IMG/VR virus record: IMGVR_UViG_641201351_000001
Span: 88,373-152,372 of that record
Length of the DNA: 64,000 bases
Origin: a virus
Taxonomy: Duplodnaviria; Caudoviricetes
Direction: 5' to 3' (one strand)
In this document: positions 1-64,000 of the stretch, piece after piece
Layout: each line of letters begins with the position of its first letter
Position numbering within the stretch: position 1 is the stretch's first letter
Position numbers and translations under genes: made by a program
Notes under the pieces: model-generated
Seen by the model: only the letters and a program-made list of their open reading frames with translations
Databases searched by the model: none
Told to the model about the DNA's origin: nothing

Positions 1-67
1 GCAGACCCCACTTCTCAAGGTACCTCTTGACCTCTTCCACGATCTTGTTCTGGAGTTTTTCTTCCAT
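1..67 (-). CDS. 5' end of a hypothetical early gene running off the window (MEEKLQNKIVEEVKRYLEKWGL...)
   Basis: ATG at 67 preceded by GAGGAGGTG SD and a consensus promoter; read by hand. Confidence 0.75.
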   Translation of the reverse strand, partial: MEEKLQNKIVEEVKRYLEKWGL

Positions 68-107
68 CTTACACCTCCTCGCCTGAGGATTTACCCCAGG
101 CACCTTC

Positions 108-136
108 ATCCTACCACACCTTTCGTCTTGTGTCAA
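108..136 (-). promoter_or_regulatory. sigma70-type early promoter
   Basis: TTGACA-17-TAGGAT. Confidence 0.85.
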
Positions 137-269
137 GCCCTCCCCCTCTCCGAGCATTGACTTGAGATTTTCGTGCGCTTTTGCGAGAAAGCTAAAATGT
201 AAACGCTTTGGGAGAAATGAACGCTGAAACGCTTAAGCAAAGAATGGTGTGTCTTGTTTTGTGGTAATA

Positions 270-878
270 TTAAAAGTTTTCTTCTATTTCAAAGAGAACG
301 CAAATATAACTCCTAGAAACGACAATGCTTTCTGTTTTCTTTGATAGTGAAACTTGGGAGATTAAAGGAAAGTATATTTCTTTTTCTTTGGCAAAATCTT
401 CTTCTTTTGCCGGATAAAAGAAAATGTTTTTGCTTTCTATTGTTTGATAGGATCTCGTTATTGGGCTGTAAAATTTTTGTTGTGTTGTTTTTATCTTCAT
501 GAGAAAAGGTTTTGTTGAGTTGATGAGATATCTCTTTTCGTCATCATTAACATAGTTTAAATACATGCTTTCAAAAAGCAAATCTAAAAAGTCTTCTAAG
601 CCGCTTTCTAAATCTTCTTTATTTGGAAACATGTCAAAAGTTTTTCTGAGGTAAAAGAAAGATTTATTTACAGCTTCTAGATGAGAGAAGGGGTTATCTA
701 GTCTTCTTTCTTTTAACTGAAAAAGTATTGATCTGCTAAAAAACTTTGGTTTTCTAAGAAAAAGAAGCTCTTTGTTTTGTTCAAGGATTTTTTCAACTGC
801 TTCATAAATCATTGACTTAACTTTGTTTTGGTCAAATTTTTTGCTATCTAGCAAAATTAGTTTTTTCTCTAGCCTCAT
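270..878 (-). CDS. hypothetical protein, C-terminal Phe (EENF), leaderless
   Basis: 202-aa ORF; ATG 7 nt from -10 box. Confidence 0.8.
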   Translation of the reverse strand: MRLEKKLILLDSKKFDQNKVKSMIYEAVEKILEQNKELLFLRKPKFFSRSILFQLKERRLDNPFSHLEAVNKSFFYLRKTFDMFPNKEDLESGLEDFLDLLFESMYLNYVNDDEKRYLINSTKPFLMKIKTTQQKFYSPITRSYQTIESKNIFFYPAKEEDFAKEKEIYFPLISQVSLSKKTESIVVSRSYICVLFEIEENF

Positions 879-884
879 GTTTTT

Positions 885-913
885 AGGTTAGCAAAGCGCT
901 AAAGCGTTGTCAA
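885..913 (-). promoter_or_regulatory. early promoter, leaderless transcript
   Basis: TTGACA-17-TAACCT. Confidence 0.8.
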
Positions 914-976
914 GCGTTATATATTTGAGATGACAGCGTTTACTTATTTTTTCGTTAGAAAAAACTAAAAATTTTC

Positions 977-1411
977 TCAAAACACTTCTCTTAATATCAC
1001 AAACTCAACTTCTCCAAAGCACAAATATAGCGAACTATTTTTATCATAAACTCCAAAAATTGGTTTGTATATTGAATATGATCGGTGCGCATAATCCTTT
1101 TCAGACTTTTCTTTTAAGTAATATCTAATCAAATCTTCATAATCTTCTATTTGTATAATGTCAAGAAGTTCTAATGTTATTCTTCTTTTGAAATCCTCCA
1201 CGCTTGCATGTTCTTTTAAAGCAAACATTCTTTTTTCTTTCCAGCGATTTAAAGCGTGTTTGTAATTTTTAAAATTCTCTTTGTATTTTGAATACGCTTT
1301 CTCAAAATCTTTGTAGTAAGTAATTTTGTGAGCATAATGCTTTAGAGAAATCATCGGGCTGTAGTGAGGTTGTGCAAAAAAGTATTTTTTGGCCTTTACT
1401 TCAAAAATCAT
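977..1411 (-). CDS. hypothetical protein ending EVF, paralog of 1424..1849
   Basis: shared EVKxKKYF, YEDLI, KPIxG, FGEVE motifs. Confidence 0.85.
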   Translation of the reverse strand: MIFEVKAKKYFFAQPHYSPMISLKHYAHKITYYKDFEKAYSKYKENFKNYKHALNRWKEKRMFALKEHASVEDFKRRITLELLDIIQIEDYEDLIRYYLKEKSEKDYAHRSYSIYKPIFGVYDKNSSLYLCFGEVEFVILREVF

Positions 1412-1423
1412 AATTAAACCCCT

Positions 1424-1849
1424 TCAAAACACTTCATGAATTTTCACATATTCAACTTCTCCGAAAAATACATAAGCTAGATTACTTTTATCGTGAAACC
1501 CCAAAATCGGTTTATGTATCAAAAAGAGATTTCTTTTAAACTTCCCATTCAAATATGAAGTTATCAAATCTTCGTAAGTTTCCATTGGAAACATATAAAG
1601 AACTTCTGATGTTCTTAAATTTTCAAAGTATTCTATAGGTTTTAATTCTTCCTCTAAAACAAACATTTTTATTCCCTCCCAACGATTAAATGCAACTTTG
1701 TAATTACGAAATTCTTTTTTGTAGGCTTCAAAAGCATTTTCAAAGGTTTTGTAATAGTAAATTTTGTAAGTATATCTCTTTAAGTGTATCTTTGGATTGT
1801 AGTAGGGTTTTACATAGAAATATTTTTTACCCTTGACCTCCAATGTCAT
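1424..1849 (-). CDS. hypothetical protein ending EVF, paralog of 977..1411
   Basis: GGAGGTG SD; promoter TTGCCT-17-TAGCCT at 1868-1896. Confidence 0.85.
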   Translation of the reverse strand: MTLEVKGKKYFYVKPYYNPKIHLKRYTYKIYYYKTFENAFEAYKKEFRNYKVAFNRWEGIKMFVLEEELKPIEYFENLRTSEVLYMFPMETYEDLITSYLNGKFKRNLFLIHKPILGFHDKSNLAYVFFGEVEYVKIHEVF

Positions 1850-2108
1850 GACTCACCTCCTAGCATCAGGCTAACACAAGGGGTGCTAAAAGGCAAGAAG
1901 GGCTTTGGTGTGGAAAAGGGTATTAAAATAGGGGGCCCAAAAATATGTGGATAGCGTTTACTTAGTTTTGGCAAAAATAAAAACAAAAAATAATTTCCTA
2001 GAAAATCTCTAGTGGAAAAATTTCAAAAACTTCTATATCTCCGAACAAAAGATTTCTCTATGTACTATTGGTCTAGTTTTCATTACAAACGGAATGTTTA
2101 TGTTCACC

Positions 2109-2555
2109 TCAAAAGTAAGGAAAATAGTCAGGGAAAAATATTAAGTCTACAAGTATTCTCTTCTTCGGATTATATCTATGTGTACTTTCGGCAAAAGACA
2201 ATATGATTGTATCAGGAACTAAACCTTTCCTATACGCAGATATTACCTTTTTGTGAATAAAAGGATGTGGGTTTTTAATAAATTCAAAAATGTTTTTGGA
2301 TTTTCTATAGTTAAGCCTGAAGTTATAGGGTGTAAAGGTAAAATATTGGTTTAGCATTAAAAACGCCTTAATACCAATATCTACAGGAATATCTGTACTT
2401 ACATACTTGTATCCGCTATATTTGTGGTCTTCCTTTAATCCGTATCCTTGAGGATTAAGAAATTCATTTACATCTTGAGCATACTTTTCTAAAATTTTCT
2501 TAAAGTGCGAACTTTTTACAATATAAAGTTTTGCGTAAGTGCTGCTTGCAACCAT
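2109..2555 (-). CDS. hypothetical protein (ends FPYF), leaderless
   Basis: promoter TTGACT-17-TAGGGT at 2562-2590. Confidence 0.8.
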   Translation of the reverse strand: MVASSTYAKLYIVKSSHFKKILEKYAQDVNEFLNPQGYGLKEDHKYSGYKYVSTDIPVDIGIKAFLMLNQYFTFTPYNFRLNYRKSKNIFEFIKNPHPFIHKKVISAYRKGLVPDTIILSFAESTHRYNPKKRILVDLIFFPDYFPYF

Positions 2556-2620
2556 GCTTGTACCCTATCACACACCAGGGGAATAGTCAAGGGGGGCTTA
2601 GCGTTTACTTAATTTTGGGT

Positions 2621-2648
2621 AAAAGAAAAACCTCCCCTTTCGGGGAGG
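2621..2648 (-). terminator. intrinsic terminator
   Basis: CCTCCCC-GAAA-GGGGAGG then TTTTTCTTTT on minus strand. Confidence 0.85.
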
Positions 2649-2663
2649 CTTGTATTCTTCTTG

Positions 2664-2894
2664 CTATTCAACCAAGATTTTCCTCACTTTACCATTCCTT
2701 TCCTCAACCCTAACCTTACCATATTTAGTATCCTCGTAGCCAATCACTTTCCATGTAGTATTCTTGCGGCAATCTTCACAATATTTAGGAGGACGGGTTT
2801 TGCTTTCGGTAACAAACTCCTTTTGGCACTTTTGGCACACAATCAAGACCTTCTTTACATGAACATTACGGACCTTCTTTTCGTTCTTGCCCAT
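2664..2894 (-). CDS. small zinc-ribbon protein
   Basis: CQKC...YCEDC; start re-set to ATG 2894 after GGAGGTG SD; promoter TTGACA-17-TATCTT at 2914-2942. Confidence 0.8.
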   Translation of the reverse strand: MGKNEKKVRNVHVKKVLIVCQKCQKEFVTESKTRPPKYCEDCRKNTTWKVIGYEDTKYGKVRVEERNGKVRKILVE

Positions 2895-3044
2895 CTTCTT
2901 CACCTCCACCCCCAAGATACCACAAAGAAAGATGATTGTCAAGGGGGGATTGAGAAGATTGACCTCGGTTGGGCTGGTTTTGCGTGAACTTCAGACTGCA
3001 AAGTTGCGAAGTTTGGAAGGGGATTGTTAAAAATAAACGCTTAA

Positions 3045-3452
3045 TCATAAATTGTCAGTTTCTTTATTTTCTTCTAGTTCCCTCAACTTTTTAGCATAAA
3101 ACCACTCTAAGAAGATGATAAAAAGTGTGTTAAATAGGAGATAAAGAACTAAGTCATTTGTATAAATCTTTTTTGTTATCATTTCTGTGGCAAAAAGAAA
3201 AATAAATTGAATTACAATGAAAGCTAATATTAAAATCCTTAAAAGGGGAATATCTTTGAAATCTGGATAAGTTTTCAAATAAGAGTCCTCAGCTTTTTTG
3301 CCAAAATTCATCATGAATATCGCAAACAAAATATAAAATTCCTTTTCGCTTAAAGCTAATAATTTTGCAACAATAAAAGAAAATGCGTTATAAATTAAAT
3401 AGAAAAACATTGACATTCTTATTGATTGTATTTGTGCTTCATGCTTGTTCAC
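3045..3452 (-). CDS. membrane protein, about 4 TM segments
   Basis: four hydrophobic stretches; GAGGTG SD. Confidence 0.75.
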   Translation of the reverse strand: MNKHEAQIQSIRMSMFFYLIYNAFSFIVAKLLALSEKEFYILFAIFMMNFGKKAEDSYLKTYPDFKDIPLLRILILAFIVIQFIFLFATEMITKKIYTNDLVLYLLFNTLFIIFLEWFYAKKLRELEENKETDNL

Positions 3453-3462
3453 TTTTCACCTC

Positions 3463-4008
3463 TCAGAAAGAAATGTTCTTTTTAACAAGGTAAGCGTTAG
3501 CGTACACTCTGAAAATATCTTCTCTTTCACCTTTAAACTCTACTTCTAACCTAAAAATTTTTATTGGCACAAAAAGATACGCTGGTATTCTTTGTAGAAT
3601 TTGCAAATCATTACATGCTTTAAAAAGCTCTTTAAAGGACTTAAAGAAAAATGCATGGTTTTCTACTCTTTTTAAATTTCTTGAAATTTCTAAAAAAAAC
3701 TCAGAATCAGCAGATCCTTTTACTGCAAGTGTTCTTGCTACACTAGCGGGATAAAGAAGCCAATATATGTCTTTCAAATCCACACTTTCTACCGAAACAA
3801 GTTTAAGATTTTTTAGTTTTAATATTTGCGGCCCTAACCCTTCATTTAGCATTTTAAAATCTTTTTCTATTTGAGAAAAATCATCTATGAAAACAACTTT
3901 GTTGCTAACGATTGAAGCCAATTTTTCAGACATTTTTTGAATATAGTCTTTTTCATTAAAGACTGCATATCGTTTATGTAAAACATCTAAGAATGGTGGT
4001 ACTTCCAT
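3463..4008 (-). CDS. hypothetical protein (ends ISF)
   Basis: SD; promoter TTGACA-17-TACACT at 4034-4062. Confidence 0.8.
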   Translation of the reverse strand: MEVPPFLDVLHKRYAVFNEKDYIQKMSEKLASIVSNKVVFIDDFSQIEKDFKMLNEGLGPQILKLKNLKLVSVESVDLKDIYWLLYPASVARTLAVKGSADSEFFLEISRNLKRVENHAFFFKSFKELFKACNDLQILQRIPAYLFVPIKIFRLEVEFKGEREDIFRVYANAYLVKKNISF

Positions 4009-4130
4009 TTAGGTTCACCTCCCCCCAAGAGGGAGTGTAACACAAGCCTAGGCGCTTGTCAAGAGCGCTTGATAAATGTGTATATATTTTGATAGCGTTT
4101 ATTTGTTTTATGACAAAACAAAAAAATTCC

Positions 4131-4673
4131 TTAAAATATCTCGTTAAGGCTATACAAATACATCTTTCCTAGCATTGCAGAAACCTCTATTTTTAGAGAG
4201 GTTTCTTCAGGTTTTGTATTTTCAAAGGTTATGTAATAATCGGGAATAAAGATTTGACCTTTTTTAAAATCAAAGATGTTGTCAATAGCGTAAAAGTATT
4301 TTTTGCTTACAACTTTAACTCTTATTTTGTCGCTATAAATTCCATTTATTCCATTTGCTGGAACAGCATAATCTGCTATGTAAAAAGCTATATCGTTTTT
4401 AAAAGTTTTTATTTTTCTTGGCGCAAATTTGTCAAGTAGCGATTCAAAAGGTGCGGATCTATAGTGATAAAGATTTTTAACAAATAAAGTTCCCAAATCA
4501 AGAATTGTGTCTATATCATATTTGTCTTCCTCAAAAATCATCATTGGAAGCCTTTTCTTTTCATTAAAGTCAAACTTTTTACCATTCTGAGTAATGTAGT
4601 ATCTGAAGATAACAAGAACTTCATCAGAAAATTTTTTCTCAAAAACTTCAGTATTTACGATGTTTCTAATCAT
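4131..4673 (-). CDS. hypothetical protein (ends EIF)
   Basis: TAATG coupling to the upstream gene, SD inside its last codons. Confidence 0.8.
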   Translation of the reverse strand: MIRNIVNTEVFEKKFSDEVLVIFRYYITQNGKKFDFNEKKRLPMMIFEEDKYDIDTILDLGTLFVKNLYHYRSAPFESLLDKFAPRKIKTFKNDIAFYIADYAVPANGINGIYSDKIRVKVVSKKYFYAIDNIFDFKKGQIFIPDYYITFENTKPEETSLKIEVSAMLGKMYLYSLNEIF

Positions 4674-5203
4674 TAAAACACCTCCTCTATTTTGTATTCA
4701 TACAAAACTCCAATTAATCCTTCTATCATTCCAGAAAGTTCATCTGTATCTTTCAAAAGTATTTTCCTTTGTGCAACAAATAAAGTATCGCCTTCTATTA
4801 CTTCTTTTAAATCTTTTATCTCTTCTATTTGAGAAGGCCTAAGATAAACAATAGACATTGTGTAGTCATCAATAACATGTTCGCTATAATCATCAATAAA
4901 AACCGAGAAATACTTTTTTTCAATAGCTTTGCTACAAACAACCTTTGTGCTGAAAGTCTTCAACAAATCTCTCTCAAGAGATAAACATGACAAGTTGTTG
5001 TAAAAATACTCAATTGATCTGTAAAAAGTTTTGTTGTCTACGAAATCAGAAATAATGAAAGATTTGTACAAAGAAAACTCTCCTACTATTTCGTCAGCAA
5101 AGCGATTGTTTTCGCTAGGATAATAGTCTAGTTCTAGATACGCTTTATATCTCTTCAAGATTTTAAAGGACTTTGACTCCAAGAAACCTTCTACTGCTTT
5201 CAT
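4673..5203 (-). CDS. hypothetical protein ending EEVF; family with 5965..6504 and 8461..8982
   Basis: shared KAYxExxYxP, FVAxRxxxL, IEGLxGxLYxYK; start re-set to ATG 5203. Confidence 0.85.
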   Translation of the reverse strand: MKAVEGFLESKSFKILKRYKAYLELDYYPSENNRFADEIVGEFSLYKSFIISDFVDNKTFYRSIEYFYNNLSCLSLERDLLKTFSTKVVCSKAIEKKYFSVFIDDYSEHVIDDYTMSIVYLRPSQIEEIKDLKEVIEGDTLFVAQRKILLKDTDELSGMIEGLIGVLYEYKIEEVF

Positions 5204-5246
5204 TCTAATCCCCCCCTTCTTAAAGACATAATCATAGCAATGAAAC

Positions 5247-5759
5247 TTAAAAAATCTCTTCACGATGCTTTACTCTATATATTCTTCCAACAAAACATTT
5301 TTCAATTAATTCTACCCTTTTAAACCATCTGCCTTCTCTAAATGACTCAACAACAGAATCAACAATAAGCAAGTAAACTGCAGGATAAAGCATTTCTAAA
5401 TCTGTTATTCTCTCTCTTATGTAATTCACTTCTGAAATCTTCATTCTATCGTAAACATAAGTTGTGTGAATTACTCTTTTGTTAGAAATAACCTTTTTCT
5501 CACTACCACTATGAGCTATAATATAGCAATCATACTCAGGGTCAAGAACTTGGTAAAAATAAATGTATTTGCGTCCTATCTTGTCAGTTGTTAGCTTAGA
5601 TATCTTTTTCAAGTATTCCTCTTTGTTCAAAATCTTCACTTCTCTAGATATGCCGCTATTAGAGAAAAAGTAGTTGGCATCTAAGATTTCTAAAAAAGGC
5701 AAAAAGTTTTTGAGGCTTTTGTAATCTTCTAGTTCTTTAATAATGCTTTCCCCCACCAT
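5247..5759 (-). CDS. hypothetical protein ending EIF; family with 7138..7653 and 7724..8254
   Basis: shared KEE, GRIYx[VI]K; promoter TTGACT-17-TAGCCT at 5777-5805. Confidence 0.85.
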   Translation of the reverse strand: MVGESIIKELEDYKSLKNFLPFLEILDANYFFSNSGISREVKILNKEEYLKKISKLTTDKIGRKYIYFYQVLDPEYDCYIIAHSGSEKKVISNKRVIHTTYVYDRMKISEVNYIRERITDLEMLYPAVYLLIVDSVVESFREGRWFKRVELIEKCFVGRIYRVKHREEIF

Positions 5760-5964
5760 GACACCTCCCCTCTTAAAGGCTACTGCTAAGGCCCTATAAA
5801 GTCAAGAAGAGAGAGGCAAGGCTTTATGAAGCACAAAAGCTAGGGGGGGGAAGATATATTTAGGATAGCGTTTACTTGTTTTTAACGAAACAAAAATCAA
5901 AAAGCTTCATTTGGAGTGTGGAAATGTCTATAAAACGGGGGACTATTTACTATGTCTTTAATCA

Positions 5965-6504
5965 TCAAAACACCTCCTCTATTTTGTATTCATATAAAAC
6001 TCCAGCCAATCCTTCTATCATTCCAGGAAAATCGCTAACATCATCAAGTAATATTTCTCTTTCAGCAACAAATAGTTGGTAGTTTCCTACTAGTTCTCTT
6101 AAGCTTTTTACTTCTTCTATTTGTGAAGGTTTGAGATATGAAACGACTATTGAGCTAACTTCATTGCTATAATCAACATATTCGTCAATAAAAAGCGAAT
6201 AATATTTTTTGGCAATTCTCTTGCCACTAATAACTTTCGTATCAAAAGTTTTAAATAAATCTCTTTCTAATGTTAAACCAGACATAACATTGTAGTAATA
6301 CTCAATGGCCTTGTAAAAGATTTTGTTGCTTACATAGTCAGAAATAATAAAAGCCTTACAACGAGAAAATTCTTCAACTATTTCGTCTGCAAAACGATTG
6401 CTATTGTTTGGATAGTAATTAAGTTCTAAGTAAGCTTTGTATATCTTTAATGCTTTAAAGTTAGCCGATTTTAAAAATTCCTCTAAAACTTTCACCTGCA
6501 TCAC
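5965..6504 (-). CDS. hypothetical protein ending EEVF, close paralog of 4673..5203
   Basis: near-identical C-terminus GMIEGLxGVLYEYKIEEVF. Confidence 0.85.
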   Translation of the reverse strand: MMQVKVLEEFLKSANFKALKIYKAYLELNYYPNNSNRFADEIVEEFSRCKAFIISDYVSNKIFYKAIEYYYNVMSGLTLERDLFKTFDTKVISGKRIAKKYYSLFIDEYVDYSNEVSSIVVSYLKPSQIEEVKSLRELVGNYQLFVAEREILLDDVSDFPGMIEGLAGVLYEYKIEEVF

Positions 6505-6512
6505 CTCCTTTC

Positions 6513-7001
6513 TCAGAACATGTAATCATAGGTCAATAAAAACCCCAGACCTAAAATATTGTGTGTTTCTTTCAATTTTCTAAAGCCTGCATTTAACACA
6601 AAAAACTCATCGTACTCCATAATAGGAAGAAACATAAAGTCTGTAAAATAATCTTCAATATGTGGCTTTACGAATGAGAAAATATTTTCCTCGTTTATTT
6701 CTTTAAATAAGATTTTTCCGTTTTCATCGTTAGTTACAAAAAATAGCTTTTCTTCATCGTAAAACTTAATATTTTTCACTTTTCTATCAGCGTCTTGATC
6801 TAAGGAAGCTTTTATTGCAGTATTTAAAAAATGTTCAAAATTTTTTCCTCCCAGATCAGTTTCGTATATGTGAGAAATCGTTGAAGCCACATCATTATCA
6901 AAATAATAGTATTTGATAGTTACTATTGAAAAGTGTCTTGCTTTAAACATTCCACTAATCTTCTTGATTTTTTCGTTTACTAAGCGAATGTATTCTTTCA
7001 T
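6513..7001 (-). CDS. hypothetical protein (ends YMF)
   Basis: start re-set to ATG 7001 after GAGGGGGTG; promoter TTGACC-17-TAAACT at 7021-7049. Confidence 0.75.
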   Translation of the reverse strand: MKEYIRLVNEKIKKISGMFKARHFSIVTIKYYYFDNDVASTISHIYETDLGGKNFEHFLNTAIKASLDQDADRKVKNIKFYDEEKLFFVTNDENGKILFKEINEENIFSFVKPHIEDYFTDFMFLPIMEYDEFFVLNAGFRKLKETHNILGLGFLLTYDYMF

Positions 7002-7137
7002 CTCTTCACCCCCTCGCCTTAGTTTAAAGGACAAAACGCCTTAGGTCAAGTAGCGTGCAAGCGCTCAGTTGTCTATATATAGAGGATAGCGTTTATCTAA
7101 CCTTTCACAAAAAAGAAAAAAATAAAAAACAATAATC

Positions 7138-7653
7138 TTAGAATACTTCTTTGCGATATTTGATCTTATATATTCGTCCTAAAGTTGACTCCTCAACTAT
7201 TTCTATTCTTTTTGTAAACATATTTTCTTTATAAGACGCAATCCTGTAATCAAGTACCAATAAGTAAACATTTGGATAAATGTTACTAACAAACTCTACT
7301 TCTCTTTGGAAGCTTTTTATTTTAATGGGAGAAGAATTATTAAATCTATCATATATGTAAGAAGGAAAACGCTTTCTAACATTAGATAATATATTGCTTT
7401 CTTCCCATTCGTGATAAACTAGATAGTATTTCGTTTCAGGGCGAAAAATTTGGTGGAAATATAAATACTTCCTGCCTTTTTTGTCAACTACTAGGCGAGA
7501 TAAAATTCTAATATATTCTTCTTTTTCTATCATTTTTATTTCATTAGAAACTTTCCACCCAGAACGAAAGTATTGTGATTTAATTATCTCAAGGAAAGGA
7601 AGAAAAGGTTTAATATCTTGAAAATCATTCAAGTCTTTTATTAGGTTTTTCAT
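7138..7653 (-). CDS. hypothetical protein ending EVF, paralog of 5247..5759
   Basis: FLPFLEI motif; promoter TTGACT-17-TAAGCT at 7678-7706. Confidence 0.85.
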   Translation of the reverse strand: MKNLIKDLNDFQDIKPFLPFLEIIKSQYFRSGWKVSNEIKMIEKEEYIRILSRLVVDKKGRKYLYFHQIFRPETKYYLVYHEWEESNILSNVRKRFPSYIYDRFNNSSPIKIKSFQREVEFVSNIYPNVYLLVLDYRIASYKENMFTKRIEIVEESTLGRIYKIKYRKEVF

Positions 7654-7723
7654 CTCTTTACCTCCCCTCCTCCCTAAAGCTTATACCTAAAGCGCCGTGG
7701 AGTCAAGGGAAGGCGCTTAACTC

Positions 7724-8254
7724 TTAAAAAACTTCTTTATGATGTTTAATTTTGTAAATTCGTCCAAATGTACATCTTTTAACGAAAGTTATTTCTTCTG
7801 TCAATTTGTTTTTCATATACAAGTCAATCTCAAAATCGTCAACTAAAAAGTAAATCAACTTGTCGCTTTTAAAATTCTCACTAGAAATTCTTAAAAGGAC
7901 TCTTCTAAACCTTTCTATCTCGTCATTGGTTATTCCATTAGAAAAAATATATGAGTAATGTCTACAAATACTAGGAATAACTTCAGTTTCCTCTCCAGTA
8001 TATTCCAATAAACAACAAGATTTTGGGTAAATGATTTTGTAGAAGAAGGTATACCTATTGTCTTCCTTCTCGCTTATTAACTCAGATATTGTCTGTAAGC
8101 ATTCTTCTTTTTCAATGATTTCTATATCTGGACATAAGTTTTCCTTTAAAACAAAATATTTTCCTTCAAAAACTTCTGCAAATGAAAGAATAAGCTTAAA
8201 TTTAGAAAAGTCGTCAAAATCTTTAACCAAATCTTTTGCCTCTTCTTTCCTCAT
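7724..8254 (-). CDS. hypothetical protein ending EVF, paralog of 7138..7653
   Basis: GRIYKIK; promoter TTGACC-17-TAAGCT at 8306-8334. Confidence 0.85.
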   Translation of the reverse strand: MRKEEAKDLVKDFDDFSKFKLILSFAEVFEGKYFVLKENLCPDIEIIEKEECLQTISELISEKEDNRYTFFYKIIYPKSCCLLEYTGEETEVIPSICRHYSYIFSNGITNDEIERFRRVLLRISSENFKSDKLIYFLVDDFEIDLYMKNKLTEEITFVKRCTFGRIYKIKHHKEVF

Positions 8255-8460
8255 CCTTACTCGCCCCCTCCTTACTTGCCCCTCCTTGACCTATGACACA
8301 ATAAAAGCTTACCCCTAAAGCCCCATAAGGTCAAGGAGGAGGATGAAGCTTTAGGAGAAGGTAAGCCCAAGGCTTTAGGGGGACATAAAACTGGCGAGAA
8401 GACATTTATTTAGGATAGCGTTTACTTATTTTTGACGAAACAAAAAATCAAAAAGCTTCA

Positions 8461-8982
8461 TTAGAAAACCTCATTAAGCTTATAAGTATACAAAGTGCCT
8501 ACTAACCCCTCTATTATTCCTGAACATTCATCAACATCATCTAGAAATACTTTTCTTTTTGCAACAAATAAAATATTAACATCTAGCAAGTTTTTCACAT
8601 CTTTTATTTCCGTTATTTGCTGTGGTTTAAAATAAGTAACATATACACCTACACTTTTTTCAATAGCTTTATAATCGTCAATTAAGATTGAATAACACTC
8701 TTTGTTTATTTTTTCCTCACCCAAAAATCTTACATCAAATTTCTTTGGAGCACCTCTTTCAACAGGAACAGATAAGAATCTATTGTAAAAATGTCCAATG
8801 CGCTTATAAAAAACTTGGTATTTCTCAGAATAATCACAAGTAATAAGTGTTTTATAAAATTCAAAACTAGAAACTACTTCTTTGGCAAAAATATTTCTTT
8901 CGCTAGGATGATAAGTAACTTCCATATAAGCCTTCTTTTTGCTAAGAATTTTAAATAGCCCTGCCTTTAAAAATCTTTCCAT
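8461..8982 (-). CDS. hypothetical protein ending EVF, paralog of 5965..6504
   Basis: promoter TTGACC-17-TAACCT at 9006-9034. Confidence 0.85.
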   Translation of the reverse strand: MERFLKAGLFKILSKKKAYMEVTYHPSERNIFAKEVVSSFEFYKTLITCDYSEKYQVFYKRIGHFYNRFLSVPVERGAPKKFDVRFLGEEKINKECYSILIDDYKAIEKSVGVYVTYFKPQQITEIKDVKNLLDVNILFVAKRKVFLDDVDECSGIIEGLVGTLYTYKLNEVF

Positions 8983-9202
8983 CCCACCACCTCCCCTTAC
9001 CTTAAAGGTTACTACTAAAGCCTTATAAGGTCAAGGGGGAATAGGAAAAGGCCTTGTGGGGATTGAGAGAGGGAACAAGACTTTACGAGGAAAAGACTAG
9101 CAGGGAAATATATATTTAGGATAGCGTTTACTTGATTTCTCTTTAAGTTTTGAGAAATAAAAAATCATTGGAAAAGAAAGATTTGTGAGAATATTAACCC
9201 TA

Positions 9203-10891
9203 TTACTCCAAATCTTCCATCCTAACGACAAGATATCCTTTGCTCATTAAGTCATTAAAGGCTTGCTTATCATAACCTTCTGTAGCGATTACAACAACAT
9301 CTTTGGGCATTTTTTCTAATCCGTAGATATGCAAATCTGTAATGACTATACCAGGAATATTCTTTTTAGACACATGTTCAAAAACTTTATCAAAAACGCT
9401 ACCACCACCTCCTTTTACACCATTTTTTAAGGATTTATGGAGTTTTGATACGCTATTAACATTTTCTATCTCTTGGAAATCAACATCATTAAAGTAGAGA
9501 TGAACATTAGCATTGTTCTCTACCAAAAACCTCAAGATTTTTATTGATTTCTCTAAATCCTCATTACCCATTGAGCCCGAGGTATCTACAATAACATACA
9601 TTTCAAGGCCAAAGTATTTTTTCTTCCCTAACACTAGACCATCGTTGCTTCTAAAGGATTTCTTTGGGTAAACGATTCTATGTCTAAAATATCCTCCACG
9701 ATACAAACGATTAAATAACTGAAGGACAAACTGAGGAATCTTTATCTTTTCATTTGTGTCAAGAATATTCCTAAGGAATCCACCTGTATTTCCGATGTGC
9801 TTTTTATTTTTCTCCAAAAATCCTTCAAGTATTCTCCTGTTCTTTTCATCATCGTAATCACTAACTTCATTGTTTTCGCCAATAAGTTGGCGAATGATTT
9901 CGTTTTTTATTGCATTATCCAAGGGACCAAATGATGAAGCATTCGCTAAATCTTCTTTAAACTTTGGATCGTTCTTTGCCTTATTCCTTATTTGATTAGC
10001 AACATCATTAAAGATGTTGTTTAGCAGATCAAAGAAGTTTTCTTGGGAACCTTGTCCTTGCTGATTGTTATTTTGTTCCTGGTTATTATTGTTTTGTACA
10101 CCCTGATTCTGTTGATTGTTTCCCCCTTGGTTTTGCTGGTTATTACCTTGATTCTGTTGATTATTCTCCTCTTGATTTTGCTGATTATCATTATCTTGTT
10201 TACCTTGATTTTGCTGACTATTTTGATTATTTAAGTGTTTATCAATGGATTCGCTAATCATCTGAGATATTTGTTGTGAAATATCTTCAAAAATATCAAA
10301 GAAGAACTCCATTAGCTCATAATCACTCATTTTCTTCAGTTGCTCAATATTAACGCCTTTAAGATTAGGCTTAAGTAGCATTCCCAAAGTATTAACGCCA
10401 TTGCGAATATTCTTTTCAAAATTTTCAAAACATATACTATTTTCCTTGATTTCCTTAGGATCATCTATAAACTGATACACGATTTCCTGAATAAACAAAT
10501 CCAAAACAAAATTAGTTAGCATCGAATTTATTCTAAAATAATGCTCAAATCGTTTAATATGCGATAGCCTTTGGTGCAAGATTTCGTGAAATAGGGTAGT
10601 TCCAACTGCATTATAAACTGGAGTATACTTTGTAAAAAGTTTTTCGTTAAGGTATATTACGGGCTTATTTTTTTCCTGAGTAGTGAATCCGTACATTCCA
10701 ACATTTTGACCATTAATCTCATCAGGAAAAACATAAATATCGGAAACCAATAAATCCTCGTAACCATTGAGAGTATAAAGTAGAGGTTCTCTATTCTTTG
10801 TACGATTAGGGGCAAAGAGGATTACTTTAAAAATATCCAAATATTCTGTATTTTCTATCTTTTTGGCGTGCTTTTTAATGATGTCAGTCAT
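9203..10891 (-). CDS. HExxH metallopeptidase-like plus vWA domain protein (DUF2201-like), partner of MoxR AAA+
   Basis: HEILH; Q/N-rich linker; MIDAS DTSGS...GGGGS...ITD; adjacent AAA gene. Confidence 0.85.
   Translation of the reverse strand: MTDIIKKHAKKIENTEYLDIFKVILFAPNRTKNREPLLYTLNGYEDLLVSDIYVFPDEINGQNVGMYGFTTQEKNKPVIYLNEKLFTKYTPVYNAVGTTLFHEILHQRLSHIKRFEHYFRINSMLTNFVLDLFIQEIVYQFIDDPKEIKENSICFENFEKNIRNGVNTLGMLLKPNLKGVNIEQLKKMSDYELMEFFFDIFEDISQQISQMISESIDKHLNNQNSQQNQGKQDNDNQQNQEENNQQNQGNNQQNQGGNNQQNQGVQNNNNQEQNNNQQGQGSQENFFDLLNNIFNDVANQIRNKAKNDPKFKEDLANASSFGPLDNAIKNEIIRQLIGENNEVSDYDDEKNRRILEGFLEKNKKHIGNTGGFLRNILDTNEKIKIPQFVLQLFNRLYRGGYFRHRIVYPKKSFRSNDGLVLGKKKYFGLEMYVIVDTSGSMGNEDLEKSIKILRFLVENNANVHLYFNDVDFQEIENVNSVSKLHKSLKNGVKGGGGSVFDKVFEHVSKKNIPGIVITDLHIYGLEKMPKDVVVIATEGYDKQAFNDLMSKGYLVVRMEDLE
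10060..10232 (-). repeat. low-complexity QQNQG/NNQQ coding repeats
   Basis: NNQQNQG units in the translation. Confidence 0.8.
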
Positions 10892-10907
10892 CTTCTCACC
10901 TCCCCTT

Positions 10908-11951
10908 CTAAACGCCCTTTTTGGAGATATTTTGCAAGTATTTGCTCAAGGTACTATTTTTGTGAGTGTGAACATACTCGTAAACATCGGCTTTCCATTC
11001 GTTACCATTGACCAATGCAGTATAGGACAACATATAGTGATCATATTTCTTGTGGTTTTTGTGAATGTAGTCAAAGATTTCGCTAAATTTATTAAGATCA
11101 ATCATTCCTTTCTTTACAAGATCGGCGACATCCACAATCAACGATAACACCTCATTGTCATTTCTAGGATAATCTCCCTTAGCGTAGTTTTTGTAAGAAT
11201 AATACCTACCTTGAATAATATAGTTCTTAAAGGCTAAATATACTTTCCTTCCCGATGATCCAGAGATGATAATATCAAGCTCGCTATCAATAGACATAAC
11301 ATAATCTTCATTTCCTACCATTTCGTTATTGATTAAATCCTTTAGAAGAATAGCAGTACGAGTATTATTCCTTGGAGAAGGATACTGGTTTAAATCATCA
11401 TCTTTTGGCTCTTCGTAAAACATATGATCTGGACTATTAAGAATGAAAGATACAAACAAAGGATTCCCGCCTCTACTCATCGTATACGAAGCCCATTCCT
11501 CTTTTGAGGGAATGGGAAAATCAATAACTACAAACCTCTCTACTAATGGACGAGGGATTATTGTGGCTACTGAAGATTGTTCAGGTTTATTGCCTGTAGC
11601 AATGAAGTAAATATTTTCAAACTTTTTGTCGCCGATTCTCTTGTCAAGTACCAAAGATTGTAAAAGCGAGTGCATATCTGGATTCCTATTCGTCAACTCA
11701 TCAAGAATAACGATTTTATTATTAAGATCAAAGGTTACAAAGTGTAGCATTTCTTCCCTGACTTGTGGGAATGAAATATTTTCTGGAAACATTTGAGAAA
11801 CATTAAGATAGAATACCTCCAAACCCATTTCCCTGGCGATTTCCCAAGATACATTAGTTTTTCCTATTCCCCTATCTCCGAGGAATAGGACCGGGAATCC
11901 ACTAGTAAGAATTTTTTTAGCGATGTTTTTTACCTTTGTTACTCTCTCCAT
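10908..11951 (-). CDS. MoxR-like AAA+ ATPase
   Basis: Walker A GDRGIGKT, Walker B IVILDE, ATGN sensor I, ERF Arg finger, SPR sensor II; promoter TTGACT-17-TAAGCT at 11987-12015. Confidence 0.9.
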   Translation of the reverse strand: MERVTKVKNIAKKILTSGFPVLFLGDRGIGKTNVSWEIAREMGLEVFYLNVSQMFPENISFPQVREEMLHFVTFDLNNKIVILDELTNRNPDMHSLLQSLVLDKRIGDKKFENIYFIATGNKPEQSSVATIIPRPLVERFVVIDFPIPSKEEWASYTMSRGGNPLFVSFILNSPDHMFYEEPKDDDLNQYPSPRNNTRTAILLKDLINNEMVGNEDYVMSIDSELDIIISGSSGRKVYLAFKNYIIQGRYYSYKNYAKGDYPRNDNEVLSLIVDVADLVKKGMIDLNKFSEIFDYIHKNHKKYDHYMLSYTALVNGNEWKADVYEYVHTHKNSTLSKYLQNISKKGV

Positions 11952-12089
11952 CTTTTACCTCCTTTGCCCCTCAAGGGGGCGCTTTTAGCTTAACACAAGC
12001 CGCTACGCAAGTCAAGCGCCTAGGCAAGACAAAAGAAGCAAAGCGCCTAGGCGCAACAAAGAGAATAAGATAGCGTTTACTTATTTTTC

Positions 12090-12785
12090 TCAGAAAACTT
12101 CTTCAAGAAAAATGTTTAGCGAAAAGTGATAGTTGAAATAAAACACTCTATCATTTATTCTTTCACCAGAAAGATAGAACTTGTGATTTAGTGTTTTTGA
12201 AAGGTTGTAGAGTATTTTTTCTTCATTTATTTCTGTTGGCGCTGAAATCAGGTTTTCAAAAAAAGCTTCTTTTAAAACATTGCTGTAAACGCTTGGATTG
12301 CTACGATAATAATAGGCATCTTTTATTGTTGCGAAGTGTAAATAAACGATTGTATCGTAGTTTGAAGGAAGTTTGTAAAGTTTGTCTTCATTTTCTAGTT
12401 CTATTGATAGAAGATGATACTTTTCTTTGATTTTCTTTTTTATTGGGTTTTGTTGAAATGCCAAGCGATAAATCTTTTTTTTGCTCAAAAATTTTTTAAA
12501 CTTGTGAACTACTTGCCCTACAAAGCTATCAAAATCGTTAGGAGTTGTGTAATACTTTTCAAATCCTCTTTTGACCTCAAACCTCAAAGTTGAAGTTTTG
12601 TATTGAACTACAAAAAACTTTGAGGATTCTTCTATTTCTGTTTTCAGCGATATCAACCTTTTTTCAAAGACTTTTAAAAAATCCTCATATGAAAATACAG
12701 ATAAAGTTTTTGTTTTAATCTTATACTTCAGATTGTTTTTCGGCCTATATAAAGTAATCGTGATTAGTTTAGCATCAGCAGACAT
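12090..12785 (-). CDS. hypothetical protein ending EEVF
   Basis: 231-aa ORF. Confidence 0.75.
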   Translation of the reverse strand: MSADAKLITITLYRPKNNLKYKIKTKTLSVFSYEDFLKVFEKRLISLKTEIEESSKFFVVQYKTSTLRFEVKRGFEKYYTTPNDFDSFVGQVVHKFKKFLSKKKIYRLAFQQNPIKKKIKEKYHLLSIELENEDKLYKLPSNYDTIVYLHFATIKDAYYYRSNPSVYSNVLKEAFFENLISAPTEINEEKILYNLSKTLNHKFYLSGERINDRVFYFNYHFSLNIFLEEVF

Positions 12786-12803
12786 ATCTCATTTTTGCAA
12801 AAC

Positions 12804-12843
12804 AAAAAGAAAACTTCACTACCCCAAAACGAGGTAGTGAAGT
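12804..12843 (-). terminator. intrinsic terminator
   Basis: ACTTCACTACC/GGTAGTGAAGT stem with T-tract on minus strand, just after the 12855 stop. Confidence 0.8.
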
Positions 12844-12854
12844 CTAAATATTGC

Positions 12855-13601
12855 TTAGAACAAGCTCATGATGTTGTATTTATCTACGAGGATTTTAGTG
12901 AACTCTTCAGATGTGCTTACCAATCCCTTAACAGCATTCAAAGATTCATTGTTCTTTTCCACAATATTAACCACAAGTTGAACCATATCCCTAACATTAG
13001 TGATGTGGCTCTTCAAAAACTCAGCATTGATCTCGTTTTCTTTTGCTATAGTATTAAGAGCCTTTTTAATGACCCTTGGACCAAAAGCATTTATAAACTT
13101 TTCAAGATCCTTATCATCTACATTTTGTTCAAGGAAAGTATTTGCAACATCTTTGTTTTCTTCAAGGATGTTGATGATTTTGTAGACATCACGCTTCATA
13201 ATATTCCCCTTTGTATGTTTATTGGAAAAGTTTAGAAGAAGTGGCTTGTAAATGATATTTTCCTTAAACATACCAGAATAAGAGTTCACATAGTAGATAG
13301 TATTGTTCTTTGTAAGGAAATAGTACCTAGAGATGTAAACTGGATTATCAGGTTCAAACAATGGATTAATGTTGTCAAGTTCAGAGAACTTGAAAACACC
13401 ATAACGAGAAGTAACATAGTTGAAGAAGAGTTTTTCAGTTTCATGGGCGAAAATGTATTCATCGCTAAAAAGATTAATGAGGACCAAATCATTTTCAAAA
13501 TCCTTAACATTATTTACCCTAAGAACATAGAAGAAGTTTTTACGAAGATTTTCAACGAGATTGACAGACTCTTTAATGTTGTAGATCTTCATCTCTTTCA
13601 T
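12855..13601 (-). CDS. hypothetical protein, helical C-terminus (ends SLF)
   Basis: AAGGAGGT SD; promoter TTGACT-17-TAGGCT at 13643-13671; own terminator. Confidence 0.85.
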   Translation of the reverse strand: MKEMKIYNIKESVNLVENLRKNFFYVLRVNNVKDFENDLVLINLFSDEYIFAHETEKLFFNYVTSRYGVFKFSELDNINPLFEPDNPVYISRYYFLTKNNTIYYVNSYSGMFKENIIYKPLLLNFSNKHTKGNIMKRDVYKIINILEENKDVANTFLEQNVDDKDLEKFINAFGPRVIKKALNTIAKENEINAEFLKSHITNVRDMVQLVVNIVEKNNESLNAVKGLVSTSEEFTKILVDKYNIMSLF

Positions 13602-13765
13602 CTTTACCTCCTTGCCTACCCAAGGCGGGGTAGGCTATGCCTAGCCTATCACTACTGAACTATTTAGTCAAGGGGGCCTGGTAAGCAGAAGGAGAAGCGC
13701 ACTAAGGAATAGGATAGCGTTTACTTATTTTTTGCGGATTAAAAAAATAATCAAAAACATTTCGC

Positions 13766-14158
13766 TTAAAATAGCTCTCTAAATACTACCCTATCCTCAA
13801 GCTTTATGTCAAACTTCATCAGGTCTTCATTTAAAAAGCAGTAAAAACTAATATATGCAAAAATGTGGTAGTCATTGTCTAACTTTTCTGTATTTTTGTT
13901 TTCAACGATTTTGTAAAGAAACTTTTCGTTGCGAATATCAGTATTTTTTGAGAAGATTTTTTCGTCATTAATACAGATGTCTACTTTTACCTTGTGAATC
14001 TTGTTCACTTGAGAGAGGATTTTTCTATTAAGTTTTCGCCAAAAGGGAATAAGGCTACTATGTTCTTTCATACGATAAATAACTTCATCAGATTTTCTAC
14101 ATTGCGAAAGGTTTTGTAGTGTAAGTACAACCTTTACAAATACTTCTTTTCTCTTCAC
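13766..14158 (-). CDS. hypothetical protein ending ELF
   Basis: GTG directly after upstream stop, with GGAGGTG SD. Confidence 0.8.
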   Translation of the reverse strand: MKRKEVFVKVVLTLQNLSQCRKSDEVIYRMKEHSSLIPFWRKLNRKILSQVNKIHKVKVDICINDEKIFSKNTDIRNEKFLYKIVENKNTEKLDNDYHIFAYISFYCFLNEDLMKFDIKLEDRVVFRELF

Positions 14159-14704
14159 TTAAATCACCTCCTTATTAAGGCGAAGCTTCAAGATGATTTC
14201 CAGGAAAATGTACTCGTAAAAATAGTCAGAATATACTTTATATCCGTTATATGTATCAACTTTTCTTTTTCTATATATTGCGGCGTGGATTTCTGGTCTT
14301 TTAACATTATTTTCCAAAAGCTCCGGCAACGCTTGTTTAAAGAACTCGTTAATATTTCTAAGAAGGTAATCCGAATATTTTTCATCATCATTGGGCAAAG
14401 CTTTGAATCTTTTTGGATTTAAACGCTTTCCACGAATATTTGTTTCAATGTTTATATAGAACATATTTTGCTCATTGGGTAAGAATGTGTGCAAGTAGCA
14501 ATATAACTTTTCGGCATGCTCTAATACCTTACAGAAATCTTCAAACTTAGGATTTGAAACTATCCTCATTTTGAAGCTATCATAGATTTCCTTAGAATCT
14601 TCACCACCTATTTCGTTCATAAAGTAATGTGAGGCACCAACATAATATTCGTCAAGATCAGCTATCATTTCCCATTTCCACGCCTCTTTGAGCTTGTCTT
14701 TCAC
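14159..14704 (-). CDS. hypothetical protein ending EVI; family with 14705 and 15244
   Basis: WKWEMI, YYVGxSHY, SNPKFED shared with 14705..15244. Confidence 0.85.
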   Translation of the reverse strand: MKDKLKEAWKWEMIADLDEYYVGASHYFMNEIGGEDSKEIYDSFKMRIVSNPKFEDFCKVLEHAEKLYCYLHTFLPNEQNMFYINIETNIRGKRLNPKRFKALPNDDEKYSDYLLRNINEFFKQALPELLENNVKRPEIHAAIYRKRKVDTYNGYKVYSDYFYEYIFLEIILKLRLNKEVI

Positions 14705-15244
14705 TTAAATCACCTCCCTTAGCATTTCCAGATTTAAAGAAACTTCAAAAAGGACATACTCATAAAATAACGAATCCTCATAATCTTCAATGTCATCATC
14801 TTCTAACTGCACCTTACTTCTCCTGTATATAGAAGCATATATTTTAACATTCTTAATGTTATCTTTCAAAAGCTTTGGCAAGTTCTTTTTAAATACATGA
14901 TTTATCCTGTTCATCATAAAATCTGAATAGCTTTTCCACCTTCTGGGTGATACATAAGAAGTATAAGGCTTTGTGCTTCTAGAATATGGCTCTGTTTCAA
15001 TGTCAATATACAATATGTCCTCCTCCTTGGGAAGAAAGGTTTGAAAATAGGCATAAAGGCTTTCTGCATGCTTTAAGTTTTTGTATAAATCTTCAAACTT
15101 AGGATTTGAAAATATTTTTATTGAAAACTCGGCGTATACTTTCTTTGTATTTTCTTCATCAAACTCATCTACAACATAGTGAGAACTGCCAACATAGTAA
15201 GAAGATAGTTTAGTTATCATTTCCCATTTCCAGATTTTGTTCAT
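14705..15244 (-). CDS. hypothetical protein ending EVI, paralog of 14159..14704
   Basis: clear sequence similarity. Confidence 0.85.
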   Translation of the reverse strand: MNKIWKWEMITKLSSYYVGSSHYVVDEFDEENTKKVYAEFSIKIFSNPKFEDLYKNLKHAESLYAYFQTFLPKEEDILYIDIETEPYSRSTKPYTSYVSPRRWKSYSDFMMNRINHVFKKNLPKLLKDNIKNVKIYASIYRRSKVQLEDDDIEDYEDSLFYEYVLFEVSLNLEMLREVI

Positions 15245-15735
15245 CAGAACACCCCCTTTATCGCAAGAAGAAGTTCTGTTTCAAATGTGGCATATTGAGT
15301 ATATATTTCAGATATTTTGTGTCTTCTCTCAATACCAAGAAGCATCTTAATCTTTTTTGTGTTTTTTGAAACGATTTCTTTTAAAACATTCCTAAAATAT
15401 TGGTTCATTTCAGAAACGATATAGTCTGCATAACTTACACAAGCTTTTACCTCTTTTACATAATCAGGGTGCAAAAGATACATGCCTTCTAAATAGGTTC
15501 TAATGAAAAATCTTTCATCACCATTTAAATCCTCCACAAGATATAAATAAAAATCTTCTCCTTCTTTAAGGAGTTCATAAAGTTTTTCAAAGCTTTTGTC
15601 TTTTACGATTCTTTTTGAGAACTCATCAAAGATTCTAAAACTTTCTATTTCGCCGCCATCATCTATAATATAGGCATGACATTTTACAGACATCATTTCT
15701 ATCTCAGATATTGAATCCCACAAAAGCTTTTGCAC
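15244..15735 (-). CDS. hypothetical protein ending GVF, distant paralog of the two downstream genes
   Basis: similar spacing of W, H-Y, FE-LY, YxDY; promoter TTGACT-17-TATCCT at 15754-15782. Confidence 0.8.
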   Translation of the reverse strand: MQKLLWDSISEIEMMSVKCHAYIIDDGGEIESFRIFDEFSKRIVKDKSFEKLYELLKEGEDFYLYLVEDLNGDERFFIRTYLEGMYLLHPDYVKEVKACVSYADYIVSEMNQYFRNVLKEIVSKNTKKIKMLLGIERRHKISEIYTQYATFETELLLAIKGVF

Positions 15736-16078
15736 GGCTCACCTCCCAGGTCTAGGATAAGGCTCAAGAGGAGTCCAGTCAAGCCCACTCTAGGAAAAGA
15801 TTTGATTTTGCATTTCAAACTTTTTATTTTTCGCTAAACACAAAATGAACTTCTACGCTAACATTTTTATTACTGCACCTTATTTTTGTAAACTACATAA
15901 AAAAATAGCTATTCTTCTAGTATCTTTGGTTTGGCTTGTGTTAAGGTTTAGGATTGCGTTTATTTTTTTAGCAAAAATCTTTAAGCTTTCTCACAAAAGT
16001 TCAATTTATGAGTAAACGCTTAATCATAGTTTGCGAAAAAAAAAATAAAAAATCATTAGAAGAAGGATTTCTTATAGT

Positions 16079-16330
16079 TTAGAAAATCTTTAGATGTTCT
16101 TCGTGCCTCCAAGAATTCCTTGAAACCCAAACATTTAGATTTGGATTATTTTTTATCAAGCTTTCGGCTGAAATTCCAAAATACTTTTCAAATACATCTT
16201 TAAGCTTCTTATTCAAATCTTCCTCATCAACATACTTGTCATTAATTAAAAGATCATATTCATCGATGTTCTTGAAGAATTCCTTGACAACCTTGCCTAG
16301 CGCTTCTTTGAGAGTCCACATTCCTATCAC
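16079..16330 (-). CDS. small hypothetical protein (ends KIF)
   Basis: promoter TTGACA-17-TAGGAT at 16342-16370; the true start may be the downstream ATG. Confidence 0.75.
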   Translation of the reverse strand: MIGMWTLKEALGKVVKEFFKNIDEYDLLINDKYVDEEDLNKKLKDVFEKYFGISAESLIKNNPNLNVWVSRNSWRHEEHLKIF

Positions 16331-16430
16331 CTCCGATGCTCATCCTAGCAAAGGTGTGTCCTTTTGTCAAGCTCTCCTCTTCAATCAAGCGCACTCCTCT
16401 TCAAAGGTATTGCGAATTTTTTTCTAGCGC

Positions 16431-16907
16431 TTAAAAAACTTCGCTTTTTTCGTATTCTGTTCTTATGTTTAATTCATACTTAACATTTTTGCTATTGTTT
16501 TTATTGTTTGCTAGAATATTAAAAACCAAAATAAAAGTGCGGTCTGAAAGTGATTCGCTAAACTTTAAGAGTTTCTTGTAAGTCTTTATTACATATTCCT
16601 CATCTTGCTTATAATCAAAGTTCAATATAACTTTCTTACTCATTGTTGTCTTTAATGTTCTTTCTTTCTTAGTTATATTTCTTTTTCCTGTAGCCTCAAA
16701 ATAAATCTTCATTAGCGCTTTTGTATTTTCTTTTGAGATAGAGTTTTTGAGAATTTTAAAGTATTTTCTAAATAACGCCTCAATATCGTAAAGCTTTTCT
16801 TCTCTAAAATCAATTAGAAAAGCGATGCTTTTCTTCACTTCTTCTTTTTCTTTATTTGCGACAACTGAAAATACTAAATGATATTTCTTTGGTGCAAAAG
16901 GTGTCAT
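16431..16907 (-). CDS. hypothetical protein ending EVF, leaderless
   Basis: promoter TTGACA-17-TAGCTT at 16914-16942. Confidence 0.8.
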   Translation of the reverse strand: MTPFAPKKYHLVFSVVANKEKEEVKKSIAFLIDFREEKLYDIEALFRKYFKILKNSISKENTKALMKIYFEATGKRNITKKERTLKTTMSKKVILNFDYKQDEEYVIKTYKKLLKFSESLSDRTFILVFNILANNKNNSKNVKYELNIRTEYEKSEVF

Positions 16908-17049
16908 GTCTTCAAGCTAACACAATAGCGAAACGCTGTCAAGCGTTGGTACACTAATAATAAAGTCTGGAAAGTCTAGACGATAGACACCTTGGTACAC
17001 TATTACCAAAGTCTGGAGGATAGAGATACTAGCTGAAATATTGACATAG

Positions 17050-17556
17050 TTAGACATAAGGAAAAGTTCTCCTAAACTTAGTCTTTAGTGAAAATTCAAT
17101 TGTCTTTTCACCAGTAAAGAAGTGAGTTCCTAGAGAAAAGGTAAAACTTTTTGCATCTTTATTCTCAAAGATTCTATCTTGTGCTTTTTTAGTTGTAAGA
17201 TAAAAGTCTTCAAGTAATGCGTTTACTTCCTTTGGTGAACCTAGAGTTTTGTATTCGATGTGTGAAGCATACTGATTTAATTTAAAGTTCACATCAAAAA
17301 AGGTTTCTTCGTAGATGCTTAGAATTAATTTTGTTGGCAAGAATTTACTAAACAAATCTAGGAAAAGATTATAGGTTCTAAAAATCTCATCGCTATACAA
17401 ATGAAAAGTGTGCAAGTGTTTTGTAGACTTGGTTTTGAAGTTGATTGATTTGTTTATTTTTTTAATGTTACTTTCTTCTAGTGAAAGGATAACTTCTACT
17501 AATTCAAAGGCAGGATGACAATAAATTTTTACTTTATTTTCTTGCGTGCTTTTCAT
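17050..17556 (-). CDS. hypothetical protein, leaderless
   Basis: start re-set to ATG 17556; promoter TTGACA-17-TATACT at 17563-17591. Confidence 0.8.
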   Translation of the reverse strand: MKSTQENKVKIYCHPAFELVEVILSLEESNIKKINKSINFKTKSTKHLHTFHLYSDEIFRTYNLFLDLFSKFLPTKLILSIYEETFFDVNFKLNQYASHIEYKTLGSPKEVNALLEDFYLTTKKAQDRIFENKDAKSFTFSLGTHFFTGEKTIEFSLKTKFRRTFPYV

Positions 17557-17596
17557 GTTTTGAGTATATGCGATTTGCTTTTTGTTGTCAAGTGTG

Positions 17597-18163
17597 TCAG
17601 AACACATCTTTTGTTTTTTTAAGAACTAAGGCTGCTTTAAGGATATAGTAGAAGTGTTTTGACTCCTCTACAGACGATTTTATGATCAAATAGTTGTATA
17701 CAAAAATTAATCTAGCATTTCGTACAATCGCTTGTTTTGTAGATTCGTTTAGGTTTTCGTTTATTTTTGAAACAAACAAGCTTAAATTTAGGTCTTCAAT
17801 ATAATCTTTTTGCTGTTTGTATTCTACTGAACGAATATCGTTGTTTTCGTCTTCAATTCCTTCTACTAATGCGAAGAATGTAGTTTTGCCTTGAGGATTT
17901 CTTGCTTTGTTCGCTAAAAATCTTTTAAACAGCTTTATTACATCATAAGTTCTCATTAGCGAAACAGTATTTTTTGTTTCGTTGTAATTAAAATCATTTC
18001 TATTAAACCTTTCTTCCTCTGCTGCCAAAGTAAAAAAGCTTTCTATTACTTCTTCTTCTGATTTATCTTTATTGGTGTAGTGTATATAAAAGCACAACGA
18101 AAAATTATCTAGTTCGTAAGGATAGGTATTGATTAACTCAAAAGACATCTTTGCCTCCTTCAA
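17597..18163 (-). CDS. hypothetical protein ending DVF
   Basis: N-terminal PYxL motif shared with neighbours. Confidence 0.8.
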   Translation of the reverse strand: MKEAKMSFELINTYPYELDNFSLCFYIHYTNKDKSEEEVIESFFTLAAEEERFNRNDFNYNETKNTVSLMRTYDVIKLFKRFLANKARNPQGKTTFFALVEGIEDENNDIRSVEYKQQKDYIEDLNLSLFVSKINENLNESTKQAIVRNARLIFVYNYLIIKSSVEESKHFYYILKAALVLKKTKDVF

Positions 18164-18704
18164 AAGAAAGCGTTAATTTAAACAAATTAGTCGAGTTTAT
18201 AGCAGCTTCTTTTGCTTTGTATTTGTAAGAAAGATAAGATATCACTTCAAATTCTTTAGCTTCGAAGTAAAAGACTTTAGGCAGTCCTTGTGCGATATAT
18301 TTGTTTAGGTTTTCGCTAAATAGCGAAATAGAAAATTCTTTTATTGGCGTTTCTATCTTTATCAGCTCATGTTCGTCAAGGTATGCGCATTCTGCAACAC
18401 ATGTCATTTCAAAGTAAAAGAACCTTTCTTTAATAAACTTTTTATCTTTTGAGAAATAGTCTTTCGCAAAATTTTCAAACATATCACGAATTTTTTCTTC
18501 TCCTTTTAGAATAAACAAGTTTCTTTCTTCATCAAAGTCGATGAGATTTTCTCTTAGTTCTATGTAGTTGTCAATAGCGCCAATTTTTTCATATCCTCCA
18601 TTAATTCTTGAATAAAACTTAGAGAAATGTTCAACCTTTGCGCTTTTAAGCGAAAAAGGAACAAAGTTATTAATTTCAATCGCTTTGCTTTTTTCCTCTT
18701 TCAT
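18138..18704 (-). CDS. hypothetical protein ending DVF
   Basis: start re-set after AAGGAGGTG; PFSL motif. Confidence 0.8.
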   Translation of the reverse strand: MKEEKSKAIEINNFVPFSLKSAKVEHFSKFYSRINGGYEKIGAIDNYIELRENLIDFDEERNLFILKGEEKIRDMFENFAKDYFSKDKKFIKERFFYFEMTCVAECAYLDEHELIKIETPIKEFSISLFSENLNKYIAQGLPKVFYFEAKEFEVISYLSYKYKAKEAAINSTNLFKLTLSFEGGKDVF

Positions 18705-18717
18705 GCTCACCTCCTTC

Positions 18718-19167
18718 TCAGAACAGCTCATCTCTTACTAGTCTTACTGATATGTCTACAGAACGCTTCTTTCTTGATAGCTCATTATCTAAAAACTCAA
18801 CGTAGATCGTCATGTAAAATATAGCTTTTGGAAAGTCTTTGTTTTTGCTCAAAATGTCGTATAAAGTGTTTCTTATTTCATTCGTTATGTCAAACTTAAA
18901 AATTTCTTCTAAAGAGTAAGACTTTTCGTAGTCGTGAATTATTTCTTGCTTTTTGCTAGGTTCAGGATAAATCATAAAGAAAGACAAAACAACAGAAAAT
19001 ATTCCTGCTTTTTTTGCCTTTGCGATTATAAAGTCATCTCTTAGTTCTCTTCTAATGATTTCAAATTCGTTAAGAAATTCTTCATAATTTTCAAAGTCTT
19101 TTTCTTCGTTAAGATGTCTTAGCGCTATTGTAGCGCTTTCAAATTTAGCGAAAGGCAAACCTAACAT
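18718..19167 (-). CDS. hypothetical protein ending ELF, paralog of 20956..21447
   Basis: FxNYEEFL, SYxLEExFxxDITN, FxKAxF shared. Confidence 0.85.
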   Translation of the reverse strand: MLGLPFAKFESATIALRHLNEEKDFENYEEFLNEFEIIRRELRDDFIIAKAKKAGIFSVVLSFFMIYPEPSKKQEIIHDYEKSYSLEEIFKFDITNEIRNTLYDILSKNKDFPKAIFYMTIYVEFLDNELSRKKRSVDISVRLVRDELF

Positions 19168-19179
19168 GTTCGCCTCCTT

Positions 19180-19674
19180 TCAAAACAAGTCTTCGTGCAT
19201 ATAGAAGAAGTTTTTGCTGAGATGAAATATTAAATTAGAATTTTCAAAAAACATATCTACATCAATGAAAATGCTTTCGCTTCCTGTTACTAAAGCGCCA
19301 AAGCGAAGCATTGAATAAGATGCTTTTTCAAGAAATTCTTTGATTTCTTCGTAATTCTTTAATGCGAGGTTTTCTTTATAAGACGCTTTAGGAAACATTT
19401 CTTTGTAATAGCATCTAATCTCAACCTTATATTTTTCGATGTCAAATTCTCGCATGAGATTGAAAAATTTGTCTTTAAAAGACAACGCTTTTCTGCTATT
19501 AGTAAAGACTAAACCTTCTTCATTTTTCTTAAGAACATTTTTTGTTCTTTTAAGAACGACTTTTTCTTCAAAATTTCTTCTGTAGTCGTCTGTCTTATCA
19601 ATAACAAAGAAGCTTATTTTTACTTTTTCAAGCTTGTAAGGAATTTCTTCTTTCACAAAGAAGTCAAGTTTCAT
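19180..19674 (-). CDS. hypothetical protein ending DLF, paralog of 20400..20918
   Basis: FVKEExPYK, LxFxNSxKAL shared; promoter TTGACA-17-TATAAT at 19699-19727. Confidence 0.85.
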   Translation of the reverse strand: MKLDFFVKEEIPYKLEKVKISFFVIDKTDDYRRNFEEKVVLKRTKNVLKKNEEGLVFTNSRKALSFKDKFFNLMREFDIEKYKVEIRCYYKEMFPKASYKENLALKNYEEIKEFLEKASYSMLRFGALVTGSESIFIDVDMFFENSNLIFHLSKNFFYMHEDLF

Positions 19675-19768
19675 TTTGCACCTCCTCTTGCAGAGGGGAT
19701 TATACAACGGGACAGGACGCATGTCAAGGCCTCAGGAGTTAATTAAAAGACATTTAATTTCACTAGAG

Positions 19769-20272
19769 TTAAAAAGGATCATTTCTCGCTATACGAATTG
19801 TCATTTCTAGATTTGTTTTTACATCTGAATCGTAGTTGTCTTTTATTGACTCGTAGATTAAGTAAAACGAAAAAGAAATCTCATAAAAGCTAGGAATTTC
19901 TTTCATAGTTTTCTTAACAATCTTTTTCAAGGTTGACTTAATATTTAGCGAACTGAAATTCTCAATGTTGTAGTGAACAGGCTCAACCTGATAGAAATCT
20001 CTTTCTTGTTGACCTGACAACAAATCTTTAGCATAAAAGTAAACAGAATAAAAATGATAAGCATTAAAATGCAAGTTTGCTATTTCTTCTTTTTGTTTCA
20101 AAGACTTAAAGATATTTAGTTCTTTTATTATCCTTTTGTGAAGCAGTCTAAAAGCGCTGATAAATTCAGAAAAGTTTGAAGTGTTTAGATGATAGTTCTC
20201 AACAGATGTTTCTTTGTCTTTTCTAGCGAAAGACAACTTTGCGCTATTTACTTTCGCATAGCTAGTCAACAC
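19769..20272 (-). CDS. hypothetical protein ending DPF
   Basis: start re-set to GTG after AGGAGGTG; promoter TTGACA-17-TATCCT at 20295-20323. Confidence 0.8.
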   Translation of the reverse strand: MLTSYAKVNSAKLSFARKDKETSVENYHLNTSNFSEFISAFRLLHKRIIKELNIFKSLKQKEEIANLHFNAYHFYSVYFYAKDLLSGQQERDFYQVEPVHYNIENFSSLNIKSTLKKIVKKTMKEIPSFYEISFSFYLIYESIKDNYDSDVKTNLEMTIRIARNDPF

Positions 20273-20399
20273 AACGCACCTCCTCTCAAGCTCTAGGATA
20301 AGCGCTATAGGACGCTTTGTCAAGAGTCTAGTGTCGTCAACTAAGCGAAGCGAAATAAGGCTTTATCTTGCGTGAAAATCTTATTTAAACTTTAATTCG

Positions 20400-20918
20400 C
20401 TAAAACACGCTTAAAAACTTGTACTTTAAGGATGTGTTAAAAGAAAACACTAACGAAAATTCATCTATGTCAACATAAAGATCCTTTCCTGAAGTCAAAA
20501 TGAAATTGTTAAGGTTTAGTTTAAGCGCTTCTTTTATCGCTAGCGAAGAAAAACTTTTAAGAATTTCTTTGCTTTCTTCTAGTTTGCTTAGTTTGTGATT
20601 TTGCTTTAAGAAGACTTTGAAATTTGGATCCTCATAAAATGCAGAAACTTTAAAATCGTAATGCTCAATATTAAAAAGTTCTAAGGCGTTGAAAAAATGT
20701 TTTCTAAGTTCTAAAGCTTTTGTGCTATTAATAAACAGCAGATCTTCTTTATCTTTTCTAAATTTCTTTTTGTTTGGCGTAAATATTAATTTTTCTTTTC
20801 GAACTAATTTTCTAGAATAGCTAATTCCATAACTGACTTCTTTTTCGATGTAAAAATAAAGGCTAACTCTAGTGATTTTGTAAGGCATTTCTTCTTTGAC
20901 AAAAAGCTCAAACTTCAT
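20400..20918 (-). CDS. hypothetical protein ending SVF, paralog of 19180..19674
   Basis: start re-set after AGGAGGTGG. Confidence 0.8.
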   Translation of the reverse strand: MKFELFVKEEMPYKITRVSLYFYIEKEVSYGISYSRKLVRKEKLIFTPNKKKFRKDKEDLLFINSTKALELRKHFFNALELFNIEHYDFKVSAFYEDPNFKVFLKQNHKLSKLEESKEILKSFSSLAIKEALKLNLNNFILTSGKDLYVDIDEFSLVFSFNTSLKYKFLSVF

Positions 20919-20955
20919 CTTCCACCTCCTTAGGAATGTCCTTCCTGGTGGTTCT

Positions 20956-21447
20956 CTAGAAAGGAAAATTGCTAACAACTTCTACTGAACACGATATGGA
21001 CTGTTTTTTGTAAATTTCCTTATTTTTAAAATAAGCTGCATAAATCAACAAATTAAATTGCGCCTTTGAAAAAAATCCACAGGTTTTTAAAGCTTTATAT
21101 AAGAGATTTTCAATGCTGTTTGTTATATCAAGGTCAAAAACTTCCTCTAGTTTGTAAGATTCTCCAGAGATATATTCTCCAAAGAGGTCTAAGTCATCAA
21201 TGAGGAGTCCTTTCTCTATTGGTAAATAGATAAGGTCAGAAAAAGAGATGGCATTTATCTCTAAATTATTTCCTTTAGCAAAAAGATATTCATCTTTTAC
21301 TTTGTTAATATGGTTTTTAAGCTCCATTAAAAATTCTTCATAGTTGCGAAAACTTTTGGCTTCTTCTAAAGCAAAATCTTTTTTTATCTTCTTAGAATAT
21401 TCTGTTTTGACATAAGCGATTTTGAATTCTGTGAAGGCTAACCTCAC
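20956..21447 (-). CDS. hypothetical protein ending FPF, paralog of 18718..19167
   Basis: promoter TTGACA-17-TATAGT at 21475-21503. Confidence 0.8.
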   Translation of the reverse strand: MRLAFTEFKIAYVKTEYSKKIKKDFALEEAKSFRNYEEFLMELKNHINKVKDEYLFAKGNNLEINAISFSDLIYLPIEKGLLIDDLDLFGEYISGESYKLEEVFDLDITNSIENLLYKALKTCGFFSKAQFNLLIYAAYFKNKEIYKKQSISCSVEVVSNFPF

Positions 21448-21625
21448 GCTACACACCTCCCCTCTGCTACCCCAACTATAAGCCTCACAAGGCCCTATGT
21501 CAAGGGGGGGTTAGTGTGTTTTTACTAGAAGAAGCACGGCGAGGCTTTTATTGTGAGTGAAATCTTGTTTAAACATTTTTGGGTGGTACACTATTATCCA
21601 AGTCTGGAAGGACAAACAAACAACG

Positions 21626-22141
21626 CTAGAAAACCTCATTACCCTTCTTGTATTCAAACTTCACTACGAAGAGTTTTTCTGTGCTTTCAACTTCTTTGTT
21701 TGCTAGTAGTCCCTGTAGAAGCGTAGGAAACTTGATGATAGTTGCATTAAAGCGAAAGTAGTAAGTAATGCTCACCATTCCTTCTCTTAAAGCTTTTATT
21801 GTGATAGATTTTCCAAATAGGTTTATCATTGAAGCGAATTCGTTTTCATTAAAGTTTGCAATTATGTTGTTTTCTTTACAAATGTAAATCGGCAGAGAAA
21901 CTAGTTTGTAAGGTGAGAACATTAAGTAGGAGAACTCAAAAGATGAGTCTACTTTTACTAGTCCAGACTTTGAAGATAGGTCTTTTTTAAATTCCTCTAA
22001 GTAGTATTTGACTTCTTCAAAAAAGTTGTAAAAATCAAAATAATCTTTGTATAGTGATTGTTTTAATGCTTTTTTATTTTTTGCCTCCTTGTAGAGAATT
22101 GTGATAAAATCTAAGGAGTAAGGAAGAAAGCTCTCAAACAT
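21626..22141 (-). CDS. hypothetical protein ending EVF
   Basis: PYSL motif; promoter TTGACC-18-TATTAT at 22163-22192. Confidence 0.8.
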   Translation of the reverse strand: MFESFLPYSLDFITILYKEAKNKKALKQSLYKDYFDFYNFFEEVKYYLEEFKKDLSSKSGLVKVDSSFEFSYLMFSPYKLVSLPIYICKENNIIANFNENEFASMINLFGKSITIKALREGMVSITYYFRFNATIIKFPTLLQGLLANKEVESTEKLFVVKFEYKKGNEVF

Positions 22142-22188
22142 GTCTTTATCCTCTCGCTTGCGATAATATCGCCTAAATCATAGGCAGG

Positions 22189-22773
22189 TCAAGAGGTTGG
22201 TACACTATTATAGGAATCTGGAAGATACTCACTAACAGCGAAAGAATAAAGAAATACTATCTCTAGATAAGGATAAAGAAGTTCAAAGTATTTGTATCTT
22301 CCTCTAGCAAACGATGCTACTATTTCGACACCTTCAAGATTTTCGTTTAATTCTTCTTCTGTATTATTCAAGAAGTTTTCTTTTTCTTTAATTAAAGCGT
22401 TATAGACATTTTCAACTGTTGTGTTTCTTCCTAGGTTTACTTCTTTGATTTCAGGAATGTAGCTCAAGGTCTTTTCTTTCATGTTCTTTATTTGTTTGTG
22501 ATAAATCTTGACGAAAGAAAGCGTTAAATAGAGGTCAAGAGAGAAGTTTGCGTTTAGAACTTTGTCTAAAGATAAAGTTTTTTTGATGAATGTCTTTATG
22601 ATAAAAGACAGCTTTTCTTCACAAAATTCTTTTTTGCGAGTATCTAATTCAACATAGATCAAGGTTCTTTTTGATGTATTTCTTATTTCCAGCTTTGATA
22701 GCTTTCTTATTTCCAGAGAAGAGCCGCTATCAAAGTGTATTGTTGCTTTTTCTAGTGTGATGTTCGTCTTCAT
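22189..22773 (-). CDS. hypothetical protein whose 3' end reads through motif B (LPDSYNSVPTS)
   Basis: similar to 23793..24305 (EEK...FIKxT, LExV). Confidence 0.8.
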   Translation of the reverse strand: MKTNITLEKATIHFDSGSSLEIRKLSKLEIRNTSKRTLIYVELDTRKKEFCEEKLSFIIKTFIKKTLSLDKVLNANFSLDLYLTLSFVKIYHKQIKNMKEKTLSYIPEIKEVNLGRNTTVENVYNALIKEKENFLNNTEEELNENLEGVEIVASFARGRYKYFELLYPYLEIVFLYSFAVSEYLPDSYNSVPTS

Positions 22774-22784
22774 GTTTCTTTACC

Positions 22785-23282
22785 TCAGAATAAGACATTA
22801 AACTCAAAAGAAACTTCTATGCGCAAATCTTGTGAAATAGTCGCTTTATTAGTTTTTAACTTTGCGAAAGATAAAAAGAAGACATTGAGCGTTTTTTCTT
22901 CTTTAATAGCATATTTATAGCGTTTATTAATTTCACGCTGCATTAGACTAAAAATCTTTTGTTCACTAAATTCTTCTAAGCTAATAAACTTCTTTCCTAA
23001 GCGCTTTCTTAGCTCTTTGTAAGGCATATCGAAATAATAATCGCTTGATAGCAAAGATACGACTGCAAAATGTCCTAATTTGAAAAAAGGCGAATTAAAG
23101 TATCTTTTTAAAATCTCAAAACTCCTTGAGAAATTAGTAAACGCTTGATCAAAGAATTCGCTTCTTTCTTCTTCAAAAAACTCAGTTTTCCTAGTTGAAA
23201 GAAGGCTATCGTTAATCAAATATTCTTTTATAAACCTCAAACTTTTAGGTTTTTGCAGCGAAAAAAGCTCTTCGATTTTCAT
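22785..23282 (-). CDS. hypothetical protein ending VLF, paralog of 24317..24823
   Basis: MxIExL, KRx...FxxGxFxVxSL, EEFSExK, LKT shared. Confidence 0.85.
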   Translation of the reverse strand: MKIEELFSLQKPKSLRFIKEYLINDSLLSTRKTEFFEEERSEFFDQAFTNFSRSFEILKRYFNSPFFKLGHFAVVSLLSSDYYFDMPYKELRKRLGKKFISLEEFSEQKIFSLMQREINKRYKYAIKEEKTLNVFFLSFAKLKTNKATISQDLRIEVSFEFNVLF

Positions 23283-23290
23283 GCTCTCAC

Positions 23291-23761
23291 CTAAAAGACT
23301 TCTTTTCTTTCTAGAGTAGCTTCTACTTCTAGAAAGACTTTATCAAGGTTTCTTGTTAGATAGCCTAGTTCTATGAAGATTACTATTGCAGTAATTTCTT
23401 TTTCGTTCCTAAACGCTTCATTGTAAATTTGACTTATGCTTCCTTCAATAAATTTTAGGACTGACTTTTTATTAACGAAAGAAGTATTTTTAACGCCCAA
23501 ATCTTCAAATTTAGGTGTTCCGTTTTTTGTATTTGTGATTAGTGTATAGTGTATTTTTAAAATGTCTTGCACAACATCGCCTTCAGAATTTTTTGTTTGC
23601 TGATAGTATTTTGAAATGAAACCTTTAAGGTACTTATAAAAGTCTTTAGCTTTTTCTTCTTTAAGTATCTTTTTAAACGAAAAATTATTTTCTTCATCTT
23701 TTGAGTTTTTAAAGTATTCAAAGGCAAACTTCACTTTCACGAATTCAAAAGGCGCTAGCAT
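23291..23761 (-). CDS. hypothetical protein ending EVF, leaderless
   Basis: promoter TTGACA-17-TAGCAT at 23768-23796. Confidence 0.8.
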   Translation of the reverse strand: MLAPFEFVKVKFAFEYFKNSKDEENNFSFKKILKEEKAKDFYKYLKGFISKYYQQTKNSEGDVVQDILKIHYTLITNTKNGTPKFEDLGVKNTSFVNKKSVLKFIEGSISQIYNEAFRNEKEITAIVIFIELGYLTRNLDKVFLEVEATLERKEVF

Positions 23762-23792
23762 AGCTTCATGCTAGCACGACAAGTCAATCGTG

Positions 23793-24305
23793 TCAACTTG
23801 GTACACTATTACTAAAGTCTGGAAGATGTACTATGTCGTAGTAGTATACAACCTCTAGAGATGCAACATGATCATCCTTATAAGGTGATCCTTTAGTGAA
23901 GATTATTGAAATGATAATCTGATCCTTTTTGTCTATGTTTTTTAGCTTTAACAGCTTTGTTAGCAATTCGTTTCTTTCTTTGAGGATTGTCTTAAGCACT
24001 TCTTCTGGTTTTATATCGTATCCAAGAGGTTTTTCTTTAGTATCAAGGTCTTCTTTCCTCATGTTGTGATTGACTGCTAAATAGAAATCTTCGTCTTCAT
24101 ATACTTCAAGAAGTTTTTCAATTTCTATTGTTTGTTTTATAAACTTAAGCATTAGTTGAATTGCTTTTTCTTCTAGTTCTTTTTCTTCGTGATCTTTGTT
24201 GAAGGTAAATTTGTATTTATTTTCTGCTGCTTTTAAAAGTCCTTTTGACGCAGCAAAAGACTCCTGTAAGTAAAAAAGTGCGATTTCGCTGAGCTTCAGT
24301 TTCAT
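23793..24305 (-). CDS. hypothetical protein ending in motif B peptide (LPDFSNSVPS)
   Basis: start re-set after AAAGGAG. Confidence 0.8.
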   Translation of the reverse strand: MKLKLSEIALFYLQESFAASKGLLKAAENKYKFTFNKDHEEKELEEKAIQLMLKFIKQTIEIEKLLEVYEDEDFYLAVNHNMRKEDLDTKEKPLGYDIKPEEVLKTILKERNELLTKLLKLKNIDKKDQIIISIIFTKGSPYKDDHVASLEVVYYYDIVHLPDFSNSVPS

Positions 24306-24316
24306 CTCTTCTCCTT

Positions 24317-24823
24317 TCAAAAAACGCCGTGCAAAGAGTAGTGCATTTTCAAGAACAATTTTTTTACTATCAAAGATGTTTCTGTCTTTAGCGCAACAAA
24401 GAACATAGATTCTAATGATAGGTTTTCGTTATTTAACAAAGCTTCTCTGTATTTCTTGTAGAAGCATTCTTCTGCTAAACGAGAAAATTTTTCTTCGCTA
24501 AATTCTTCAATTCTATAAACATTTTCAGGAAATCTATCTAGCAGACTTTTTTCTCTGCCATAAATCTCAAAATATTCTTCAGAAAAACTTCCTAAAGAAA
24601 AAACTACAAAATAGCCTTTGTGAAAATACTTTGACAACACAAACCTTTTGACGATGTTTAACTGCTTCAAAAATACAGCATTAAAGCTTTCAATTTCTTC
24701 TTCTGGAAAATTGTAGTAATATTTCTGCTTTCTAGCTTTAACAAATTTTTTCTTCACGAAGTGCTCAGTCGACACTTCTACGAAAAATATTTTGTGTGTT
24801 TTAATCAAGTCTTCAATGCGCAT
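24317..24823 (-). CDS. hypothetical protein ending GVF, paralog of 22785..23282
   Basis: GAGGTG SD; similarity. Confidence 0.85.
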   Translation of the reverse strand: MRIEDLIKTHKIFFVEVSTEHFVKKKFVKARKQKYYYNFPEEEIESFNAVFLKQLNIVKRFVLSKYFHKGYFVVFSLGSFSEEYFEIYGREKSLLDRFPENVYRIEEFSEEKFSRLAEECFYKKYREALLNNENLSLESMFFVALKTETSLIVKKLFLKMHYSLHGVF

Positions 24824-24829
24824 AACACC

Positions 24830-25348
24830 TCAAAAGCTAGGAAGAACAATGTCGTTTATTTTTATCGTGTAAGGAGGCTTTAAAGAAAAGATGTGTTCTA
24901 TTTCTAAAACCCAAACTTTTTCGCTTTGTTTTATTTCAAAAACTATTCTTGGCGCTATAGATATCGTGTAATCGTTAAAGTTTGTAATATTTTTTCTTAT
25001 TTCATTTAGTGTTTTTTCTGTGCTTTCAATCATTTCATAAGCTTTCTCTTTGAGAAAAAACGAAAGCTTCTTTTTCTTGTCTGACAAAATTTCGTCTTGT
25101 TTAATGTTTTTTATGTCCTCGAAGTAAAACCTTGTTTTTCCTAAAACATAGCCTCTATAATTGACGAATATGTAAATAGAGATTGTCTTTACATCCTGCT
25201 TTAGCGATTTCAATACAAAGCTATCAAGCGTTTTAATAAGTTTGTCTTTTTCATTCACAGAAAAAACAACATTTGATGCATTCGTGTAGCTAAAGAAGGG
25301 TTTGTATATTCCTTTCTTTGTGATTAAGCAAAGCCTTTCTAATCTCAC
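24830..25348 (-). CDS. hypothetical protein ending PSF
   Basis: GGAGGAG SD; promoter TTGACA-17-TATGAT at 25369-25397. Confidence 0.8.
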   Translation of the reverse strand: MRLERLCLITKKGIYKPFFSYTNASNVVFSVNEKDKLIKTLDSFVLKSLKQDVKTISIYIFVNYRGYVLGKTRFYFEDIKNIKQDEILSDKKKKLSFFLKEKAYEMIESTEKTLNEIRKNITNFNDYTISIAPRIVFEIKQSEKVWVLEIEHIFSLKPPYTIKINDIVLPSF

Positions 25349-25479
25349 TTTTCTCCTCCACAGAAGAAATCATAGAACACAAACCTAAGGCTGTCAAGCG
25401 TTGGTACACTATTAATAAGTCTGGAAGATGTAAATGACTGACACTTGAAGACTAGGTGTCTATATGCTAGTATGTAGCT

Positions 25480-26016
25480 ATGCATCCTCAGGAAGGTTGG
25501 CTTTTTGATGAGTTTGTCTTCTTGAGAAGAGCGTTTTCTCATTGTTCATATGTTGACAGCAATAACATAGTTCGTGATTATCAGGAAGAAATTGAAAGCT
25601 TAGAAAAACTAGAGGCTATTGTTGAATTAGCAAAGGAAAAATTAAAAGAATATCATAAAGAATTAAAGGAGCTAATTAGGTTTGGATTAAGAATAGAAGA
25701 AAATTTTCATTTAATCGCTATAGCAAACTTTTATAAGAGGTCATTAAGACACAAGTACGATAGAAAGTTAACGCTTGACGAAGTAATGTCTTTTTCTATT
25801 AGAGATGCGATAGACGAAACTATATCGCACTTCTTGAGATTTTGTGAAATTGAAGATTTATCTTTGATTTTGAGCTTGAAGTTTCCTTATTTGTCTGTTT
25901 ACAAGCCTATGTTAATTTCTAGAGCTTATGATTGTTTTATGATGATTCCTTATACTTCACAGCTTTTTCACATTAGCGCTGAATTTCTCGTTGATAAAAA
26001 TTTGCTTGTTTTCTAA
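25480..26016 (+). CDS. hypothetical protein ending LVF, inverted relative to the array, leaderless
   Basis: promoter TTGAAG-17-TAGTAT at 25445-25473. Confidence 0.8.
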   Translation: MHPQEGWLFDEFVFLRRAFSHCSYVDSNNIVRDYQEEIESLEKLEAIVELAKEKLKEYHKELKELIRFGLRIEENFHLIAIANFYKRSLRHKYDRKLTLDEVMSFSIRDAIDETISHFLRFCEIEDLSLILSLKFPYLSVYKPMLISRAYDCFMMIPYTSQLFHISAEFLVDKNLLVF

Positions 26017-26660
26017 AAAAATTCTTCTATTTCAGCGATTAAAGAATAATCGAACAAATTTGGTTCGCTTAAAATCTTCACTATCTCTCTAGTGTGTTTG
26101 TCAAATATTTTAGTATCTATTTGTTTTGTGTTTGTCGAATAAAGATCTGATGAAATTTCTTCATCGAAAACATTTAATCGAAAATCAAACTTGAACCGAA
26201 AGGAAATTTTTGACATTAAGCCAAAATTTTTAAGAAAATACATCGTTGCTTTTTCTAACTCTTTTTTTAGAGATAAGGAAGGAAGTTCAGAAAGCTTGTA
26301 TTCTTTTTTCAAGTCAAATCCTTTGTCTTCTCCATAGAAGGCTAAAGCGCTAAATTCTAAAGATTCAAAAGTAACGACATTTAATTTGTTGTTGCTGCTT
26401 TGATTTCTTACTACTCGTTTTATATTATTTAATTCACGATTAAACATCTTAGCTCTATCTTTAGCGAGATTAAAGAAGTTTTTTATTTCTTCAAACACAT
26501 CACAGTAGTTTGGAAAAAAGTAGCTAAATTTTACTTCGCTAAACTCGCAAGAATTTTTTGCAGGCAACTTCTTATCTGCTTTCTTTTCTAGGTAGCTTAT
26601 GTAGACGAAGCCTCTCGTGAAATTTAGTATGTCAAAGGCGCTGAAGGACACTTTAAACAC
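26013..26660 (-). CDS. hypothetical protein ending EEFF
   Basis: promoter TTGGCA-17-TATACT at 26678-26706. Confidence 0.8.
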   Translation of the reverse strand: MFKVSFSAFDILNFTRGFVYISYLEKKADKKLPAKNSCEFSEVKFSYFFPNYCDVFEEIKNFFNLAKDRAKMFNRELNNIKRVVRNQSSNNKLNVVTFESLEFSALAFYGEDKGFDLKKEYKLSELPSLSLKKELEKATMYFLKNFGLMSKISFRFKFDFRLNVFDEEISSDLYSTNTKQIDTKIFDKHTREIVKILSEPNLFDYSLIAEIEEFF

Positions 26661-26782
26661 CTCCCTCCTACCTCTCTAGTATAGAGGCTAGGCGCAAAGC
26701 TGCCAAGCCTTTATTTTTAGGGTAAGCCTTATTTAAAAGTTTAAACATTTGCTAGATAAAAATCTTTTATGTTCATTATCTC

Positions 26783-27352
26783 TTAAACGCTAGGATGAGG
26801 AGTTGGTACACTATTGTATAAGTCTGGAAGGTTGAATAAATGCTGCCCAAGATCTAAGACTTTGTATTTCAGTTTAAAGACAGAACTGTAGGGAGTTTTG
26901 TGTCTTGATCTTTCGTGAGAAGATAAGCTAACAACAAGATCAAATCTAGTTAAAGGAATTCCTTTTCTTAGACTAAAGAATTCAATTAGTTCTTCTATTG
27001 AATCCTCGATGAAGAAATAAAACGCATTTTTTATTCTCTTTTCATTTGGCATTACTAGCCTCGCAAATTGAATTTGCTTAGACATTTCTAAATCTAGCTT
27101 GCATTCTTTGTTTTTTCCTAGTGAATAGACATTTATGCTTTTTGAGATCGTTAGGTCAAAGTCTTTCTTAATTATTGCTTTTGACAATACTTTTTCTATA
27201 AGCCTCTCTAAAGAGTTTTTATTTTTCGCTGATATTTCTGCTAAATAATGAAACTTAAACTCTTCAAGGTTCTTTTCATTGAAATACTCGTAGTTTATTT
27301 CGATTTGATTAAGAAAAAAGGTTTGCTTGTTGATTTTGATAAGTTCTTTCAT
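26783..27352 (-). CDS. hypothetical protein ending in motif B peptide (LPDLYNSVPT...)
   Basis: 189-aa ORF. Confidence 0.75.
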   Translation of the reverse strand: MKELIKINKQTFFLNQIEINYEYFNEKNLEEFKFHYLAEISAKNKNSLERLIEKVLSKAIIKKDFDLTISKSINVYSLGKNKECKLDLEMSKQIQFARLVMPNEKRIKNAFYFFIEDSIEELIEFFSLRKGIPLTRFDLVVSLSSHERSRHKTPYSSVFKLKYKVLDLGQHLFNLPDLYNSVPTPHPSV

Positions 27353-27354
27353 CT

Positions 27355-27885
27355 TCAGATCTCAATTTTTTTTCTTTCAAAATACACTAAAAACCAAATG
27401 ACATACTTTTCAGGAAAAGGTATTGTTTTATTTTTAAAGCTTGCGACAATTCTTTGCGCAAAAGATATCTTCAAGGTCTTGTTTTCGTATATGCAGTCTT
27501 TAAACATGCTATTTTCGATTATCTTTTCTATTCTTTCAGAAATCATTTTTGATAGGTCTACTTCGCTGACATCTTCAATGAATTCTTTGTTTGAACCTAG
27601 AAAATTTGTTAAATTTTTTATTCTCTTTTTCTTTTGTCCTTGTACTTCAATTTCAACATCATTAGCGATGACGACATCTAAATTCTCTTTTTTGATTTCT
27701 TTGAATGTTTTAGCGAGAAATTTTTTTGCAGCTTCAAAGTCTTCTGAAACAAACTTTCTTTGGTTGAATAATTCGTTTGTAAGGCCGCTAAAATCAATTC
27801 TTCTATAAATGCTAACTGCACAATTTTTCATTAAAAATCTTTGTTCGCCTAAGTCTTTGTTATAAAACAAAAGCTCTTTTCTCAT
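27355..27885 (-). CDS. hypothetical protein (ends IEI)
   Basis: start re-set after AGAGGAGGT. Confidence 0.75.
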   Translation of the reverse strand: MRKELLFYNKDLGEQRFLMKNCAVSIYRRIDFSGLTNELFNQRKFVSEDFEAAKKFLAKTFKEIKKENLDVVIANDVEIEVQGQKKKRIKNLTNFLGSNKEFIEDVSEVDLSKMISERIEKIIENSMFKDCIYENKTLKISFAQRIVASFKNKTIPFPEKYVIWFLVYFERKKIEI

Positions 27886-27898
27886 CCTAGACCTCCTC

Positions 27899-28330
27899 TT
27901 ATGTGTAATCTTTAAAGACTTCTTCATCTAGCGCTCTTTCAAACTCTTCTTTAGTGAGCGTTATAATCTTTCCTTCCTCAAAGAAGTGAATGCGCTTGAA
28001 GTCTAATTCATTTAATATGCTTGCGCAATACAAGCAAGGTCTAGTATTCTTAAGAAGGTTTTTTCTGTAGCCGAAAACAAAAATATCACTAGGATAAAAG
28101 TTTTCTTTTCTAGCCTTGTGAAAAAAGTCTAACTCAGCGTGAAGCGCTGAAAAGTGAGGATAGTCGTATTTAACTTGCTTGCTGATGATGTATTTATTTT
28201 CGCCAATTAGAATTTCTTTTCTATTTACGCCAACGCAATACATCTTCACTTTGCCTTTTGGTATATTCGCATCTCTTTCTAGCAAAATATTCATTAGACG
28301 AAGTAAACGCTCAATCTTCATGTGCGTCAT
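27899..28330 (-). CDS. cytidine/deoxycytidylate deaminase-superfamily protein
   Basis: HAE and PCLYC zinc-binding motifs. Confidence 0.85.
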   Translation of the reverse strand: MTHMKIERLLRLMNILLERDANIPKGKVKMYCVGVNRKEILIGENKYIISKQVKYDYPHFSALHAELDFFHKARKENFYPSDIFVFGYRKNLLKNTRPCLYCASILNELDFKRIHFFEEGKIITLTKEEFERALDEEVFKDYT

Positions 28331-28342
28331 AATAACACACGC

Positions 28343-28371
28343 TTGACAGAATGTCTAGCTTGCTTTATAGT
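28343..28371 (+). promoter_or_regulatory. sigma70-type promoter
   Basis: TTGACA-17-TATAGT. Confidence 0.8.
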
Positions 28372-28391
28372 AGGAGTTGCAATGAGGGGAG

Positions 28392-29102
28392 GTGTTTACC
28401 TTGCTGAAGTTAGGCGCACTAGACCTAGGCTCAAGAAGACAGATGATTGTAAAAGGAGTCGTAGAAGACGATGTACTGATAGTTAAAAGCTACAACTATT
28501 CTTACATTGAAGAGGAAGAAAAGAAAGAAAAGATTAGAAAGTTAGACGAGTTTTTAGAGAACAATGTTTTAAATGAAGACCTTGATACAATCATTTTAGA
28601 AAGAAGATTTAAAGACAAAAGAAAAAATAAAATACTAACAAAAAAAGAAGGATACAAAACTAACATAGATGCGTTTATCACTTTAAGCGAATACGCTAAG
28701 AACAAACTTTTGAAAAGCAATATAAAGTTGCTAACAGTAGAAGCTAGTAATATTGAAGCTTTTAAAATAACGAGAAGAAAAGGAAACTTTTCTTCACCAG
28801 GCTGGAAGCAAATTCTTACTGGAATCAATAAGCCTAACGACAAAGAAATTGAAAAAGAAATAAACAGTCTTGTAAATAAAGGAAAAATCATATACGAAGT
28901 AAACATTGAAGATTTACTTGCGCAAAAAGTTAAATTTTACATAGACTTCATTGACGCTGTAGGAATGCTTTATGCATACATTAAAAAACCAGAAATTTAT
29001 GCGTTAGAAGAACAAAATGATAACAAAGAACCTGAAGCAGACTTATACGAAGAAATTACAAAGGAGTTGTCAAAAAAACTTCTTGGCCCAATAGTGTCTT
29101 GA
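28392..29102 (+). CDS. RuvC/RNase H-fold nuclease, putative Holliday junction resolvase
   Basis: ALDLG near N-terminus, IILER, WK, IDAVG acidic pattern. Confidence 0.55.
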   Translation: MFTLLKLGALDLGSRRQMIVKGVVEDDVLIVKSYNYSYIEEEEKKEKIRKLDEFLENNVLNEDLDTIILERRFKDKRKNKILTKKEGYKTNIDAFITLSEYAKNKLLKSNIKLLTVEASNIEAFKITRRKGNFSSPGWKQILTGINKPNDKEIEKEINSLVNKGKIIYEVNIEDLLAQKVKFYIDFIDAVGMLYAYIKKPEIYALEEQNDNKEPEADLYEEITKELSKKLLGPIVS

Positions 29103-29633
29103 GTGAAATAAAACTCTTTTTGTGTTTAATGAAATTAAAAATTTTTTAGTGTTCCTTTTTATCTCATTGCTAATAACAAAAGCGTTTATTTCTTTGTAGT
29201 ACTTATAAGCGAACCTAGCGTCCTCATTAAAGTCTGCAACGAAAAGAATTAAGTCTTCTAGATAATAAGAATTCACGATGTAGCTTTTTATCGTCTTGTA
29301 GTCTTCCTTTGTCTTTATGTGATAGAAGTCAAAAACTTCTTCAACTTCAATGAATTTTTTATACGCCTTATACAAAGGCAAAGGATTTTGCAGGAAGTAA
29401 AAAAACAAATATCTAGAAAAAGTTTCTAAATAGTTAGTGCTAAAGCGATATCTTTCAAACTCTGAGATTTTTCTTATAGACTTGTATTGCTTAACAAAAG
29501 CGAACTCTTTCAGTATCTTCTTTTGTATTGGACTTATGTTAAAAATAATCCTATCGATGAAGTAAACGCTTCTAGCGTTTCTTTTAAACGCTTCGCTTGC
29601 TCTTAGAATTGGAAACGATAGTTTAGTGTTCAC
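29070..29633 (-). CDS. hypothetical protein (ends KFF)
   Basis: 187-aa ORF; TGcTATAGT extended -10 upstream. Confidence 0.7.
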   Translation of the reverse strand: MNTKLSFPILRASEAFKRNARSVYFIDRIIFNISPIQKKILKEFAFVKQYKSIRKISEFERYRFSTNYLETFSRYLFFYFLQNPLPLYKAYKKFIEVEEVFDFYHIKTKEDYKTIKSYIVNSYYLEDLILFVADFNEDARFAYKYYKEINAFVISNEIKRNTKKFLISLNTKRVLFHSRHYWAKKFF

Positions 29634-29697
29634 TCTTTATTCACTATAGCACAAGACCTTTATATCGTCCTGCACGCAAAAATTAAGATTTTAAAAG

Positions 29698-30030
29698 TGA
29701 AACCTTGATTTTTGGGCAAAATTGGGGGTTTTATTTTCTTATGTCGATTTTCCTATAGGCGAAACAAAATTATAGGGCGACATAAAATCAAAATCTTTGA
29801 TTTTTGCTAAAAATTGAAAGTTTTATTTTTTTATAAGATTTTCCTATAAGCGAAATAAAACTTTAGGTGGTGTGAAAATAAAAATCTTTGAATTTTGCGC
29901 AAAATTGAAGGTTTTAAAATTTCATAAGGTTTTGCTATAGGTGAAATAAAAAACTGAAAGAACAAAAAACTAAAATCTTTGATTTTTTGGCGAAATTAAA
30001 AGTTTTAAAATTTTGTAAGGTTTTATAGGG
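29698..30030. repeat. non-coding degenerate tandem repeat, ~91-bp period, ~3.6 copies
   Basis: AAAATCTTTGAtTTTTG..AAAATTG..GGTTTT..TAAG.TTTT.CTATAGG.GAAA units starting ~29698, 29790, 29881, 29972. Confidence 0.85.
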
Positions 30031-31627
30031 GATTAAATAAAACATAAACAAAATTTCCAGCAGTAGGAACTTTCATATAGCCATTAGCTTTCATGATTTC
30101 GCTTTCAGATGAATTTTCGTCAAAGAATTTTATTTCGTATTTATTTTGCTCGTAATAACCTTTTAATTTATGTTTTTGAAAAAGTTCTCTAGGATAAAGC
30201 TCTCTTCCGTTCTTCGTATAAAAGTATCCAGGCTTTGTTATTCCAATTCTTTTAAATCCAAGTTTCTCGTAAACCTTGCCACTAGAATACATAAGGTCTG
30301 CATAAGAGATTAAGTTTTTTGGTGAAAAGTGTTTTATCATTTTTCCTAATGCGCCAATAACAATCGTGTTTTTCTTTGAGGCAAACCTAACTAGCTCCCA
30401 AGAGAAATTCTCGTTGTATCTAGGTTTTGCAAAAGAAGCTGCTGCTACGATTTCGTCATCATAATACAGACCAAAAGCATACTTAAAACTTGCGCTTCCA
30501 GAAATATGATTTTCTTCAAAAAATTCGTTTGCAGTAGTGTAGTCAACTTCTTCAATTTTTGTTTTCCTAGCAAATATTTTTCTTTCAAAGAGTCCTAGTT
30601 TCGCTTTAATTAGCGATTTGACGATATCTAGTTTTTGGTAAATAATAGGTTCGTAGAAGAACAGAACATCAATTCCTCTATCAAGAAACAGCAGCTTTTT
30701 CTTTTGCAGGTGATTGAAAGGTTTCTTTTCCTCTGAGTGCCAATAAGCTCCGTTGAGTTCTATTGCTAGATTTTTTGCCGGAATAAAAAAGTCTAATTCT
30801 AGTTCATCTCTATACCTAAATTCATAAGAAAAAGGAATGTTCTTTAAAACTTCGTTTTCAAAAAATTCTTCAAGCGTGCTTTTCTTAATCCTACAACTAG
30901 GACAAGAAGTTATGTTATATTGAAGTAGAACATTTAAATAATATTCAAAAACATTTCCACAAGAGCAAAGTAAAGGAACTCTAGATTTTATATTGTAGTC
31001 GTCATATAGAATCTTTAAGTTCGCCTTAGATGTAAACTCTTCTATTTTTTGTCTAGCTTTTAATGTGATTTCATTTTTCTGCTTAAGTTTTTCTTCTTTT
31101 TTATCTACTCCCTTCTTTTTCTCCTCAATTAAAAAGAAAAACCTTTCCTTTTTCTTTAGATAAACATCTCGTAGCGTTGTGTACTTCAAGCGCCAAATTT
31201 CTTGGTTTTTGTAAATGAGAGAAAATTCTAAATTAGACAAATTCAAAACAGCCTCAATTGAAAAATTCTTTTCTGCTTCTTTTACAAGATGTGAAATTTG
31301 CGGCAAATGAATAAAAAATTTCATACTAGTCAAAAATTCAAAAAACGCTTTCTCAAAAGAAATTTCTTCAAAACTCTCAACAAGTTTATAATGCCTCTTC
31401 GTTTCTAAATTATAGACTAAATCTTTTTGGGCCTTTTGAGCGTTTGTAGCCTTTGTATAAAGCGAAGGATACGGAATAAGAAACTTGTTGTCTTTATAAA
31501 AGACAATTACGCCGTCTTTAGAAAATCTTTTCTCGAAGTTTTCTACAAAAGAAAGCATCTTGTCAAACTTTTTCTTCGCTTGAAGAACTTTTTTGTTTTC
31601 AATGTGGTTAGGAAGGATGATCTTCAC
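30023..31627 (-). CDS. Hef-like free-standing homing endonuclease (Zn ribbon, Vsr/DUF559-like nuclease, GNAT-like C-domain)
   Basis: CSCG/CPSC; ELDFFIP..LAIELNGAYWH; ARK...ENHISG...WELVRFA...SYAD; start re-set to GTG 31627 after TGtTATACT because the longer ORF overlaps a tRNA. Confidence 0.75.
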   Translation of the reverse strand: MKIILPNHIENKKVLQAKKKFDKMLSFVENFEKRFSKDGVIVFYKDNKFLIPYPSLYTKATNAQKAQKDLVYNLETKRHYKLVESFEEISFEKAFFEFLTSMKFFIHLPQISHLVKEAEKNFSIEAVLNLSNLEFSLIYKNQEIWRLKYTTLRDVYLKKKERFFFLIEEKKKGVDKKEEKLKQKNEITLKARQKIEEFTSKANLKILYDDYNIKSRVPLLCSCGNVFEYYLNVLLQYNITSCPSCRIKKSTLEEFFENEVLKNIPFSYEFRYRDELELDFFIPAKNLAIELNGAYWHSEEKKPFNHLQKKKLLFLDRGIDVLFFYEPIIYQKLDIVKSLIKAKLGLFERKIFARKTKIEEVDYTTANEFFEENHISGSASFKYAFGLYYDDEIVAAASFAKPRYNENFSWELVRFASKKNTIVIGALGKMIKHFSPKNLISYADLMYSSGKVYEKLGFKRIGITKPGYFYTKNGRELYPRELFQKHKLKGYYEQNKYEIKFFDENSSESEIMKANGYMKVPTAGNFVYVLFNPL

Positions 31628-31650
31628 AGCATCAGTATAACAAAAAAATT

Positions 31651-31727
31651 TGGTGGGGCGTGTAGGACTCGAACCTACAACCAATCGGTTATGAGCCGAC
31701 CGCTCTCACCGCTTGAGCTAACGCCCC
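31651..31727 (-). tRNA. tRNA with CAT anticodon, probably Ile2 (lysidine type), alternatively Met
   Basis: GGGGCGT/ACGCCCC acceptor stem, CTCATAA loop, GTTCGAGTC T-arm, encoded CCA. Confidence 0.9.
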
Positions 31728-31739
31728 ACGATTATTATT

Positions 31740-31816
31740 TGGCGAGGGGTGCAGGACTTGAACCTGCAACCTAGGGATTAGAAATCCCTTGCTCTGTCCT
31801 GTTGAGCTAACCCCTC
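31740..31816 (-). tRNA. tRNA-Arg(TCT)
   Basis: GAGGGGT/ACCCCTC acceptor stem, AGGGA-TTTCTAA-TCCCT anticodon arm, encoded CCA. Confidence 0.95.
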
Positions 31817-31828
31817 AAACACAAGTCT

Positions 31829-31857
31829 AGTATAGCACACCCTCACAAGTCTGTCAA
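31829..31857 (-). promoter_or_regulatory. tRNA operon promoter
   Basis: TTGACA-17-TATACT. Confidence 0.85.
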
Positions 31858-32405
31858 GCCTGTGTGTCAGGCTCCAAAACAACCTCTTCAACGAGTTCTC
31901 CTACTAGATATGTATAATACTTTGAAAATTCTTTATAACCAGGTGCAAACACTTTTAATGTCATATTTACTCTAGCCTTATCTTCAATTACAATAACTTC
32001 ACCCTCTTGAACATTGTATTCAACAAGGTTTTCTCCTTCTTGTCTTTGCATTGAACATCTAGCGAAAACAGGATTGCCTTGCTGGTCTTTAATGATTAGC
32101 GTTAGCTTAAAAGTAGTTTTTATTTGCCCACCAATAACTCCATAAATACCAGCTTCTAACATCTTACCTATAGTGCATTCATCAACGCCAAGGTTTTTAT
32201 TAGTAAGCTGCATCAAGATAAAAACAGGTTCTCCTTCTATAGTTATACTACCTGTTTCTAATGTATACCACTTACCGTCTTTATAAAAACCATCAGCGTA
32301 CTCAATTGTTACTCTTAAAGACTCTGTTGCGAAATCTCTTTCTATGTGAAGGCTTTTGTGTCTTCTCTCTATTTTTGTTTGAACTTCTCCTACTTCTAAA
32401 GCCAT
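31854..32405 (-). CDS. hypothetical protein with beta-sandwich-like C-terminus, possibly virion
   Basis: TAGAAT 7 nt before ATG; APGYK motif. Confidence 0.7.
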   Translation of the reverse strand: MALEVGEVQTKIERRHKSLHIERDFATESLRVTIEYADGFYKDGKWYTLETGSITIEGEPVFILMQLTNKNLGVDECTIGKMLEAGIYGVIGGQIKTTFKLTLIIKDQQGNPVFARCSMQRQEGENLVEYNVQEGEVIVIEDKARVNMTLKVFAPGYKEFSKYYTYLVGELVEEVVLEPDTQA

Positions 32406-32448
32406 AATTATATTCTATAACAAAGTCGTCTTGTGGTATGATGTGTGT

Positions 32449-32622
32449 ATGGAAATTTACTACGAGCTAAAAGATAAATTTGATTTTGGTTATTTCATTA
32501 AGATAAATTTTGATGCGAGAAATTTGTTTTTTGTTAGCGCAACAAATTTTGAGGAAAAATTTTGCGAAATAAAAAATACTCTACTTCTTAATGATGTTCA
32601 AATTTCTTATAAACTCCTCTAA
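32449..32622 (+). CDS. small hypothetical protein, leaderless
   Basis: TGgTATGAT extended -10 7 nt before ATG 32449; overlaps the end of the next gene. Confidence 0.4.
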   Translation: MEIYYELKDKFDFGYFIKINFDARNLFFVSATNFEEKFCEIKNTLLLNDVQISYKLL

Positions 32623-35600
32623 AGGAACTGAAGAAATATTGCCTTCTACAATAATCACATGTGTTCCTCTTACTCCAGAAGATACTTGTAAAGAAGGCGT
32701 TGTAGTAGAAGAAATAGAAACACTAGAAGCAGTATTAGTTGAAGGAATGTTTTCAATATTTCTACGCATCTCGTCAATTATTTTTTTAGACTCTGGGCTT
32801 AAATTGAGATACTTGTAAAGAAAATCAGTTCCTCCTTCTATCGCCTCAGAAGTTAAATTAATAATTCCTTTTCCTAAAGGCTCACTAAGCTTTAGCGTAA
32901 TAGCAGCTAAAGTAGTGATGTTTTTATTTAGACTTACAACTGCTTGAGAGTTTTCTTTAAAAGTGTCAATAAGAAGTTGGAAAGAAGAATTTAACACATC
33001 TAACTGCCTAGCAAAAACTTCATCTGGTGTCTTTGTAGTTGGCATTCCTTTTCCTAGCTCTGTTTCTACAATTCTCCTAGCTCTCGTAATATCGCCAGTA
33101 ATAGCAGACGCAATTAGAGTTCTAAACACCTCAGGAGAAATATTAGTAAGACCTAAGACTTGCTGCATTATAGGAATTAAAAAGTTTTCTGCTTGCGCTG
33201 TAAATCTTCCTCCAGTAAATTGACTAACTAATCCAGTTTCTATAGAAAGTCTTCTTAGAACCTGAATTAAATTATCAGGTGTAGCACCTCTTTGTAAGTC
33301 TAAAGGTGTCAAACCTGCACGAATACCAATACCTAAAGCTATAGGATTTCCACTTAAGCCGCTTCTAATAAATTCGTTAAAAGTAGAAACACCTTGTTGA
33401 ACTATCTCAGGATTTCTTTCAGCCAATCTAGCGATTTGATAGTTTGAAAAGTTTCGCAAAACAGTTTGCGCTGTTAAAAAAGTATTAAAGTAATCATAAG
33501 GATTCAAACCTTGCCTAATAGCGATAGAAGTTGAGGCGCTAATCAAAGCTTCACTAAAAGCTTTAGTAAACGCTGAATATTCACTTCCTAATAAAAAGGC
33601 TCCTCTTATAGCTCTTCTTTCATCTATTAACGCTCTTCTAGAAGTAGCTACAAGATTTACAGCCTCTGCAATAGAAGTACCAAACAGATTAGCTACTCTA
33701 GCGCTGTTTAATAAAGCAGAAGAAAAATTATCTACGCTTCTACTTAAGCCGCCAATAGAAGCGAACAACCTAGCTGATGTACCTAGATATTCTTCTGTTG
33801 TAAATCCTTGATTAGCAGGAAATACTCTTCCTCCAAAAATAAATTGCCTAGAAACATTAGCTACATCTCCTCCTAATTGCTCACGAATTTGCTGAGGAAG
33901 AAGTCTTATTTGTGTAAAGCGGCTATAAAAAGTATCATAAGCTTTGTTTACGCTCTGCAAATAAAAATCAGTAAGAAAAGCTGCTGAACCTGCTAGAACG
34001 CCTGCACCTACGCTAGCTGCTGATGTGAGTATGTTTCTTCCTACTAGATTGTTAGCAGACAAAGAAGCTGCTAAACCTAAAGAACCTACAGAAACTGCTG
34101 CTGCGCTTGTTGCGATAGAAAATTGATTTAAATTTTTTGTGGTTTCAGAGATGTATTGCTTAACTTCTTCTTTCTCTTTAGGAGGAAAAATCTTATCTAA
34201 TAAGAAACCAGTTCCTACACCTGCTGCTACGCCGAGTATAGGATTAAAAAGTCCTACAAGCGAACCTACTGCAAAAGAAGCTCCTGTTTTTAAAACATTT
34301 TCGATATTAAAAGTTCTTCTTAATCCTTCGCCTAAATTTCCAGATTCTAAAGTATTTAGAATAGCGTCTAAACCTATACCAAATAACGCACCTGTTGCGC
34401 CTACTCTTAAACCTCTAGAAAAATTTGTAGGAGTTCTATCAGTAGTAGGTCTATTCGTAGGAACAGGTGTAGGAGTTCTATTAGTAGGAGGAGGAGTTGT
34501 TATAGGAGTTCTGCTTAACGAAGGAAAGTTTCTAGCTAATAAATTATCTACTGCGCTAAATACATTTGTGCCTATGAGAAAACCTTGTCTAAGCGAAGAA
34601 GCAAAGATATCTACAAAAGGATTTCTTGTTGTTGAAAAAATATAATCTAATTCTCTTATGCTGAAATTTTTGAAGGAGTTTAAAAGTTCTCTTAGTTCTT
34701 TATTCGCTTCATTTCTAATCTTTAATTCTTCTGCATATAGCTGAGTAAGAGATTTTAGATAGTTAAATCTCTCTTCTTGAAGCCTAGCAACTTCTTCTGG
34801 TGATTGCGCTTTTTGTAAGCTTTCATTTACTCTGTTTAATTGCGCAATAAAATTTGACCTAGCGATGCTTATTGCGTTTAAAGATTCGTTGTAAAACTCA
34901 CTAAGCGTTCTAGATAGAAATATTTCTCTTTCGCTTTTAAAAATTCTTTCAGATATAGAAAGCTGATTTCTTGTTGATTTCGCTAGCTCAAAAAGACTTC
35001 TAAATTCTGAGAACGCTCTTTGCGCACCTGTTTGTCTTAGGTCAAAGTAGTTAGAAAGAAAATCTCTATCTAAATCGCCTGAAGCTTCTAAATAGTATCC
35101 AGTTATAGGAAACTTTTCTATAGCTCTTTTATAAAATGCGCCTAAAGCGATGTCTTGTATAGATTTTTCCTGAGTTCTAATATCTTGAAGTTTTAAATCA
35201 GCAACAAATTTTTCTACAGCCTTTCTAAATTCTCCTAGATTTACTGAAGCTATATTAAGCGCTTTAGGAAGTTGTTGTGATAATTCTTCAACAAAATTTC
35301 TTCCTGTAGCTTGAGAGAGGAGATTTAAGTTTTCTATTTGCTGCTTTAATGATGAAAGAAAATTTTGCAGCTCATTTAAATCTCTAGCATAAGGCAAGGA
35401 TATGCCTCTTGATCTTCTAACTGATGAAACGCTGTATTCTAATTGCTGTAAAGTTTCAATTAGCTGTTGTGTATTTCTAGATGCAGCTTTTAGTGTTGCT
35501 GATAAAATTTGCGAAAATGTTCCTGTTTCTGAGCCTAGAAGTTCTTCTATTGAGCCTTTAGATTTTATTAGATTTCTTAGCTCACCTAAAATTTCTTTTG

Positions 35601-35625
35601 TGTTTTCATCTCTGTCTTCGGGCAT
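32581..35625 (-). CDS. tail tape-measure-like protein
   Basis: 1014 aa, helical A/G/L/S-rich, central Gly-rich hydrophobic segments, almost no Cys/Trp/His. Confidence 0.7.
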   Translation of the reverse strand: MPEDRDENTKEILGELRNLIKSKGSIEELLGSETGTFSQILSATLKAASRNTQQLIETLQQLEYSVSSVRRSRGISLPYARDLNELQNFLSSLKQQIENLNLLSQATGRNFVEELSQQLPKALNIASVNLGEFRKAVEKFVADLKLQDIRTQEKSIQDIALGAFYKRAIEKFPITGYYLEASGDLDRDFLSNYFDLRQTGAQRAFSEFRSLFELAKSTRNQLSISERIFKSEREIFLSRTLSEFYNESLNAISIARSNFIAQLNRVNESLQKAQSPEEVARLQEERFNYLKSLTQLYAEELKIRNEANKELRELLNSFKNFSIRELDYIFSTTRNPFVDIFASSLRQGFLIGTNVFSAVDNLLARNFPSLSRTPITTPPPTNRTPTPVPTNRPTTDRTPTNFSRGLRVGATGALFGIGLDAILNTLESGNLGEGLRRTFNIENVLKTGASFAVGSLVGLFNPILGVAAGVGTGFLLDKIFPPKEKEEVKQYISETTKNLNQFSIATSAAAVSVGSLGLAASLSANNLVGRNILTSAASVGAGVLAGSAAFLTDFYLQSVNKAYDTFYSRFTQIRLLPQQIREQLGGDVANVSRQFIFGGRVFPANQGFTTEEYLGTSARLFASIGGLSRSVDNFSSALLNSARVANLFGTSIAEAVNLVATSRRALIDERRAIRGAFLLGSEYSAFTKAFSEALISASTSIAIRQGLNPYDYFNTFLTAQTVLRNFSNYQIARLAERNPEIVQQGVSTFNEFIRSGLSGNPIALGIGIRAGLTPLDLQRGATPDNLIQVLRRLSIETGLVSQFTGGRFTAQAENFLIPIMQQVLGLTNISPEVFRTLIASAITGDITRARRIVETELGKGMPTTKTPDEVFARQLDVLNSSFQLLIDTFKENSQAVVSLNKNITTLAAITLKLSEPLGKGIINLTSEAIEGGTDFLYKYLNLSPESKKIIDEMRRNIENIPSTNTASSVSISSTTTPSLQVSSGVRGTHVIIVEGNISSVPLEEFIRNLNIIKK

Positions 35626-35639
35626 ATTCTTCTTTTTTA

Positions 35640-36164
35640 TTATGCTAGATAAGCTTTGATATTTAGTATTACTGGCAAATTAAACACTCTTTCTATTGCG
35701 CCAACTAGACTTACTTTTAGTGCGAAAGGATAGAAGTCTTGATAATATAACCTTTCTCTAATTTCTATTGAACTTCCTTTAAACGCTATAAACTCATCTA
35801 TACTCTTACCTTGAAACTCAATTATTTCTCCATAGGGTGTATAAGATAAGTGAATTTTATTTTTGCCGAAAAAATTTGCAACAACTACTTCTGATTTTAT
35901 GTTTTTTAGCAGATACAAATCAAATTTATCCTGGTGAAATTTATAGTCTATGTATTGACTAATTTTTATCTTATAAACATAAAATTCGCTCTCTAATTCG
36001 TTAACGAAATAGAAAAACCTATATTGAAAATTTCCCAAAATTGAATCTAATTCGTTAAATGTAAAAGTGAGTTTATATGTTTCTTCTGCTAGGTGGCCGC
36101 CTAGAGAATTTTTTCTTTCTGAGTTTCTTATCTTTAGTGGAAAAATAAGATTACTTGAAAACAT
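35640..36164 (-). CDS. hypothetical protein, morphogenesis region
   Basis: 174-aa ORF in operon. Confidence 0.65.
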   Translation of the reverse strand: MFSSNLIFPLKIRNSERKNSLGGHLAEETYKLTFTFNELDSILGNFQYRFFYFVNELESEFYVYKIKISQYIDYKFHQDKFDLYLLKNIKSEVVVANFFGKNKIHLSYTPYGEIIEFQGKSIDEFIAFKGSSIEIRERLYYQDFYPFALKVSLVGAIERVFNLPVILNIKAYLA

Positions 36165-36180
36165 AATCTTTTATTTCTTA

Positions 36181-37221
36181 TTATCGCACAGCGAAACAAA
36201 CTTTCATTGGTGTCAAACTTCTTCTAGTGCTAAAGCTAGGACAAACGCTTTGTGTCATTGGGCTATATATCTTATTTTGACCAAAACTCTTTAGAAAATT
36301 TAAAGGCTCAATGTAGCCATAATACTTCGCATAAGAGCCTCCATAAAAGATTTCGTCCGAGGTAGCTTGAACATATGAATTATTTTTTCCGAAAAAATTC
36401 CAGGGCCCACTTGGATCCATAAAAGAAGATATGTAGTACTTGTAATCTATACAATATTGCGTTAATGATGTTGTATTTTTTAGTGTGTCATACAAAATTG
36501 CTGATATATAAGCTAAATTTAGGCCTTTGTCTTTATACATGTTTCTTGGATAGTTTTTGGGAAAATTTGAGTAGATATTTTTTAATGTAGTTTCAAAGTG
36601 AAGATGAGATGTGCTATTGCATTTGTATTCTCCTATTGAAGCTATTCTTTCTCCCGCCTTGACTTTTTTTCCAATGTTTACTTCTGGAACAACATGACCA
36701 TAAAGCGCATAGAAAACTTTATCTTGACATCTATGTTCTATTGCCACAAATCCAGAACAATCGCAAGAAGCACTACAAAATCGTCTACTAGCATTGATCA
36801 CAATGCCGTCAGTTACTGCATATACAGGAAGTCCTAAATCTTGATTTCCTGAACCGTAGTTTATATCAACGCCTGGATGAAATGAAATATATTTAAAATT
36901 TGCTTTATTAATCAACTTTGCTCTGTCTGATAAAATTTTTCCTCTAGCGAAGTTTAATTTTTGCGGGTTTGTGTTTACTATGAATTCCAAAAGAAGTATT
37001 CTATTTTCTATAGATGACAAATCTTGTGGCAAATTTGGGTAATTTTGTTTGAAGGAAGAATAGTTTAATTCGTAAGATTGTATTAAAGAGGTTATATCAA
37101 ATAAAATTTTTTGTTCTTGGTGCGTAAAAAATTTTTGATTGGGATACGGTTCACCATAGTTTGTGGCTATGGTTATTGGTGATAATGAGCAGTTGATTGG
37201 AAAGTAAACCTTTTGCGCCAT
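36181..37221 (-). CDS. M23-family peptidoglycan endopeptidase
   Basis: HPGVD, PVYAVTDG, YGHV, GKKVKAGERI, HLHFE. Confidence 0.9.
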   Translation of the reverse strand: MAQKVYFPINCSLSPITIATNYGEPYPNQKFFTHQEQKILFDITSLIQSYELNYSSFKQNYPNLPQDLSSIENRILLLEFIVNTNPQKLNFARGKILSDRAKLINKANFKYISFHPGVDINYGSGNQDLGLPVYAVTDGIVINASRRFCSASCDCSGFVAIEHRCQDKVFYALYGHVVPEVNIGKKVKAGERIASIGEYKCNSTSHLHFETTLKNIYSNFPKNYPRNMYKDKGLNLAYISAILYDTLKNTTSLTQYCIDYKYYISSFMDPSGPWNFFGKNNSYVQATSDEIFYGGSYAKYYGYIEPLNFLKSFGQNKIYSPMTQSVCPSFSTRRSLTPMKVCFAVR

Positions 37222-37225
37222 AACT

Positions 37226-38176
37226 TTACCAAGCAGTCATTACTGGTCTGTAATAAGGAGATAATAGTTCTCTTAATCTTTCTTTGTATTCGTTATAAAG
37301 ATTTTCGTAAAGTAGACCATTGTTTCCAAAGGATGCGTTAAAGCCTTCTATACCGAAAGACCTAAGTCCTGCAGTTAGGTTTGCAGAAATGGCTAAGATG
37401 AATTGCATTGCAGCTCTTATCGCTACTGCTTCTAGTAAATCGTATGGAGTGTCTGTGTAGCCAAATTCGTAATCAATCACTATGACTTGAGGAATTCTTG
37501 GTGCGATTGGACCATATTGCGAACCCCAAAGTGGGTCTTGAGAGGTTGTTTGTGATAAAATTCTAGCCATTACAGCAGGAAATATGTGTATTTCTCCAGT
37601 TCTATAAAAGTAAAATTCATTTGGTTTATACAACCTAAAAAAGAGATTTTTCCCTTCGTATCCAGGAGGCGCTGTAAACGCTAAAGCCAAAGAATAAACA
37701 GTTATTATTGGGGCATAATAAGTAATAATTAGTGGTGTGCCTTTTCCGTCTTGTCTTTCTGCATCACCAATTTTATTTGGGGCAACACGAATATTTGAAA
37801 CCCATTGGTTTAATTGATCGTTTGTCAAAAGCTCAAAAGGAAGAGAACCTGGAACATAAAAACTAGGATTGTTACCATAAAGATTTTTTTGAGCCGCTGT
37901 TAAATCTTCCCATTTAGGAAATTGATAGAAATTTTCATTTATGGCATCCTTGTATTTAGCTCTGTTTTCGTAAGCTTCTTTTGGAGTTTTAGGAAGATTT
38001 GTAAATCTAGCTGGTGTAAGAGAAGTTCTCAATCTGTTCTCTATGTATTGTGCAGACCTTTCTATTTCTCTCTCTAAATACTGCTGAACTTCAGGAGTAA
38101 TTTCTGGTAATAATACACCCTCAACTTTGTCTAGCAATATTTGAAATATGTCTTGTTTTACTTTTTCTGTAAGCAT
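37226..38176 (-). CDS. putative neck / head-tail connector protein
   Basis: N-terminal helix with IENRL, IDYEFGY..P.DL.EAV..RAA, LLSPY C-terminus typical of connector proteins. Confidence 0.55.
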   Translation of the reverse strand: MLTEKVKQDIFQILLDKVEGVLLPEITPEVQQYLEREIERSAQYIENRLRTSLTPARFTNLPKTPKEAYENRAKYKDAINENFYQFPKWEDLTAAQKNLYGNNPSFYVPGSLPFELLTNDQLNQWVSNIRVAPNKIGDAERQDGKGTPLIITYYAPIITVYSLALAFTAPPGYEGKNLFFRLYKPNEFYFYRTGEIHIFPAVMARILSQTTSQDPLWGSQYGPIAPRIPQVIVIDYEFGYTDTPYDLLEAVAIRAAMQFILAISANLTAGLRSFGIEGFNASFGNNGLLYENLYNEYKERLRELLSPYYRPVMTAW

Positions 38177-38180
38177 AGTC

Positions 38181-38441
38181 TTATATTAGAGTGTATAGAT
38201 GATAAATTATTGCTATTAGGCCCAAAATCATTAATAGCGCCAAAACATGAGCAACCAAAGGTTTTGTTTTTGATTTTCTATAAAATCTTTCAGAAAGCGT
38301 AACTCCAGTTAGCTTTATAGATATGTATTCTCCTATACCTAGAGCTGTAAGAACCAGAAGAGTAAATATTGACCATTCTTTTAATCCAGCCAAATAAAAA
38401 GCAACAGTCCAAATCATGAATGTTCCTAATACTATTAGCAT
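38181..38441 (-). CDS. small 3-TM membrane protein, holin candidate
   Basis: hydrophobic helices; same operon as M23 peptidase; TAAAAT leaderless start. Confidence 0.5.
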   Translation of the reverse strand: MLIVLGTFMIWTVAFYLAGLKEWSIFTLLVLTALGIGEYISIKLTGVTLSERFYRKSKTKPLVAHVLALLMILGLIAIIYHLYTLI

Positions 38442-38497
38442 AATTTCATTTTATACAGGAACTTTTGTTTTTTCGCTTTTTGTTTTACAATATAAAT

Positions 38498-38683
38498 GTG
38501 CAGACACTTAAAACATGGTATCAAAATAAGATGTCAGTTTATAGAGAAACAAACAAAACAATTAGAGATATACAAAACTTGAGGACATTTTACTATCTAA
38601 TGAAAGCAGAACACGGAGAATATGCTATAAAGGATTGGAACACCTTATTTCGAAAATTTTTAAAAGAACAAGGACTTTTGTGA
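38498..38683 (+). CDS. small hypothetical protein
   Basis: GTG 7 nt after TACAAT. Confidence 0.55.
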   Translation: MQTLKTWYQNKMSVYRETNKTIRDIQNLRTFYYLMKAEHGEYAIKDWNTLFRKFLKEQGLL

Positions 38684-38704
38684 TAGAATTAAGTGGAGGA
38701 AGTT

Positions 38705-39088
38705 ATGAAGAAGGTAAAAGTAAAGTTTAATCCAAGAACAACTCTTAGAGTTGCCTACAAAGGTCATATTTACAGACTTAGCACAGAAGATGAAGGACAA
38801 TTTGTTGAGTTACCAATTTCAACAATGGGCAAGAAGGAAGCAAAAGAGCTTTTAGAGCATCTAAAAAATATAGGAATTTTATCCTCTTACGACACAGAAG
38901 TTGTTGAAGATAAGGAAGAAGTCAATGTTGTGCCAAACGATGATGTCTTAATGAAAGAAATGGATAATTTAACTGAAGAACAGGATACTGAAAAAAGAGT
39001 TGAAGAGGAACAAAATACTGAAGAGCCTGCGGTTGAGAAAGATACAACAGAAAAGCCAAAAAGAAAAAGAGGAAAGAAAAGCAAATAA
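38705..39088 (+). CDS. acidic protein with basic C-terminal tail (KPKRKRGKKSK)
   Basis: GGAGGA SD; TGaTAGAAT promoter. Confidence 0.75.
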   Translation: MKKVKVKFNPRTTLRVAYKGHIYRLSTEDEGQFVELPISTMGKKEAKELLEHLKNIGILSSYDTEVVEDKEEVNVVPNDDVLMKEMDNLTEEQDTEKRVEEEQNTEEPAVEKDTTEKPKRKRGKKSK

Positions 39089-39098
39089 TTAGCTTGTT

Positions 39099-39587
39099 AT
39101 GATTCAAATATCGCTTTCTCAAGCAAACCCACTAACAACAACATTATCTGGTAGTACTTTTGATGTTAATAATGTAAATTATTATAATGCAGGTGTAATA
39201 AAAGAAGAAGATTCAGGGAGAACAAAAATTTTTATTTATGGTGAAGATTTACAACTTGTTTTAAGTCCAAAGTTTATCTTTCTAAAAATTAGTGCAGATA
39301 AATTTTTGACTCACCAAGATTTTTGCTCATCTTATTCTGTTGATATTTGTGATGGGTTTACTATAAATTATCTTCACGGCGCTGAACATATTTCGTTAAT
39401 TTACATAAGGGGAAACATTCTGAATATATTAAGGTTTTTGTTTAGTTTGACGCATCCAATATTCACACTAAACACAACTTTTAATGAAAACTACATACAC
39501 GCAAAAGTGGCATTTGAAGAAGGGCCGATAAAGATAAGAACAGAAAACATTGACGCTGGTAGTCCTTATAAAAAATATTGTTTTTGA
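39099..39587 (+). CDS. hypothetical, possibly baseplate-associated
   Basis: directly upstream of baseplate J. Confidence 0.6.
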   Translation: MIQISLSQANPLTTTLSGSTFDVNNVNYYNAGVIKEEDSGRTKIFIYGEDLQLVLSPKFIFLKISADKFLTHQDFCSSYSVDICDGFTINYLHGAEHISLIYIRGNILNILRFLFSLTHPIFTLNTTFNENYIHAKVAFEEGPIKIRTENIDAGSPYKKYCF

Positions 39588-39606
39588 AAATTTAAAATAA
39601 AAAGCG

Positions 39607-41595
39607 ATGAAAACAAAGTTTGAAATATTAAACTTTTTGGAAAACACATTCTTAGCAATACAAAATAAAATAAATGCGATAAAGCCCGGTAGCGTAATAA
39701 GATCTATTTTTTACTCTGTTGCTAGCGCTATAGAAGATGTTTACACGCTCATTGATGAGGTAAAACAAAATTCATACATACATACAGCTACAGGTGAATA
39801 TTTGGACCAATTAATCTATGGTTTTTCAAAATTAGAAAGAATAAGAGGACGAAGAGCTTTTGGATATGTAGTTCTTAGCCCTATTGGTTTTAATTTTGAC
39901 TCCATTCAAAGCATAGACTTGTTGTCTAATATAGTTTTCTCAAAATATGATATAAAAAATAACCTAGTTTTTTCTCCCCCCCTCTCTGCCAAGTTTAGTA
40001 TTTCAACAGCATATGGAATTTTTAACTATCTTTTACTACCCCCGATTAAATTATCACTTCAATACGAAGACGATTTTTATTATGAAATAAATCCCAACAC
40101 AGGAAAGCAAAGAATAGCCGAAATTTTTGCTGAAACTATAAAAGCTAACTTTCTTCAAAATCCGACAAAGAGGATAAAATACATAGTTCTACCTATAATT
40201 TCGGAAGACTTTGGAAAGGAAAAGAACTTACTACCATCATCAATAGATGTTGTTTTACAATTTGGCACAGCGAAATTTTCTTTAAGTAACAATTTCGAAT
40301 ACATGCTTTTAACAGATGAAACTTCTGTAGATTTAGATTCAGTATCTTATTATGAAGACACACTTCTCGTTTTGGGCGAATCTTCGGAGATTAAAGGAGG
40401 ATCTTCAGAAGAAACAGACGATGAATACAGAAACAGGTATTGGAACTTTTTAAACTCTTTATCTAAAGGAACAATTTCCTCTATTGAAAATGCCCTTTCT
40501 CAAGTAATACAGGGTGCGAAAGTAAAGGCTATTAACTCTCCCAATCCTGGAGTAATAGATGTTTACATTTATTCAGACACTCAAATAATAAGCAATTCGC
40601 TTGTTTTACTTTCTCAAGAAATTGTAGACGAAGTTAAGCCTGCTGGTTCTATAATAAATATAAGGTTTCCTAAAACTGTTTACATAAATCTTCTTGTTGA
40701 CAGTAAAAACTCCATTACAAAAAACGACATTGAAAGTCTTAGATTGAAGTTTAGAGATTCGTTTTCTGAATTAAACATTGGAGATTCTTTTTCTTACAAC
40801 AAGTTTTGGGAATTTTTAAGGGACCAAAACTCCTCGTTTGCAAATCCAATGTTTGGCTTATCGTTAAATCGTGAACTTTTTGAGCTTTATAAAAACAATA
40901 TTAAAAAGTTTGTTTGTTTAAACTACTACGAAAGCCACACATACTTTACAACACTACCAGATTTTTGTAGTGGCCCATCGGAGTTCACTTATAGTGATTA
41001 TTTGAGAATTATTTCAGAAGGAAAAATAGCTTTATATATTTACGATAAAAACAACAATTACAAGTCTTACATAACAAACAACAACTATTCTTCACAGTTA
41101 AATATACAAGCACCTAGATATCCATTAAAAAAAGTTATTTCAAGAGTGCTTGGAGGAGAAGAAATCCTACATCCAAGCATAAGAAACGCAATAAAAGCAA
41201 GATGCAGAAATATTTCTGCGGACATATGTTTAAAAGAAATATCTAGAAATGGAGATTTAAACGCTTCTGAAATCCAAAGCAGAATAGCTATACCTATTTT
41301 TGATTTAGACGAGGTGTATGCAAACTACTTCAAAATAAAGCTCATGACACTACCAGTAAGGTCAACAAATGACATAGAACTTTGTGAAAATAAAATATCA
41401 GACTATTCATACTGTTCCGGAAATTCTTATGAATTTAAGATTTTGTATTTCTTGTTAAACGATGTTCAGTATATAGAATATAAAGACTTAGACGAAATAC
41501 AATATGCAGATGGACTAATCCGCTTACAAACATCTAGTCAACTTAATAAAGACTTTATAGCAAAATATAATGTAGCTGTAAGGAGCGAACAATGA
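39607..41595 (+). CDS. baseplate J-like wedge protein
   Basis: GSVIRS, TATGEYLD, GGSSEETDDEYRNR, SKGT, PGVIDVY, VKPAG. Confidence 0.85.
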   Translation: MKTKFEILNFLENTFLAIQNKINAIKPGSVIRSIFYSVASAIEDVYTLIDEVKQNSYIHTATGEYLDQLIYGFSKLERIRGRRAFGYVVLSPIGFNFDSIQSIDLLSNIVFSKYDIKNNLVFSPPLSAKFSISTAYGIFNYLLLPPIKLSLQYEDDFYYEINPNTGKQRIAEIFAETIKANFLQNPTKRIKYIVLPIISEDFGKEKNLLPSSIDVVLQFGTAKFSLSNNFEYMLLTDETSVDLDSVSYYEDTLLVLGESSEIKGGSSEETDDEYRNRYWNFLNSLSKGTISSIENALSQVIQGAKVKAINSPNPGVIDVYIYSDTQIISNSLVLLSQEIVDEVKPAGSIINIRFPKTVYINLLVDSKNSITKNDIESLRLKFRDSFSELNIGDSFSYNKFWEFLRDQNSSFANPMFGLSLNRELFELYKNNIKKFVCLNYYESHTYFTTLPDFCSGPSEFTYSDYLRIISEGKIALYIYDKNNNYKSYITNNNYSSQLNIQAPRYPLKKVISRVLGGEEILHPSIRNAIKARCRNISADICLKEISRNGDLNASEIQSRIAIPIFDLDEVYANYFKIKLMTLPVRSTNDIELCENKISDYSYCSGNSYEFKILYFLLNDVQYIEYKDLDEIQYADGLIRLQTSSQLNKDFIAKYNVAVRSEQ

Positions 41596-43487
41596 AAAAG
41601 TTTAGGCCTAGTTTTGCAAAATTCATAAGATTTTCCGATTTGAGTTCGTTAAACGAAGAAAACACATCCTTTTTATTAAAGCTAATAAAGACTACTTTTG
41701 GCAAAGGTTATTATTCTGACAAAAACATAAACCAGGTTGTTTCCTTTGATGTTCAAACTGTAGGAATAACAGAATACTTTAACTTTAGGATAAAAACAAA
41801 CGAAACCTTTTCATTTTTAGACGAAAATGGATTTTCCGAATCTGTTGGCGGAAATTTGAATTTTTATAGTGTTATTTTTGACGAAAAAAATCCTTTAAAT
41901 GGTTCTACCGAAAACCCTATTAGAATACCCTATGGTTTGTTTCCAGTAAATACTGTTGTAGGGTACAGTAAAGAAAACATTCCAATTCTTTATGTAAATG
42001 GAACACCACAATTCAGTAGCGATTTTTCAACATCTAAAGATTCAGAATATTCAAAAATAAGCTTTTCTAGAATTCGTGGAGGATATATTTATCCAATACC
42101 CAAGGATAAAAACGGAAAGTTTAATACAAAGGTGGTTACTGGTACAACCTTTTTGGACTTTAAACAGGATTTTTGCGATGATGATTTAAATTGTTATTTG
42201 GATTTTGGGTTTTTAAATACAGTAAGCACAAATAAATATCTTGTACTAAGAGTTACATCACTAGGATTGGAAACATATTATCATATACCTAAAAACCTAC
42301 CAATTTATAACAACAATTTATACTATTTAACTTCTGCAGATAAACCAAATGTTGTTATTATCAACTTTTCTGAGTTCGCTTTAAACGACAACGATACTGT
42401 AGAATTCTATTTCATAGAAAATTCCCCACCATCAATAACCACAACAAGCGAAACTTTTATAAATCAGTACAACATAAATGTAGACAATATCCTTGTAGAC
42501 ACAAATTCGTCAGCAATTGTTTTGGCACTAGATGAACAAAGCGGGACATTTATAAACCTTTCCAATTTAAATGCCCAGCTAGCAGCAAACATTTATACAA
42601 TAAATACTTCCTACGGAAAAATACAAGTAAATACTTCTTATCTCCCTAGCCCACAAAGTAAGGTCTTTGTGGTGAACTACTACTATGCTCCCCCAATAAA
42701 GATTTACCCAAATCTAGATTACCTAAATAACATATCACTCTATGGTACATTCGGTAGCTCAATATCAATAAATTCAAAACCGAAAACAATTCAAATTTAC
42801 GCAAAAAATACACATATTCCTTTTTACGGAACAACATACTATGATTCCTCTTCAAACATAGTATCTGAACCTTATGTATACGATATACTTCCATACTTCT
42901 TGCTTTCTGAGTCCACAATAAACGATTCTCAATATACTTATATAGGCTCTGTAACCGTAAACACAGACAACAGCACAAACTTCTCTCCTTCTAGCAACAT
43001 ACAAGTTCCTTACCAAAATCTTATAAACTTAGCTCAACAAATCAATCCTCCTCCCAAATGGAGGACATTAAATATAAATAAATCAGAATTCTCATCTGGT
43101 ACAAACACAACAATCGTTATTCCAATACTGCCCGTTGTAACAGAAAATAATAAGGTAACCTCAATAAAAGCGATTCATTTAAAACTTAGAGTTTATGTAT
43201 ACGATATAAACAACGGTCAAGTTGATATACCATTTGACTTAAAACTCTCCTTGAGAGATGGTAATACTATAAAAAACACAATAACCTTAGGATCTTCTTT
43301 ATCTACAGCAACCTCTCAAGTGTACCAATATGGAAACAATAATTTGTTTAGTTTAACAAGTCTAATGTCCCATAATTTTAATTCCAATAACGATGTAGCT
43401 CCAATTTATTATTTAGAGTTTTATGCATCTTCAACAAATTATTTTGTCGTTTTTGATTACGCAATTATCTACTTTGAGATATACTAA
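41592..43487 (+). CDS. putative baseplate/tail structural protein
   Basis: ATGA overlap with J; N/S/T/Y-rich beta-type composition. Confidence 0.6.
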   Translation: MKKFRPSFAKFIRFSDLSSLNEENTSFLLKLIKTTFGKGYYSDKNINQVVSFDVQTVGITEYFNFRIKTNETFSFLDENGFSESVGGNLNFYSVIFDEKNPLNGSTENPIRIPYGLFPVNTVVGYSKENIPILYVNGTPQFSSDFSTSKDSEYSKISFSRIRGGYIYPIPKDKNGKFNTKVVTGTTFLDFKQDFCDDDLNCYLDFGFLNTVSTNKYLVLRVTSLGLETYYHIPKNLPIYNNNLYYLTSADKPNVVIINFSEFALNDNDTVEFYFIENSPPSITTTSETFINQYNINVDNILVDTNSSAIVLALDEQSGTFINLSNLNAQLAANIYTINTSYGKIQVNTSYLPSPQSKVFVVNYYYAPPIKIYPNLDYLNNISLYGTFGSSISINSKPKTIQIYAKNTHIPFYGTTYYDSSSNIVSEPYVYDILPYFLLSESTINDSQYTYIGSVTVNTDNSTNFSPSSNIQVPYQNLINLAQQINPPPKWRTLNINKSEFSSGTNTTIVIPILPVVTENNKVTSIKAIHLKLRVYVYDINNGQVDIPFDLKLSLRDGNTIKNTITLGSSLSTATSQVYQYGNNNLFSLTSLMSHNFNSNNDVAPIYYLEFYASSTNYFVVFDYAIIYFEIY

Positions 43488-43497
43488 AAAATAGACT

Positions 43498-45888
43498 ATG
43501 GCTATAGAACACTTGAAACAATCAGAAGTTTATACCTCTGAAACAACAAACGACTCTGTAGACTTAACTACCTTTGCTCCTCTAAACATACAAGACGACT
43601 TAAATGTAATAAGAACGATATTAAAAAGTATTATTGGTGGAACAAATTTTAAAGATATTGCAAACATCTATACGCTGAAAAACCTATATACTTGGAGAAA
43701 CACACATTTTACTTCTTTTGGATTAAAAGCAACATCTATAGATGTTAGTGTTGTTGCTGATGTAGACAATTTCAGATTTGTTTTGTCTAATAACTCCTAT
43801 TGGCAAAAACTAAAAAGTTTTGCTCAACAATATTTAAATACGCAAAACAAAGTTCTTTGGTCTGGTATAGCTTATACGACTACTGAATTAGATAACGCTA
43901 TAAGAACACTTCCAGTTATTACTTCTCTTCAAACAAATGTTAGCAGTTTACAAACATCAGTTAACTCTCTTCAAACTAATCAATCCATTTTCTTTCAAGA
44001 AATTTATGGAGCAGTAGTTTCTTCTTCCTCTGGAAACCAGCCTATATTAAATAGGATTTCTGCCTTAGAATCACAAGTTAGCAGTTTAAGTGGCTTACTT
44101 AATTCAAGCAATTACATTAATGTAATAAGCCAAGAAATTTATGGCTATTTTCCTCCTCCAGGTGCGCCATTAGGGGCAGATTCTATACTTACAAGACTAA
44201 ACACAGTAGAAAATGACATAGATTCTTTGCAAAACAATATTAGTCAAGTTCCACAAATTCAAACAGATTTACAAAATCTACAAAACAAAGTTGGTTACTT
44301 TGACTACAACACTTACACCAATACAATAATCAGCATAAATACAAATATAAACTTCCTAGATTTTGTTTCTCAATTTGGAGTAAAAGAAAAAATATTATTG
44401 GACTTTGAAAAATTAAAAGTATTAGATTTAGATAGGACGATTAAAAATTTCATTGAATCTCAACCAGCTGCAAATATTATTTCACTTTTAAACGCATTAA
44501 AAAGTAACGATATAGCAGAAGTTTTCATTCCCTATAGGTATATACATTTGGTAAATAGTTCTAATATAACCTTGATTGACAAAATAAAAGAATTGTTAGA
44601 GTCCTTAAACTACTCCGGTAATTTAGATAAGTTTACCAAAATAACAATCCTTATAATTTTGAACCGTTCTACTACACAAGATGAAAGTGTGCTCTACTCT
44701 CAATTACCTCAACTTATCGCCAAACTTCTTCCCTATGTAGATGTAGCCCTTCAAATAGAAGAAAATTTTGATGTTTGGATAGATTCTACTTATTCATCTA
44801 CAATTACTGTACCTTTTAATGCCTTTGCTAATCAAGTGGAAAAAGCTATTAAATACATATACGAAAAAGAAAAATCTGTAAAAGTGTTTACAAATAACCC
44901 AAAATTTGTGCTGTCAAGGTTGGGGCTATACAATTTAGAAATTTTTTCTCCGGTTCAATTTTATTGGCCTGTAAATATTAATGGATTCAATGTAAAAATT
45001 GATAAAGTTACATTGTTTGATAACGCATTTGATGTAAGCTACTTTTGTACACAATTTCCTCCCAATATAGTGGATAGTTCAACAGATAATACTGTATGTG
45101 ATTTAATTTTCAGTCCATCATTCCAAGGAGTTACATTTGATGTATCTTTTGACACAAGTACAAATAATTACACTTCGCCATCAGACATTGAAAAGCTTTT
45201 TGCTGCAGCATCAGATAGTATTAAGGTGGGAGTTCTTACAAATTATACATCCAATTATAAAGTGTTTTCTCCCATTTCCATAGATCTTTCTGATCCTTCC
45301 AATATTCAAGTTTACTTTTCTAGTGTAAAATCAGGATTTTTTAAGCTCTATAGAAAACTGAAGATATTTAATAAAGATACTAACAACTTCCCAACAACAG
45401 AAACTGGTAAGAACACTTCAGTAAACGAATTTTATGATTACTACTTGTTAGACACAATAAATTCTTCTGCTATAATCTACGAATCGGGGATAAAAGATGC
45501 ATTAATTTTTGCTACATCTTTAGGAGAGAATTTTGAAATAGAACTATTTATTAATGGTTATGATATTTACAATCAATCGTACAACTACATATTAAAACTT
45601 TCCTATGATGCATCTACGGGAGATTTAGCTGGATACGACAGTTCAAATAACGCAATAACTGGGTTTTCTAAGAACATAGGTACTAGCGGTTTAGGTATTT
45701 TTAAGGTGTTTCTTATAAACAACAGTACAGATTTAGATATTTATTTGGGAAGTATATCTGATATTACACCTCCAACATCCCCCAAATACACAATAACAAA
45801 CATGAATTTTGATGGATCAATCAATATTATTTTGAACTTTACAGGAACTACAGACTTGAAAGTAAAAGTACTGTCAAACGATGTATAA
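43498..45888 (+). CDS. putative tail fibre / fibritin-like coiled-coil protein
   Basis: heptad repeats LQTNVSSLQTSVNSLQ, repeated QEIYG...IL.R. Confidence 0.6.
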   Translation: MAIEHLKQSEVYTSETTNDSVDLTTFAPLNIQDDLNVIRTILKSIIGGTNFKDIANIYTLKNLYTWRNTHFTSFGLKATSIDVSVVADVDNFRFVLSNNSYWQKLKSFAQQYLNTQNKVLWSGIAYTTTELDNAIRTLPVITSLQTNVSSLQTSVNSLQTNQSIFFQEIYGAVVSSSSGNQPILNRISALESQVSSLSGLLNSSNYINVISQEIYGYFPPPGAPLGADSILTRLNTVENDIDSLQNNISQVPQIQTDLQNLQNKVGYFDYNTYTNTIISINTNINFLDFVSQFGVKEKILLDFEKLKVLDLDRTIKNFIESQPAANIISLLNALKSNDIAEVFIPYRYIHLVNSSNITLIDKIKELLESLNYSGNLDKFTKITILIILNRSTTQDESVLYSQLPQLIAKLLPYVDVALQIEENFDVWIDSTYSSTITVPFNAFANQVEKAIKYIYEKEKSVKVFTNNPKFVLSRLGLYNLEIFSPVQFYWPVNINGFNVKIDKVTLFDNAFDVSYFCTQFPPNIVDSSTDNTVCDLIFSPSFQGVTFDVSFDTSTNNYTSPSDIEKLFAAASDSIKVGVLTNYTSNYKVFSPISIDLSDPSNIQVYFSSVKSGFFKLYRKLKIFNKDTNNFPTTETGKNTSVNEFYDYYLLDTINSSAIIYESGIKDALIFATSLGENFEIELFINGYDIYNQSYNYILKLSYDASTGDLAGYDSSNNAITGFSKNIGTSGLGIFKVFLINNSTDLDIYLGSISDITPPTSPKYTITNMNFDGSINIILNFTGTTDLKVKVLSNDV

Positions 45889-47992
45889 GTTAAAGATAAA
45901 CACCGAACTAGGAACTTTTGAGGGGATAGACACAAAGGAAGTTTATTTGCCGATTTTTAACATAATTGATGAAGATAATCCTTATCAGGAACTTGAACTT
46001 TTAATTGAAACTACTGAACCGCAAAGTTTAGATTATATATACCCCCACACATCGTTATTAATGTTTAATATTTCTCCTTCCATAACTTTGGAAAACGACT
46101 TCTCTCCATTAACATTAGAAGTTTCAATTCAAAACTCAGAAAACCTTCTCGTTATTAACGACAAAAGAGCGTTTGATGGGTATAGTGTTGTTGGAGTAAT
46201 CTTTTCGTCTGATTACGATTTAATTGTAAACTTTGAAAATTCTGACATCTTAAGAAGAAAATTTATTCTTGTTCCATATAAGTTATCAGCAAATAGCGTT
46301 TACTCAATAAAAATAAAAATCTACAGAAGCACAGAAGAAGCTCAAGCTTCAATTATAAGAAACAAATTTTACAGATATGAAAAAATTATATACGACTTTT
46401 CAAAATCCTACTCTGGTGCTCTGGAAACAATAAATAATATATCTCTAGCAGAGTTTTACGAAACCTACGGAAGAGAAAGAAGTTTTTTGGTGATAAACAA
46501 AGAAGCCCTGCTTAATAAAGTTTTTTATCCCAAAGACTTTTTATATACGCATCTAGCAACAAACTCTACCATTGTTCTTGATGACGGCTCTTTAGATTCG
46601 TTTATTCTTAACTACGAAAAAAATTTTTTATCCGATTACAGAATTGAGGCAAGCGCTGCCTCAAAATTTCCTTATCTAAAATTCTCCAACACGATAAACA
46701 CATTAGTAGGAACCTATGAAAATATATCAATCAACACAGAAAACTATCTAAAAGAAGTTTCTAACCTTGTTTTTGCGGAAATTTTAAAACCTTATATTCT
46801 CAACTCTGGATTTTTCCCAATAAATACTGAACATAACATAAAATTATTAGCAAGTTTCTTGGAAAGAATTCTTCAACAACTTATTACATTAACTACCGTT
46901 AAAGAAACAATAGTAAACTATACGATTTTTTCTGGAGATTTGTTGCCGCAAGAAAAACAAAAACTTTGGTTTTCTATTTTATATCTTGAGTCGGTTTTCT
47001 TTATAGACTTCGTAAACAGCCTTTTGCATAAAGGATATATAAGCCAAATACCAACAGAGGTTTTGTCTTTAAAGGATGTTCTAGATTCTTATTTTCATAC
47101 CTTTTTAGATTTTTCTTACTTTTTGAATAACCTAAGCCTAATAGAAAAAGATACTTTAGATACAGATTTTATAATGTCTTTGTTCTTTATTGTTTATTTG
47201 TATCATTTATCAGGAAAAAATATATTTTTCTCTGGCTCATCGTTAGTTAAATATTTGGAAATTTTTTACGATTATTATATGAAAGTTTCAGAATCATTGT
47301 TTTTTGTAATAACAAATCTAAATCCAAATAGATTCATAAACGACTCATTAGTTTCCATAAAAACAGTATCAAACAAAGCTTTGTTGTTGTCTTTATATTC
47401 GTCTTTGTTTGGTAGAGAAGAATTCTATATAGACCTACTAAATAGACTAAGCGCCTATGGTGCAAGCAATATAAATATCGAAGAAAACACAGAATACTAT
47501 ACAATTTCAATAGAACTTTCTTCTTTATCCTCTGGAACAAGACAGACCTTGTATGGCTCAAATACCGTTGTTTTATATCCAGGAATCGGAAATGACGAAA
47601 ATTTTTATGGTAAAAATGTTGTTTTAGCAAACCCATCTCTCAACGAATATTACATATTCTTGCCCTTCTCTATTTTTTCTACAGAAATAAAAGGAAACAA
47701 ACTGATTTTAAAGGTTAGTAAAAGAAACTACATAGTTAATGAAGAACAAAAATTAGTTCCAAGGTTTATTACACTAGATCTTTCTGCAAATATGATAAAT
47801 TTATACACAAAAATAAATGCGCTAATTATAGATAACAACTACTTTATTTCTAGTGGAGGAAATAATCAAATTGAGGCTATCGCAAATACATTTGTTTATG
47901 AATATTTGAAATTCTTACTTTCTGGAAATTTAAACAACAAAGTTTCTCAAAACACAACAAATATAAAAATTATTTTGACAAACACCTTTTGA
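45881..47992 (+). CDS. large hypothetical virion-region protein
   Basis: 703-aa ORF coupled to the upstream gene. Confidence 0.7.
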   Translation: MYKLKINTELGTFEGIDTKEVYLPIFNIIDEDNPYQELELLIETTEPQSLDYIYPHTSLLMFNISPSITLENDFSPLTLEVSIQNSENLLVINDKRAFDGYSVVGVIFSSDYDLIVNFENSDILRRKFILVPYKLSANSVYSIKIKIYRSTEEAQASIIRNKFYRYEKIIYDFSKSYSGALETINNISLAEFYETYGRERSFLVINKEALLNKVFYPKDFLYTHLATNSTIVLDDGSLDSFILNYEKNFLSDYRIEASAASKFPYLKFSNTINTLVGTYENISINTENYLKEVSNLVFAEILKPYILNSGFFPINTEHNIKLLASFLERILQQLITLTTVKETIVNYTIFSGDLLPQEKQKLWFSILYLESVFFIDFVNSLLHKGYISQIPTEVLSLKDVLDSYFHTFLDFSYFLNNLSLIEKDTLDTDFIMSLFFIVYLYHLSGKNIFFSGSSLVKYLEIFYDYYMKVSESLFFVITNLNPNRFINDSLVSIKTVSNKALLLSLYSSLFGREEFYIDLLNRLSAYGASNINIEENTEYYTISIELSSLSSGTRQTLYGSNTVVLYPGIGNDENFYGKNVVLANPSLNEYYIFLPFSIFSTEIKGNKLILKVSKRNYIVNEEQKLVPRFITLDLSANMINLYTKINALIIDNNYFISSGGNNQIEAIANTFVYEYLKFLLSGNLNNKVSQNTTNIKIILTNTF

Positions 47993-48015
47993 AAAGTTTA
48001 TATTAAAATGTAGCT

Positions 48016-48915
48016 ATGGCCGAAAGAACTTTTAAGCTACATTATCCACAAAATACGCTAATAGATCCGATGGGATCAATTATCATTAACGTAAACACAA
48101 CAGTAAACCCGCAATTCGAATGGGCATATATAAATTCTTTAAACGGCGTTGGTCCAGTTGACCCCTCAAAAGAAGTAAATATTTCCTTATTAGGTTTTAA
48201 AGATACAACATCCTACAAAATAAGGTACTTAGAAAACATAACTAGACACAACAACACATCACTAACCGTAGGTTCAGCGGCTTGTTTAACAAGTCCAGAT
48301 GCTGTATCTTGTCAGGGTTATGGTCCTTATATAGTTTTCGGTAAGCGGTATTATATAGATTTTATCGTTTTGTATTTTGTAAACAGAAGCGTAGTACCGC
48401 AAGGGGGCAATGAAGCCGATTATTATTTATCTAGCCCAATATTTTCAGTAGATACTTCTAGATGTACACCAGATTACGGAATCTTTATTGCTTCACCAAA
48501 ACCCAAAACACCAACCAATAGCTCTGATCCATACGTAGAAGCAACAGCTGGTACTGGTGATAGAAAAATGTTTACTACACTACCTTCTTATACTAATGAA
48601 CTAGGATTTTTTAATCAAAGTATAAAATACAGAATAACCGCTTTAACAAGCACAAATTCCAATAGCTATATGGATGATGTTTTGTTAACTCCAGGAAATA
48701 TTGTGCAAGCGTTGCAAAATACAATTAATTATGGACAAACTAGCATTGTGTCTGTAAAAGAAGACAATACACCAATAGTGTTAAGGCCTCAAGCTAGCAA
48801 CGCTCCCTTATTTAACCCTCAATCATATTTACCTTTTATCTTGTTCAGATATATAAGTGTAGATGCCCCAACAAAAAGAGTATTTCTTTCCTTCTCTTTT
48901 GCTCCTAACGCATAG
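48016..48915 (+). CDS. putative structural protein, leaderless
   Basis: TAAAAT 7 nt before ATG. Confidence 0.7.
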   Translation: MAERTFKLHYPQNTLIDPMGSIIINVNTTVNPQFEWAYINSLNGVGPVDPSKEVNISLLGFKDTTSYKIRYLENITRHNNTSLTVGSAACLTSPDAVSCQGYGPYIVFGKRYYIDFIVLYFVNRSVVPQGGNEADYYLSSPIFSVDTSRCTPDYGIFIASPKPKTPTNSSDPYVEATAGTGDRKMFTTLPSYTNELGFFNQSIKYRITALTSTNSNSYMDDVLLTPGNIVQALQNTINYGQTSIVSVKEDNTPIVLRPQASNAPLFNPQSYLPFILFRYISVDAPTKRVFLSFSFAPNA

Positions 48916-48921
48916 ACAATT

Positions 48922-49272
48922 ATGAACACCATCTACATAGATTTTATAAACAGATTCTTTCCCTCTATTGATTTTAGAGGTGCGGTAAACATACTTAATT
49001 CTGATTTCCCCGATGGAAATTTAGCGGTTTACAACATAATAAATAGAGAGTATCCAACAATTAGAGATTGTAATAGAACTCCAACAATGATCTTTCATGG
49101 AAACAACGAGCAAATAAATTTTAGAATTTCATATGGAATTGTTGTTTCTTCTACAAAAGAAATAAATGTTAGTGCAGAAGGAATGATTGATGATAAGCAA
49201 CTAATAAAGAAGCTTTTTGATAATTTGCCTAACTATTTTGCCTCTTTGGAGGAACAAGAGGATGAAAATTAG
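48922..49272 (+). CDS. hypothetical protein
   Basis: 116-aa ORF in operon. Confidence 0.7.
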   Translation: MNTIYIDFINRFFPSIDFRGAVNILNSDFPDGNLAVYNIINREYPTIRDCNRTPTMIFHGNNEQINFRISYGIVVSSTKEINVSAEGMIDDKQLIKKLFDNLPNYFASLEEQEDEN

Positions 49273-50125
49273 CAATATATTGATTGACAATAACAAAACT
49301 TTTCCTATAGTAATTTCTCCAGAAGTAAATAATGTTGAAGAAATGAGAAATAAATACTATTTTTATGGACTAAATAAGTATTTTGGTGTGTTACCAATTT
49401 CCCTTTATAATGAAAAAGGACTTACTTCACTATTTGAGTTTCTTTCAAACACTTCGAAAACTTTAGTAGATTTAGCATATTCTTTGGATGAATTAGAAAG
49501 CAAATATTTTAAAAGTTCAAAAATAACAAAGGGAGTTATTGAAGAAACAAGAAGATTTTTTTATCCAGTATATAACGATGATGTGTTTTCTATAAAACCA
49601 GAGCTTTGGGACACGCTGTATAAGTTTTTATACCTGTTTTACAAATCTGTTTTATATGACGGCCTAAGGATATACATGTCTTACACTTTGACAAAAGTAA
49701 ACAAGTTCTTTTCGTTTTCAATATTAAAAACAGAATGTTCTAACAGTAGTGAAGTAGAAATTAAATCCTTTTTTGAAAAAATAAGAAGAGCCTTTTATAA
49801 AACTATAACACCAGATACAAATGATGCCTTAAGAAGTTATCTTCTTTCTTTGACATCGGACGCTTTTTATATAGAAGATCCTATTTTGCCCAACAAGGAA
49901 ACAGACTTAAACTTTTATGACGCTTATACAAATGCATTGAGGGGAGCTACGATAAAACAGCTAAAATTAGAAGAACTTTACCAAAGCTTTAACCAAGAGT
50001 TTGATTCGTTTTATAGAGGAAAGTTATCTGAGATTTTTTCCCAAAATAATATTTTTTACCAAGAACTTGTTAGTATTGTAGGAGGAAGTTTAGCAGATGA
50101 ATACCTTAAGTTCCTCATCTCCTAA
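49262..50125 (+). CDS. hypothetical protein
   Basis: start re-set to ATG 49262 after GGAGGA. Confidence 0.7.
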   Translation: MKISNILIDNNKTFPIVISPEVNNVEEMRNKYYFYGLNKYFGVLPISLYNEKGLTSLFEFLSNTSKTLVDLAYSLDELESKYFKSSKITKGVIEETRRFFYPVYNDDVFSIKPELWDTLYKFLYLFYKSVLYDGLRIYMSYTLTKVNKFFSFSILKTECSNSSEVEIKSFFEKIRRAFYKTITPDTNDALRSYLLSLTSDAFYIEDPILPNKETDLNFYDAYTNALRGATIKQLKLEELYQSFNQEFDSFYRGKLSEIFSQNNIFYQELVSIVGGSLADEYLKFLIS

Positions 50126-50897
50126 GTTAATATTTAGTCCTCCTATACCGGGCACTTCAAAGCCTGAAGAAAAACAATTATCTTTTAGTCCTGAGCAGGT
50201 ATCAATAAAAGAAAGGGCCTCGCTAAAGGAATTTAACAACACCAAGCTTACAGCTAAAGATGTTACACAAGCCTTTATACTTTATTGGGAACCATATTAC
50301 ACAAACGGCTTTATTAACATTCCTTACCGTGATGTATATGCGAAATTTCTAAGAGAATACGGAAACAACATAGAACCAGAAATAGTTTACAGATATCGTG
50401 GGCTGGATGTCCTCTTAATGAATGAAACAGATTTCAACAACTTTGAAAACAATGAAATAGCTGTGTATTTGCCAATTTCAGTAGGAAGATATTTGGTATT
50501 AGAGAAGTTTGAGCTTCCTAGGACAATAATAAGCGCACAAAAAGTTTCCCAAGAAGGAAAATTTGTTTCTGTGTTTACAGAAAACTTTCCCAGATTTTCA
50601 ATGACACTAAAAGCTGTAATCTTTGGTAGCGTGCATATAAAGGCAAAGCAGTTTTTTGATATCGTAATAAAACATATTTCAAACAACAAGCCCGGTAGAT
50701 TGATTCTTTATGATATATTTGGAAATGTAAAGATATCTCAAGCTGACATTTTTCTAACTTTGCAGTATAACAAAACACCTTTTTATCGCCTTTTACCTAC
50801 AAACGTTTCTTATTCAAGAACTTCATCTGAAAACACATACTTAAACATAGAGATTACTGGTACAGTATTAGAAATACACAATGAAAGATATGTTTAG
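50097..50897 (+). CDS. hypothetical tail/baseplate protein, possibly tube-initiator-like
   Basis: AGGAGG SD; precedes hub-like gene. Confidence 0.55.
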   Translation: MNTLSSSSPKLIFSPPIPGTSKPEEKQLSFSPEQVSIKERASLKEFNNTKLTAKDVTQAFILYWEPYYTNGFINIPYRDVYAKFLREYGNNIEPEIVYRYRGLDVLLMNETDFNNFENNEIAVYLPISVGRYLVLEKFELPRTIISAQKVSQEGKFVSVFTENFPRFSMTLKAVIFGSVHIKAKQFFDIVIKHISNNKPGRLILYDIFGNVKISQADIFLTLQYNKTPFYRLLPTNVSYSRTSSENTYLNIEITGTVLEIHNERYV

Positions 50898-53800
50898 TTC
50901 AGAAACTTTTAGAACATATGCAGTTGTAGTAATTGAATCTCTTTGGCCTTCTAGGGAAGATTATAGAGGAGAAGGAGAAAATATAGTTTTTAGTAGCGGC
51001 GCTAAAAATTATGAATTACTGAAATTTTCTCCTCTTCAAAGCAAATATTCTGGTTATTACAAAATAATACCGTTAAATATTCTTAGCGTTAACACATCGT
51101 TTTCCAAGGAGGGTGGAAATTTTAATGTTTCGTTTACGGCTAACAATCTACTATTTCTATCAGATAGAGAACTTCCAGAAAGATTGAAAAAAATACTAGA
51201 ATCAACTTCAACCAGATTAGAAAACTTCCCTATAGACCAATTTCCCTTTTTAGAAAAGGTTTTAGTTGGAAATGACAAGTTAAGGGTTGGTTACATAACA
51301 AACTACAATGTTATATCTCAATTTATAAGAGAACTTGATACTGTTTCAATCTATTTGGTGAATATAAAAGAAAGTCTTTCAAACGATTTGCTTCCTTTAT
51401 ATATCGGGAAAAAACCTGGAAGAACAAAGCAATCTGAGGCGGCTCAATTAGTAGACAAAAAGAATGAAATTCTAATTTCTCTCGGTATATCAAAAAATGA
51501 ATTGGTTTTTTTAGATAGTGTATTGAGAAGTAAAGACTTTAAAAACATGTTATTTTACTACAGAAAGTTTAGTTATCCTCTCATAATTAATAGATTTTTC
51601 AAGGCGTTAAACATTCAACTGTTTTCTCTTAATTCTGAGTTTAGAAACAAAATTTATCAACAAGAATTGAATAATTCAGAAACAGAAGACATAGAAAATT
51701 TCATAAATTTGTTTGGGCGAACAATTTTTGATTACTACTTTAAAGATAGAAATGCTAGGGAACAGATTAAGTCTTGTATTGAATCTTATTATAAAGCGAA
51801 TTCTGTTTTAAGTAAACTAATTTCATGGACTGCCTTTGAAACTTTGCGATTAAAGCTAAATGAATCTTTAGGCGTTTCTCCAGGACTTTGCTTTTCTAGA
51901 AACTCAAAGGTAGAAGAAGAAAGAAAATTTAAAACAATACTGAACGCAATAATTATTGACAACTATTTGTATGAATATGCTAACAAAGTCTTAGGCTCCG
52001 AAAGCCAAGAAGAAATAGAGTTTGGTATAAACTTTATAAACAACATTCTTGGCAATAATTTGTTCAGCTTTGAAGATTACTTGTTAGGTATACACAGCCT
52101 TTTGTCTATATTCGTAAAAGATTTTAATAACACAGAATCAAATACGGAAGAAATAAAATTTGATGATATTCAAGAAGAGCTAACTATTAATAATTCCGGT
52201 GATGCGCTTAGCCTTGTCTTTAGGGGACACATAACAGACATTTCAAGAAGTGTATCAATTAGTGAAAATTCATCTGATATAGTTATTTCAATAAAAGGAA
52301 GGGATCTTGGTTATCCTTTAAGGAACCACGAAGTTTATGCAGATTATACTTCAATAAAGTTTGCGGCACAACCTCTAGAAAACTACTCGGTAAAAATTTT
52401 AACTCCAGTAGAAGCTGTAATAAAAATAATGAACTCTTTTGCCCCACAAAAAATAAACATTCTGGAACTAGACAGAGAAACCTTCTTAACATCCGTTATT
52501 TCTTCTAGGGGATTTGATACCTTCTATAACGCTGGTACACAAAATATATTGATAAATCAGGGAAATGTCGTTGCGCCGTCTTATGATGCCAAATTTGAAG
52601 AATTGTCAATTTTTACGCCAATACATTATGTTAGTTTAGATTTTATACAAATGGTAAAAAATGCCTTTGATACTGAAGGAATTCTTCAAAAATTTTTGGC
52701 GAATGTGAATGTTGATATTTCTGATGGGCCATTGTTTGATGTACTAAAAAGAGTTGTATCCTCAAACTCTGCATATAGGATTTATGTTGATCACCTAGGT
52801 TATTTAAAAATTGAGTATGAACCAGCACATATATCTTTTCCATTTTCACTAAGTCTTAATAGGGAAATAGACGACTACTACACATTCTCCATAGAACACT
52901 CTTCAAGCGAAAGTAATGTAACTACTTTCGTAGAAGTGATACCAAAATCATTTGGTACGAGCAGTCCAAGCTCTATGGGTATTGCATCGTTGTATGGGAG
53001 AAGCATACCTCCAACAATTCAAGAGCTTTATTCAACAGTAGAATACATAGATAGCAACAAAGATAAGTTTGTAGAATTTCTCGCTGAGGCAGTAAAGTTA
53101 TTGGATGGCAGCCTTAAGAATCACATTATAAAAAGAGATGGCGAATATGAAAGGGAGGTTTTTAACAACCTTACAAAGTTAAATACCTTTATAAATCAAC
53201 AAAACGATAACGATTTGCTTTCCGCCCTTAGGGGTCTTACTAAAAAGGAATCTGCACCTCAGCAAATATCTTCTGTAGATATAGTTAAAACAACCACCTA
53301 TAAGGAAGATTTTTGTACGGGGGAAAGAATAGCTAACACCTCTTATTCACTTCAAGAAACTACTAAAACTATACAAACACAAGTTGAAGTACCAATTAGT
53401 TTGTTTAAACCAGAAGTTCTATCAAATATATTCAATGTTGGAAGAATAGACGAAAAGTTCTTCTATACAAATGTAGACTACGAATACTATAAACTTTTTG
53501 GAAAATCTTTTGCTACATTAAACGAATATTATGCAGACAAAACTTCTCTATTAAGTGGTATATGTACAAAACTTAACGCTATAGCAAGAACAAAGTTTAA
53601 CCTATCCTCTTCTGCTAGTGTTTGCTTTGAAGAAAACTTAGATTTCTTGGCGAGTTTAATGGTTCTTGGCGCAAAATTTGAACTTTACGGAAAAACAGAT
53701 AAAGAAAACGCTACTTTAGGAAATTTAATTACAAACATAATTAACTCCATAAGAATCAAATCTTCTGAAAACGTCTTCAAGATTAACTTGTCGAAGGTTG

Positions 53801-54924
53801 ATGAGAATAAAAATCAAACAATAAGTTATCTTAAAGACTTTTACGCATATTTCATACCCTTTTCAGATATATCTAATGTTGTAAAAAACGAAAACAATAT
53901 ACTCAAAAATCTTTCACCAGACCTGTTTATATATGGTCTAAGGAGAAAAACTTTTTCTGACGCTTTTATATCTGTAGTGGACTCATTAAGAAATGAAGAA
54001 AGAATTTCTGCCAAGCGTGCTGAAATTATAAGGAAGTTAAATTCTAAGCCAATTAACACGGCGAAAGTTTCTGTTTTGGGACACAATTACTTTGTTGGAT
54101 ATACTACTCTACTGATAAACGAAAAATTACCTCCTTTAAATGATGCCTTTATTTCTCAGAAAACTTTAAACGACATAAACGATGATGCTAAATTTATCAA
54201 AGATAAGGAAAACCTAATTGTTTACATCAACGAAAAGGTTTTAACAAGAAGATTTTCAGAAATCTACAATAAATTATTGCCGCAAATACCTGGTTATAAT
54301 CCTCCTTCAAAGATTGATGAAGAAACAGTAATAAACTACTTTACAGAAGGTATTAAGTTTGTTTTAAGTTTTAACTATGAGTATGTGCCTTATCAATATT
54401 GGGTACCTCTTTGGGGAGTTTATACAAAAGAAAGCCTGGAAAACATAAACCTCGGAGATTATGTAAAAATTTTGCTTACTGAGCTTTTGTATCATTCCCC
54501 AGAAAAACAACAAGATTCTTCTGAATACTCTGACCTGTTATTCAGGTTTATATCAAACAACCAACAATATATGCACATATATCAAGAATATGTAAAGCCG
54601 CAAAATTACTTAGTAGCCCAAGGACATATAGAAAATGTTGAGCACTCTTGGTCTTTAGGAAGTGTATACACAACAAGTGTCGGGCTTAACTATTTACTTC
54701 CAGCTATTTATACATATCTTCCGCTAGGAAAAAAGAAAATAATTATAGGATATGTAGTTATAGACTCTCCTCTTTCCAAGTTCAACGAATCTGGTCAGTA
54801 TAACAAGTTCTTGAAAGATGAGGAGTTTTTCAAGTACTTTAGACTTTTGAAACGACTGTATTTAAACTTCTATGAAAATGAATTAAATTTCGTAAGAAAT
54901 AATGCAATACTGAGTTTGCTATAA
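50881..54924 (+). CDS. large baseplate hub-like protein
   Basis: 1347 aa; VFRGHITDISRS..ISIKGRD and GHIENVEHSW...TTSVGL segments typical of gp27/hub folds. Confidence 0.55.
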   Translation: MKDMFSSETFRTYAVVVIESLWPSREDYRGEGENIVFSSGAKNYELLKFSPLQSKYSGYYKIIPLNILSVNTSFSKEGGNFNVSFTANNLLFLSDRELPERLKKILESTSTRLENFPIDQFPFLEKVLVGNDKLRVGYITNYNVISQFIRELDTVSIYLVNIKESLSNDLLPLYIGKKPGRTKQSEAAQLVDKKNEILISLGISKNELVFLDSVLRSKDFKNMLFYYRKFSYPLIINRFFKALNIQLFSLNSEFRNKIYQQELNNSETEDIENFINLFGRTIFDYYFKDRNAREQIKSCIESYYKANSVLSKLISWTAFETLRLKLNESLGVSPGLCFSRNSKVEEERKFKTILNAIIIDNYLYEYANKVLGSESQEEIEFGINFINNILGNNLFSFEDYLLGIHSLLSIFVKDFNNTESNTEEIKFDDIQEELTINNSGDALSLVFRGHITDISRSVSISENSSDIVISIKGRDLGYPLRNHEVYADYTSIKFAAQPLENYSVKILTPVEAVIKIMNSFAPQKINILELDRETFLTSVISSRGFDTFYNAGTQNILINQGNVVAPSYDAKFEELSIFTPIHYVSLDFIQMVKNAFDTEGILQKFLANVNVDISDGPLFDVLKRVVSSNSAYRIYVDHLGYLKIEYEPAHISFPFSLSLNREIDDYYTFSIEHSSSESNVTTFVEVIPKSFGTSSPSSMGIASLYGRSIPPTIQELYSTVEYIDSNKDKFVEFLAEAVKLLDGSLKNHIIKRDGEYEREVFNNLTKLNTFINQQNDNDLLSALRGLTKKESAPQQISSVDIVKTTTYKEDFCTGERIANTSYSLQETTKTIQTQVEVPISLFKPEVLSNIFNVGRIDEKFFYTNVDYEYYKLFGKSFATLNEYYADKTSLLSGICTKLNAIARTKFNLSSSASVCFEENLDFLASLMVLGAKFELYGKTDKENATLGNLITNIINSIRIKSSENVFKINLSKVDENKNQTISYLKDFYAYFIPFSDISNVVKNENNILKNLSPDLFIYGLRRKTFSDAFISVVDSLRNEERISAKRAEIIRKLNSKPINTAKVSVLGHNYFVGYTTLLINEKLPPLNDAFISQKTLNDINDDAKFIKDKENLIVYINEKVLTRRFSEIYNKLLPQIPGYNPPSKIDEETVINYFTEGIKFVLSFNYEYVPYQYWVPLWGVYTKESLENINLGDYVKILLTELLYHSPEKQQDSSEYSDLLFRFISNNQQYMHIYQEYVKPQNYLVAQGHIENVEHSWSLGSVYTTSVGLNYLLPAIYTYLPLGKKKIIIGYVVIDSPLSKFNESGQYNKFLKDEEFFKYFRLLKRLYLNFYENELNFVRNNAILSLL

Positions 54925-54949
54925 GTTGTTGTGATAGAATAATGAGGAT

Positions 54950-55474
54950 ATGAGAGAAAAACACAAAACAATGTTGAACTTTGAAGAGGGCGTTCAAAGA
55001 AATGAATTTTCTTTTGGCGCTTATAAATTAGTCGTTAAAGTTCCAACTCTTTTTGAGGAGTCTAAAATTTTTCTTAAGAGGTTTGAGATTTTTAAAAAGT
55101 TTTTGAACGAGGATGAAGATTTTAGAAAATATTTTAGTGATGTAACTGTGAAGGAACTAAAGATAAATGATGAAGGCAAACCAGAAATAGTTGATGTTTC
55201 CTTTGATCCCAAAAAACAAGACCACATTGAACATGTATTTAATAATTACCTAGGAGAGGAATATAGGGAACTTATCAATAGATTAGCCTATCTTGATGTC
55301 GTTGTAGAAAAAATTTATAGAGGAGAGGAAGAGCTTAGTGGAAAGTTTTCTGATCTGTTCTTTTTTCAACCAACAAGTGGTATTCATTTAAGAGAGATAT
55401 TTAATCTCTCTGAGGAAATCATCAATTGGATCAACTCAGTAAACGAGGTTGACCCTTTTTTGTCAAAAAACTAA
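54950..55474 (+). CDS. tail assembly chaperone (gpG-like), short form
   Basis: acidic 174 aa; ends in slippery sequence; GAGGA SD. Confidence 0.6.
   Translation: MREKHKTMLNFEEGVQRNEFSFGAYKLVVKVPTLFEESKIFLKRFEIFKKFLNEDEDFRKYFSDVTVKELKINDEGKPEIVDVSFDPKKQDHIEHVFNNYLGEEYRELINRLAYLDVVVEKIYRGEEELSGKFSDLFFFQPTSGIHLREIFNLSEEIINWINSVNEVDPFLSKN
55453..55471 (+). other. programmed -1 ribosomal frameshift site
   Basis: in-frame X XXY YYZ heptamers C CCT TTT, T TTT TTG, A AAA AAC; -1 frame open 55453-55995. Confidence 0.75.
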
Positions 55475-55995
55475 TATCTGAAGATATTCAACTAAATGCT
55501 ATAATAAATGCTTACTTCTCTTCATTTTCAGTTCCAGCGATTGACTCTTCAATAAAGGCAGATATAAAATCCTTAGCAGAAGGAGGGGGTATTAGTCAGC
55601 CCCTATTTCTTCCCCTTCTAAAACCCTATGAAAAATATTTTCCTCTTAACACTCTAACGAAAGGAAAGCTAAATTTAATTCTTGGAATAGAATTTTACTT
55701 TGGAAGACAAAAAACTTTAGCATTATATCTTTTATCAACAAAAAACAAAAAACTCAAAGAATTAGTTGAAGCAGCGTCTAAGTTGAAGATTCTAAAAGAC
55801 AAAAGCCTTGGGCTCCACGAAGAAATAGCAGAAAAAGGTTTATCAAGACTAGATGAAATATTAACAGAAATTGAAAAACTAGACATAAAAGTAAAAACAC
55901 TTTTAGCAGAGGTTTCTTCTGACAAGTCTTTACAAAGCGAGTTGGGAGTTGGAGGAGAAGAATTGAAAACTATGATTGAAGAATTTATAGCCTAA
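55471..55995 (+). CDS. -1 frameshift extension of tail chaperone (gpT-like)
   Basis: stop-free frame with no ATG/GTG/TTG for about 104 codons before the 55783 TTG. Confidence 0.7.
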   Translation, partial: LISEDIQLNAIINAYFSSFSVPAIDSSIKADIKSLAEGGGISQPLFLPLLKPYEKYFPLNTLTKGKLNLILGIEFYFGRQKTLALYLLSTKNKKLKELVEAASKLKILKDKSLGLHEEIAEKGLSRLDEILTEIEKLDIKVKTLLAEVSSDKSLQSELGVGGEELKTMIEEFIA

Positions 55996-57052
55996 GATCA
56001 AACAATTCTTCTGTAAAAGAATTTTTGGCGAACTTTTTATTTACAGCGTCTATATAAAAGGTTCTAAAACCATCCTTTACGACAGACTCTTCGTATATTT
56101 CTATGTGTTCTTTCAATTTTTCTACAAATACACTATCAACTGATATGGTAACTATTTCGTTTTTAGTTTCATCTTTATTGTTCCTGGGTGAATATAGAAA
56201 CTTTATTCTATCAAGATATTTAGCAATAGAAGCTACATCTGAATCAACATTTAAATATTTTCCCCTACCAACCCTTTTATAGCCCAAAAGAAGAATTCCT
56301 AAATCAATACTTGAAATACTAGGAAATTCTTCGGATAAAAATTTAAAACTTTTGTATTTGGCCTCATATACCTTTCTTATGATCTTTTTCAGACTTTGTT
56401 GATCTTTGAAGTGTATTCCTTCAATTAAGTGAACTTTTATTCTAAACTTTATGTCAAATGCTGGACTATCTAAATCAAGCAAATCTAGCAGACTGTAATT
56501 TTTTATTTTATTCTTTTCTTTTCGTATAATCTTTTGTATTTTAGATGAAAACGGATACAATCTAAAATTGTAAAAGTTTTCCACATTATTTAACAAAATT
56601 TTTACTTCACTATACTCCTTACCTGGTGTTGGACTGAAACCAACACCTATGGAAAACGAAAATTCTGCACCATTTGAATTTAAGTAGTACTGCAAGTAAT
56701 TTTCTTTATTGCTTTTAACTTCTTCAAAAAGCCTAAGAAGATTTCTGTAACTAAATATGTCTTGTGCAAAATTCAAATTCTTGGTGGTTAGAGAAAAGAA
56801 CAACCTTCTCTTTATTGTTTCAAGAAACACATCAAATATATAGGGATATTGTGTTGGTTCTCCTCCACCAACTACTACCTCTAACACATCATTTTCATTA
56901 AGAAAATCTAGAACTTTTTTTATGTATTCAAAATCAGCATGTTTTCCAGTAATCTTAGAGTTTTGGTAGCAAAAAGTGCAACCATAATCACAATAGTCAG
57001 TTACTTTTAGGTCAACGCTTATTGCCTGGTTTTTGATGTTTTGCAGGTTCAT
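55985..57052 (-). CDS. radical SAM protein
   Basis: CDYGCTFC CxxxCxxC motif; GGGEPT; LTT. Confidence 0.9.
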   Translation of the reverse strand: MNLQNIKNQAISVDLKVTDYCDYGCTFCYQNSKITGKHADFEYIKKVLDFLNENDVLEVVVGGGEPTQYPYIFDVFLETIKRRLFFSLTTKNLNFAQDIFSYRNLLRLFEEVKSNKENYLQYYLNSNGAEFSFSIGVGFSPTPGKEYSEVKILLNNVENFYNFRLYPFSSKIQKIIRKEKNKIKNYSLLDLLDLDSPAFDIKFRIKVHLIEGIHFKDQQSLKKIIRKVYEAKYKSFKFLSEEFPSISSIDLGILLLGYKRVGRGKYLNVDSDVASIAKYLDRIKFLYSPRNNKDETKNEIVTISVDSVFVEKLKEHIEIYEESVVKDGFRTFYIDAVNKKFAKNSFTEELFDLRL

Positions 57053-58014
57053 CTTAGATCTCCACCTCCTAGTTCGTAAATCGCATAAATGTTTTCTTGC
57101 GGATCATATAAAACTAGCTCATTTCCTTTTCTGGAAGATATTGAGAAATTAACATTCTTCGCTTTTCCTAAGGCATTAACCTCCCTATGAAAAACATTAG
57201 TTTCTAGGTTATTTTGTCTTTCTGTGATGCTGTCTATAACAATGTCTTTAAAAATAGCTTTTCTATTTCTTTTGTATGGCTTAGAATTTCCATAAAATTT
57301 AGTAATTGCCACTTCATTTGTTAAACCTTTTCCCAAAAATGAAGTTTCTTCCTCTTCGTATATCAGAAGTAGTGTTTTTACTCTTTTCTTTAATTCTCTA
57401 TAATTGTCCAAAATCGCTTCTTCGTCAAAATCATATGTTTTTCTATCTAGTACAGGATTAAACAGTATTTTCAAATAGTTGGCGTAGATGTAGAGAGGAA
57501 AATTTAGTGTGGCAAACTTGGCAATAAATAGATTTCCTTCTTTCTTCATTTCCTCCAAATAAATATTTACAAATTCATTTTCAGGAAGAAGAACATCTCC
57601 TATTTTTCTAAGTATCTTGTATATCCTATTTTTCACAGAATTCTTATCTACCTTTTTAAACTTGTGATAAAAGTCAGATATTTCAATAAATGATTCAACT
57701 GCTAAAACAAGCAGAAGAAAGTTCCTTATCTTTTCATTTTCATTGACCAAATAAACAACGAAATCTTCTTCAAGTCTATTTACATAATTAAAGGAAGCGC
57801 CTTTTAATTCTTTCTTAAATATTTCGTAGTTTGAAAGCTTTTTGATGAAGCTACTAGATTTCTCATCTTCCTTTATGAACAAAAGCAAATCGCCATAAAA
57901 CACATCATCAAAAGAAGAATCTTTATCTGAAGGTATAACTAGCATAGAAGCGGAAGAGGAATTTGTCATGCTGGTAAGTCTTACTTCTTTTAGCCTTCTC
58001 ATGCTCTTCTTCAC
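57049..58014 (-). CDS. hypothetical protein with N-terminal RxxxxTNSSS motif
   Basis: VRLTSMTNSSSAS; ATGA overlap with radical SAM gene. Confidence 0.75.
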   Translation of the reverse strand: MKKSMRRLKEVRLTSMTNSSSASMLVIPSDKDSSFDDVFYGDLLLFIKEDEKSSSFIKKLSNYEIFKKELKGASFNYVNRLEEDFVVYLVNENEKIRNFLLLVLAVESFIEISDFYHKFKKVDKNSVKNRIYKILRKIGDVLLPENEFVNIYLEEMKKEGNLFIAKFATLNFPLYIYANYLKILFNPVLDRKTYDFDEEAILDNYRELKKRVKTLLLIYEEEETSFLGKGLTNEVAITKFYGNSKPYKRNRKAIFKDIVIDSITERQNNLETNVFHREVNALGKAKNVNFSISSRKGNELVLYDPQENIYAIYELGGGDLR

Positions 58015-58017
58015 CTC

Positions 58018-58656
58018 CTAGAAAAGCTCTACCTTTTCAGCATCTAAAGTTATCGCTTTGTGAGCCTTCAAAAATTCTACTACTTGGTATATATCTTCAA
58101 AGCGCTTAGTAAGTTTAACATCGTCAGAGGGTATTGGAATGAATATTCCTTTAACATTTAAACTTTTAATGCTAAATTCGCCAAAAATGTAGAGATTTAT
58201 ATTCAAAAACACCTCATTTATCAACGAAAAGCTAAGCAAATTTAAAAATACCAAAGAGTGAAGAGTAATTATCTCAACATCTTTACCTCCATCTAATTTT
58301 TCTGGTAAGTACTTAATTGCTATAAAATTTTTTGCTATCAATGAAAACAAATCATAATCTAGTACATCTACCGCCAAAACAAAATCTGTGGATTGTATAT
58401 TGTTAAACTTTTCTTTTGCAAAATTGTTTGAAAATTTTACCGCTGAAATCCAGCTTTCGTAAAATTCTAAAAACGGATTTTTCTTTCCGCTAATTGTAGA
58501 AACAATGTGGCTTGAAGTTATATCTAATCTAAACTTATAAAACCCAAAATTTGTGTTTTTAACTTTAACATCTTTTTCATTAATTGCATCTATTGCTACC
58601 TCTAAAAATTTTTTTAATTTTTCTCTATCGTCTTTCAGAACGCCTGGCACTCTCAC
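58018..58656 (-). CDS. hypothetical protein ending ELF, leaderless early gene
   Basis: promoter TTGACA-17-TAAGGT at 58663-58691. Confidence 0.8.
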   Translation of the reverse strand: MRVPGVLKDDREKLKKFLEVAIDAINEKDVKVKNTNFGFYKFRLDITSSHIVSTISGKKNPFLEFYESWISAVKFSNNFAKEKFNNIQSTDFVLAVDVLDYDLFSLIAKNFIAIKYLPEKLDGGKDVEIITLHSLVFLNLLSFSLINEVFLNINLYIFGEFSIKSLNVKGIFIPIPSDDVKLTKRFEDIYQVVEFLKAHKAITLDAEKVELF

Positions 58657-58721
58657 ACCACAACCTTACCACACCGTGCCTTTGGTGTCAAGGCGCTGAT
58701 GGAAGATGTTAAAATAAAGCT

Positions 58722-59267
58722 ATGACAAACACTTTAAACTTGCTAGCAAAGGAAGTTGCCAATAGATTGGGATTTCTTTACTTGAACACAAAAGATTTAC
58801 ATCACAAACTTGAACCTGTTAAATTTTTTGTTTCAAGATATTTAGAAGACAGAGTAATAGATGAAGAAGATATAGAGTTCTTAACTTCTAGCTACGAAGA
58901 CTTTCCTTCATCAAACCTTTTGAGAACTGAAAGCACTTTTTTAATTCAAAGCTTTTCTGATTTGGCTGGTTTTGCAGAAAACATAGAGTTGTCATTGTCT
59001 AACATTGCCTCGCCCTCATCTCTTATAAGGATAGATGACTATTCAAAAATAATAACTGTTGATGACATTGAAATAATGTTCTATGCTATAGAGGATTACG
59101 AGCATGTTCTTTTGCCCTATTTTTTGTTTCTTCTTCTTGTAGGTATCAATAATGTTGAAGACGTTGTAGGTAGTAAGTTAGAACCATCTTCTATAAATAA
59201 AGAAGACTTTAGAAAGTTCTCAAAAGAAACAAAACAAAAAACCAATCTTCTTGCAAAATTATTGTGA
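58722..59267 (+). CDS. hypothetical protein, leaderless
   Basis: TGtTAAAAT directly before ATG. Confidence 0.75.
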   Translation: MTNTLNLLAKEVANRLGFLYLNTKDLHHKLEPVKFFVSRYLEDRVIDEEDIEFLTSSYEDFPSSNLLRTESTFLIQSFSDLAGFAENIELSLSNIASPSSLIRIDDYSKIITVDDIEIMFYAIEDYEHVLLPYFLFLLLVGINNVEDVVGSKLEPSSINKEDFRKFSKETKQKTNLLAKLL

Positions 59268-59304
59268 AGGACAGTTCAAAAAATTGAAATAAAATGAAGT
59301 AGAG

Positions 59305-59934
59305 ATGGAAATTATAGCCAAAGAATATTACAAATTGGGAGAGAACCTTCTTTTTGTTATTAGGGGATTTACTAATGATGTAAGCCTAACAATACGAACA
59401 ATAAAATCTGGAAAATATATTTTTCGTAACACTTTTGGTTGGACAACAGCCGATACACAAACCCCAACAACTTTTCTTTTTTCTGATGCATTAGACGATA
59501 ACGGAACTAAGTATTTTATTATAGAAATACCAAAGGAAAGTTTATTAAAAAACGACATCTACAAGTTATTTGTTGATGATGGTAACACACAAACAGAAAA
59601 GTTTGTTTTTGTTGGAGATTCTTTCACTTCCCCCCCCAAAATAAATGTTTACGGCAATTTATATGATGCACTTGGTAGACCAGTTTCATCTACAACGCTT
59701 ACATTTAGCGTTCTTAATCCTGTTGGTTACTTTGATAACTCACCAATTACCAGTATGAATGCTTCTACAACAACAGATGAAAATGGATACTTTTCGATAC
59801 TATTGAACAAAAATTACAACTATGTAGTTGTTGTTCCAGAACTAAATTACCGAAAAGTTGTAAAGCTTTCTGAGCTTCCTGATAGTGTTACTTCTGTAGA
59901 ACTTGTCTTTGGAGAGGTAAGCAATCTATGCTAA
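59305..59934 (+). CDS. putative virion protein with Ig/carboxypeptidase-regulatory-like domain
   Basis: VYGNLYDALGRPV...TTTDENGYFSILL. Confidence 0.65.
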   Translation: MEIIAKEYYKLGENLLFVIRGFTNDVSLTIRTIKSGKYIFRNTFGWTTADTQTPTTFLFSDALDDNGTKYFIIEIPKESLLKNDIYKLFVDDGNTQTEKFVFVGDSFTSPPKINVYGNLYDALGRPVSSTTLTFSVLNPVGYFDNSPITSMNASTTTDENGYFSILLNKNYNYVVVVPELNYRKVVKLSELPDSVTSVELVFGEVSNLC

Positions 59935-60317
59935 AGGTGTTAAAAATTGAGTTATCTAACCTGTTTACAAAACCTTTGGAGGGGGCAAAAATAGAAATTT
60001 ATCCCTATCCAACAAAGGTCTATTATTTGCAAGACAACAGAAGAATCTATTTGCCTAGCGTTATTGCTTATCTAACAGCAAACCAATGGGGAAACGCTGA
60101 AACTCAGTTAGTACCCAACGATTTGCTTAGACCTTCTCCCAACTTTTATGTAGTAAAAGTTATGTATAAAGGAAGAATTTACTATTTCGTAGCAAAAATA
60201 ACTAGTGATATGAATGATATTGTTTATCTACATGATGTAGTTATAAATAAGGAAAAAGAATGTGAAAACCAGCAAAACCTTCCTTATAGGGTGCTTGGCA
60301 ATAATTACTATATTTAA
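59928..60317 (+). CDS. putative virion protein (beta-sandwich)
   Basis: KPLEGAKI...TANQWG...LVPND. Confidence 0.6.
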   Translation: MLKVLKIELSNLFTKPLEGAKIEIYPYPTKVYYLQDNRRIYLPSVIAYLTANQWGNAETQLVPNDLLRPSPNFYVVKVMYKGRIYYFVAKITSDMNDIVYLHDVVINKEKECENQQNLPYRVLGNNYYI

Positions 60318-60363
60318 ATAAAAACAAAAAGCAAACCTTAAAATTAAATAGGGGAGGCATATT

Positions 60364-61857
60364 ATGGCTATTGAACTACCTCAATATTCAGAAACTATAG
60401 AAACCAAACAATTTACAACTCAGTCTGAAATTATCAGACTTCCGTACGTATTTCATGCTATTGGTATTACAAACAAAGGAAGTGTACCAGTAAAGGTTTA
60501 CTTATCAGAATCTAATCCAAACGCTTATGTTGTTGTAGACGCTAATTCTTACAAGGAGGTTTCTGCATCCTCTAACTATATAAAGTTTGTTTACGATACT
60601 ACAGGAACATATGACATAACATTTGAAATCTTTAGCCTTTTTTCTGAGGGATTTTTAGCACCAAGATTTCCAAACCTTTATGTTCAAGACATAAACGGAA
60701 ATTATGTTTTGTACAATCCTCTAAATACTGACGGCTTCTTTACAGAAACATACTCTTATGGCGACTCATTAGCAGTTAATAGACCTTACAACTCCGAAAC
60801 GATGTTAGAAGTAGACTATTGGTTTAATGGTCAAAAGTTAGCTTCTACAGACGGCACATTTTCTAGCGATTTCTTTACAACATTAATACAAAACTTTATA
60901 ACCTCTGTATTTCCCTATTCTGATGTAAATGATGTTTTGCGCCCTCTCCCAGGTGGACAAACTACAGATATCATAAACAAAATCAAAGATTATTGGCAGC
61001 AAATAGATAGACCAATTAACGATGAATATGTAGGCGGTTGGGCAAAACTTGAGTCCTTTGACAGAAAACTTAGTTTACTTAGCTTTGTTTTAAGCTCTGG
61101 TGATAAGATAGAGTTTCCGTTTACTGTATTGGGTTTTAATATAGAAAACCTTGATGACTCAAATAGCGCTACTGTAAGGATTTACAACGACAGCTCTTAC
61201 ACAGACCAAACCATTTCTCCTTCTTCTAGTTATATTGGAAACCTTGAACCAGCAACAAAGTTTGAGGTATTAAGTGGATTAGTAAGAATTTCTTTCAGCG
61301 GTTACGCTGTTAAAATGCTTTCTTTTGCTCCAATAATTAATATTTACTACCCTATTGGATTTGATGAAACTAGCGGTTTACCAAACGATGCCTATACACT
61401 CTTCCAAAACAGGCTAACAGAATTTGAAACTTGGCTAACAAACTCTAAATTTTCTGGTAGAGTTTTCAAATATAAGTGGGTACAGCATGTACCAGAAACA
61501 AGAAATGTTTGGGATGCCGACTATTATCAAATAACTTTTGCCGATTCTAAAATTCCTCTTCCCTTTGATGAGTTAAGGCTTTACTTAAGAGATTGGTATA
61601 CATATTCTCAACTTGAAAAACAAATAATTTCTAGAGTTTGGGACGAAAATTATTCTGTTTTGGGGCAATATGGAAAACCTAAAGATATAAATGAAGTTAT
61701 TAATAACGACAACATTATTTATGTTTTGGGACAAAATTTCTCTGGATATGCTGCTGGTACGGCAAGAAGAGATGCAAAAAGAGAATTTTTAAGAAGAGTG
61801 TTGCTTGAAGGCTATCTAGGAAACTACGCCGGAACTTTAACTTATTCCATAAATTAA
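60364..61857 (+). CDS. putative virion structural protein with two similar small beta domains
   Basis: LPYVFHAIGITN and FPFTVLGFNIEN repeats; GGGAGG SD. Confidence 0.7.
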   Translation: MAIELPQYSETIETKQFTTQSEIIRLPYVFHAIGITNKGSVPVKVYLSESNPNAYVVVDANSYKEVSASSNYIKFVYDTTGTYDITFEIFSLFSEGFLAPRFPNLYVQDINGNYVLYNPLNTDGFFTETYSYGDSLAVNRPYNSETMLEVDYWFNGQKLASTDGTFSSDFFTTLIQNFITSVFPYSDVNDVLRPLPGGQTTDIINKIKDYWQQIDRPINDEYVGGWAKLESFDRKLSLLSFVLSSGDKIEFPFTVLGFNIENLDDSNSATVRIYNDSSYTDQTISPSSSYIGNLEPATKFEVLSGLVRISFSGYAVKMLSFAPIINIYYPIGFDETSGLPNDAYTLFQNRLTEFETWLTNSKFSGRVFKYKWVQHVPETRNVWDADYYQITFADSKIPLPFDELRLYLRDWYTYSQLEKQIISRVWDENYSVLGQYGKPKDINEVINNDNIIYVLGQNFSGYAAGTARRDAKREFLRRVLLEGYLGNYAGTLTYSIN

Positions 61858-61883
61858 CGACTTAATGTTGATAAAATGAAGTT

Positions 61884-62969
61884 ATGCCTAAGGAATATGA
61901 ACATTGCAAAGAAAGTTATCTAAAAAAGGGAGTTTCAGAAAAAAAGGCGAAAGCAATTTGCGCTGGAATGTATTATAATAGACATGGTATAACAGTAAAC
62001 GAAGCCAAAAAGAGGGGGTTAAAAAGCATGAAACTTTTATATTTAGGTAGAACAAAAGAGGCTCTAAAATCATTAATTTTAGCTAATGGAGAAGAACTAA
62101 AAGACTTTGTTATCGTAAAAGTGCCCGATTCTCTAAGGAAGAATGAAGTAGTTAAATCTATCTATCCAAAGGTAGAAAATGAAGAGTATGTTTATGTGGC
62201 TGTTCATAAGTCTGTTGTTGATGTAACTGTTGAAGGAAAGGTTGTTCTTTCTCTTGAAAAGCTCCTTTCTAAAGTTGAAGAAAACGAAACTTCTAAGCAA
62301 AACGAGGACAATGTTGCTCATGTGGAAGCTGGTAAGGAAGTTGTTAAGGAAGGAAAGCTAGAAAAAAGCTCTGGAGAAAGCGGGCAAACTGGTTCTCTAA
62401 AAGAAGAAATTCGTGAAGAGGTCGTAGTAACTAAATCTAAGCACAGCGTAGAAGAAGATGATAGTAATGTTCCTTTTCTAGATGATGTTATTGAAAAACT
62501 AAAGAGAAAGAATATTCTCACAAAAGAAGAAAGGGCTGCGCTAGTTAACGCTCTTAGAGTCATTGAGGAATTTATGCAGGACAAGCTTACTGACGAACAA
62601 AAGACCAATCTTTCTACTGCAATTAGCGATGTAGATATGGCGCTTTCAGAAGAAAGTAATAAGAGTGAAGACAAATCAGAAGACAAAGCATTAGAAGCTA
62701 CCTCTGCTACAGTAGAGGCACTAGAAAAAGAGGATCTTGAATCTGAGGTTGTTCCTGTAACAAAAAGCCTTTCTGAACACGAAAAGTTTTTGAGCTTAAA
62801 GTCTATTGATGGCACAAATCCTGTTTTTGAAAGCAAGCATGATGCTAATAGATATGCTAGATTGTACAACCTTCACAATGAAGATAAGAAGGCTGTCGTA
62901 CTTCCAGCTTCAATGAACGATAAGAGGAAGTACGGTACTAAAGCTAAATATGTAGTTGTTTTTGAATGA
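61884..62969 (+). CDS. acidic scaffold/prohead-core-like protein
   Basis: E/K-rich, ten KS dipeptides; TGaTAAAAT leaderless start. Confidence 0.55.
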   Translation: MPKEYEHCKESYLKKGVSEKKAKAICAGMYYNRHGITVNEAKKRGLKSMKLLYLGRTKEALKSLILANGEELKDFVIVKVPDSLRKNEVVKSIYPKVENEEYVYVAVHKSVVDVTVEGKVVLSLEKLLSKVEENETSKQNEDNVAHVEAGKEVVKEGKLEKSSGESGQTGSLKEEIREEVVVTKSKHSVEEDDSNVPFLDDVIEKLKRKNILTKEERAALVNALRVIEEFMQDKLTDEQKTNLSTAISDVDMALSEESNKSEDKSEDKALEATSATVEALEKEDLESEVVPVTKSLSEHEKFLSLKSIDGTNPVFESKHDANRYARLYNLHNEDKKAVVLPASMNDKRKYGTKAKYVVVFE

Positions 62970-62986
62970 TACAATTTAAAAAAACT

Positions 62987-63017
62987 AAGCAGGGCCTGTT
63001 TTGGTCCTGCTTTCTTT
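62987..63017 (+). terminator. intrinsic terminator
   Basis: AAGCAGGGCC/GGTCCTGCTT stem then TCTTT. Confidence 0.7.
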
Positions 63018-63031
63018 GTTATAATAGCAAT

Positions 63032-63535
63032 ATGACTGAGCAAGAACTTAATCAAGTTATTTTTAAAAAATTTGAAGAACTAAGGGATGCTATAAAAACC
63101 GAATTTTACAACTCTATAGATGAAAAATATGTAGAGCAAATAAGAACAAACAAAACTTTTTATAATTCAGAAGAATTAGCTAATCTTGTCAGCACAAAAC
63201 TAAAAAATCAATTTGAACAAATTTTTCAGGAAGCAGAAAACGAATTCAAGTCTTTTAAATTCTATCTATTTGATGATGCGGTTGGGAGAGAGGACTTGAA
63301 TTTTAATCCTGGGCTTTGTAAAACATCTAAAGTTCATATAATTTTAGAAGGCCAATTTAAAACAGTAGATTGCGGCTTTTTAGTATTAGAAAACTCTCAA
63401 ATCCTTAACAAATTTATTGAATCTTTCATAAGAAGAACCTTTGGCGCACTAATCGTAAGAAGGCTAAATGAAATTTCTGCAAAAATAGTGGAAGAAAATG
63501 CTATAATATCTACCGATAGTTATGATTCAGCTTAA
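63032..63535 (+). CDS. hypothetical protein, leaderless
   Basis: start re-set to ATG 63032 after TGtTATAAT. Confidence 0.7.
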   Translation: MTEQELNQVIFKKFEELRDAIKTEFYNSIDEKYVEQIRTNKTFYNSEELANLVSTKLKNQFEQIFQEAENEFKSFKFYLFDDAVGREDLNFNPGLCKTSKVHIILEGQFKTVDCGFLVLENSQILNKFIESFIRRTFGALIVRRLNEISAKIVEENAIISTDSYDSA

Positions 63536-63785
63536 GTTACTAGATCAAGACTTTGAAGTAGAGGTAGACGACAGATATCTAATTCTTTACTCAAATGACG
63601 ATTTTTGCTCTTCTCCAAAAACAATGAGATTTGTTGGATTTGAAATTTACACATTTGACAATGTTTTTTGCGGAATAAAGATTAGATTAGAAAAATTAGA
63701 TGACAGAAAGCTAGAATCAATAATTCTTGTTGATGAATATAATTACGAAATAGATTTATCTTCATTTGTTTCCAGTTACATTTAG
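63522..63785 (+). CDS. small acidic hypothetical protein
   Basis: 87-aa ORF overlapping upstream stop. Confidence 0.65.
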   Translation: MIQLKLLDQDFEVEVDDRYLILYSNDDFCSSPKTMRFVGFEIYTFDNVFCGIKIRLEKLDDRKLESIILVDEYNYEIDLSSFVSSYI

Positions 63786-64000
63786 GTACCAAAAGAAAGG
63801 TAGACCACGCCAGTAGGAACATTTGCGTAGTCTGAACTAGTATATCTATTTTTTAGATATAAATAGTTAGAGCTTCTGAACTTAATGAAGCGTCATATAA
63901 AAATAGCTATTGTGCGATTTTCAGAAGTTAAAAAACTATACCTAATTAACGCTCCACCTAAGCATTAAATCGCTTTATTTGGTAAAAATTTTTTCCGTAT

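Follow-up and report, generated by a model that had tools for sequence, protein, structure and literature searches.

Why should dozens of small proteins encoded side by side in one phage genome end in phenylalanine? The question is raised by positions 270-29633 of the window, the 64,000-nt stretch analyzed here, whose source is the 152-kb genome of a phiYS40-type Thermus phage. Open reading frames (ORFs) were chosen mechanically (longest ORFs of at least 50 aa, greedy choice, overlap of at most 60 nt) and do not constitute a curated gene call. Phe ends 34 of the 49 ORFs in this region and 10 of 123 elsewhere in the genome (Fisher p 1.2e-15), in agreement with the excess claimed in an earlier note on this DNA, which had counted 34 of 47. 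Three plus-strand ORFs within the 49 (2531-2713, 2661-2987 and 15845-16015) are probably spurious; on the minus strand the count is 33 of 44, and the sole plus-strand protein ending in Phe is 25480-26016. The share of Phe among all residues is 8.6% in the minus-strand array ORFs (terminal excess, binomial p 2e-26); of the 1986 coding-strand stop triplets that end no gene, 177 (8.9%) follow TTY. The earlier tallies of 18 [ED][VIL]F tails (EVF 11, EIF 2, ELF 2, DVF 2, DLF 1) and two further EVI ends were exact. The note had also allowed only two Phe ends at 32-64 kb; both are present (39099-39587, YCF; 45881-47992, NTF), but a third was found (58018-58656, ELF), giving 3 of 32 ORFs beyond 29633. 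The array genes are listed below with their C-terminal tripeptides.

270-878, minus strand: array gene, 202 aa, ENF
977-1411, minus strand: array gene, 144 aa, EVF; paralog of 1424-1849; relatives in three other phages end DVY
1424-1849, minus strand: array gene, 141 aa, EVF
2109-2555, minus strand: array gene, 148 aa, PYF; without a relative in the other phages
3463-4008, minus strand: array gene, 181 aa, ISF
4131-4673, minus strand: array gene, 180 aa, EIF
4673-5263, minus strand: array gene, 196 aa, EVF; paralog of 5965-6504 and 8461-8982
5247-5759, minus strand: array gene, 170 aa, EIF; paralog of 7138-7653 and 7724-8254
5965-6504, minus strand: array gene, 179 aa, EVF
6513-7034, minus strand: array gene, 173 aa, YMF; relatives YTF, YKF
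7138-7653, minus strand: array gene, 171 aa, EVF
7724-8254, minus strand: array gene, 176 aa, EVF
8461-8982, minus strand: array gene, 173 aa, EVF
12090-12785, minus strand: array gene, 231 aa, EVF
12855-13601, minus strand: array gene, 248 aa, SLF
13766-14158, minus strand: array gene, 130 aa, ELF; relatives DLF
14159-14704, minus strand: array gene, 181 aa, EVI
14705-15244, minus strand: array gene, 179 aa, EVI
15244-15735, minus strand: array gene, 163 aa, GVF; EVF in the IMG/VR relative
16079-16330, minus strand: short array gene, 83 aa, KIF; KIS in two relatives
16431-16907, minus strand: array gene, 158 aa, EVF
17050-17607, minus strand: array gene, 185 aa, PYV; PYV in 4/4 phages
17597-18163, minus strand: array gene, 188 aa, DVF; EVF in relatives at 48-50% identity
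18138-18731, minus strand: array gene, 197 aa, DVF
18718-19167, minus strand: array gene (modeled), 149 aa, ELF
19180-19722, minus strand: array gene, 180 aa, DLF; paralog of 20400-20978
19769-20323, minus strand: array gene, 184 aa, DPF
20400-20978, minus strand: array gene, 192 aa, SVF
20956-21456, minus strand: array gene, 166 aa, FPF; paralog of 18718-19167
21626-22141, minus strand: array gene, 171 aa, EVF
22189-22773, minus strand: array gene, 194 aa, PTS; its C-terminus (...NSVPTS) resembles a translated 24-nt motif, and the motif was unmatched at up to 3 mismatches
22785-23282, minus strand: array gene, 165 aa, VLF; relatives TLF
23291-23761, minus strand: array gene, 156 aa, EVF
23793-24320, minus strand: array gene, 175 aa, VPS; DVL or DIL in two relatives
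24317-24823, minus strand: array gene, 168 aa, GVF
24830-25348, minus strand: array gene, 172 aa, PSF
25480-26016, plus strand: gene ending in Phe, 178 aa, LVF
26013-26660, minus strand: array gene, 215 aa, EFF; relatives ETF
26783-27352, minus strand: array gene, 189 aa, variable non-Phe end PSV; relatives PDL
27355-27927, minus strand: array gene, 190 aa, variable non-Phe end IEI; relatives KTM, ETM
29070-29633, minus strand: last array gene, 187 aa, KFF

Orthologs hold the ending. Three related phages keep the terminal Phe and the stop position even where TTT and TTC or the stop codons are swapped, and relatives at 50-66% identity retain the residue. Pooling the four phages gives 174 array proteins, of which 115 have a terminal Phe; this residue is the majority ending in 27 of 43 BLAST families. 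Both TTT and TTC occur at the last codon in 13 of the 25 families with at least two Phe-ending members, and in 12 of these 25 the stop type switches with its position unchanged. On average 53% of columns are invariant, whereas the last residue is so in 20 of 24 families; for the 10 most divergent families the figures are 24.5% of columns and 7 of 10. The PSF, LVF, SLF, ENF, DPF and KFF tails are each found in all four phages within their own family. Array genes of an IMG/VR relative that lack a BLAST match to window proteins still end KFF, EIF and ETF, and a remote homolog, P0020 (E 6e-4), ends DIF; the ragged-ended families without Phe are PTS/VPS/DVL/DIL, PSV/PDL and IEI/FEI/KTM/ETM. Because Phe and the stop position persist through codon and stop-codon changes, selection is acting on the peptide itself and on precisely where it stops. 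The earlier note had suggested selection on the peptide, and the four codon and stop strings that it quoted were located at 977, 7138, 23291 and 21626.

A nucleic-acid-level cause, in which the last codons are kept as a ribosome-binding site, termination context or cassette recombination joint, would explain why two EVI and two EEVF tails overlap the GGAGGTG ribosome-binding site of the next gene. The tail codons GAGGAGGTG of 4673-5263 double as this site, the last codons of 14159-14704 (AAGGAGGTGATT-TAA-GTG) are the next gene's site and start, and the tail of 14705-15244 likewise overlaps one. G or C is also more frequent as the final base of tail codons than of internal codons (TTC 14/34 versus 165/710; GTG 7/17 versus 72/505; GAG 8/17 versus 185/820). 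However, the distance to the next gene spans -29 to +739 nt with long spacers after most tails, all synonymous codons and three stops are used and are swapped among relatives with the residue kept, and TTY is infrequent before non-gene stops on the same strand. Such a cause is largely refuted by these observations and is exceedingly improbable.

Two adjoining genes within the array lack the terminal Phe:

9203-10891, minus strand: VWA/zinc-peptidase, 562 aa
10908-11951, minus strand: MoxR-type AAA+ ATPase (AAA, AAA_5), 347 aa

The former consists of an N-terminal HExxH zinc-peptidase motif (HEILH), a Q/N-rich linker and a C-terminal VWA-like domain with a DTSGS MIDAS; H102, E103, H106, H111 and D436, T437, S438, G439, S440 are invariant across 21 sequences. 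Iyer et al. 2021 (PMC7824862) describe this AAA+/VWA-peptidase pair, in jumbo phages, as a chaperone-cochaperone pair. In a distant relative, metagenome contig L011, the corresponding AAA+ and VWA proteins are 48.5% and 40% identical to the phage pair, and arrays flank the pair on either side, as in the phage. This conserved synteny lends circumstantial support to the pair as a candidate tail receptor. The L011 array proteins end in Phe in 18 of 24 cases and in Leu in four; their tails have an aromatic residue (Tyr or Phe) at -2 in 16 cases and a basic one (Lys or Arg) at -3 in 10, so that the flavor is [KR][YF]F rather than the [ED][VIL]F of the phage. The L011 arrays may have expanded separately from a different founder, which would account for the difference without co-evolution with a reader. 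Only one Phe-ending phage protein, 12855-13601, has a detectable homolog in L011, which ends RFF.

The earlier note proposed that unrelated effectors had each gained one C-terminal address label for a common receptor (capsid loading, a host SSB/clamp pocket, a protease or the AAA+/VWA machine). At the sequence level its statement that the families have no visible similarity stands, and most families are unlinked. Among the array proteins BLAST recovers just 8 small paralog groups, hhalign over 595 cluster pairs gave a best probability of 37%, no cross-family HMM hit with tails removed reached 15 bits, and a superfamily HMM was not better than decoys when one family was left out at a time. A slight excess of tail-less cross-family HMM hits falls on the diagonal (21% versus 17% against reversed sequences), and a position-specific matrix of residues -4 to -16 gave a weak signal (mean z 0.6). 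The address label is further favored by tails that are coherent per genome and lineage-specific, and by the terminal Phe of genes in the IMG/VR relative that BLAST does not connect to the window.

The statement does not extend to the predicted fold. AlphaFold2 on a merged 76-sequence alignment gave one usable model, that of 18718-19167, an α/β structure with pLDDT 78.4, pTM 0.72 and no segment under pLDDT 50. Its topology is β-β-α-β-β-α-α-β-β, with the last strand at residues 132-145 followed by DELF as a four-residue coil. The 5965-6504 family alone (8 sequences) yielded pLDDT 33, which, coming from a different family, is not a controlled comparison of merging. A separately built public BFVD model of 18718-19167 superposes on ours over all 149 residues (TM 0.90, rmsd 2.2). 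In a search of viral models, ranks 2-14 (E 5e-8 to 4e-3, TM 0.32-0.73, 7-16% identity) seem to be array proteins of YS40, TMA and YS40_Isch, drawn from about 11 BLAST families other than that of the modeled protein; later ranks, from 15 onward, reach no better than E 1e-2 and TMq 0.33. With BFVD accessions assigned to genes by length and accession order, the top match would be 19769-20323 (A0MNE0, 167 aa, E 4.6e-8, TM 0.68), and others 15244-15735 (A0MND2, 163 aa, E 4.7e-5, TM 0.55), 16431-16907 (A0MND4, 158 aa, E 7e-4, TM 0.52) and 17050-17607 (F9VHX1, 185 aa, E 5.6e-4, TM 0.43); the last, a PYV protein, probably has the array fold without Phe. No clear match was found among solved structures.

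These predictions suggest that at least about 11 BLAST families have a fold in common with the modeled member. One divergent fold is largely what the predictions indicate; the earlier note had set such a fold, combined with a terminal Phe buried in its core, against its own model. Descent explains a shared ending more simply, without independent acquisition, and the tail was probably inherited inside one hyper-divergent paralog superfamily rather than attached to unrelated effectors. The joining of families in the fold search, tail-less ones included, and the confident folding of the merged alignment both argue against the address label, which is very unlikely.

The tails also lack the features expected for several of the receptors that had been suggested. 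No signal-like N-terminus was found among the 34 Phe-ending proteins and residue -3 is acidic, not hydrophobic, which excludes the outer-membrane or DegS-type route. The tails conform neither to the SSB-tail motif (Pro at -2 in 2/34; three or more acidic residues in 2/34) nor to the clamp motif (QLxLF in 0/34), which disfavors a host SSB or clamp pocket and counts further against the address label. A hydrophobic C-terminus might instead be read by a host factor (a PDZ protease, FtsH or Lon, the sliding clamp or an SSB-tail-binding protein) as a degron that times the turnover of these early proteins, or as a signal delivering them to a host machine. Phage precedent exists in T7 gp2.5 and gp4, whose tails end in Phe. 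PDZ_2, PDZ_6 and S41 matches are all absent from the phage genome but present in the Thermus thermophilus control genome; therefore, any PDZ-type reader would have to be host-encoded. Thermus SSB itself carries a conserved acidic tail, with a penultimate Pro and a terminal Phe, that several proteins read (PMC1761420). Against a host reader, the motif misfits apply equally, and terminal Phe is not enriched (10/192) in phiLo, a distant Thermus myovirus that infects the same host. We regard it as quite unlikely.

The ending might also be a structural signature of the fold that nothing reads: the terminal Phe and carboxylate would pack into the hydrophobic interior of the same protein, or into a salt-bridged pocket where the last β-hairpin ends, an arrangement useful at ~70 °C. 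The tail begins right after the last predicted strand, and the two models of 18718-19167 agree throughout. The lack of any segment below pLDDT 50 fits a packed tail, and a G/P/S/Q/N-rich stretch precedes it in just 1 of 34 proteins, so there is no flexible linker; both points tell against reading in trans. Residues -2 and -3 are family-specific, and the invariance of PSF, KFF, ENF and SLF, each in its own family, looks like family-specific packing. However, probable members of the same fold lack Phe (the PYV family, invariant in four phages, and the ragged-ended families), C-terminal ends of divergent families usually differ in length whereas here the stop falls exactly after Phe in 27 families, and stop-after-Phe recurs in the distant L011 lineage with different preceding residues. 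Packing as the sole explanation is rather unlikely.

The best explanation overall, to which we give about an even chance, is a lineage-specific paralog superfamily with one fold and an inherited Phe end that serves as an anchor. The 30-kb block would be a hyper-divergent set of soluble proteins of ~130-250 aa with one α/β fold, a proposal supported by prediction, with ~30-35 copies per phage surrounding the MoxR-type AAA+ ATPase and the VWA/zinc-peptidase. The x-[ED]-[VIL]-F-COOH ending would be an inherited family signature rather than a tag that unrelated proteins had each acquired, and strong purifying selection would maintain both its last residue and the stop position. We infer that the anchor is the Phe side chain plus the free carboxylate on a 3-4 residue overhang past the last β-strand, plugged into a pocket. 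The pocket may belong to one common partner reading the anchor in trans, with the AAA+/VWA-peptidase pair as prime candidate, a proposal that we put just short of even; the VWA metal site or the peptidase site would then accept the terminal carboxylate. A pocket in the protein itself, capped in cis, is possible and seems to us the less probable placement. The variable bodies of the paralogs would bind different targets, as in other viral multigene families.

The window comprises bases 88373–152372 of a 152,372-bp phage genome and has a G+C content of ~32%. Across bases 30000–50000, identity is 96% with Thermus phage TMA and 87% with YS40_Isch. The array of small genes at 270–29633 corresponds, according to notes in the YS40_Isch record, to the relatives of YS40_091 to YS40_138, a block that is reportedly the 'early' region of the phage (Sevostyanova et al. 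2007). The ORFs were defined mechanically rather than as curated gene calls, being the longest frames of at least 50 aa that overlap by no more than 60 nt, and on this set 34 of the 49 ORFs in the array encode a product that ends in phenylalanine (33 of 44 on the minus strand), compared with 10 of 123 in the genome outside the array (Fisher p 1.2e-15). The enrichment in terminal Phe claimed in the earlier note is confirmed genome-wide. Phe makes up 8.6% of the residues of the minus-strand array ORFs, and TTY precedes 177 of 1986 non-gene stop triplets on the coding strand (8.9%). The count of 18 tails of the form [ED][VIL]F is exact, and the two tails ending in EVI and the codon strings given in the earlier note are likewise correct; beyond 29633, three Phe-terminated ORFs were found where two had been counted. 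No enrichment was detected in phiLo, a distant Thermus thermophilus myovirus (10 of 192 ORFs), and a general rule imposed by the host is therefore unlikely.

Two proteins encoded outside the array end like its members and may be stray members of the same superfamily. One (window 58018–58656, minus strand) has 212 aa, ends in ELF and has no Pfam match; the other (genome 61167–61682, minus strand) has 171 aa and ends in DVF. Within the array, a dCMP deaminase (27899–28330, minus strand; PF00383, 1.3e-5) has EEVF followed by just four more residues (…EEVFKDYT), a stretch that reads EEMFKDYT in the counterpart from the IMG/VR relative; this may be a coincidence or an old tail lengthened by four residues. 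Four database relatives of the product of 5965–6504 (P0003–P0006) run on past EEVF with WWLE... Annotation is the probable cause of their missing terminal Phe, to judge from the protein sequences: a gene caller that applied another genetic code to low-G+C contigs would translate TGA stops as Trp and yield such an extension.

Conservation of the tail was assessed in four phages, namely the window phage, TMA, YS40_Isch and a 157-kb IMG/VR record (G001). Of 24 families, 20 have an invariant last residue, compared with 53% of alignment columns on average, as do 7 of the 10 most divergent families, compared with 24.5% of columns. Phe is retained in pairs that share 48–66% identity, while the residues before it drift conservatively (for example KDVF to EEVF, EFF to ETF, and GVF to EVF). 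Orthologs in the related phages mostly keep Phe at the extreme C-terminus; the exceptions include one family that ends in EVF in the window phage and DVY in all three relatives, and another that ends in KIF in the window phage and KIS in two relatives. In the same four phages, both TTT and TTC encode the last residue in 13 of 25 families, and the stop codon has changed type with its position kept in 12 of 25.

A ribosome-binding site, or another cause at the DNA level, was rejected as the general one, since the codons vary, the TTY background is low, and the distance from the stop to the next gene in the array ranges from −29 to +739 nt. Clear double use as a ribosome-binding site is confined to two EEVF tails and the two EVI tails (AAGGAGGTGATT-TAA-GTG). 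The latter, at the ends of 14159–14704 and 14705–15244, are written AAG/AGG GAG GTG ATT TAA GTG, a string that forms a perfect ribosome-binding site together with the start codon of the next gene, and at these two genes a nucleic-acid constraint seems to have displaced Phe. Compared with codons for the same residues inside the genes, the tail codons of the 34 Phe-terminated proteins also favor G or C in the third position (TTC, 14/34 versus 165/710; GTG, 7/17 versus 72/505; GAG, 8/17 versus 185/820), and overlap with ribosome-binding sites covers few of these cases.

Two nucleotide motifs also recur in the array. A 24-nt motif, CCAGACTTGGATAATAGTGTACCA (minus strand), has four matches at up to three mismatches where none is expected, and a spacer motif, AAATAAGTAAACGCT, has 12 matches between 935 and 29195, 11 of them on the coding strand, where 0.75 are expected.

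Copies of the 24-nt motif and examples of the spacer motif
16993–17016, minus strand, 24-nt motif
21584–21607, minus strand, 24-nt motif
23799–23822, minus strand, 24-nt motif
26804–26827, minus strand, 24-nt motif
935–949, spacer motif
8417–8431, spacer motif
12072–12086, spacer motif
13716–13730, spacer motif

Many spacers between the array genes are marked by the spacer motif, which is likely a promoter part of self-contained gene units. Two copies of the 24-nt motif lie inside the 3' ends of genes whose products do not end in Phe (23793–24320 and 26783–27352), where they are translated as ...NSVP...; the product of 22189–22773 has a similar end peptide, encoded without a match to the motif. 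This element is probably a regulatory or recombination site into which coding sequence has run.

Sequence comparison links few of the array proteins to each other. BLAST recovers just eight small paralog groups, the highest hhalign probability among 595 cluster pairs is 37%, and HMM-versus-sequence comparisons between families give weak, non-significant links, with no cross-family match of at least 15 bits once the last five residues are removed. A leave-one-family-out superfamily HMM did not separate the held-out families from decoys. With the tails removed, there is a slight excess of shared-diagonal matches (21%, versus 17% with reversed sequences), and a weak common signal is present in a position-specific matrix for residues −4 to −16 (mean z 0.6, p 0.002 to 0.03). 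In these residues the sequences display what looks like a pattern anchored at the C-terminus, with two strands joined by a Gly-rich turn near −12. The gene content of the array varies among the four phages. Transposase and resolvase-like genes are found in the TMA array (26651–28673 of its record, L001) and an IS607-family transposase in the YS40_Isch array (29026–30492 of L002), with none at either place in the window.

Two word-based database searches with the array proteins found close relatives only, while a full HMMER scan with a three-paralog profile found seven proteins, one of them distant (P0020); this protein stands alone on its 3.8-kb contig, has no relatives in the scanned viral and metagenome contigs and has no match in the phage collection. 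A scan of viral contigs with the product of 23291–23761 gave no match, and the ESM Atlas contained nothing above noise level for the array proteins and no model of them. The deaminase was the sole match above cut-off among 42 proteins scanned against Pfam; NCBIfam and PADLOC gave single weak matches at most, and the PHROGs matches were just small unnamed families of the same phage group. The Phe-terminated proteins are soluble (19-residue hydropathy maximum of 1.51) and of mixed charge, with a pI above 8 in 22 of 34 and below 6 in 11.

Structures were predicted with AlphaFold2. A single-family alignment (A2, eight sequences) gave a pLDDT of 33, and a merged alignment of 76 proteins, from the window array, the IMG/VR relative and database matches, gave a pLDDT of 78.4 and a pTM of 0.72 for the 149-residue product of 18718–19167, which ends in ELF; target and alignment both differ between these runs, so that the comparison is uncontrolled. 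The predicted topology is β-β-α-β-β-α-α-β-β, in which the last strand (residues 132–145) stops four residues before the end and is followed by DELF as a four-residue coil. Stronger support than that from the two runs comes from BFVD, a library of separately built viral models. The first match to the model is the same protein (100% identity, TM 0.90). Matches 2–14 (E 4.6e-8 to 3.8e-3, TM 0.32–0.73 with 6 of 13 above 0.5, 7–16% identity) all fall in the accession series of phiYS40, TMA and YS40_Isch, and from match 15 onward E rises to 1e-2 or more and TMq does not exceed 0.33. The library carries no names, and its entries were assigned to genes from protein length and accession order in the annotated gene tables. 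On this mapping, matches 2–14 would be array proteins from about 11 other BLAST families, and they take in families without Phe (ending in PYV or DVL, or of 178 and 174 aa). Solved structures offer no clear counterpart to the model: a Foldseek search of the PDB gave nothing at an E of 0.001 or better, with kinesin fragments at a TM of about 0.35; the best Z in a wide VIA search was 6.2, within the stated noise range of that tool, and the best E in a PDB profile search was 0.21.

Most likely, the array proteins form a single superfamily of hyper-divergent paralogs whose fold is new, and we consider it probable that its members share that fold. The terminal Phe is most likely the inherited signature of the superfamily, and strongly selected. 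The lack of similarity between families reported in the earlier note stands for sequence, by BLAST, hhalign and HMMs, and gives way at the level of predicted fold (matches 2–14). The picture of a label placed on unrelated effectors is unsupported, since about 11 other families share the predicted fold under the inferred mapping.

Several known C-terminal signals resemble the array tail. The tail of SSB reads D-D-D-I-P-F, and those of T7 gp2.5 and gp4 are also acidic, end in Phe and dock on partners; in T7, more than one phage protein has the same Phe ending and the same reader. The array tail shares with that of SSB an invariant last Phe, a free carboxylate and, usually, an acidic residue just before it (PMC1761420). 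The SSB and T7 tails follow long disordered linkers, either acidic or rich in Gly and Pro, and have Pro in the penultimate position or a stretch of acidic residues, whereas the array tail is, in the model, an overhang of three to four residues right after a β-strand, and its carriers number about 30 proteins per genome, compared with two in T7. Terminal Phe with a free carboxylate is present in 34 of the 49 array ORFs. Among these 34, a penultimate Pro occurs in two, an acidic run (three or more in −2 to −6) in two and a linker rich in G/P/S/Q/N at −4 to −15 in one; acidic residues occupy position −3 in 21, −4 in nine and −5 in none. The sliding-clamp motif QL[SD]LF is likewise missing, with no instance of Q...F$ or QL.LF$ among the 34. 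The SSB-tail and clamp motifs proposed earlier do not fit these counts.

The outer-membrane β-signal also has a terminal Phe, read by BamA and by the PDZ domain of DegS, and there too the Phe ends a β-strand. The Phe-terminated array proteins differ from it in having no signal-like N-terminus (no hydrophobic run of at least eight in the first 35 residues in any of the 34) and no membrane segments. Residue −3, hydrophobic in the β-signal, is acidic in 21 of the 34 and hydrophobic in five; position −5 is hydrophobic in 18 and position −7 in 23. The tails depart from the β-signal pattern, and this precedent from the earlier note does not carry over. PDZ_2, PDZ_6 and S41 have no match in the phage, while all three were found in a Thermus thermophilus control genome. 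Another likeness is to the HbYX (hydrophobic-Tyr-X) motif at the C-termini of proteasome activators, an anchor of the last three residues that inserts its carboxylate and an aromatic ring into a pocket of a ring-shaped machine. Residue −2 is Val, Ile or Leu in the tails of the YS40 group and Tyr in HbYX, and to our knowledge Thermus has no 20S proteasome. As a genomic arrangement, the array resembles viral multigene families and gene-accordion arrays, such as the ASFV MGF and poxvirus families, in that its paralogs share one scaffold, stand in tandem, diverge fast and are gained or lost even among close relatives. Unlike in those families, similarity has decayed below detection with the last residue kept; we know of no viral multigene family defined by a strictly terminal residue.

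Two neighboring genes within the array encode proteins with recognizable domains.

AAA+/VWA-peptidase pair
9203–10891, VWA-peptidase in which a Q/N-rich linker separates an HEILH motif from a VWA-like DUF2201 domain that carries DTSGS (PF09967, 7.5e-7, above cut-off)
10908–11951, AAA+ ATPase (PF00004, 4.3e-7, and PF07728 (AAA_5), 3.6e-5, both above cut-off)

The peptidase residues (H102, E103, H106 and H111) and the VWA metal site (D436, T437, S438, G439 and S440) are invariant in 21 sequences. The linker between the peptidase and VWA domains (residues about 215–300) is long, Gln/Asn-rich and of low complexity, which is unusual for the phage of a thermophile. PF13203 (DUF2201_N) has no match at an E of 0.01 or better in the window protein and is above cut-off (3.6e-5) in the homolog on L011, a metagenome contig of a distant lineage, where PF07728 matches the AAA+ homolog at 1e-7. 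In jumbo phages, such a pair is described as a MoxR AAA+ chaperone whose vWA cochaperone carries a metallopeptidase at its N-terminus (Iyer et al. 2021, PMC7824862). [quoted passage not shown] Unlike the jumbo-phage pair, the pairs of the window and L011 lie in the middle of a paralog array.

The VWA-peptidase has remote homologs that share 27–37% identity with it, among them P0045, which is encoded on metagenome contigs L010 to L012. The L011 proteins (contig G+C 29.5%) are 48.5% (AAA+) and 40% (VWA-peptidase) identical to those of the window, and the pair is flanked on both sides by genes for proteins of 120–190 aa. BLAST divides the 24 array-sized proteins there into at least 15 groups; the last residue is Phe in 18 and Leu in four, position −2 holds Tyr in 12 of them and Phe in four, and position −3 holds Lys or Arg in 10. 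Tails such as KYL, SYL, PYL, VYL and KYF resemble HbYX. BLAST against the window array detected homologs of 12855–13601 (SLF, versus RFF in L011) and 28392–29102 only. Since the Phe ending is shared and the charge at −3 differs, the invariant element is the terminal Phe plus the preceding hydrophobic residue, and the charged tail residue flips between the YS40 group and the L011 lineage. Either a shared reader has co-evolved with the tails or each array had a separate founder, and one shared family is too little to choose between them. A viral-contig scan with P0045 gave no match, a search with the VWA alignment found two close IMG/VR contigs only, and tblastn of P0045 against phage records found TMA and YS40_Isch only.

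The reading we rank first, at a little short of an even chance, is that the terminal Phe would serve as an anchor read in trans by a partner. It is favored because 27 families have a fixed stop position, as does a further lineage whose tails differ in chemistry, because probable members of the fold tolerate loss of Phe and then have ragged ends, and because the AAA+/VWA-peptidase pair is co-inherited with the arrays. The tail is also possibly, with lower probability, a cap in cis, the Phe packing within its own protein. The tail has no linker ahead of it, the predicted model has no low-confidence segment, and residues −2 and −3 are family-specific and invariant, all of which count for a cap and against reading in trans. 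A more specific form of the trans-read anchor, which we regard as rather unlikely, is that the Phe-carboxylate acts as a phage-encoded client tag by which about 30 diversified paralogs per genome are passed to the co-inherited MoxR AAA+/VWA-zinc-peptidase, which would remodel them, process them or destroy them at a set time. We infer this connection between pair and tail. Tag and reader would then co-evolve, as acidic-aliphatic-Phe in the YS40 group and basic-aromatic-Phe in the L011 lineage. In the literature covered, the terminal-Phe signature was not found described; it may be mentioned in primary phiYS40 papers or supplementary files outside that coverage.

One fifth of a long-studied Thermus phage genome encodes proteins without assigned function, and here about 27 apparently unrelated families are reduced to one probable, predicted fold with a single invariant feature, so that the last residue offers a common experimental handle for the array families. 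If the Phe caps its own protein, it shows with unusual clarity how a terminal residue can outlast all other sequence similarity in a viral gene family that evolves fast. If the tail is read in trans, it would provide a portable thermostable tag, and a client signal for MoxR/VWA-peptidase pairs, for which no substrates are known (PMC7824862). Were the client tag correct, it would be the first defined client signal of a phage MoxR/VWA system and would give a viral effector library a targeting code of its own.

Follow-up and report, generated by a model that had tools for sequence, protein, structure and literature searches.

phiYS40 is among the few phages of thermophiles whose transcription programme has been studied, and the factor that shuts off its early genes was reportedly unknown in the 2007 work of Sevostyanova et al. 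Within the right-hand 64,000 nucleotides of the genome of this Thermus phage, referred to here as the window, a short word that we call motif A recurs in the spacers between early genes. The question is what this word does there: whether it closes the unit that precedes it, regulates the one that follows, acts in RNA, or serves as a site at which units are moved between phages.

Copies, orientation and conservation of motif A

Scanning the window for motif A at up to two mismatches yielded 13 matches, whereas the shuffled sequences that define the chance level gave 0.57 on average and never more than 3. Eleven of these are intergenic matches on the + strand, at positions 932-945, 1950-1963, 2597-2610, 4091-4104, 5864-5877, 7085-7098, 8414-8427, 9120-9133, 12069-12082, 13713-13726 and 15952-15965. 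Because all genes here lie on the minus strand, the sense orientation of the motif is AAGTAAACGCTATC(C), and it is as minus-strand features that the copies are described below. Six of the 11 are exact (1950, 5864, 8414, 9120, 12069 and 13713), the copy at 4091 carries one mismatch, those at 2597, 7085 and 15952 carry two, and the copy at 932 reads AAGTAAACGCTGTC in the sense orientation. All 11 fall in spacers that separate minus-strand ORFs, the sole overlap being that of the copy at 1950 with a doubtful 46-aa ORF, and the first to be met along the direction of transcription is that at 15952. The remaining two matches, at 40520 (minus strand) and 46292 (plus strand), lie within long ORFs and look like chance.

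A preliminary description of the window had listed 11 intergenic copies in one orientation, which the scan bore out. It had also placed the start of the cluster at 932, and this had to be corrected, as seven further copies lie up to 3.7 kb to the left of the window. The total is thus 18 copies in a 20-kb early-gene region (genome 84.6 to 104.3 kb), all on one strand, a set that includes two copies with three mismatches in which the TAAACGC core is kept, both left of the window. When the scan was taken genome-wide, as had been proposed, the other 132 kb of the phiYS40 genome gave only three matches at up to two mismatches, which is chance level. The core also occurs inverted, on the plus strand, at each of the three positions previously listed: in spacers at 200-207 and at 3034-3041, the latter directly past the stop of the gene at 3045-3452, and at 16013-16020 (TAAACGCT), about 47 nt from the copy at 15952, with which it forms a convergent pair.

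The same clustering and orientation are found in the phages TMA (16 copies) and YS40_Isch (13 copies) and in a 157-kb viral contig. An exact 14-mer scan of viral contigs gave 115 stretches with one match per stretch among the matches listed, which is consistent with chance. Among metagenome contigs, 40 loci matched a 19-mer, and seven of these are phiYS40-like fragments that were left out of our counts. A protein-based search for relatives found only those that are about 93% identical, and no distant one. In a text search of the literature for the motif strings, the matches listed were unrelated primers only, and it should be noted that the primary papers on phiYS40 transcription and on the phiYS40 and TMA genomes may mention the motif.

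Motif A is under purifying selection. Whether it is any better conserved than its flanks was asked in 41 orthologous comparisons among four phages, with motif copies ascertained in one genome only, and 562 of 574 motif positions (97.9%) were identical, as compared with 84-89% in the flanks; the motif is thus substituted about six times less than the sequence around it. When copies are compared with one another, similarity is lost to background only a few bases into the flanks, and the genes ahead of the motif belong to different families.

Position relative to T-runs, hairpins and promoters

In the window, motif A lies 7-145 nt past a stop codon and 6-169 nt ahead of the next TTGAC -35 box, a range that widens to 5-295 nt over the 18 copies. 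The placement between stop and -35 box at variable distance, as first described, therefore holds, except that no TTGAC was found after the copy at 1950. The shortest stop distance belongs to the copy at 12069 (7 nt), the copy at 932 lies 31 nt past the stop of the gene at 977-1411 with a TTGAC 18 nt on, that at 2597 has its TTGAC 6 nt on, and that at 9120 follows a gene for a 562-aa VWA-like protein.

The spacing of the motif is fixed to an upstream T-run and not to the promoter. A run of at least four T ends 7-14 nt ahead of 14 of the 18 phiYS40 copies and is absent from this range at the other four; over the four genomes this holds for 41 of 60 copies, against a background of 0.10-0.11. An A-run abuts the motif. 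In the sense orientation the module consists of a T-rich tract, some 10 nt with the A-run at their end, and AAGTAAACGCTATCC, in this order. One such A-run and T-rich tract, at 5878-5915 (minus strand), precedes the copy at 5864, and a near-identical module stands ahead of the copy at 8414. Most early units are closed by motif A just past their T-rich ends, and the motif is both co-oriented with transcription and confined to the spacers of this one early region.

A hairpin stable at 65 °C precedes 5 of the 18 copies, 13 have none within 45 nt upstream, and none lies inside the motif. The earlier statement that the motif has no hairpin is accordingly right for 10 of the 11 window copies and wrong for that at 2597, directly before which a canonical GC-rich terminator hairpin is found (2628-2651, minus strand), with its T-tract ending 10 nt ahead of the copy. 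The motif resembles a bacterial intrinsic terminator in standing at the 3' end of units beside a T-tract, in five cases after such a canonical hairpin. However, it comes after the T-tract, outside the hairpin, and is conserved in sequence and not in structure; a GC hairpin with a U-tract is not a property of the motif, which is not an intrinsic terminator. No conserved RNA structure was detected at motif A (mean z of about -1 at 37 °C, driven by the five terminators), and a comparison with Rfam gave no match. Inverted repeats of T-runs and A-runs beside the motif, taken by eye for hairpins, proved unstable at 65 °C and no better than shuffles. Likewise rejected were two likenesses of CTATCCTAA, one to the DnaA box, with 6 of 9 consensus positions shared, and one to lambda boxA, both judged by eye and too weak.

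The strict co-orientation with transcription and the 3' untranslated position would suit an element read in RNA, namely a cleavage or protein-binding site in read-through early transcripts that separates or stabilizes the mRNAs of the units, a role played by RNase III sites in the early operon of T7. Indeed, the 13 copies without a stable terminator before them are for this reason probably transcribed. Nonetheless, we consider RNA-level action improbable, because the five other copies lie beyond strong intrinsic terminators, which weakens the case for RNA processing, and because there is neither a conserved fold nor an Rfam match, and the core also appears inverted in spacers.

The preliminary description had also offered an operator, at which a phage regulator bound to motif A would turn the early promoter that follows off or on. 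In favour of this, the motif is present in 17 of the approximately 23 long spacers of the region, in most cases alongside a TTGAC promoter, and in the leftmost units the interval from motif to promoter holds further inverted cores and GCGTTTA repeats. The fit is nonetheless poor, as the distance to the -35 box follows no fixed position over its range of 5-295 nt, and the last two copies are followed not by an early promoter but by a -10-only promoter of the leaderless type. Three promoter-bearing spacers, moreover, lack the motif, and its spacing follows the upstream T-run instead of the promoter. An operator is, in our judgment, no less improbable than an RNA element.

Exchange of units between related phages

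Homology between the phages drops from about 90-100% to background at the edges of motif A; the copy at 8414, for example, and the sequence upstream of it are 100% identical to TMA, and beyond the motif identity is at background. Among the cross-genome pairs of copies, which are phylogenetically non-independent and come from only four closely related genomes plus fragments, 18 show homology on a single flank, with background similarity on the opposite one, and 20-21 show it on both. With the -35 box as control anchor, the corresponding one-sided and both-sided counts are 1 and 10, with the Shine-Dalgarno sequence they are 7 and 55, and anchors shifted by 120 or 200 nt give 0-5 one-sided pairs. 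A shift of -60 nt gives 14 one-sided pairs, and some junctions therefore lie at the upstream edge of the T-rich tract and not at the motif itself.

Two ORFan units that are found only in phiYS40 are each flanked by two copies of the motif (1950 and 2597 in the window, and 86306 and 86840 in genome coordinates), where the relatives carry a single copy. The first occupies 1964-2596 (minus strand) and consists of a promoter, an ORFan of 148 aa (2109-2555) and a T-rich tail, with the copy at 1950 as its lower and that at 2597 as its upper boundary. A search of 50,697 phage records found no match to either ORFan. Motif A is thus the point at which related phages exchanged, gained and lost promoter-ORFan-tail units. 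The earlier suggestion of a crossover hotspot for the shuffling of units, to be examined by mapping indel breakpoints, is well supported by this comparison with three related phages.

Such junctions could also be produced at a dedicated recombination site, with an unrecognised site-specific recombinase or nicking enzyme moving cassettes as in integrons and with the conservation reflecting recognition by the enzyme. Sharp junctions at the motif edges, the two cassettes that lie between direct copies where relatives have one, and the single orientation of all copies are in line with this. The integron attC site, an imperfect inverted repeat at cassette boundaries that is used by a tyrosine recombinase, is likewise repeated at the boundaries of cassettes that are present or absent between relatives. 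Unlike attC, however, motif A has no imperfect palindrome or other inverted-repeat structure and no conserved fold, and the phiYS40 cassettes have their own promoters. The phiYS40 genome has no match to the families Phage_integrase, Resolvase, HNH, HNH_3, GIY-YIG and OrfB_IS605. As such a site would also leave the fixed T-run spacing and the junctions at the far edge of the T-rich tract (those of the -60 shift) unexplained, we regard it as quite improbable. Rad51-like and Rad52-like recombinases are reported for phiYS40 (PMC2896510).

As to the proteins encoded by the units, 19 of 20 have no Pfam family at an E-value of 0.01 or better, and no DNA-binding family was found among them. Two small paralogous ones do give a zinc-ribbon signal, but a weak one that does not reach the curated cut-off.

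The preliminary description pointed out that several copies contain TAGGAT, and 5 of the 11 window copies indeed do, spanning the motif start. The hexamer also serves as the -10 box in two minus-strand promoter-like matches in the region, yet a plus-strand promoter that drives antisense transcription into the preceding gene from its 3' end, as had been proposed, is very unlikely: six copies lack TAGGAT, the promoter scan found a -35/-10 pair, and thus a sigma70-type promoter, at no copy, the TG extension is missing where the -10-only promoters of leaderless genes have a TG-extended TAnAAT, and the best-conserved bases lie downstream of the putative box. Finally, a mere leftover of tandem duplication of genes with their 3' flanks, suggested by the paralogous genes and about 45 nt of common upstream flank before the copies at 5864 and 8414, has a negligible probability, as the other copies follow unrelated genes, their flanks are at background within a few bases, and the motif is far less substituted than its flanks between orthologues.

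The proposed 3' boundary module and comparable systems

Our best explanation, to which we give an even chance of being correct, is that early units of phiYS40-type Thermus phages are closed by a 3' boundary module with motif A as its conserved core, and that this motif is read by a protein, is linked to termination or insulation, and offers a microhomology for crossover. As regards its biochemical role, we infer that a sequence-specific protein, most likely phage-encoded, would read the motif at the DNA level; the five copies beyond a hairpin terminator stable at 65 °C and the inverted cores in spacers were counted toward this. At the T-tract, the bound protein may then stop or insulate the RNA polymerase of the host, much as in termination by a roadblock combined with a T-rich element, and a factor-dependent termination site would indeed fit the fixed position after the T-run. 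Homologous recombination of the phage would probably use motif A as a patch of microhomology, because it is the sole sequence common to otherwise unrelated spacers, and this would lead to cassette shuffling of the kind seen with PeSLs in T4-type phages.

PeSLs (promoter-early stem-loops) are described as sigma70-type promoters with a stem-loop, about 100 bp of which are conserved, and excised mini-circles with one chimeric copy are reported for them (Arbiol et al. 2010, PMC2839356; Comeau et al. 2014, PMC4122927). Like motif A, they recur in spacers and cluster in early regions rich in ORFans, where units have their own promoter and terminator; in both, one phage may have an ORFan bracketed by two copies at a place where its relative has just one, and the motif is the exchange point between otherwise unrelated sequences. 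Motif A differs in being a word of 14-20 nt that is neither promoter nor stem-loop, with a variable distance to the promoter and no stable stem-loop at 13 of 18 copies, and phiYS40 is of another lineage and host (Thermus, 65-70 °C).

The terminators of RNA polymerase I, with Reb1, Nsi1 or TTF-I as roadblock, are described as having a T-rich element 15 bp upstream of the roadblock site and as still requiring a hairpin (PMC12366685). Both these sites and motif A are polar and non-palindromic and stand at a fixed short distance after a T-rich element (15 bp as compared with about 10 nt), and some copies of motif A are also preceded by an RNA hairpin. However, most copies lack the hairpin that the Pol I terminator needs, and the Pol I system is eukaryotic with a known binding protein, whereas motif A would act on a bacterial polymerase through a putative one.

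By analogy, one can tentatively propose, as an unlikely but specific form of the boundary module, that T-tract and motif A together terminate transcription by a bacterial RNA polymerase with the help of a protein and independently of a hairpin. A polar DNA-binding protein encoded by the phage would halt the polymerase of Thermus on a U-rich hybrid, at 65-70 °C, and bring about its release, and the site would double as the portable end of mobile promoter-ORFan cassettes. To our knowledge, roadblock termination without a hairpin has not been established for bacterial RNA polymerase. If true, such a terminator would be the bacterial counterpart of the Reb1 and TTF-I terminators of RNA polymerase I.

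A conserved, selected and oriented word at the ends of early units provides a concrete handle on early-gene shut-off in phiYS40, and the comparison of its relatives yields exact junctions of gene gain and loss. Whatever the mechanism, the cassette shuffling at a conserved regulatory word that has so far been described for T4-type phages is likewise at work in an unrelated phage of a thermophile, where it shapes the ORFan-rich early region.

Copy number, distribution and conservation of motif A

The window spans bases 88373–152372 of a 152,372-bp genome, which is phiYS40 or a phage nearly identical to it. It is 92% identical to Thermus phage TMA and 86% to YS40_Isch, and all ORFs in its first 28 kb lie on the minus strand, so that the working (sense) orientation of motif A, a 14-mer found between early-gene units, is AAGTAAACGCTATC. 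Positions given below are those of the window, unless the genome is stated. The array reported in the preliminary description, with 11 same-strand intergenic copies, was confirmed: allowing up to two mismatches, 11 plus-strand copies are found at 932–15965 (six being exact), where shuffled sequence gives a mean of 0.57 in the window. A genome-wide scan showed that the cluster also runs on to the left of the window, with seven more copies at genome 84655–87456, two of which have three mismatches and retain the TAAACGC core. The same scan found the inverted cores noted at 200, 3034 and 16013. In total, 18 copies on a single strand lie within 20 kb, and the remaining 132 kb of the genome contain only three matches with up to two mismatches, which is about chance level. 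Every copy is located in a spacer, and 17 of the approximately 23 spacers of at least 35 nt in the region contain one. Both the cluster and its orientation recur in TMA (16 copies), YS40_Isch (13 copies) and a 157-kb viral contig.

Such an array could be a simple relic of duplication, with a motif no better conserved than its surroundings. Orthologous sites were located through their flanks, with motif A demanded in just one genome per pair. Identity across motif A was 562 of 574 positions (97.9%), as opposed to 84–89% for the 40-nt flanks on either side, in 41 orthologous comparisons that include two rows from a coding look-alike and are not independent pairs. This difference indicates that motif A is under selection, so the refuting condition set in the preliminary description, a motif no better conserved than its flanks, does not hold. 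The copies follow genes that fall into different small paralog groups or into no group, and a longer flank is shared only between copies 5864 and 8414. Unrelated upstream genes and the higher conservation of the motif together rule out a duplication relic.

Anatomy of the motif and its surroundings

In the sense orientation, motif A follows the stop codon by 7–198 nt and precedes the next TTGAC by a variable 5–295 nt. The fixed side is the upstream side, with its A-run and T-run. The column profile presents an A-run at positions −7 to −3; its core columns are invariant by selection of the sites and thus carry no weight. A T-run of at least four, ending 7–14 nt before the motif, was found for 14 of the 18 phiYS40 copies and for 41 of 60 over the four genomes (background, 0.10–0.11). 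Canonical GC-rich terminator hairpins, stable at 65 °C, precede five of the 18 copies, and folding at this temperature yielded no stable structure at the other 13. As a hairpin precedes so few copies while the T-run keeps a set distance, motif A is not a terminator hairpin, yet it is located at the end of a terminator's T-tract. The eye-catching inverted repeats of T-run and A-run were rejected as hairpins, since they fold no better than shuffles. The two copies farthest downstream, as transcription runs, stand in tandem directly before a 612-aa gene, whose upstream region is of the −10-only, leaderless type.

Several other features were noted nearby. After copies 5864, 7085, 8414, 9120 and 13713, the sense strand is rich in C and poor in G from motif A up to the −35 box that follows (C 29–41%, G 8–17%; region, 15% and 19%). 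This stretch often terminates in a C-run adjoining TTGAC, and it may be a Rho-loading-like tract or else a feature of the sequence upstream of the promoter. In the leftmost units, left of the window (about 7600–7700 and 9250–9450 of L162, the stretch that includes this DNA; genome 85.6–87.4 kb), the interval from motif A to the promoter that follows contains inverted cores, overlapping GCGTTTA repeats (e.g. three in a row) and a common word, AGCGTTTCAGCGT, all of which look like iterons or operators. Minus-strand spacers in the right half of the array (about 20340–20380, 21540–21580 and 26700–26740) share a different word after an A-run, about GTTTAAAYAAGATTTYCAC, which like motif A contains TAAAC and may be its diverged counterpart.

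As for genes, a conserved pair within the early region (9203–11951, minus strand) encodes a protein of 562 aa, which has a VWA-like DUF2201 domain, and next to it an ATPase of 347 aa. The phage relatives of this ATPase carry the annotation MoxR-like. Two adjacent minus-strand paralogs of 75–76 aa (L162 6867–7094 and 7328–7558) have strong matches to DUF6839 (E about 1e-34 to 1e-36). Genes outside the array (at 38693, 54950, 32405, 29633 and others) lack a Shine-Dalgarno sequence and have a TG-extended TAnAAT box 6–8 nt ahead of the start codon, which fits the leaderless middle/late promoters that phiYS40 reportedly uses. Upstream of ORF 30023–31684 (about 31690–31740, minus strand), the sequence by inspection resembles a tRNA gene in its 3′ part.

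Crossover junctions between related phages

For all cross-genome pairs of copies, we compared 80-nt flanks, considered homologous at an identity of 0.78 or more and background at 0.60 or less (background median, 0.57). Both flanks were homologous in 20–21 pairs; in 18 pairs one flank was homologous and the other at background, and in 27 the other was intermediate. For example, phiYS40 copy 8414 and TMA 93820 are 100% identical upstream and across motif A and unrelated beyond, and genome copy 87456 and TMA 87754 are likewise identical upstream through the motif and then unrelated. In the viral contig, a single copy has the upstream flank of copy 2597 on one side and the downstream flank of copy 1950 on the other, so that 1964–2596 (minus strand; a promoter, an ORFan at 2109–2555 and a T-rich tail) is a phiYS40-only unit bounded by two copies. 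A second such case is presented by phiYS40 genome copies 86306 and 86840, as opposed to single copies in TMA and YS40_Isch. The ORFans of both units had no tblastn match among 50,697 phage records.

One-sided pairs were much scarcer at control anchors: one, against 10 both-sided pairs, for −35 boxes, and seven against 55 for Shine-Dalgarno sites. Moving the motif positions by 120 or 200 nt left 0–5 one-sided pairs, and moving them by −60 nt gave 14, which we read as junctions on the upstream side of the T-rich tract, at its edge (e.g. copy 5864 and the viral contig). Such junctions suggest that the T-tract-plus-motif module is portable as a whole. The earlier proposal of a crossover hotspot for shuffling units is thus supported by the 18 one-sided pairs and by the two phiYS40-only units, and motif A is shown, as judged from genome comparison, to be a crossover point for unit exchange among related phages.

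Profile searches of the whole genome gave no match to Phage_integrase, Resolvase, HNH, HNH_3, GIY-YIG or OrfB_IS605. Rad51-like and Rad52-like recombinases have both been reported for phiYS40, as outlined in PMC2896510. The economical reading would be that cassettes are exchanged by homologous exchange at a shared patch of roughly 20 nt.

Possible function and comparison with known systems

Motif A would be read as DNA by a sequence-specific protein, as selection acts on its sequence rather than on structure, as it lies beyond strong terminators in five of the 18 cases and as its core is also found inverted in spacers. A polar roadblock or insulator at the motif would hold RNA polymerase over the T-tract, and its position about 10 nt after the T-run, in line with the direction of transcription and regardless of where the next promoter lies, makes a role in termination or insulation plausible. 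Pfam searches of the unit proteins named no binding protein and gave nothing useful except for weak zinc-ribbon or MCM-OB-like signals, below cut-offs, in two minus-strand paralogs of phrog_19431 (92 aa, 2664–2942; 81 aa, L162 8909–9154). Both are followed downstream by a terminator and then motif A, and they are possible nucleic-acid binders.

Among the papers listed by a text search of the literature covered, the motif A strings turned up in unrelated primers and not in a phage context, although they may have been described in the primary phiYS40 or TMA papers. The nearest described geometry to the T-run and motif is the Pol I terminator, in which, as presented in PMC12366685, a T-rich element precedes the Reb1/Nsi1 site by 15 bp. 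A hairpin was found to be required there as well, whereas most motif A copies lack one. The closest described system is the promoter-early stem-loop (PeSL) cassette of T4-type phages, as far as PMC2839356 and PMC4122927 outline it: there too, ORFans are flanked by two copies where a relative has one, and the sites lie in variable early regions. As motif A is neither a promoter nor a stem-loop, the two defining PeSL sequence features, we do not place it in that family and consider it an element that works like PeSL in genome evolution.

Follow-up and report, generated by a model that had tools for sequence, protein, structure and literature searches.

Genes 37-60 of Bacillus phage SPO1 constitute its host-takeover module, and the early-gene clusters of T4-like phages form a "plastic periphery". 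Large eukaryotic DNA viruses possess multigene families, such as the MGF families of ASFV and the Bcl-2-like proteins of poxviruses, and poxviruses also have gene accordions (K3L), in which recent, near-identical copies expand and collapse within passages. The Thermus phage array described here has something in common with each of these. Like the SPO1 and T4-like clusters, it consists of densely packed small genes without assigned function, its content varies among related phages, and it appears from the sequence to be divided into many short units, each with its own strong promoter of the host sigma type. To our knowledge, neither a single fold nor a common C-terminal hallmark is known for those clusters, whereas in the array 24 of 30 families have a phenylalanine end and at least 10 families fit one structural model. 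With the ASFV and Bcl-2-like families the array shares many members per genome, what looks like a common fold beneath sequences that have lost their similarity, gain and loss between strains and a presumed role in host interaction; it differs in belonging to a bacteriophage of a thermophile, in a fold for which Foldseek found no analogue in the PDB, and in its strict C-terminal motif. As in poxvirus accordions, its paralogs lie in tandem and copy number differs among close relatives, but the copies are 27-60% identical and their synonymous sites are saturated.

Gene content and paralog families

The window (the whole 64-kb stretch of DNA analysed) is the final part of a 152,372-bp Thermus phage genome of the YS40/TMA group. 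The array extends over positions 270..29633 and comprises about 44 leftward ORFs, all on the minus strand, with a median length of 173 aa; they represent about a quarter of the ORFs of the genome (44/169) and 19% of the phage DNA. The uniform protein sizes noticed in the preliminary description are evident: 38 of the 44 array proteins measure 130-200 aa, compared to 26% of other ORFs. Isoelectric points range from 4.8 to 9.8, and a DNA-mimic character is therefore not uniform across the array.

When the 124 ORFs of the window that reach 60 aa or more were compared all-vs-all by BLASTP, all eight paralog families proposed earlier were recovered. Designated by their first coordinates, these are {977,1424} (47% identity), {4673,5965,8461} (42-60%), {5247,7138,7724} (24-41%), {14159,14705,15244} (27-43%), {18718,20956} (37%), {19180,20400} (32%), {22785,24317} (29%) and {22189,23793} (28%, E=1e-6). 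The first pair (977-1411 and 1424-1849, minus strand) ends in REVF and HEVF, and corresponds to a single copy in each of three relatives. Between 4673 and 8982 (minus strand) families A (4673, 5965, 8461), B (5247, 7138, 7724) and C (6513) are interleaved, with family D (4131, minus strand) directly downstream. The proposed block repeats were borne out by the coordinates, one in swapped order and one not: at 18718..21456 (minus strand), 20956 then 20400 (X'-Y') is repeated as 19180 then 18718 (Y-X), while at 22189..24823 (minus strand), 24317 then 23793, which overlap by 4 nt, is repeated as 22785 then 22189. A looser group with an N-terminal P-[YF] was also proposed; its enrichment exists but is weak (9/17 vs 23/125, p=0.003).

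Searches of Pfam, NCBIfam, PADLOC and the PDB produced no family assignment for the array families. Among all 44 array proteins, the Pfam search returned one match, to an untagged dCMP/cytidine-deaminase-like protein (27899..28330, minus strand; 25.4 bits against a cut-off of 25), which does not belong to the superfamily; no tagged protein fell into a housekeeping family. Each window family tested has an end-to-end match to its own PHROG (phrog_24400, 20841, 17563, 17351, 25253, 21922, 20408, 20373 and 35078; E from 1e-71 to 1e-104), and in that library these counterparts are separate families with no links among them. Eight of the nine are labelled "unknown function" and phrog_17351 is labelled a glycosyltransferase. 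The same annotation is carried by relatives (YS40_114, TMA_111) of the family at 14159..15735 (minus strand; ends KEVI, REVI and KGVF), but we consider it unsupported, given that 14159 has no Pfam family and 15244 only a chance-level match to RtcB (E=0.041). A non-family insert at 9203..11951 (minus strand) encodes two further proteins without the tag in a single promoter unit: a MoxR-like AAA+ ATPase (10908-11951) and a protein with an HExxH motif and a VWA-like DUF2201 domain (9203-10891).

The predicted fold and the phenylalanine end

The suggestion that the array might derive from one ancestral fold finds support in structure prediction and none in sequence methods. A cross-family alignment (A3) of 20 sequences, representing 10 BLAST-distinct families, was built assuming homology; it covers 12 genes in the second half of the array (16431, 17050, 17597, 18138, 18718, 19180, 19769, 20400, 20956, 21626, 23291 and 24830; 16431..25348, minus strand). 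From it, a single AlphaFold run predicted a ββ-α-ββ-α-ββ fold with a pLDDT of 81.2 and a pTM of 0.76, all five models scoring at least 69.8. The modelled member (23291..23761, minus strand; 156 aa, apparently leaderless, with a KEVF tail) has predicted elements β1 5-18, β2 27-36, α1 41-59, β3 65-77, β4 83-93, α2 98-118, β5 123-135 and β6 141-152. By comparison, the single-family alignment of family A (9 sequences), the sole first-half family folded, reached a pLDDT of only 31.6. A Foldseek search of the A3 model against BFVD gave 13 matches at E<=1e-3, with TM-scores of 0.38-0.65 and 10-22% identity; the weakest links had a TM-score of about 0.3. These matches are apparently other array proteins of YS40, TMA and Isch, as named from accession spacing and length: five of those listed fit YS40_114, 116, 120, 122 and 126, and three fit TMA_091, 110 and 114, the matches fitting YS40_126 and TMA_091 lying just outside the 13 (E=3.2e-3 and 5.4e-3). 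Through the 13 matches the fold would extend to the {14159,14705,15244} family, and more weakly it may reach the {22189,23793} and {977,1424} families, none of which is in A3. Thus at least 10 families, and probably more, have structural support, and many array proteins that are unlike in sequence seem to share one unfamiliar fold.

Profile comparison left 28-32 families unmerged. The best hhalign probability between families over a long stretch was 31.5%; iterative HMM searches, run with the 6 C-terminal residues removed, left 31 of 32 families on their own, and the sole merger was unconfirmed; and the A3 profile failed to distinguish the remaining array families from 43 control proteins. In an aggregate test, forward sequences scored very slightly higher on average than reversed ones (13.7 vs 13.1, p=0.001).

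The common feature that is visible in sequence is the C-terminal tag. A terminal F is found in 33 of 44 array ORFs, compared to 10 of 125 elsewhere in the genome (Fisher p=4.7e-17; 9 of 121 in a second count), and the end [ED][VILP]F in 19/44 against 2/121 in the rest of the genome. The consensus over independent families is [E/D](-2)-[V/L/I](-1)-F(0), and hydrophobic residues alternate from -12 to -4 ahead of it, in agreement with the tag noticed earlier. Orthologs keep the tag, with conservative swaps; it was not found in 140 kb of Thermus phage phiLo. Residues beyond the tag occur in W_17050 (KTKF-RRTFPYV; W denotes the present genome), in W_23793 (DIV-HLPDFSNSVPS, where Isch and G001 end in DIL/DVL) and in metagenome relatives (EEVF-WWLENW). 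Since these extended natural variants persist, there is no strict requirement for a free Phe carboxylate.

Could the tag be all that the proteins have in common? In that case, unrelated proteins would each have acquired a C-terminal [E/D]-hydrophobic-Phe-COOH signal for one common receptor, such as a protease or unfoldase for the removal of early proteins, the MoxR/VWA-HExxH pair, or a host hub with a pocket for an acidic-hydrophobic-Phe end. The families do lack detectable sequence homology after removal of the tag, the stop codon immediately follows F in the 33 ORFs, and the ATPase and its HExxH/VWA-like partner are encoded mid-array. However, the cross-family alignment gave a confident common fold which other array proteins match structurally, the extended variants persist, and the receptors named are putative; we therefore regard this explanation as unlikely. 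A working address label could also be combined with one scaffold: about 35 early proteins of the same fold would be recognised by one common reader, either the MoxR-type AAA+ and HExxH-VWA pair or a host factor. We hold this to be a long shot. If true, the label would let the phage dock, assemble or clear all of its early proteins in one step, and would amount to a tag-and-reader system that the phage itself encodes and that is built on a new fold.

Evolution among related phages

We compared four genomes: the present one (W), TMA, Isch and G001. Copy numbers differ (for example 2/1/1/1, 3/2/2/2, 2/1/1/0 and 2/2/1/0 in W/TMA/Isch/G001, respectively), and for most families W has the highest. 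Gene order differs as well: families A to D are arranged A-B-B-C-A-B-A-D here, B-C-A-B-A-D in Isch and G001, and B-C'-A'-B-C-A-D in TMA. The block at 18718..21456 is represented by one X and two Y genes in TMA, one X and one Y in Isch and none in G001, while W_2109 is unique to this genome. Content and order therefore are not invariant among related phages, nor do the tagged proteins belong to known unrelated housekeeping families, the two observations against which the preliminary description had staked its claim. The array proteins are lineage-specific in the searches made, which gave 7 matches among 5.8e9 proteins, 3 representatives among 1.84e9, and 3 phage records by tblastn.

Judged by conservation in four genomes and an omega of about 0.2, the array genes are real. 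The median ortholog dN/dS is 0.20, and most members lie within 0.04-0.4, indicating purifying selection. Compared with the remainder of the genome, the array evolves more quickly (dN 0.135 vs 0.036; omega 0.197 vs 0.067; both p~1e-5), as the proposed fast diversification implied. This purifying selection, and the high conservation of W_12090 and W_29070 (96% identity each; omega 0.04 and 0.06), would also suit a superfamily that serves the phage itself rather than host takeover or anti-defence, for instance as an oligomeric intracellular scaffold, as thermostabilising chaperone-like factors, or as RNA/DNA-binding regulators, where many diverged subunits are tolerated. Acidic members lie next to basic ones and have been duplicated together with them, as would befit hetero-oligomers. 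Whole families, however, are dispensable in relatives (G001 lacks the four X/Y genes, and W_2109 occurs only here), and no nucleic-acid-binding or chaperone family was matched, which makes such a role quite improbable.

The array was initially interpreted as a gene accordion. A variable array and support for a fold survive from that interpretation, but recent amplification does not. A true accordion, under ongoing selection as in K3L, is compatible with the tandem or near-tandem paralogs, with the high copy number in W and with its variation among close relatives. In all 14 paralog pairs, though, synonymous sites are saturated (pS 0.63-0.80) at 27-60% amino acid identity; the paralogs are therefore old, and near-identical copies are absent. 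Moreover, part of the extra W copies are divergent alleles that occur singly in other genomes; W_5965, for example, shares 99% identity with its counterpart in TMA, and W_4673 shares 93-95% with those in Isch and G001. Recent amplification is thus very unlikely. The array is more probably an ancient lineage-specific multigene superfamily in which gain and loss are ongoing.

Promoters and a possible role in host takeover

The pattern TTGAC-N16-18-TAnnnT (regex) occurs in the array 25 times on the minus strand and twice on the plus strand, against 2.45 +/- 1.55 in simulations, and 30 of the 42 minus-strand matches in the whole genome fall within 80-120 kb. Of the array sites, 22 are intergenic, and in 21 the spacer is exactly 17 nt long. 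One promoter-like site, TTGACA-17-TATGAT, lies at 25369..25397 (minus strand); the -35 elements of the others, also intergenic and on the minus strand, start at 23796, 22192, 21503, 20323, 19727, 17591, 16942, 16370, 15782, 13671, 12015, 9034, 8334, 7706, 7049, 5805, 4062, 2942, 2590, 913 and 136. The sites are conserved in all four genomes, and the starts behind them are either SD-led or leaderless. Given 22 sites for about 44 genes, the units would contain 1-4 genes each, so the proposed self-promoted units hold as to promoters but not as one per gene. Two motifs accompany the sites. Motif 1, AAATAAGTAAACGCTA(TCCTAAATATAT), exemplified at 8416..8431 (minus strand), has about 10 copies in the first half of the array (934 to 15969), located about 40-95 nt upstream of the -35 where one is visible. 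The intergenic DNA reported as duplicated (5854-5903 vs 8404-8453, 88% identity) is one pair of copies of this conserved motif and not a simple duplication. Motif 2, CCAGACTTnnnTAATAGTGTACCA, exemplified at 21584..21607 (minus strand), has 6-7 copies from 16942 to 26832 and adjoins the -35 at promoters 16942, 22192, 23796 and 25397.

The idea that the Phe end arises from a nucleotide signal where genes terminate (GAGGTG SD, T-run, stop context), and is not a feature of the protein, hardly deserves credit: where genes are tightly coupled, the codons for E-V do double as the SD of the following gene (AAGGAGGTGATTTAAGTG at 14159 and 14705; GAGGAGGTGTTTTAATG at 4673), but many tagged genes have 70-200 nt of intergenic DNA at their 3' side and non-SD codons (GAAGTGTTT at 977; GAAGTATTC at 7138), the tag uses four E/D codons (GAA/GAG/GAT/GAC), ten codons at -1 (GTG/GTT/GTA/GTC and others), both F codons (TTT/TTC) and all 3 stops, an SD leaves the terminal F unexplained, and F also follows other penultimate residues (NISF, PYF, YMF, SLF, GVF, PSF).

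On balance, we lean towards an old expansion of one domain, with about 30 families, about 22 promoters, an early role in binding host or defence components and a structural Phe end. A small alpha/beta domain of about 150-190 aa, with the ββ-α-ββ-α-ββ topology and a last strand leading into the conserved [polar]-[E/D]-[V/I/L]-Phe end, would have expanded long ago in YS40-like Thermus phages, and its members would have diverged past sequence recognition. Recombination between related phages would still add, remove and shuffle them. The Phe end would be above all a mark of the structure, with Phe as the final residue of the core, and less a signal read at the free C-terminus. Leftward transcription from the host sigma-A-type -35/-10 promoters may produce the members as early proteins, made by unmodified host RNA polymerase directly after injection, and each could act as a small binding module with its own target among host processes or defences. 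We infer that the array is most likely a toolkit for host takeover.

About a quarter of the ORFs and 19% of the DNA of this phage would then stem from one domain without an analogue among solved structures and without relatives found outside the lineage in searches of 5.8e9 and 1.84e9 entries. Some 40 "hypothetical proteins" would become one tractable superfamily, whose members are small and probably thermostable, and so suited to structure work; the conserved Phe end provides a simple handle for distinguishing structure from signal. The four genomes offer a natural experiment on how early phage genes arise and are lost. If members inhibit the defences of Thermus, which include several CRISPR types and Argonaute, thermostable inhibitors could be drawn from the array.

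Array layout and the C-terminal Phe tag

Megablast assigned the window to the YS40/TMA group, large myoviruses of Thermus thermophilus, at 92-94% identity to TMA and 85% to YS40_Isch. It spans bases 88373-152372 of a virus record of 152,372 bp, and its G+C content is about 31% throughout. With the exception of 25480-26016 and 28392-29102, every substantial ORF at 270-29633 lies on the minus strand; we call this run of small ORFs the array, and W_n the ORF starting at window position n. In the YS40_Isch annotation, genes of the array region are cross-referred to YS40_091 through YS40_138. The uniform protein sizes claimed in a preliminary description were borne out, 38 of the 44 array proteins having 130-200 residues (median 173). 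Its eight named paralog families were recovered as 14 pairs at 24-60% identity when the 124 window ORFs with 60 or more residues were compared all-vs-all by BLASTP. The block repeats it described are real, the co-duplicated pairs being 24317+23793, 22785+22189, 19180+18718 and 20400+20956. The duplicated intergenic DNA it pointed to exists, at 88% identity, but proved to be one pair within a motif of about ten copies; the proposed group with an N-terminal P-[FY] is enriched (9/17 versus 23/125, p=0.003), but only modestly.

Most array proteins end in Phe, typically as [E/D]-[V/I/L]-F in the listed C-termini. Over the whole genome, a terminal F occurs in 33 of 44 array ORFs and in 10 of the 125 ORFs elsewhere (p=4.7e-17, Fisher test), with Phe making up 6.7% of residues overall. 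When one member was taken per BLAST family, 24 of 30 ended in F; position -1 was hydrophobic in 83%, position -2 was charged in 75% (E or D in 16/24), and positions -4 to -12 showed a beta-strand-like alternation. The signal is one of protein sequence. Among the 19 strict tags, E/D is written with four different codons and position -1 with ten; both Phe codons and all three stop codons also appear, and tags are present with the next gene either abutting or 100-200 nt off. A few coupled genes have E-V codons that also serve as the Shine-Dalgarno sequence of the next gene, which leaves the terminal F unexplained.

The tag is kept, with conservative swaps, in the orthologs from TMA, YS40_Isch and the complete 157-kb IMG/VR genome G001. 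Thermus phage phiLo carries it in none of 150 ORFs (nine ending in F) over 140 of its 178.5 kb. Exceptions within the array are W_22189, W_23793 and W_26783, whose C-termini are LPDxxNSVP(T/S), the ORFs reading through into a conserved DNA motif; the YS40_Isch and G001 orthologs of W_23793 and W_26783 end earlier, at ...YYDIL/YYDVL and ...DLPDL. Metagenome relatives (proteins P0003-P0006) of family A (4673, 5965, 8461) continue six residues past the tag (EEVF-WWLENW), with a stop and an overlapping next-gene start unlike those of this genome. For the tag, a structural hallmark is the most likely reading; a bolder alternative, in which it is recognized by a common reader, seems to us unlikely.

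Gene content and distribution

Two genes of other kinds lie mid-array on the minus strand at 9203-11951, behind their own promoter at 12015. One encodes a MoxR-like AAA+ ATPase with distant relatives in 116 phage records, and the adjoining one a 562-aa protein with an HExxH motif, a VWA-like DUF2201 domain and a long Q/N-rich low-complexity stretch, which is underlain by DNA repeats at 10100-10221. The array's upstream end holds a minus-strand gene (27899-28330) for a dCMP/cytidine-deaminase-like protein, which has an HAE...PCxxC motif and scores 25.4 bits where the cut-off is 25; the annotation of phiLo_100 gives a similarity to the TMA ortholog of this protein. This dCMP-deaminase was the one match of note when all 44 proteins were scanned against Pfam, NCBIfam and PADLOC; the lowest E-values from NCBIfam (4.5e-4 to 8.5e-4) each came from one member, and PADLOC went no lower than 8.6e-4. 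Sequence searches of Pfam, NCBIfam, PADLOC and PDB gave no family for the tagged proteins, and a PDB sequence search with A3, our alignment across second-half families, gave nothing at E<=1. In the ESM Atlas the best score was 0.87, under the 0.9 lead level. Nine window families were tested, and each has a PHROG of its own that it matches over the full length; eight of these PHROGs are of 'unknown function'. The label 'glycosyltransferase' given to one family (14159-15735; YS40_114, TMA_111, phrog_17351; L001 15302-15793) has no domain support, and this family resembles the other tagged members of the array.

Family A has seven relatives among 5.8e9 proteins and three representatives among 1.84e9. 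W_12090 was found in only three phage records, and a scan of IMG/VR with W_23291 found nothing. A close relative of W_17050 (protein P0015) is carried by a 32.9-kb contig of an archaeal MAG (Aenigmatarchaeota), probably a mis-binned phage contig, and array genes also occur on several metagenome contigs of about 158 kb. The literature search returned no description of the families or the tag; primary papers on the YS40 group may contain an earlier mention of paralogs.

Promoters and upstream motifs

A strict sigma-A-type pattern (TTGAC[ACT], 16-18 nt, TAnnnT) was matched 25 times on the coding strand and twice on the opposite strand of the 30 kb, whereas 2.45 +/- 1.55 matches were expected from 200 first-order Markov simulations. 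The spacer is 17 nt in 21 matches, and 22 are intergenic, giving units of 1-4 genes. The enrichment is limited to this stricter TTGAC-17-TAnnnT pattern: generic promoter and terminator scans gave no excess over shuffles (promoter-like sites 65 versus 58.9 and 63 versus 51.2). Across the genome, 30 of 42 minus-strand matches to the strict pattern fall at 80-120 kb. Five promoters, those of W_270, W_2109, W_16431, W_17050 and W_23291, are apparently leaderless, with the ATG beginning 7 nt past the -10 element; the remaining intergenic promoter-like sites have GGAGG-type leaders. A review describes the middle and late transcripts of phiYS40 as mostly leaderless (PMC3594737).

The array is divided between two upstream motifs, motif 1 (934-15969) and motif 2 (16942-26832), both kept in 4/4 genomes. 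Motif 1, AAATAAGTAAACGCTATCCTAAATATAT, occurs on the minus strand at about ten intergenic sites, with a T-rich stretch before it, and lies about 40-95 nt upstream of -35 elements where these are visible. It is confined to one strand at genome positions 80-110 kb, and may be a regulator site or boundary element. Motif 2, CCAGACTTnnnTAATAGTGTACCAAC, occurs at 6-7 minus-strand sites, directly 5' of the -35 element at four promoters; where gene ends run into it, its translation gives the LPDxxNSVP(T/S) tails of the three exceptional proteins. Between W_29070 and the next gene cluster there is a 91-bp tandem repeat (29705-30024; about 3.5 copies, 76-78% matches), which could represent iterons or a regulatory array. 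The phiYS40 transcription study reportedly assigned -10/-35 promoters to early genes, and early expression of the array is therefore presumed.

Divergence, fold and probable role

The array evolves faster at the protein level than the rest of the window. For 30 array orthologs in G001, median identity was 0.75, dN 0.135 and omega 0.197, versus 0.92, 0.036 and 0.067 for 30 orthologs at window positions >=30000 (p about 4e-6 to 8e-6), while dS was alike. The array set does not include seven rows, namely those for the ATPase, the VWA protein, a membrane protein and the deaminase, for two ORFs on the plus strand and for one overlapping ORF. In paralog pairs synonymous sites are saturated, and the duplications are therefore old; the preliminary reading of the array as an 'accordion', in the sense of recent amplification, does not hold. 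TMA is without 977, 2109, 4673, 5247, 7724, 14705 and 20956, and G001 without any of the four genes of the block-repeat families {18718,20956} and {19180,20400}, as well as 22189, 5965, 7724, 14705, 2109 and 977; array members missing from the window are present in relatives. IS-type transposase genes lie at different places inside the arrays of TMA and YS40_Isch and are absent from the window (insertions at L001 26651-28673 and L002 25026-26492; a resolvase-like gene is also in TMA). Along the array dS varies from 0.05 to 1.7, which suggests recombination between lineages.

Judged by sequence, the array families do not merge into one. Cross-family HMM-to-sequence searches gave nothing convincing (best E=5.6e-4 against 145 proteins), and neither did hhalign on family pairs, with best probabilities of 36.8% and 31.5%; the 36.8% match is an 11-column stretch, the NSVP tail encoded by the DNA motif. 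With the last six residues removed, an iterative HMM search kept 31/32 families apart, and its sole merger, of the W_22785 and W_4673 families, was rejected at an hhalign probability of 0.4%. With the multi-family A3 profile, the other array families could not be told apart from 43 control proteins. In aggregate over 378 pairs, forward comparisons showed a small excess over reversed ones (13.7 versus 13.1, p=0.001), and alignments of at least 80 columns made up 1.9% of forward pairs versus 0% of reversed.

By predicted structure, in contrast to sequence, a large part of the array families probably forms one family. AlphaFold on a single-family alignment, that of family A (nine sequences), gave an unusable model with a pLDDT of 31.6. 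The A3 alignment, 20 sequences from 10 BLAST-unrelated families, all in the second half of the array, yielded a model of the 156-aa W_23291 with pLDDT 81.2, pTM 0.76, pLDDT of at least 50 at every residue and the topology bb-a-bb-a-bb. With this model, Foldseek against PDB returned nothing at E<=1e-3 (best E=0.015, TM <=0.39). Against BFVD, it returned 13 models at E<=1e-3, without names and in four accession series, which, from accession spacing and lengths, would be YS40, TMA and YS40_Isch proteins. Of the accessions listed, five (spacing +2, +4, +2, +4; 163, 158, 149, 167 and 194 aa) would fit YS40_114, 116, 120, 122 and 126, that is, W_15244, 16431, 18718, 19769 and 22189; three others (spacing +19, +4; 140, 177 and 185 aa) would fit TMA_091, 110 and 114. 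Two of these eight, fitting YS40_126 and TMA_091, fall just outside the 13 (E=3.2e-3 and 5.4e-3). Should this mapping be correct, the fold would reach the {14159,14705,15244} family, among the 13 matches, and more weakly {22189,23793} and {977,1424}.

The array is ancient, fast-evolving and specific to this lineage, and is probably one multigene superfamily with an apparently new predicted fold; a C-terminal Phe marks its members, which lie in many short units behind sigma-A-type promoters. As to what they do, we consider with moderate confidence that their most likely function is that of putative early binders for host takeover or anti-defence.

Follow-up and report, generated by a model that had tools for sequence, protein, structure and literature searches.

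T4 MotA boxes mark middle promoters, in which they replace the -35 element at about -30. Upstream of sigma-70 promoters, activator sites and UP elements serve class I and class II activation. Tyrosine-recombinase core sites are built differently, from inverted-repeat arms of ~11-13 bp around an overlap region that has a fixed length and is identical in partner sites. The phiYS40-type phages are a model for thermophile transcription. Their promoter classes are reportedly transcribed alike by the host holoenzyme in vitro, and an abstract from 2007 is said to have left open the cause of the early/middle/late switch. A later commentary says of the phage that it 'yielded no transcription factors' (PMC4124052). 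The promoter-early stem-loop (PeSL) cassettes of T4-type phages are the subject of Arbiol et al. 2010 (PMC2839356); a further paper on them is that of Comeau et al. 2014 (PMC4122927).

We analyzed a window of 64,000 nucleotides (positions 88,373 to 152,372 of the virus record IMGVR_UViG_641201351_000001). The 152,372-bp genome is that of a large Thermus myophage of the phiYS40/TMA group. In the window, an early-gene array on the minus strand (13766..27927), consisting of about 40 small diverged paralogues of ~130-215 aa, is punctuated by a repeated element, here termed motif B. Nearly all of the array proteins end in (E/D)(V/L)F. As with PeSLs, short conserved regulatory units recur in a single orientation among the small early ORFs of a large myophage, which are non-essential and evolve fast. 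Close relatives differ by gene gain and loss at the units, and the array contains small variable ORFs with indels bounded by the units. The PeSL unit includes a sigma-70-type early promoter, and 4/8 copies of motif B abut consensus-like predicted -35/-10 boxes. Motif B departs from PeSLs in lacking a stem-loop or terminator; what is conserved in it are two boxes upstream of the -35 rather than a promoter plus hairpin. Mini-circles formed by exchange between units are a further feature of PeSLs; the turnover at motif B was seen in comparisons of genomes and metagenome contigs.

Results

The pattern GGTACACT-N(7-8)-ARTCTGGAR has exactly seven matches in the window, all on the same strand, which start at 16948, 16994, 21585, 22199, 23800, 25403 and 26805. 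The chance expectation, taken from 100 dinucleotide shuffles, is 0. All seven same-orientation copies listed in a preliminary description of this DNA were recovered, including its tandem pair at 16948 and 16994, 46 bp apart. A search of the rest of the genome, which that description had proposed, added one more copy, also forward, at genome positions 25326-25348 (copy 1; the copies in the window are numbered 2 to 8). The whole genome contains 8 forward and 0 reverse matches. When up to 5 mismatches were allowed, a scan of the genome returned the same eight near-perfect copies and no decayed ones, with 0-5 matches in shuffled genomes.

Read on the minus strand, motif B consists of TTCCAGACT, a short variable linker and TAATAGTGTACCA. 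Across five related genomes or fragments we collected 33 copies, in which the length from CCAGAC to GTGTACC is 21, 22 or 23 bp (7, 2 and 24 copies, respectively), a range of 2 bp that is found even among orthologues. The linker sequences are unlike one another across the eight paralogues, and those of orthologues differ too. Half of the supposed variable core of the preliminary description is conserved, so that the invariant blocks are TTCCAGACT and TAATAGTGTACCA. Its imperfect dyad comes down to 4/5 inner bases, and the two arms as wholes are not reverse complements. Motif B is, in short, a conserved DNA element of two boxes with a fixed orientation.

The orientation of motif B is always that of the adjacent minus-strand promoter. 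Four of the eight copies stop 3-6 bp short of a TTGACA or TTGACC -35 box (gaps of 5, 6, 3 and 5 bp for copies 2, 5, 6 and 7), and a TAnnnT -10 box follows 17-18 bp beyond the -35. The four -35 boxes previously placed at 16937, 22187, 23791 and 25392 are real. Copy 2 (16948..16972; this and all following motifs and promoters are on the minus strand) precedes the sigma-A-type promoter TTGACA-17-TAGCTT (16914..16942, -35 at 16942-16937), with its tandem partner, copy 3 (16994..17018), farther upstream. The ATG of gene 16431-16907 lies 6 nt after the -10 box TAGCTT, so its mRNA is predicted to be leaderless. The same prediction follows for gene 23291-23761, whose ATG lies 6 nt after TTGACA-17-TAGCAT (23768..23796, -35 at 23796-23791), the promoter next to copy 6 (23800..23824). 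Copy 5 (22199..22223) abuts TTGACC-18-TATTAT (22163..22192, -35 at 22192-22187), which precedes gene 21626-22141. Copy 7 (25403..25426), whose linker is one base shorter, lies in a divergent intergenic region shared with the plus-strand gene 25480-26016, next to TTGACA-17-TATGAT (25369..25397, -35 at 25397-25392), which precedes gene 24830-25348. In the other four copies, 43-98 bp separate the motif from the next -35 downstream. Two of them had been placed about 80-100 bp upstream, in agreement with the distances found: 81 bp for copy 4 (21585..21609), which begins 18 nt past the stop of gene 21626-22141 and faces a -35 at 21503, and 98 bp for copy 8 (26805..26829), which overlaps the end of ORF 26783-27352.

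Relative to the predicted transcription start, half of the copies would span about -40 to -65. The 3-6 bp gap is preserved in the orthologues of copies 2, 6 and 7, and in 3/4 genomes for copy 5; in the related genome G001, copy 5 is retained and the neighboring -35 is gone. The distance from copy 8 to the next -35 differs between relatives: against 98 bp here, YS40_Isch has 33 bp, and G001 and the fragment L159 have ~62 bp. Most other early-type promoters in the genome lack motif B. A contig from metagenome run X6 has the right box of motif B, 4 nt and TTGACA directly upstream of a homologue of gene 22785-23282, which suggests, from one loose end, that box and promoter travel together.

Motif B is far more constrained than the DNA around it. 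In seven orthologue sets from 4-5 genomes, 139/147 arm columns are invariant compared to 250/420 columns in the 30-nt flanks (Fisher p ~5e-18, the columns not being independent). Sets c5 and c8 preserve the motif next to flanks that cannot be aligned, and in the set of copy 1 all columns (27/27) are invariant. ORFs 22189-22773, 23793-24320 and 26783-27352 enter copies 5, 6 and 8 as read-through extensions past the usual family C-terminus; in YS40_Isch, a stop lies just before copy 6 in the orthologue of 23793-24320, and another lies inside copy 8. A conserved coding signal was rejected, since the overlapping ORF tails are not conserved. Among 50,697 phage records, motif B was found only in TMA and YS40_Isch, in the latter with copy 7 interrupted by an IS607-type element. 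Elsewhere it was present in one IMG/VR genome and one metagenome fragment, with 0 matches in 185,579 species genomes. Motif B is confined to the phiYS40-type Thermus phage group.

Comparison of relatives revealed gain and loss of cassettes at or beside motif B. L159 lacks genes 21626-22141 and 22189-22773 and has a single motif in their place, with an upstream flank from copy 5 and a downstream flank from copy 4, that is, a deletion between copies 4 and 5. This flank switch is the only junction that could be resolved. It lies ~10-20 nt upstream of the motif and has the look of ordinary homologous recombination between two paralogous intergenic regions, not of a site-specific exchange within a core. 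The short-sided joints seen in metagenome contigs come from cross-matching of the repeat. The tandem pair is double here and in TMA, and single in YS40_Isch and G001; both of the latter have also lost gene 22189-22773 beside copy 5. In contigs of runs X1 and X6, copy 5, its promoter and gene 22189-22773 are all absent, so this copy is dispensable. Several indels in the array occur without the motif at their ends (19178/19773 and 20927/21489). Related phages apparently gain and lose genes at box-plus-promoter cassettes by homologous recombination.

Searches of the 152,372-bp genome with the Phage_integrase (PF00589) and Resolvase (PF00239) profiles gave 0 matches at E <= 0.1. In control genomes, the same search was positive in 14/14 cases for PF00589 and in 13/14 for PF00239. 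This extends to the whole genome the earlier remark that no recombinase is visible in the window.

Discussion

The preliminary description left a choice between a regulon for the right half of the array and a cassette-shuffling site. The first, promoter-adjacent half fits our results and the second does not. It is highly improbable that motif B is the target of a site-specific tyrosine or serine recombinase, whether host Xer or an unrecognized phage enzyme, that excises or shuffles cassettes. Two conserved arms, a short variable center and an overall length of ~25 bp do resemble dif, lox and att cores, the copies are all direct repeats and would give excision, and relatives differ in their cassettes near the copies. 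However, a lox- or dif-type site, and with it the tyrosine-recombinase-like site first proposed, is unsupported, because there is no true dyad, the spacing varies over three lengths (21-23 bp), the linkers differ, so that partner sites share no common overlap, and neither a tyrosine nor a serine recombinase was matched in the genome. The flank switch of L159 is upstream of the motif and not in the linker, and the IS607-type serine transposases of TMA and YS40_Isch are later insertions that are absent here. Motif B looks like a regulatory docking site rather than a recombinase site. Homologous exchange bears on another reading, in which the motif is only a patch of homology at cassette boundaries whose copies are kept alike by recombination or gene conversion, with no regulatory protein, and in which it serves, PeSL-like, as the crossover point for cassette shuffling. 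We regard this reading as unlikely, although the deletion in L159 with its switch close to the motif and the reduction of the tandem pair to one copy agree with it. An identical 21-bp version at three different loci in YS40_Isch, G001 and L159 suggests homogenization, RecA/RadA-, Erf- and RecB-family proteins are encoded (as annotated in YS40_Isch), and the T4-type PeSLs provide a precedent (PMC2839356). Homology-driven exchange would nevertheless hardly produce conversion tracts of 9 and 13 bp with a free linker and unrelated flanks, and two separately invariant boxes look like sequence selection. Copy 1, fully invariant in its motif columns, lies 80 kb away with no cassette variation in its flanks, and the motif-free array indels also speak against a homology patch.

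A further alternative comes from the plus strand, on which 8/8 copies read TGGTACACT and T-G-G-TACACT fits the extended -10 pattern TGnTAnnnT. Motif B might then be a plus-strand promoter, reading either antisense into the upstream early operon at its 3' end or in the sense direction into 25480-26016 and YS40_028, with a start site in the linker and AAGTCTGGAAG as the conserved 5' end of the transcript; this reading is very unlikely. Variable spacing would be no obstacle to such a start site, copies 1 and 7 point toward plus-strand genes, and the genome has clear -10-only leaderless promoters before late genes. According to a published abstract on the phage, its middle and late promoters are reportedly -10-only. 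The match to TGnTAnnnT carries no weight, however, since this pattern occurs 513 times in the genome compared to ~640 times in shuffles. A sigma-A -10 requires neither its middle three nor its next four bases to be fixed, yet these are invariant in 32-33/33 copies; TACACT is a poor -10 box next to the late promoters of this genome, and copy 1 and copy 7 each have better plus-strand promoters downstream. Also very unlikely is a role at the RNA level, where the transcript of the upstream operon has its 3' end, such as a signal for processing, stability or factor-dependent termination. In copies 3, 4, 5, 6 and 8, which have a co-directional gene upstream, the motif starts 6-33 nt past the usual family C-terminus, a distance steadier than that to the next promoter. 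Against this, motif B is no RNA hairpin. Neither strand folds stably, whether at 37 or at 65 C, with folding z-scores scattered around 0, and the array has no more terminator-like sites than chance would give (8, with 8.1 expected). The -35 spacing of the four adjacent copies is conserved between genomes, and copy 1, having no co-directional minus-strand gene upstream, must act as DNA.

Our preferred reading, to which we give about an even chance, is that motif B is an element at which a protein docks upstream of some of the early sigma-A promoters. It is locked in orientation to minus-strand promoters, abuts the -35 in 4/8 copies and is kept while flanks are replaced, in line with the regulon half of the preliminary description. 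Box and sigma-A promoter together would form a repeated regulatory cassette of phiYS40-type early-gene arrays, with motif B as its upstream half. The two boxes would be double-stranded DNA docking sites for a sequence-specific protein, possibly a phage early product, a host factor or a part of RNA polymerase, and the docked protein would set the strength or timing of the motif-linked promoters. The sub-regulon so defined would comprise part of the right-hand array and the region of copy 1, which contains the divergent promoters of a DEAD-helicase replication operon and YS40_028 (named after the YS40_Isch annotation). Through its repeated copies, the element may also provide short homology patches for cassette duplication and deletion.

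Motif B shares with activator sites and UP elements a fixed orientation and, in 4/8 copies, a place directly before the -35. It differs from them in that its boxes are neither A/T tracts nor a dyad, its gap to the -35 is not phase-locked, and the other copies are far from a promoter. Like MotA boxes, it would be a phage-specific box marking a temporal subclass of promoters used by a host sigma-70-type polymerase, with one promoter set driving replication genes (copy 1). Unlike MotA-dependent promoters, those at motif B keep their -35, and the box lies further upstream. Several observations count against docking. A 3-6 bp gap to the -35 and a 2-bp range in arm spacing are loose for rigid contact between an activator and polymerase, and in 4/8 copies the next -35 is 43-98 bp away. 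Copy 5 is dispensable in the X1 and X6 contigs and is kept in G001 without its -35, and most other early-type promoters have no motif. Tandem duplication alone could explain part of the orientation bias.

A more specific version of the docking interpretation, possible but rather unlikely, makes motif B the operator of a candidate phage-encoded or virion-delivered activator, whose delayed-early regulon would be part of the right-hand array together with the divergent promoters of the DEAD-helicase operon and YS40_028. If true, this would supply the mechanism that is missing for the temporal control of phiYS40-type phages. Motif B stands before some early promoters only, among them that of the replication operon, and offers a concrete bait for DNA pull-down and a target for mutation. 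With this array, the idea that repeated regulatory cassettes drive the turnover of 'ORFan' genes would also reach beyond the T4-type coliphages to a thermophilic myophage unrelated to them, whose cassettes have no stem-loop.

The phage and its early-gene array

The virus record comprises 152,372 bp, of which the window covers bases 88373-152372, and is 98% complete; its size agrees with that of phiYS40 itself. The region in question shows 97.7% identity to Thermus phage TMA and 84.5% to Thermus phage YS40_Isch, while its baseplate protein shares 99.4% and 94.3% identity, respectively, with those of the same phages. From this relatedness we assign the phage to the phiYS40-type myophages of Thermus thermophilus. 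Window positions 1-30000 contain about 40 small minus-strand ORFs, which constitute one very diverged family (130-250 aa; 270-29633 on the minus strand, with a further member at 25480-26016 on the plus strand). Most members carry a C-terminal (E/D)(V/L/I)F, and BLASTP connects only neighbouring pairs or triplets. Ten array proteins searched against Pfam matched no family at its curated cut-off, and the PHROGs matches were solely to phage-specific families of unknown function. An AlphaFold model of the 23291-23761 product, with the paralogue alignment as input (pLDDT 78.7, pTM 0.65), predicts a sandwich of two beta-hairpin-plus-helix repeats and a final beta-hairpin. Foldseek comparison of the model with the PDB returned nothing at E <= 0.001. 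The top VIA-align match, part of a kinesin core (Z 8.5), fell inside the background range and was rejected, leaving no convincing PDB match. Paralogue pairs are found in the right-hand array (22189-22773 with 23793-24320, and 22785-23282 with 24317-24823), and this part of the array is the product of old tandem duplications.

Other features were observed in and around the array. The 143-residue ORF at its end (27899-28330, minus strand) matches the cytidine/deoxycytidylate deaminase zinc-binding family at 25.4 bits, against a cut-off of 25. In the left half, intergenic regions share a signature in which the upstream stop codon is followed by a T-rich stretch and then by AAGTAAACGCTATCCTAAATATAT; in most of them, a run of C lies directly 5' of a TTGAC -35 box, 40-110 nt past AAGTAAACGCTATCCTAAATATAT. 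The regions are 879-976, 1850-2108, 4009-4130, 5760-5964, 7035-7137, 8255-8460, 8983-9202, 11952-12089 and 13602-13765, and the signature is probably the "Motif A" of the preliminary description. Upstream of ORF 29070-29633, a 389-bp intergenic region contains about 3.5 tandem repeats of a 91-bp unit (29705-30024), possibly iterons or a regulatory array.

Motif B is a sharply bounded two-box element

Since the genes here lie on the minus strand, we read motif B on that strand, as (c/t)TTCCAGACT, a short variable linker, TAATAGTGTACCA, and then A(c/g). The preliminary description had listed seven copies, and the pattern returned exactly these (16948, 16994, 21585, 22199, 23800, 25403 and 26805, here copies 2-8), with none expected from 100 shuffles. 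Its proposal of a variable core was half right: the linker varies, while half of the supposed core is conserved. GGTACACT alone occurs nine times, compared with 0.47 expected. Extending the search to the rest of the genome, as had been suggested, yielded an eighth copy at genome 25326-25348 (copy 1). All eight copies in the genome are in the forward orientation with none in reverse, and the backwards-read control gave zero. A two-box scan allowing up to five mismatches recovered the eight known copies alone, each with one mismatch at most (shuffled genomes, 0-5 matches). The motif B family is therefore sharply bounded.

TMA contains all eight copies and YS40_Isch contains six. The relative G001 from IMG/VR (157,225 bp) has six by pattern and a degenerate one with two bases changed in the right box, and the metagenome fragment L159 (5,758 bp, 78% identity) has four. 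A first IMG/VR scan with a looser pattern produced 115 or more single chance matches, and a tighter pattern left one true relative. Nothing resembling motif B turned up outside this phage group: among 50,697 phage records it was present in three, all Thermus phages, and an exact search through 185,579 species genomes found no match. No Thermus paper in the searchable full-text literature contains any of three 11-mers of the motif. Motif B may be a host transcription-factor site.

Over 33 copies, the length from CCAGAC to GTGTACC is 23 bp in 24, 22 bp in two and 21 bp in seven. This length varies even among orthologues: copy 8, at 23 bp in this genome, measures 21 bp in YS40_Isch, G001 and L159. 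Across seven orthologue sets, 139 of 147 box columns are invariant compared with 250 of 420 in the 30-nt flanks, as counted by ungapped anchoring over columns that are not independent. The flanks of copies 5 and 8 are unalignable from one lineage to another, and the motif is nonetheless kept.

Promoters next to motif B

The -35 boxes previously placed beside four copies were found where described, with TTGACA or TTGACC starting 5, 6, 3 and 5 bp past copies 16948, 22199, 23800 and 25403, respectively, and each is followed after 17-18 bp by a TAnnnT -10 box. These four copies abut the -35 directly, and the gap is kept across genomes. Likewise, two copies had been described as distant and two as tandem: the next -35 lies 81 bp from 21585 and 98 bp from 26805, and 16994 lies 46 bp upstream of 16948. 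For copy 1, the distance to the -35 of the DEAD-helicase operon is 43 bp; on the other strand, a TTGACA-18-TATAGT promoter directed at the gene that the YS40_Isch annotation calls YS40_028 lies about 10 bp away. The orientation relative to the downstream minus-strand promoter is fixed in all eight copies. If the -10 box is placed at -12 to -7, the four adjoining copies would cover about -39 to -66, the zone of activator and polymerase alpha-subunit action in sigma-70 systems. In a contig from sequencing run X6, the right box, 4 nt and TTGACA lie directly 5' of the homologue of 22785-23282 at a single loose end; thus, box and promoter move together as a unit.

Several first genes begin exactly 6 nt past the -10 box (for example TAGCAT-gaagct-ATG), at 16907 and 23761 (minus), 25480 (plus) and genome 25247 (minus). 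This spacing predicts putative leaderless mRNAs even where the -35 is good. The YS40_028 homologue (genome about 25360-26796, plus) lies downstream of that copy, divergent from the DEAD-helicase replication operon. It shows a weak ParB-CE match (22.1 versus 23 bits) and, by eye, DxD and H motifs reminiscent of primase-polymerase.

Recombination and cassette turnover

A lox- or dif-type site, one of the roles first suggested for motif B, does not fit the element. The boxes are not inverted repeats and their spacing varies by 2 bp, with three lengths; since the linkers differ between copies, two copies would have no common overlap region. The earlier remark that no recombinase was visible holds for the whole genome, in which there is no Phage_integrase or Resolvase match, while the same searches were positive in 14 of 14 and 13 of 14 control genomes, respectively. 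Metagenome joints at 16803>25402, 17017>20844 and 21610>23833, with sides of 25-31 letters, were judged to reflect cross-matching between motif repeats and not rearrangements.

The "resolvase-like" and transposase genes of TMA and YS40_Isch are parts of IS607-type insertions, which this genome lacks. These elements occupy different places in the two phages. In YS40_Isch (L010 13813-15488), the insertion lies within motif B copy 7, of which GGTA remains at one end and AAGTCTGG at the opposite end; in TMA (L001 about 13590-15720), it lies within the homologue of ORF 26783-27352. The junctions are alike in both, with TA ahead of the GTCCCCC end and AATA-C past the opposite end.

L159 lacks genes 21626-22141 and 22189-22773. 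The motif at its junction has the upstream flank of copy 5 and the downstream flank of copy 4. The switch occurs about 10-20 nt upstream of the motif, where copies 4 and 5 also resemble each other. Judged from its sequence, this junction is as expected for homologous recombination between repeated intergenic units. The phage has RecA/RadA-, Erf- and RecB-type genes, per the YS40_Isch annotation. Motif B is absent from the ends of other array indels, 19178/19773 and 20927/21489; thus, it is one recombination substrate among several. Metagenome contigs from runs X1 and X6 connect 22146 or 22129 straight to 22797, separated by 19-36 other letters; gene 22189-22773, copy 5 and its promoter are therefore missing, and in those relatives the genes on either side fall into a single operon. 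Of the systems described so far, the PeSL cassette of T4-type phages is the closest; PMC2839356 presents it as a repeated early promoter with a stem-loop that mediates modular shuffling. Motif B differs in having no stem-loop and in that what is conserved is found 5' of the promoter.

Possible role of motif B

A conserved coding tail (...LPDxxNSVP) was rejected, as the tails of the three ORFs that reach into the motif overrun the usual (E/D)(V/L)F end of the family in an alignment of 31 paralogues; in YS40_Isch, moreover, the ORFs stop ahead of or within the motif. The plus-strand sequence is TGGTACACT in every copy and fits an extended -10 box, which would make motif B a promoter firing antisense into the upstream operon. 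We regard this as unlikely: the genome contains TGnTAnnnT 513 times, compared with about 640 in shuffled sequence, and a -10 box leaves the invariance of all 13 bases unexplained. An RNA-level signal at operon 3' ends is very improbable, since copy 1 has no minus-strand gene upstream and folding revealed no structure at the motif. Eight copies, folded on both strands with two flank sizes at 37 and 65 C, gave no consistent structure and energies similar to those of shuffles. In a search for intrinsic terminators in the array, terminator-like sites were at chance level.

Our preferred reading is a protein-docking element. Against it, half of the copies are far from any promoter, the gap to the -35 ranges from 3 to 6 bp, G001 has copy 5 without its -35, and in the X1 and X6 contigs, whose matching sides are long, copy 5 is missing along with its promoter and gene 22189-22773. 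The homologue of YS40_018, the only annotated HTH protein, has a sub-threshold Myb/HTH match (23.9 bits versus a cut-off of 24.4) and would be a candidate binder, at most a name to try. Because the orientation is fixed, the motif adjoins the -35 with a kept gap, the two boxes are separately invariant, and the motif is retained despite deletion of neighbouring genes (YS40_Isch and G001 have copy 5 but no gene 22189-22773), we propose with moderate confidence that motif B serves a subset of the early promoters as a protein-docking element.
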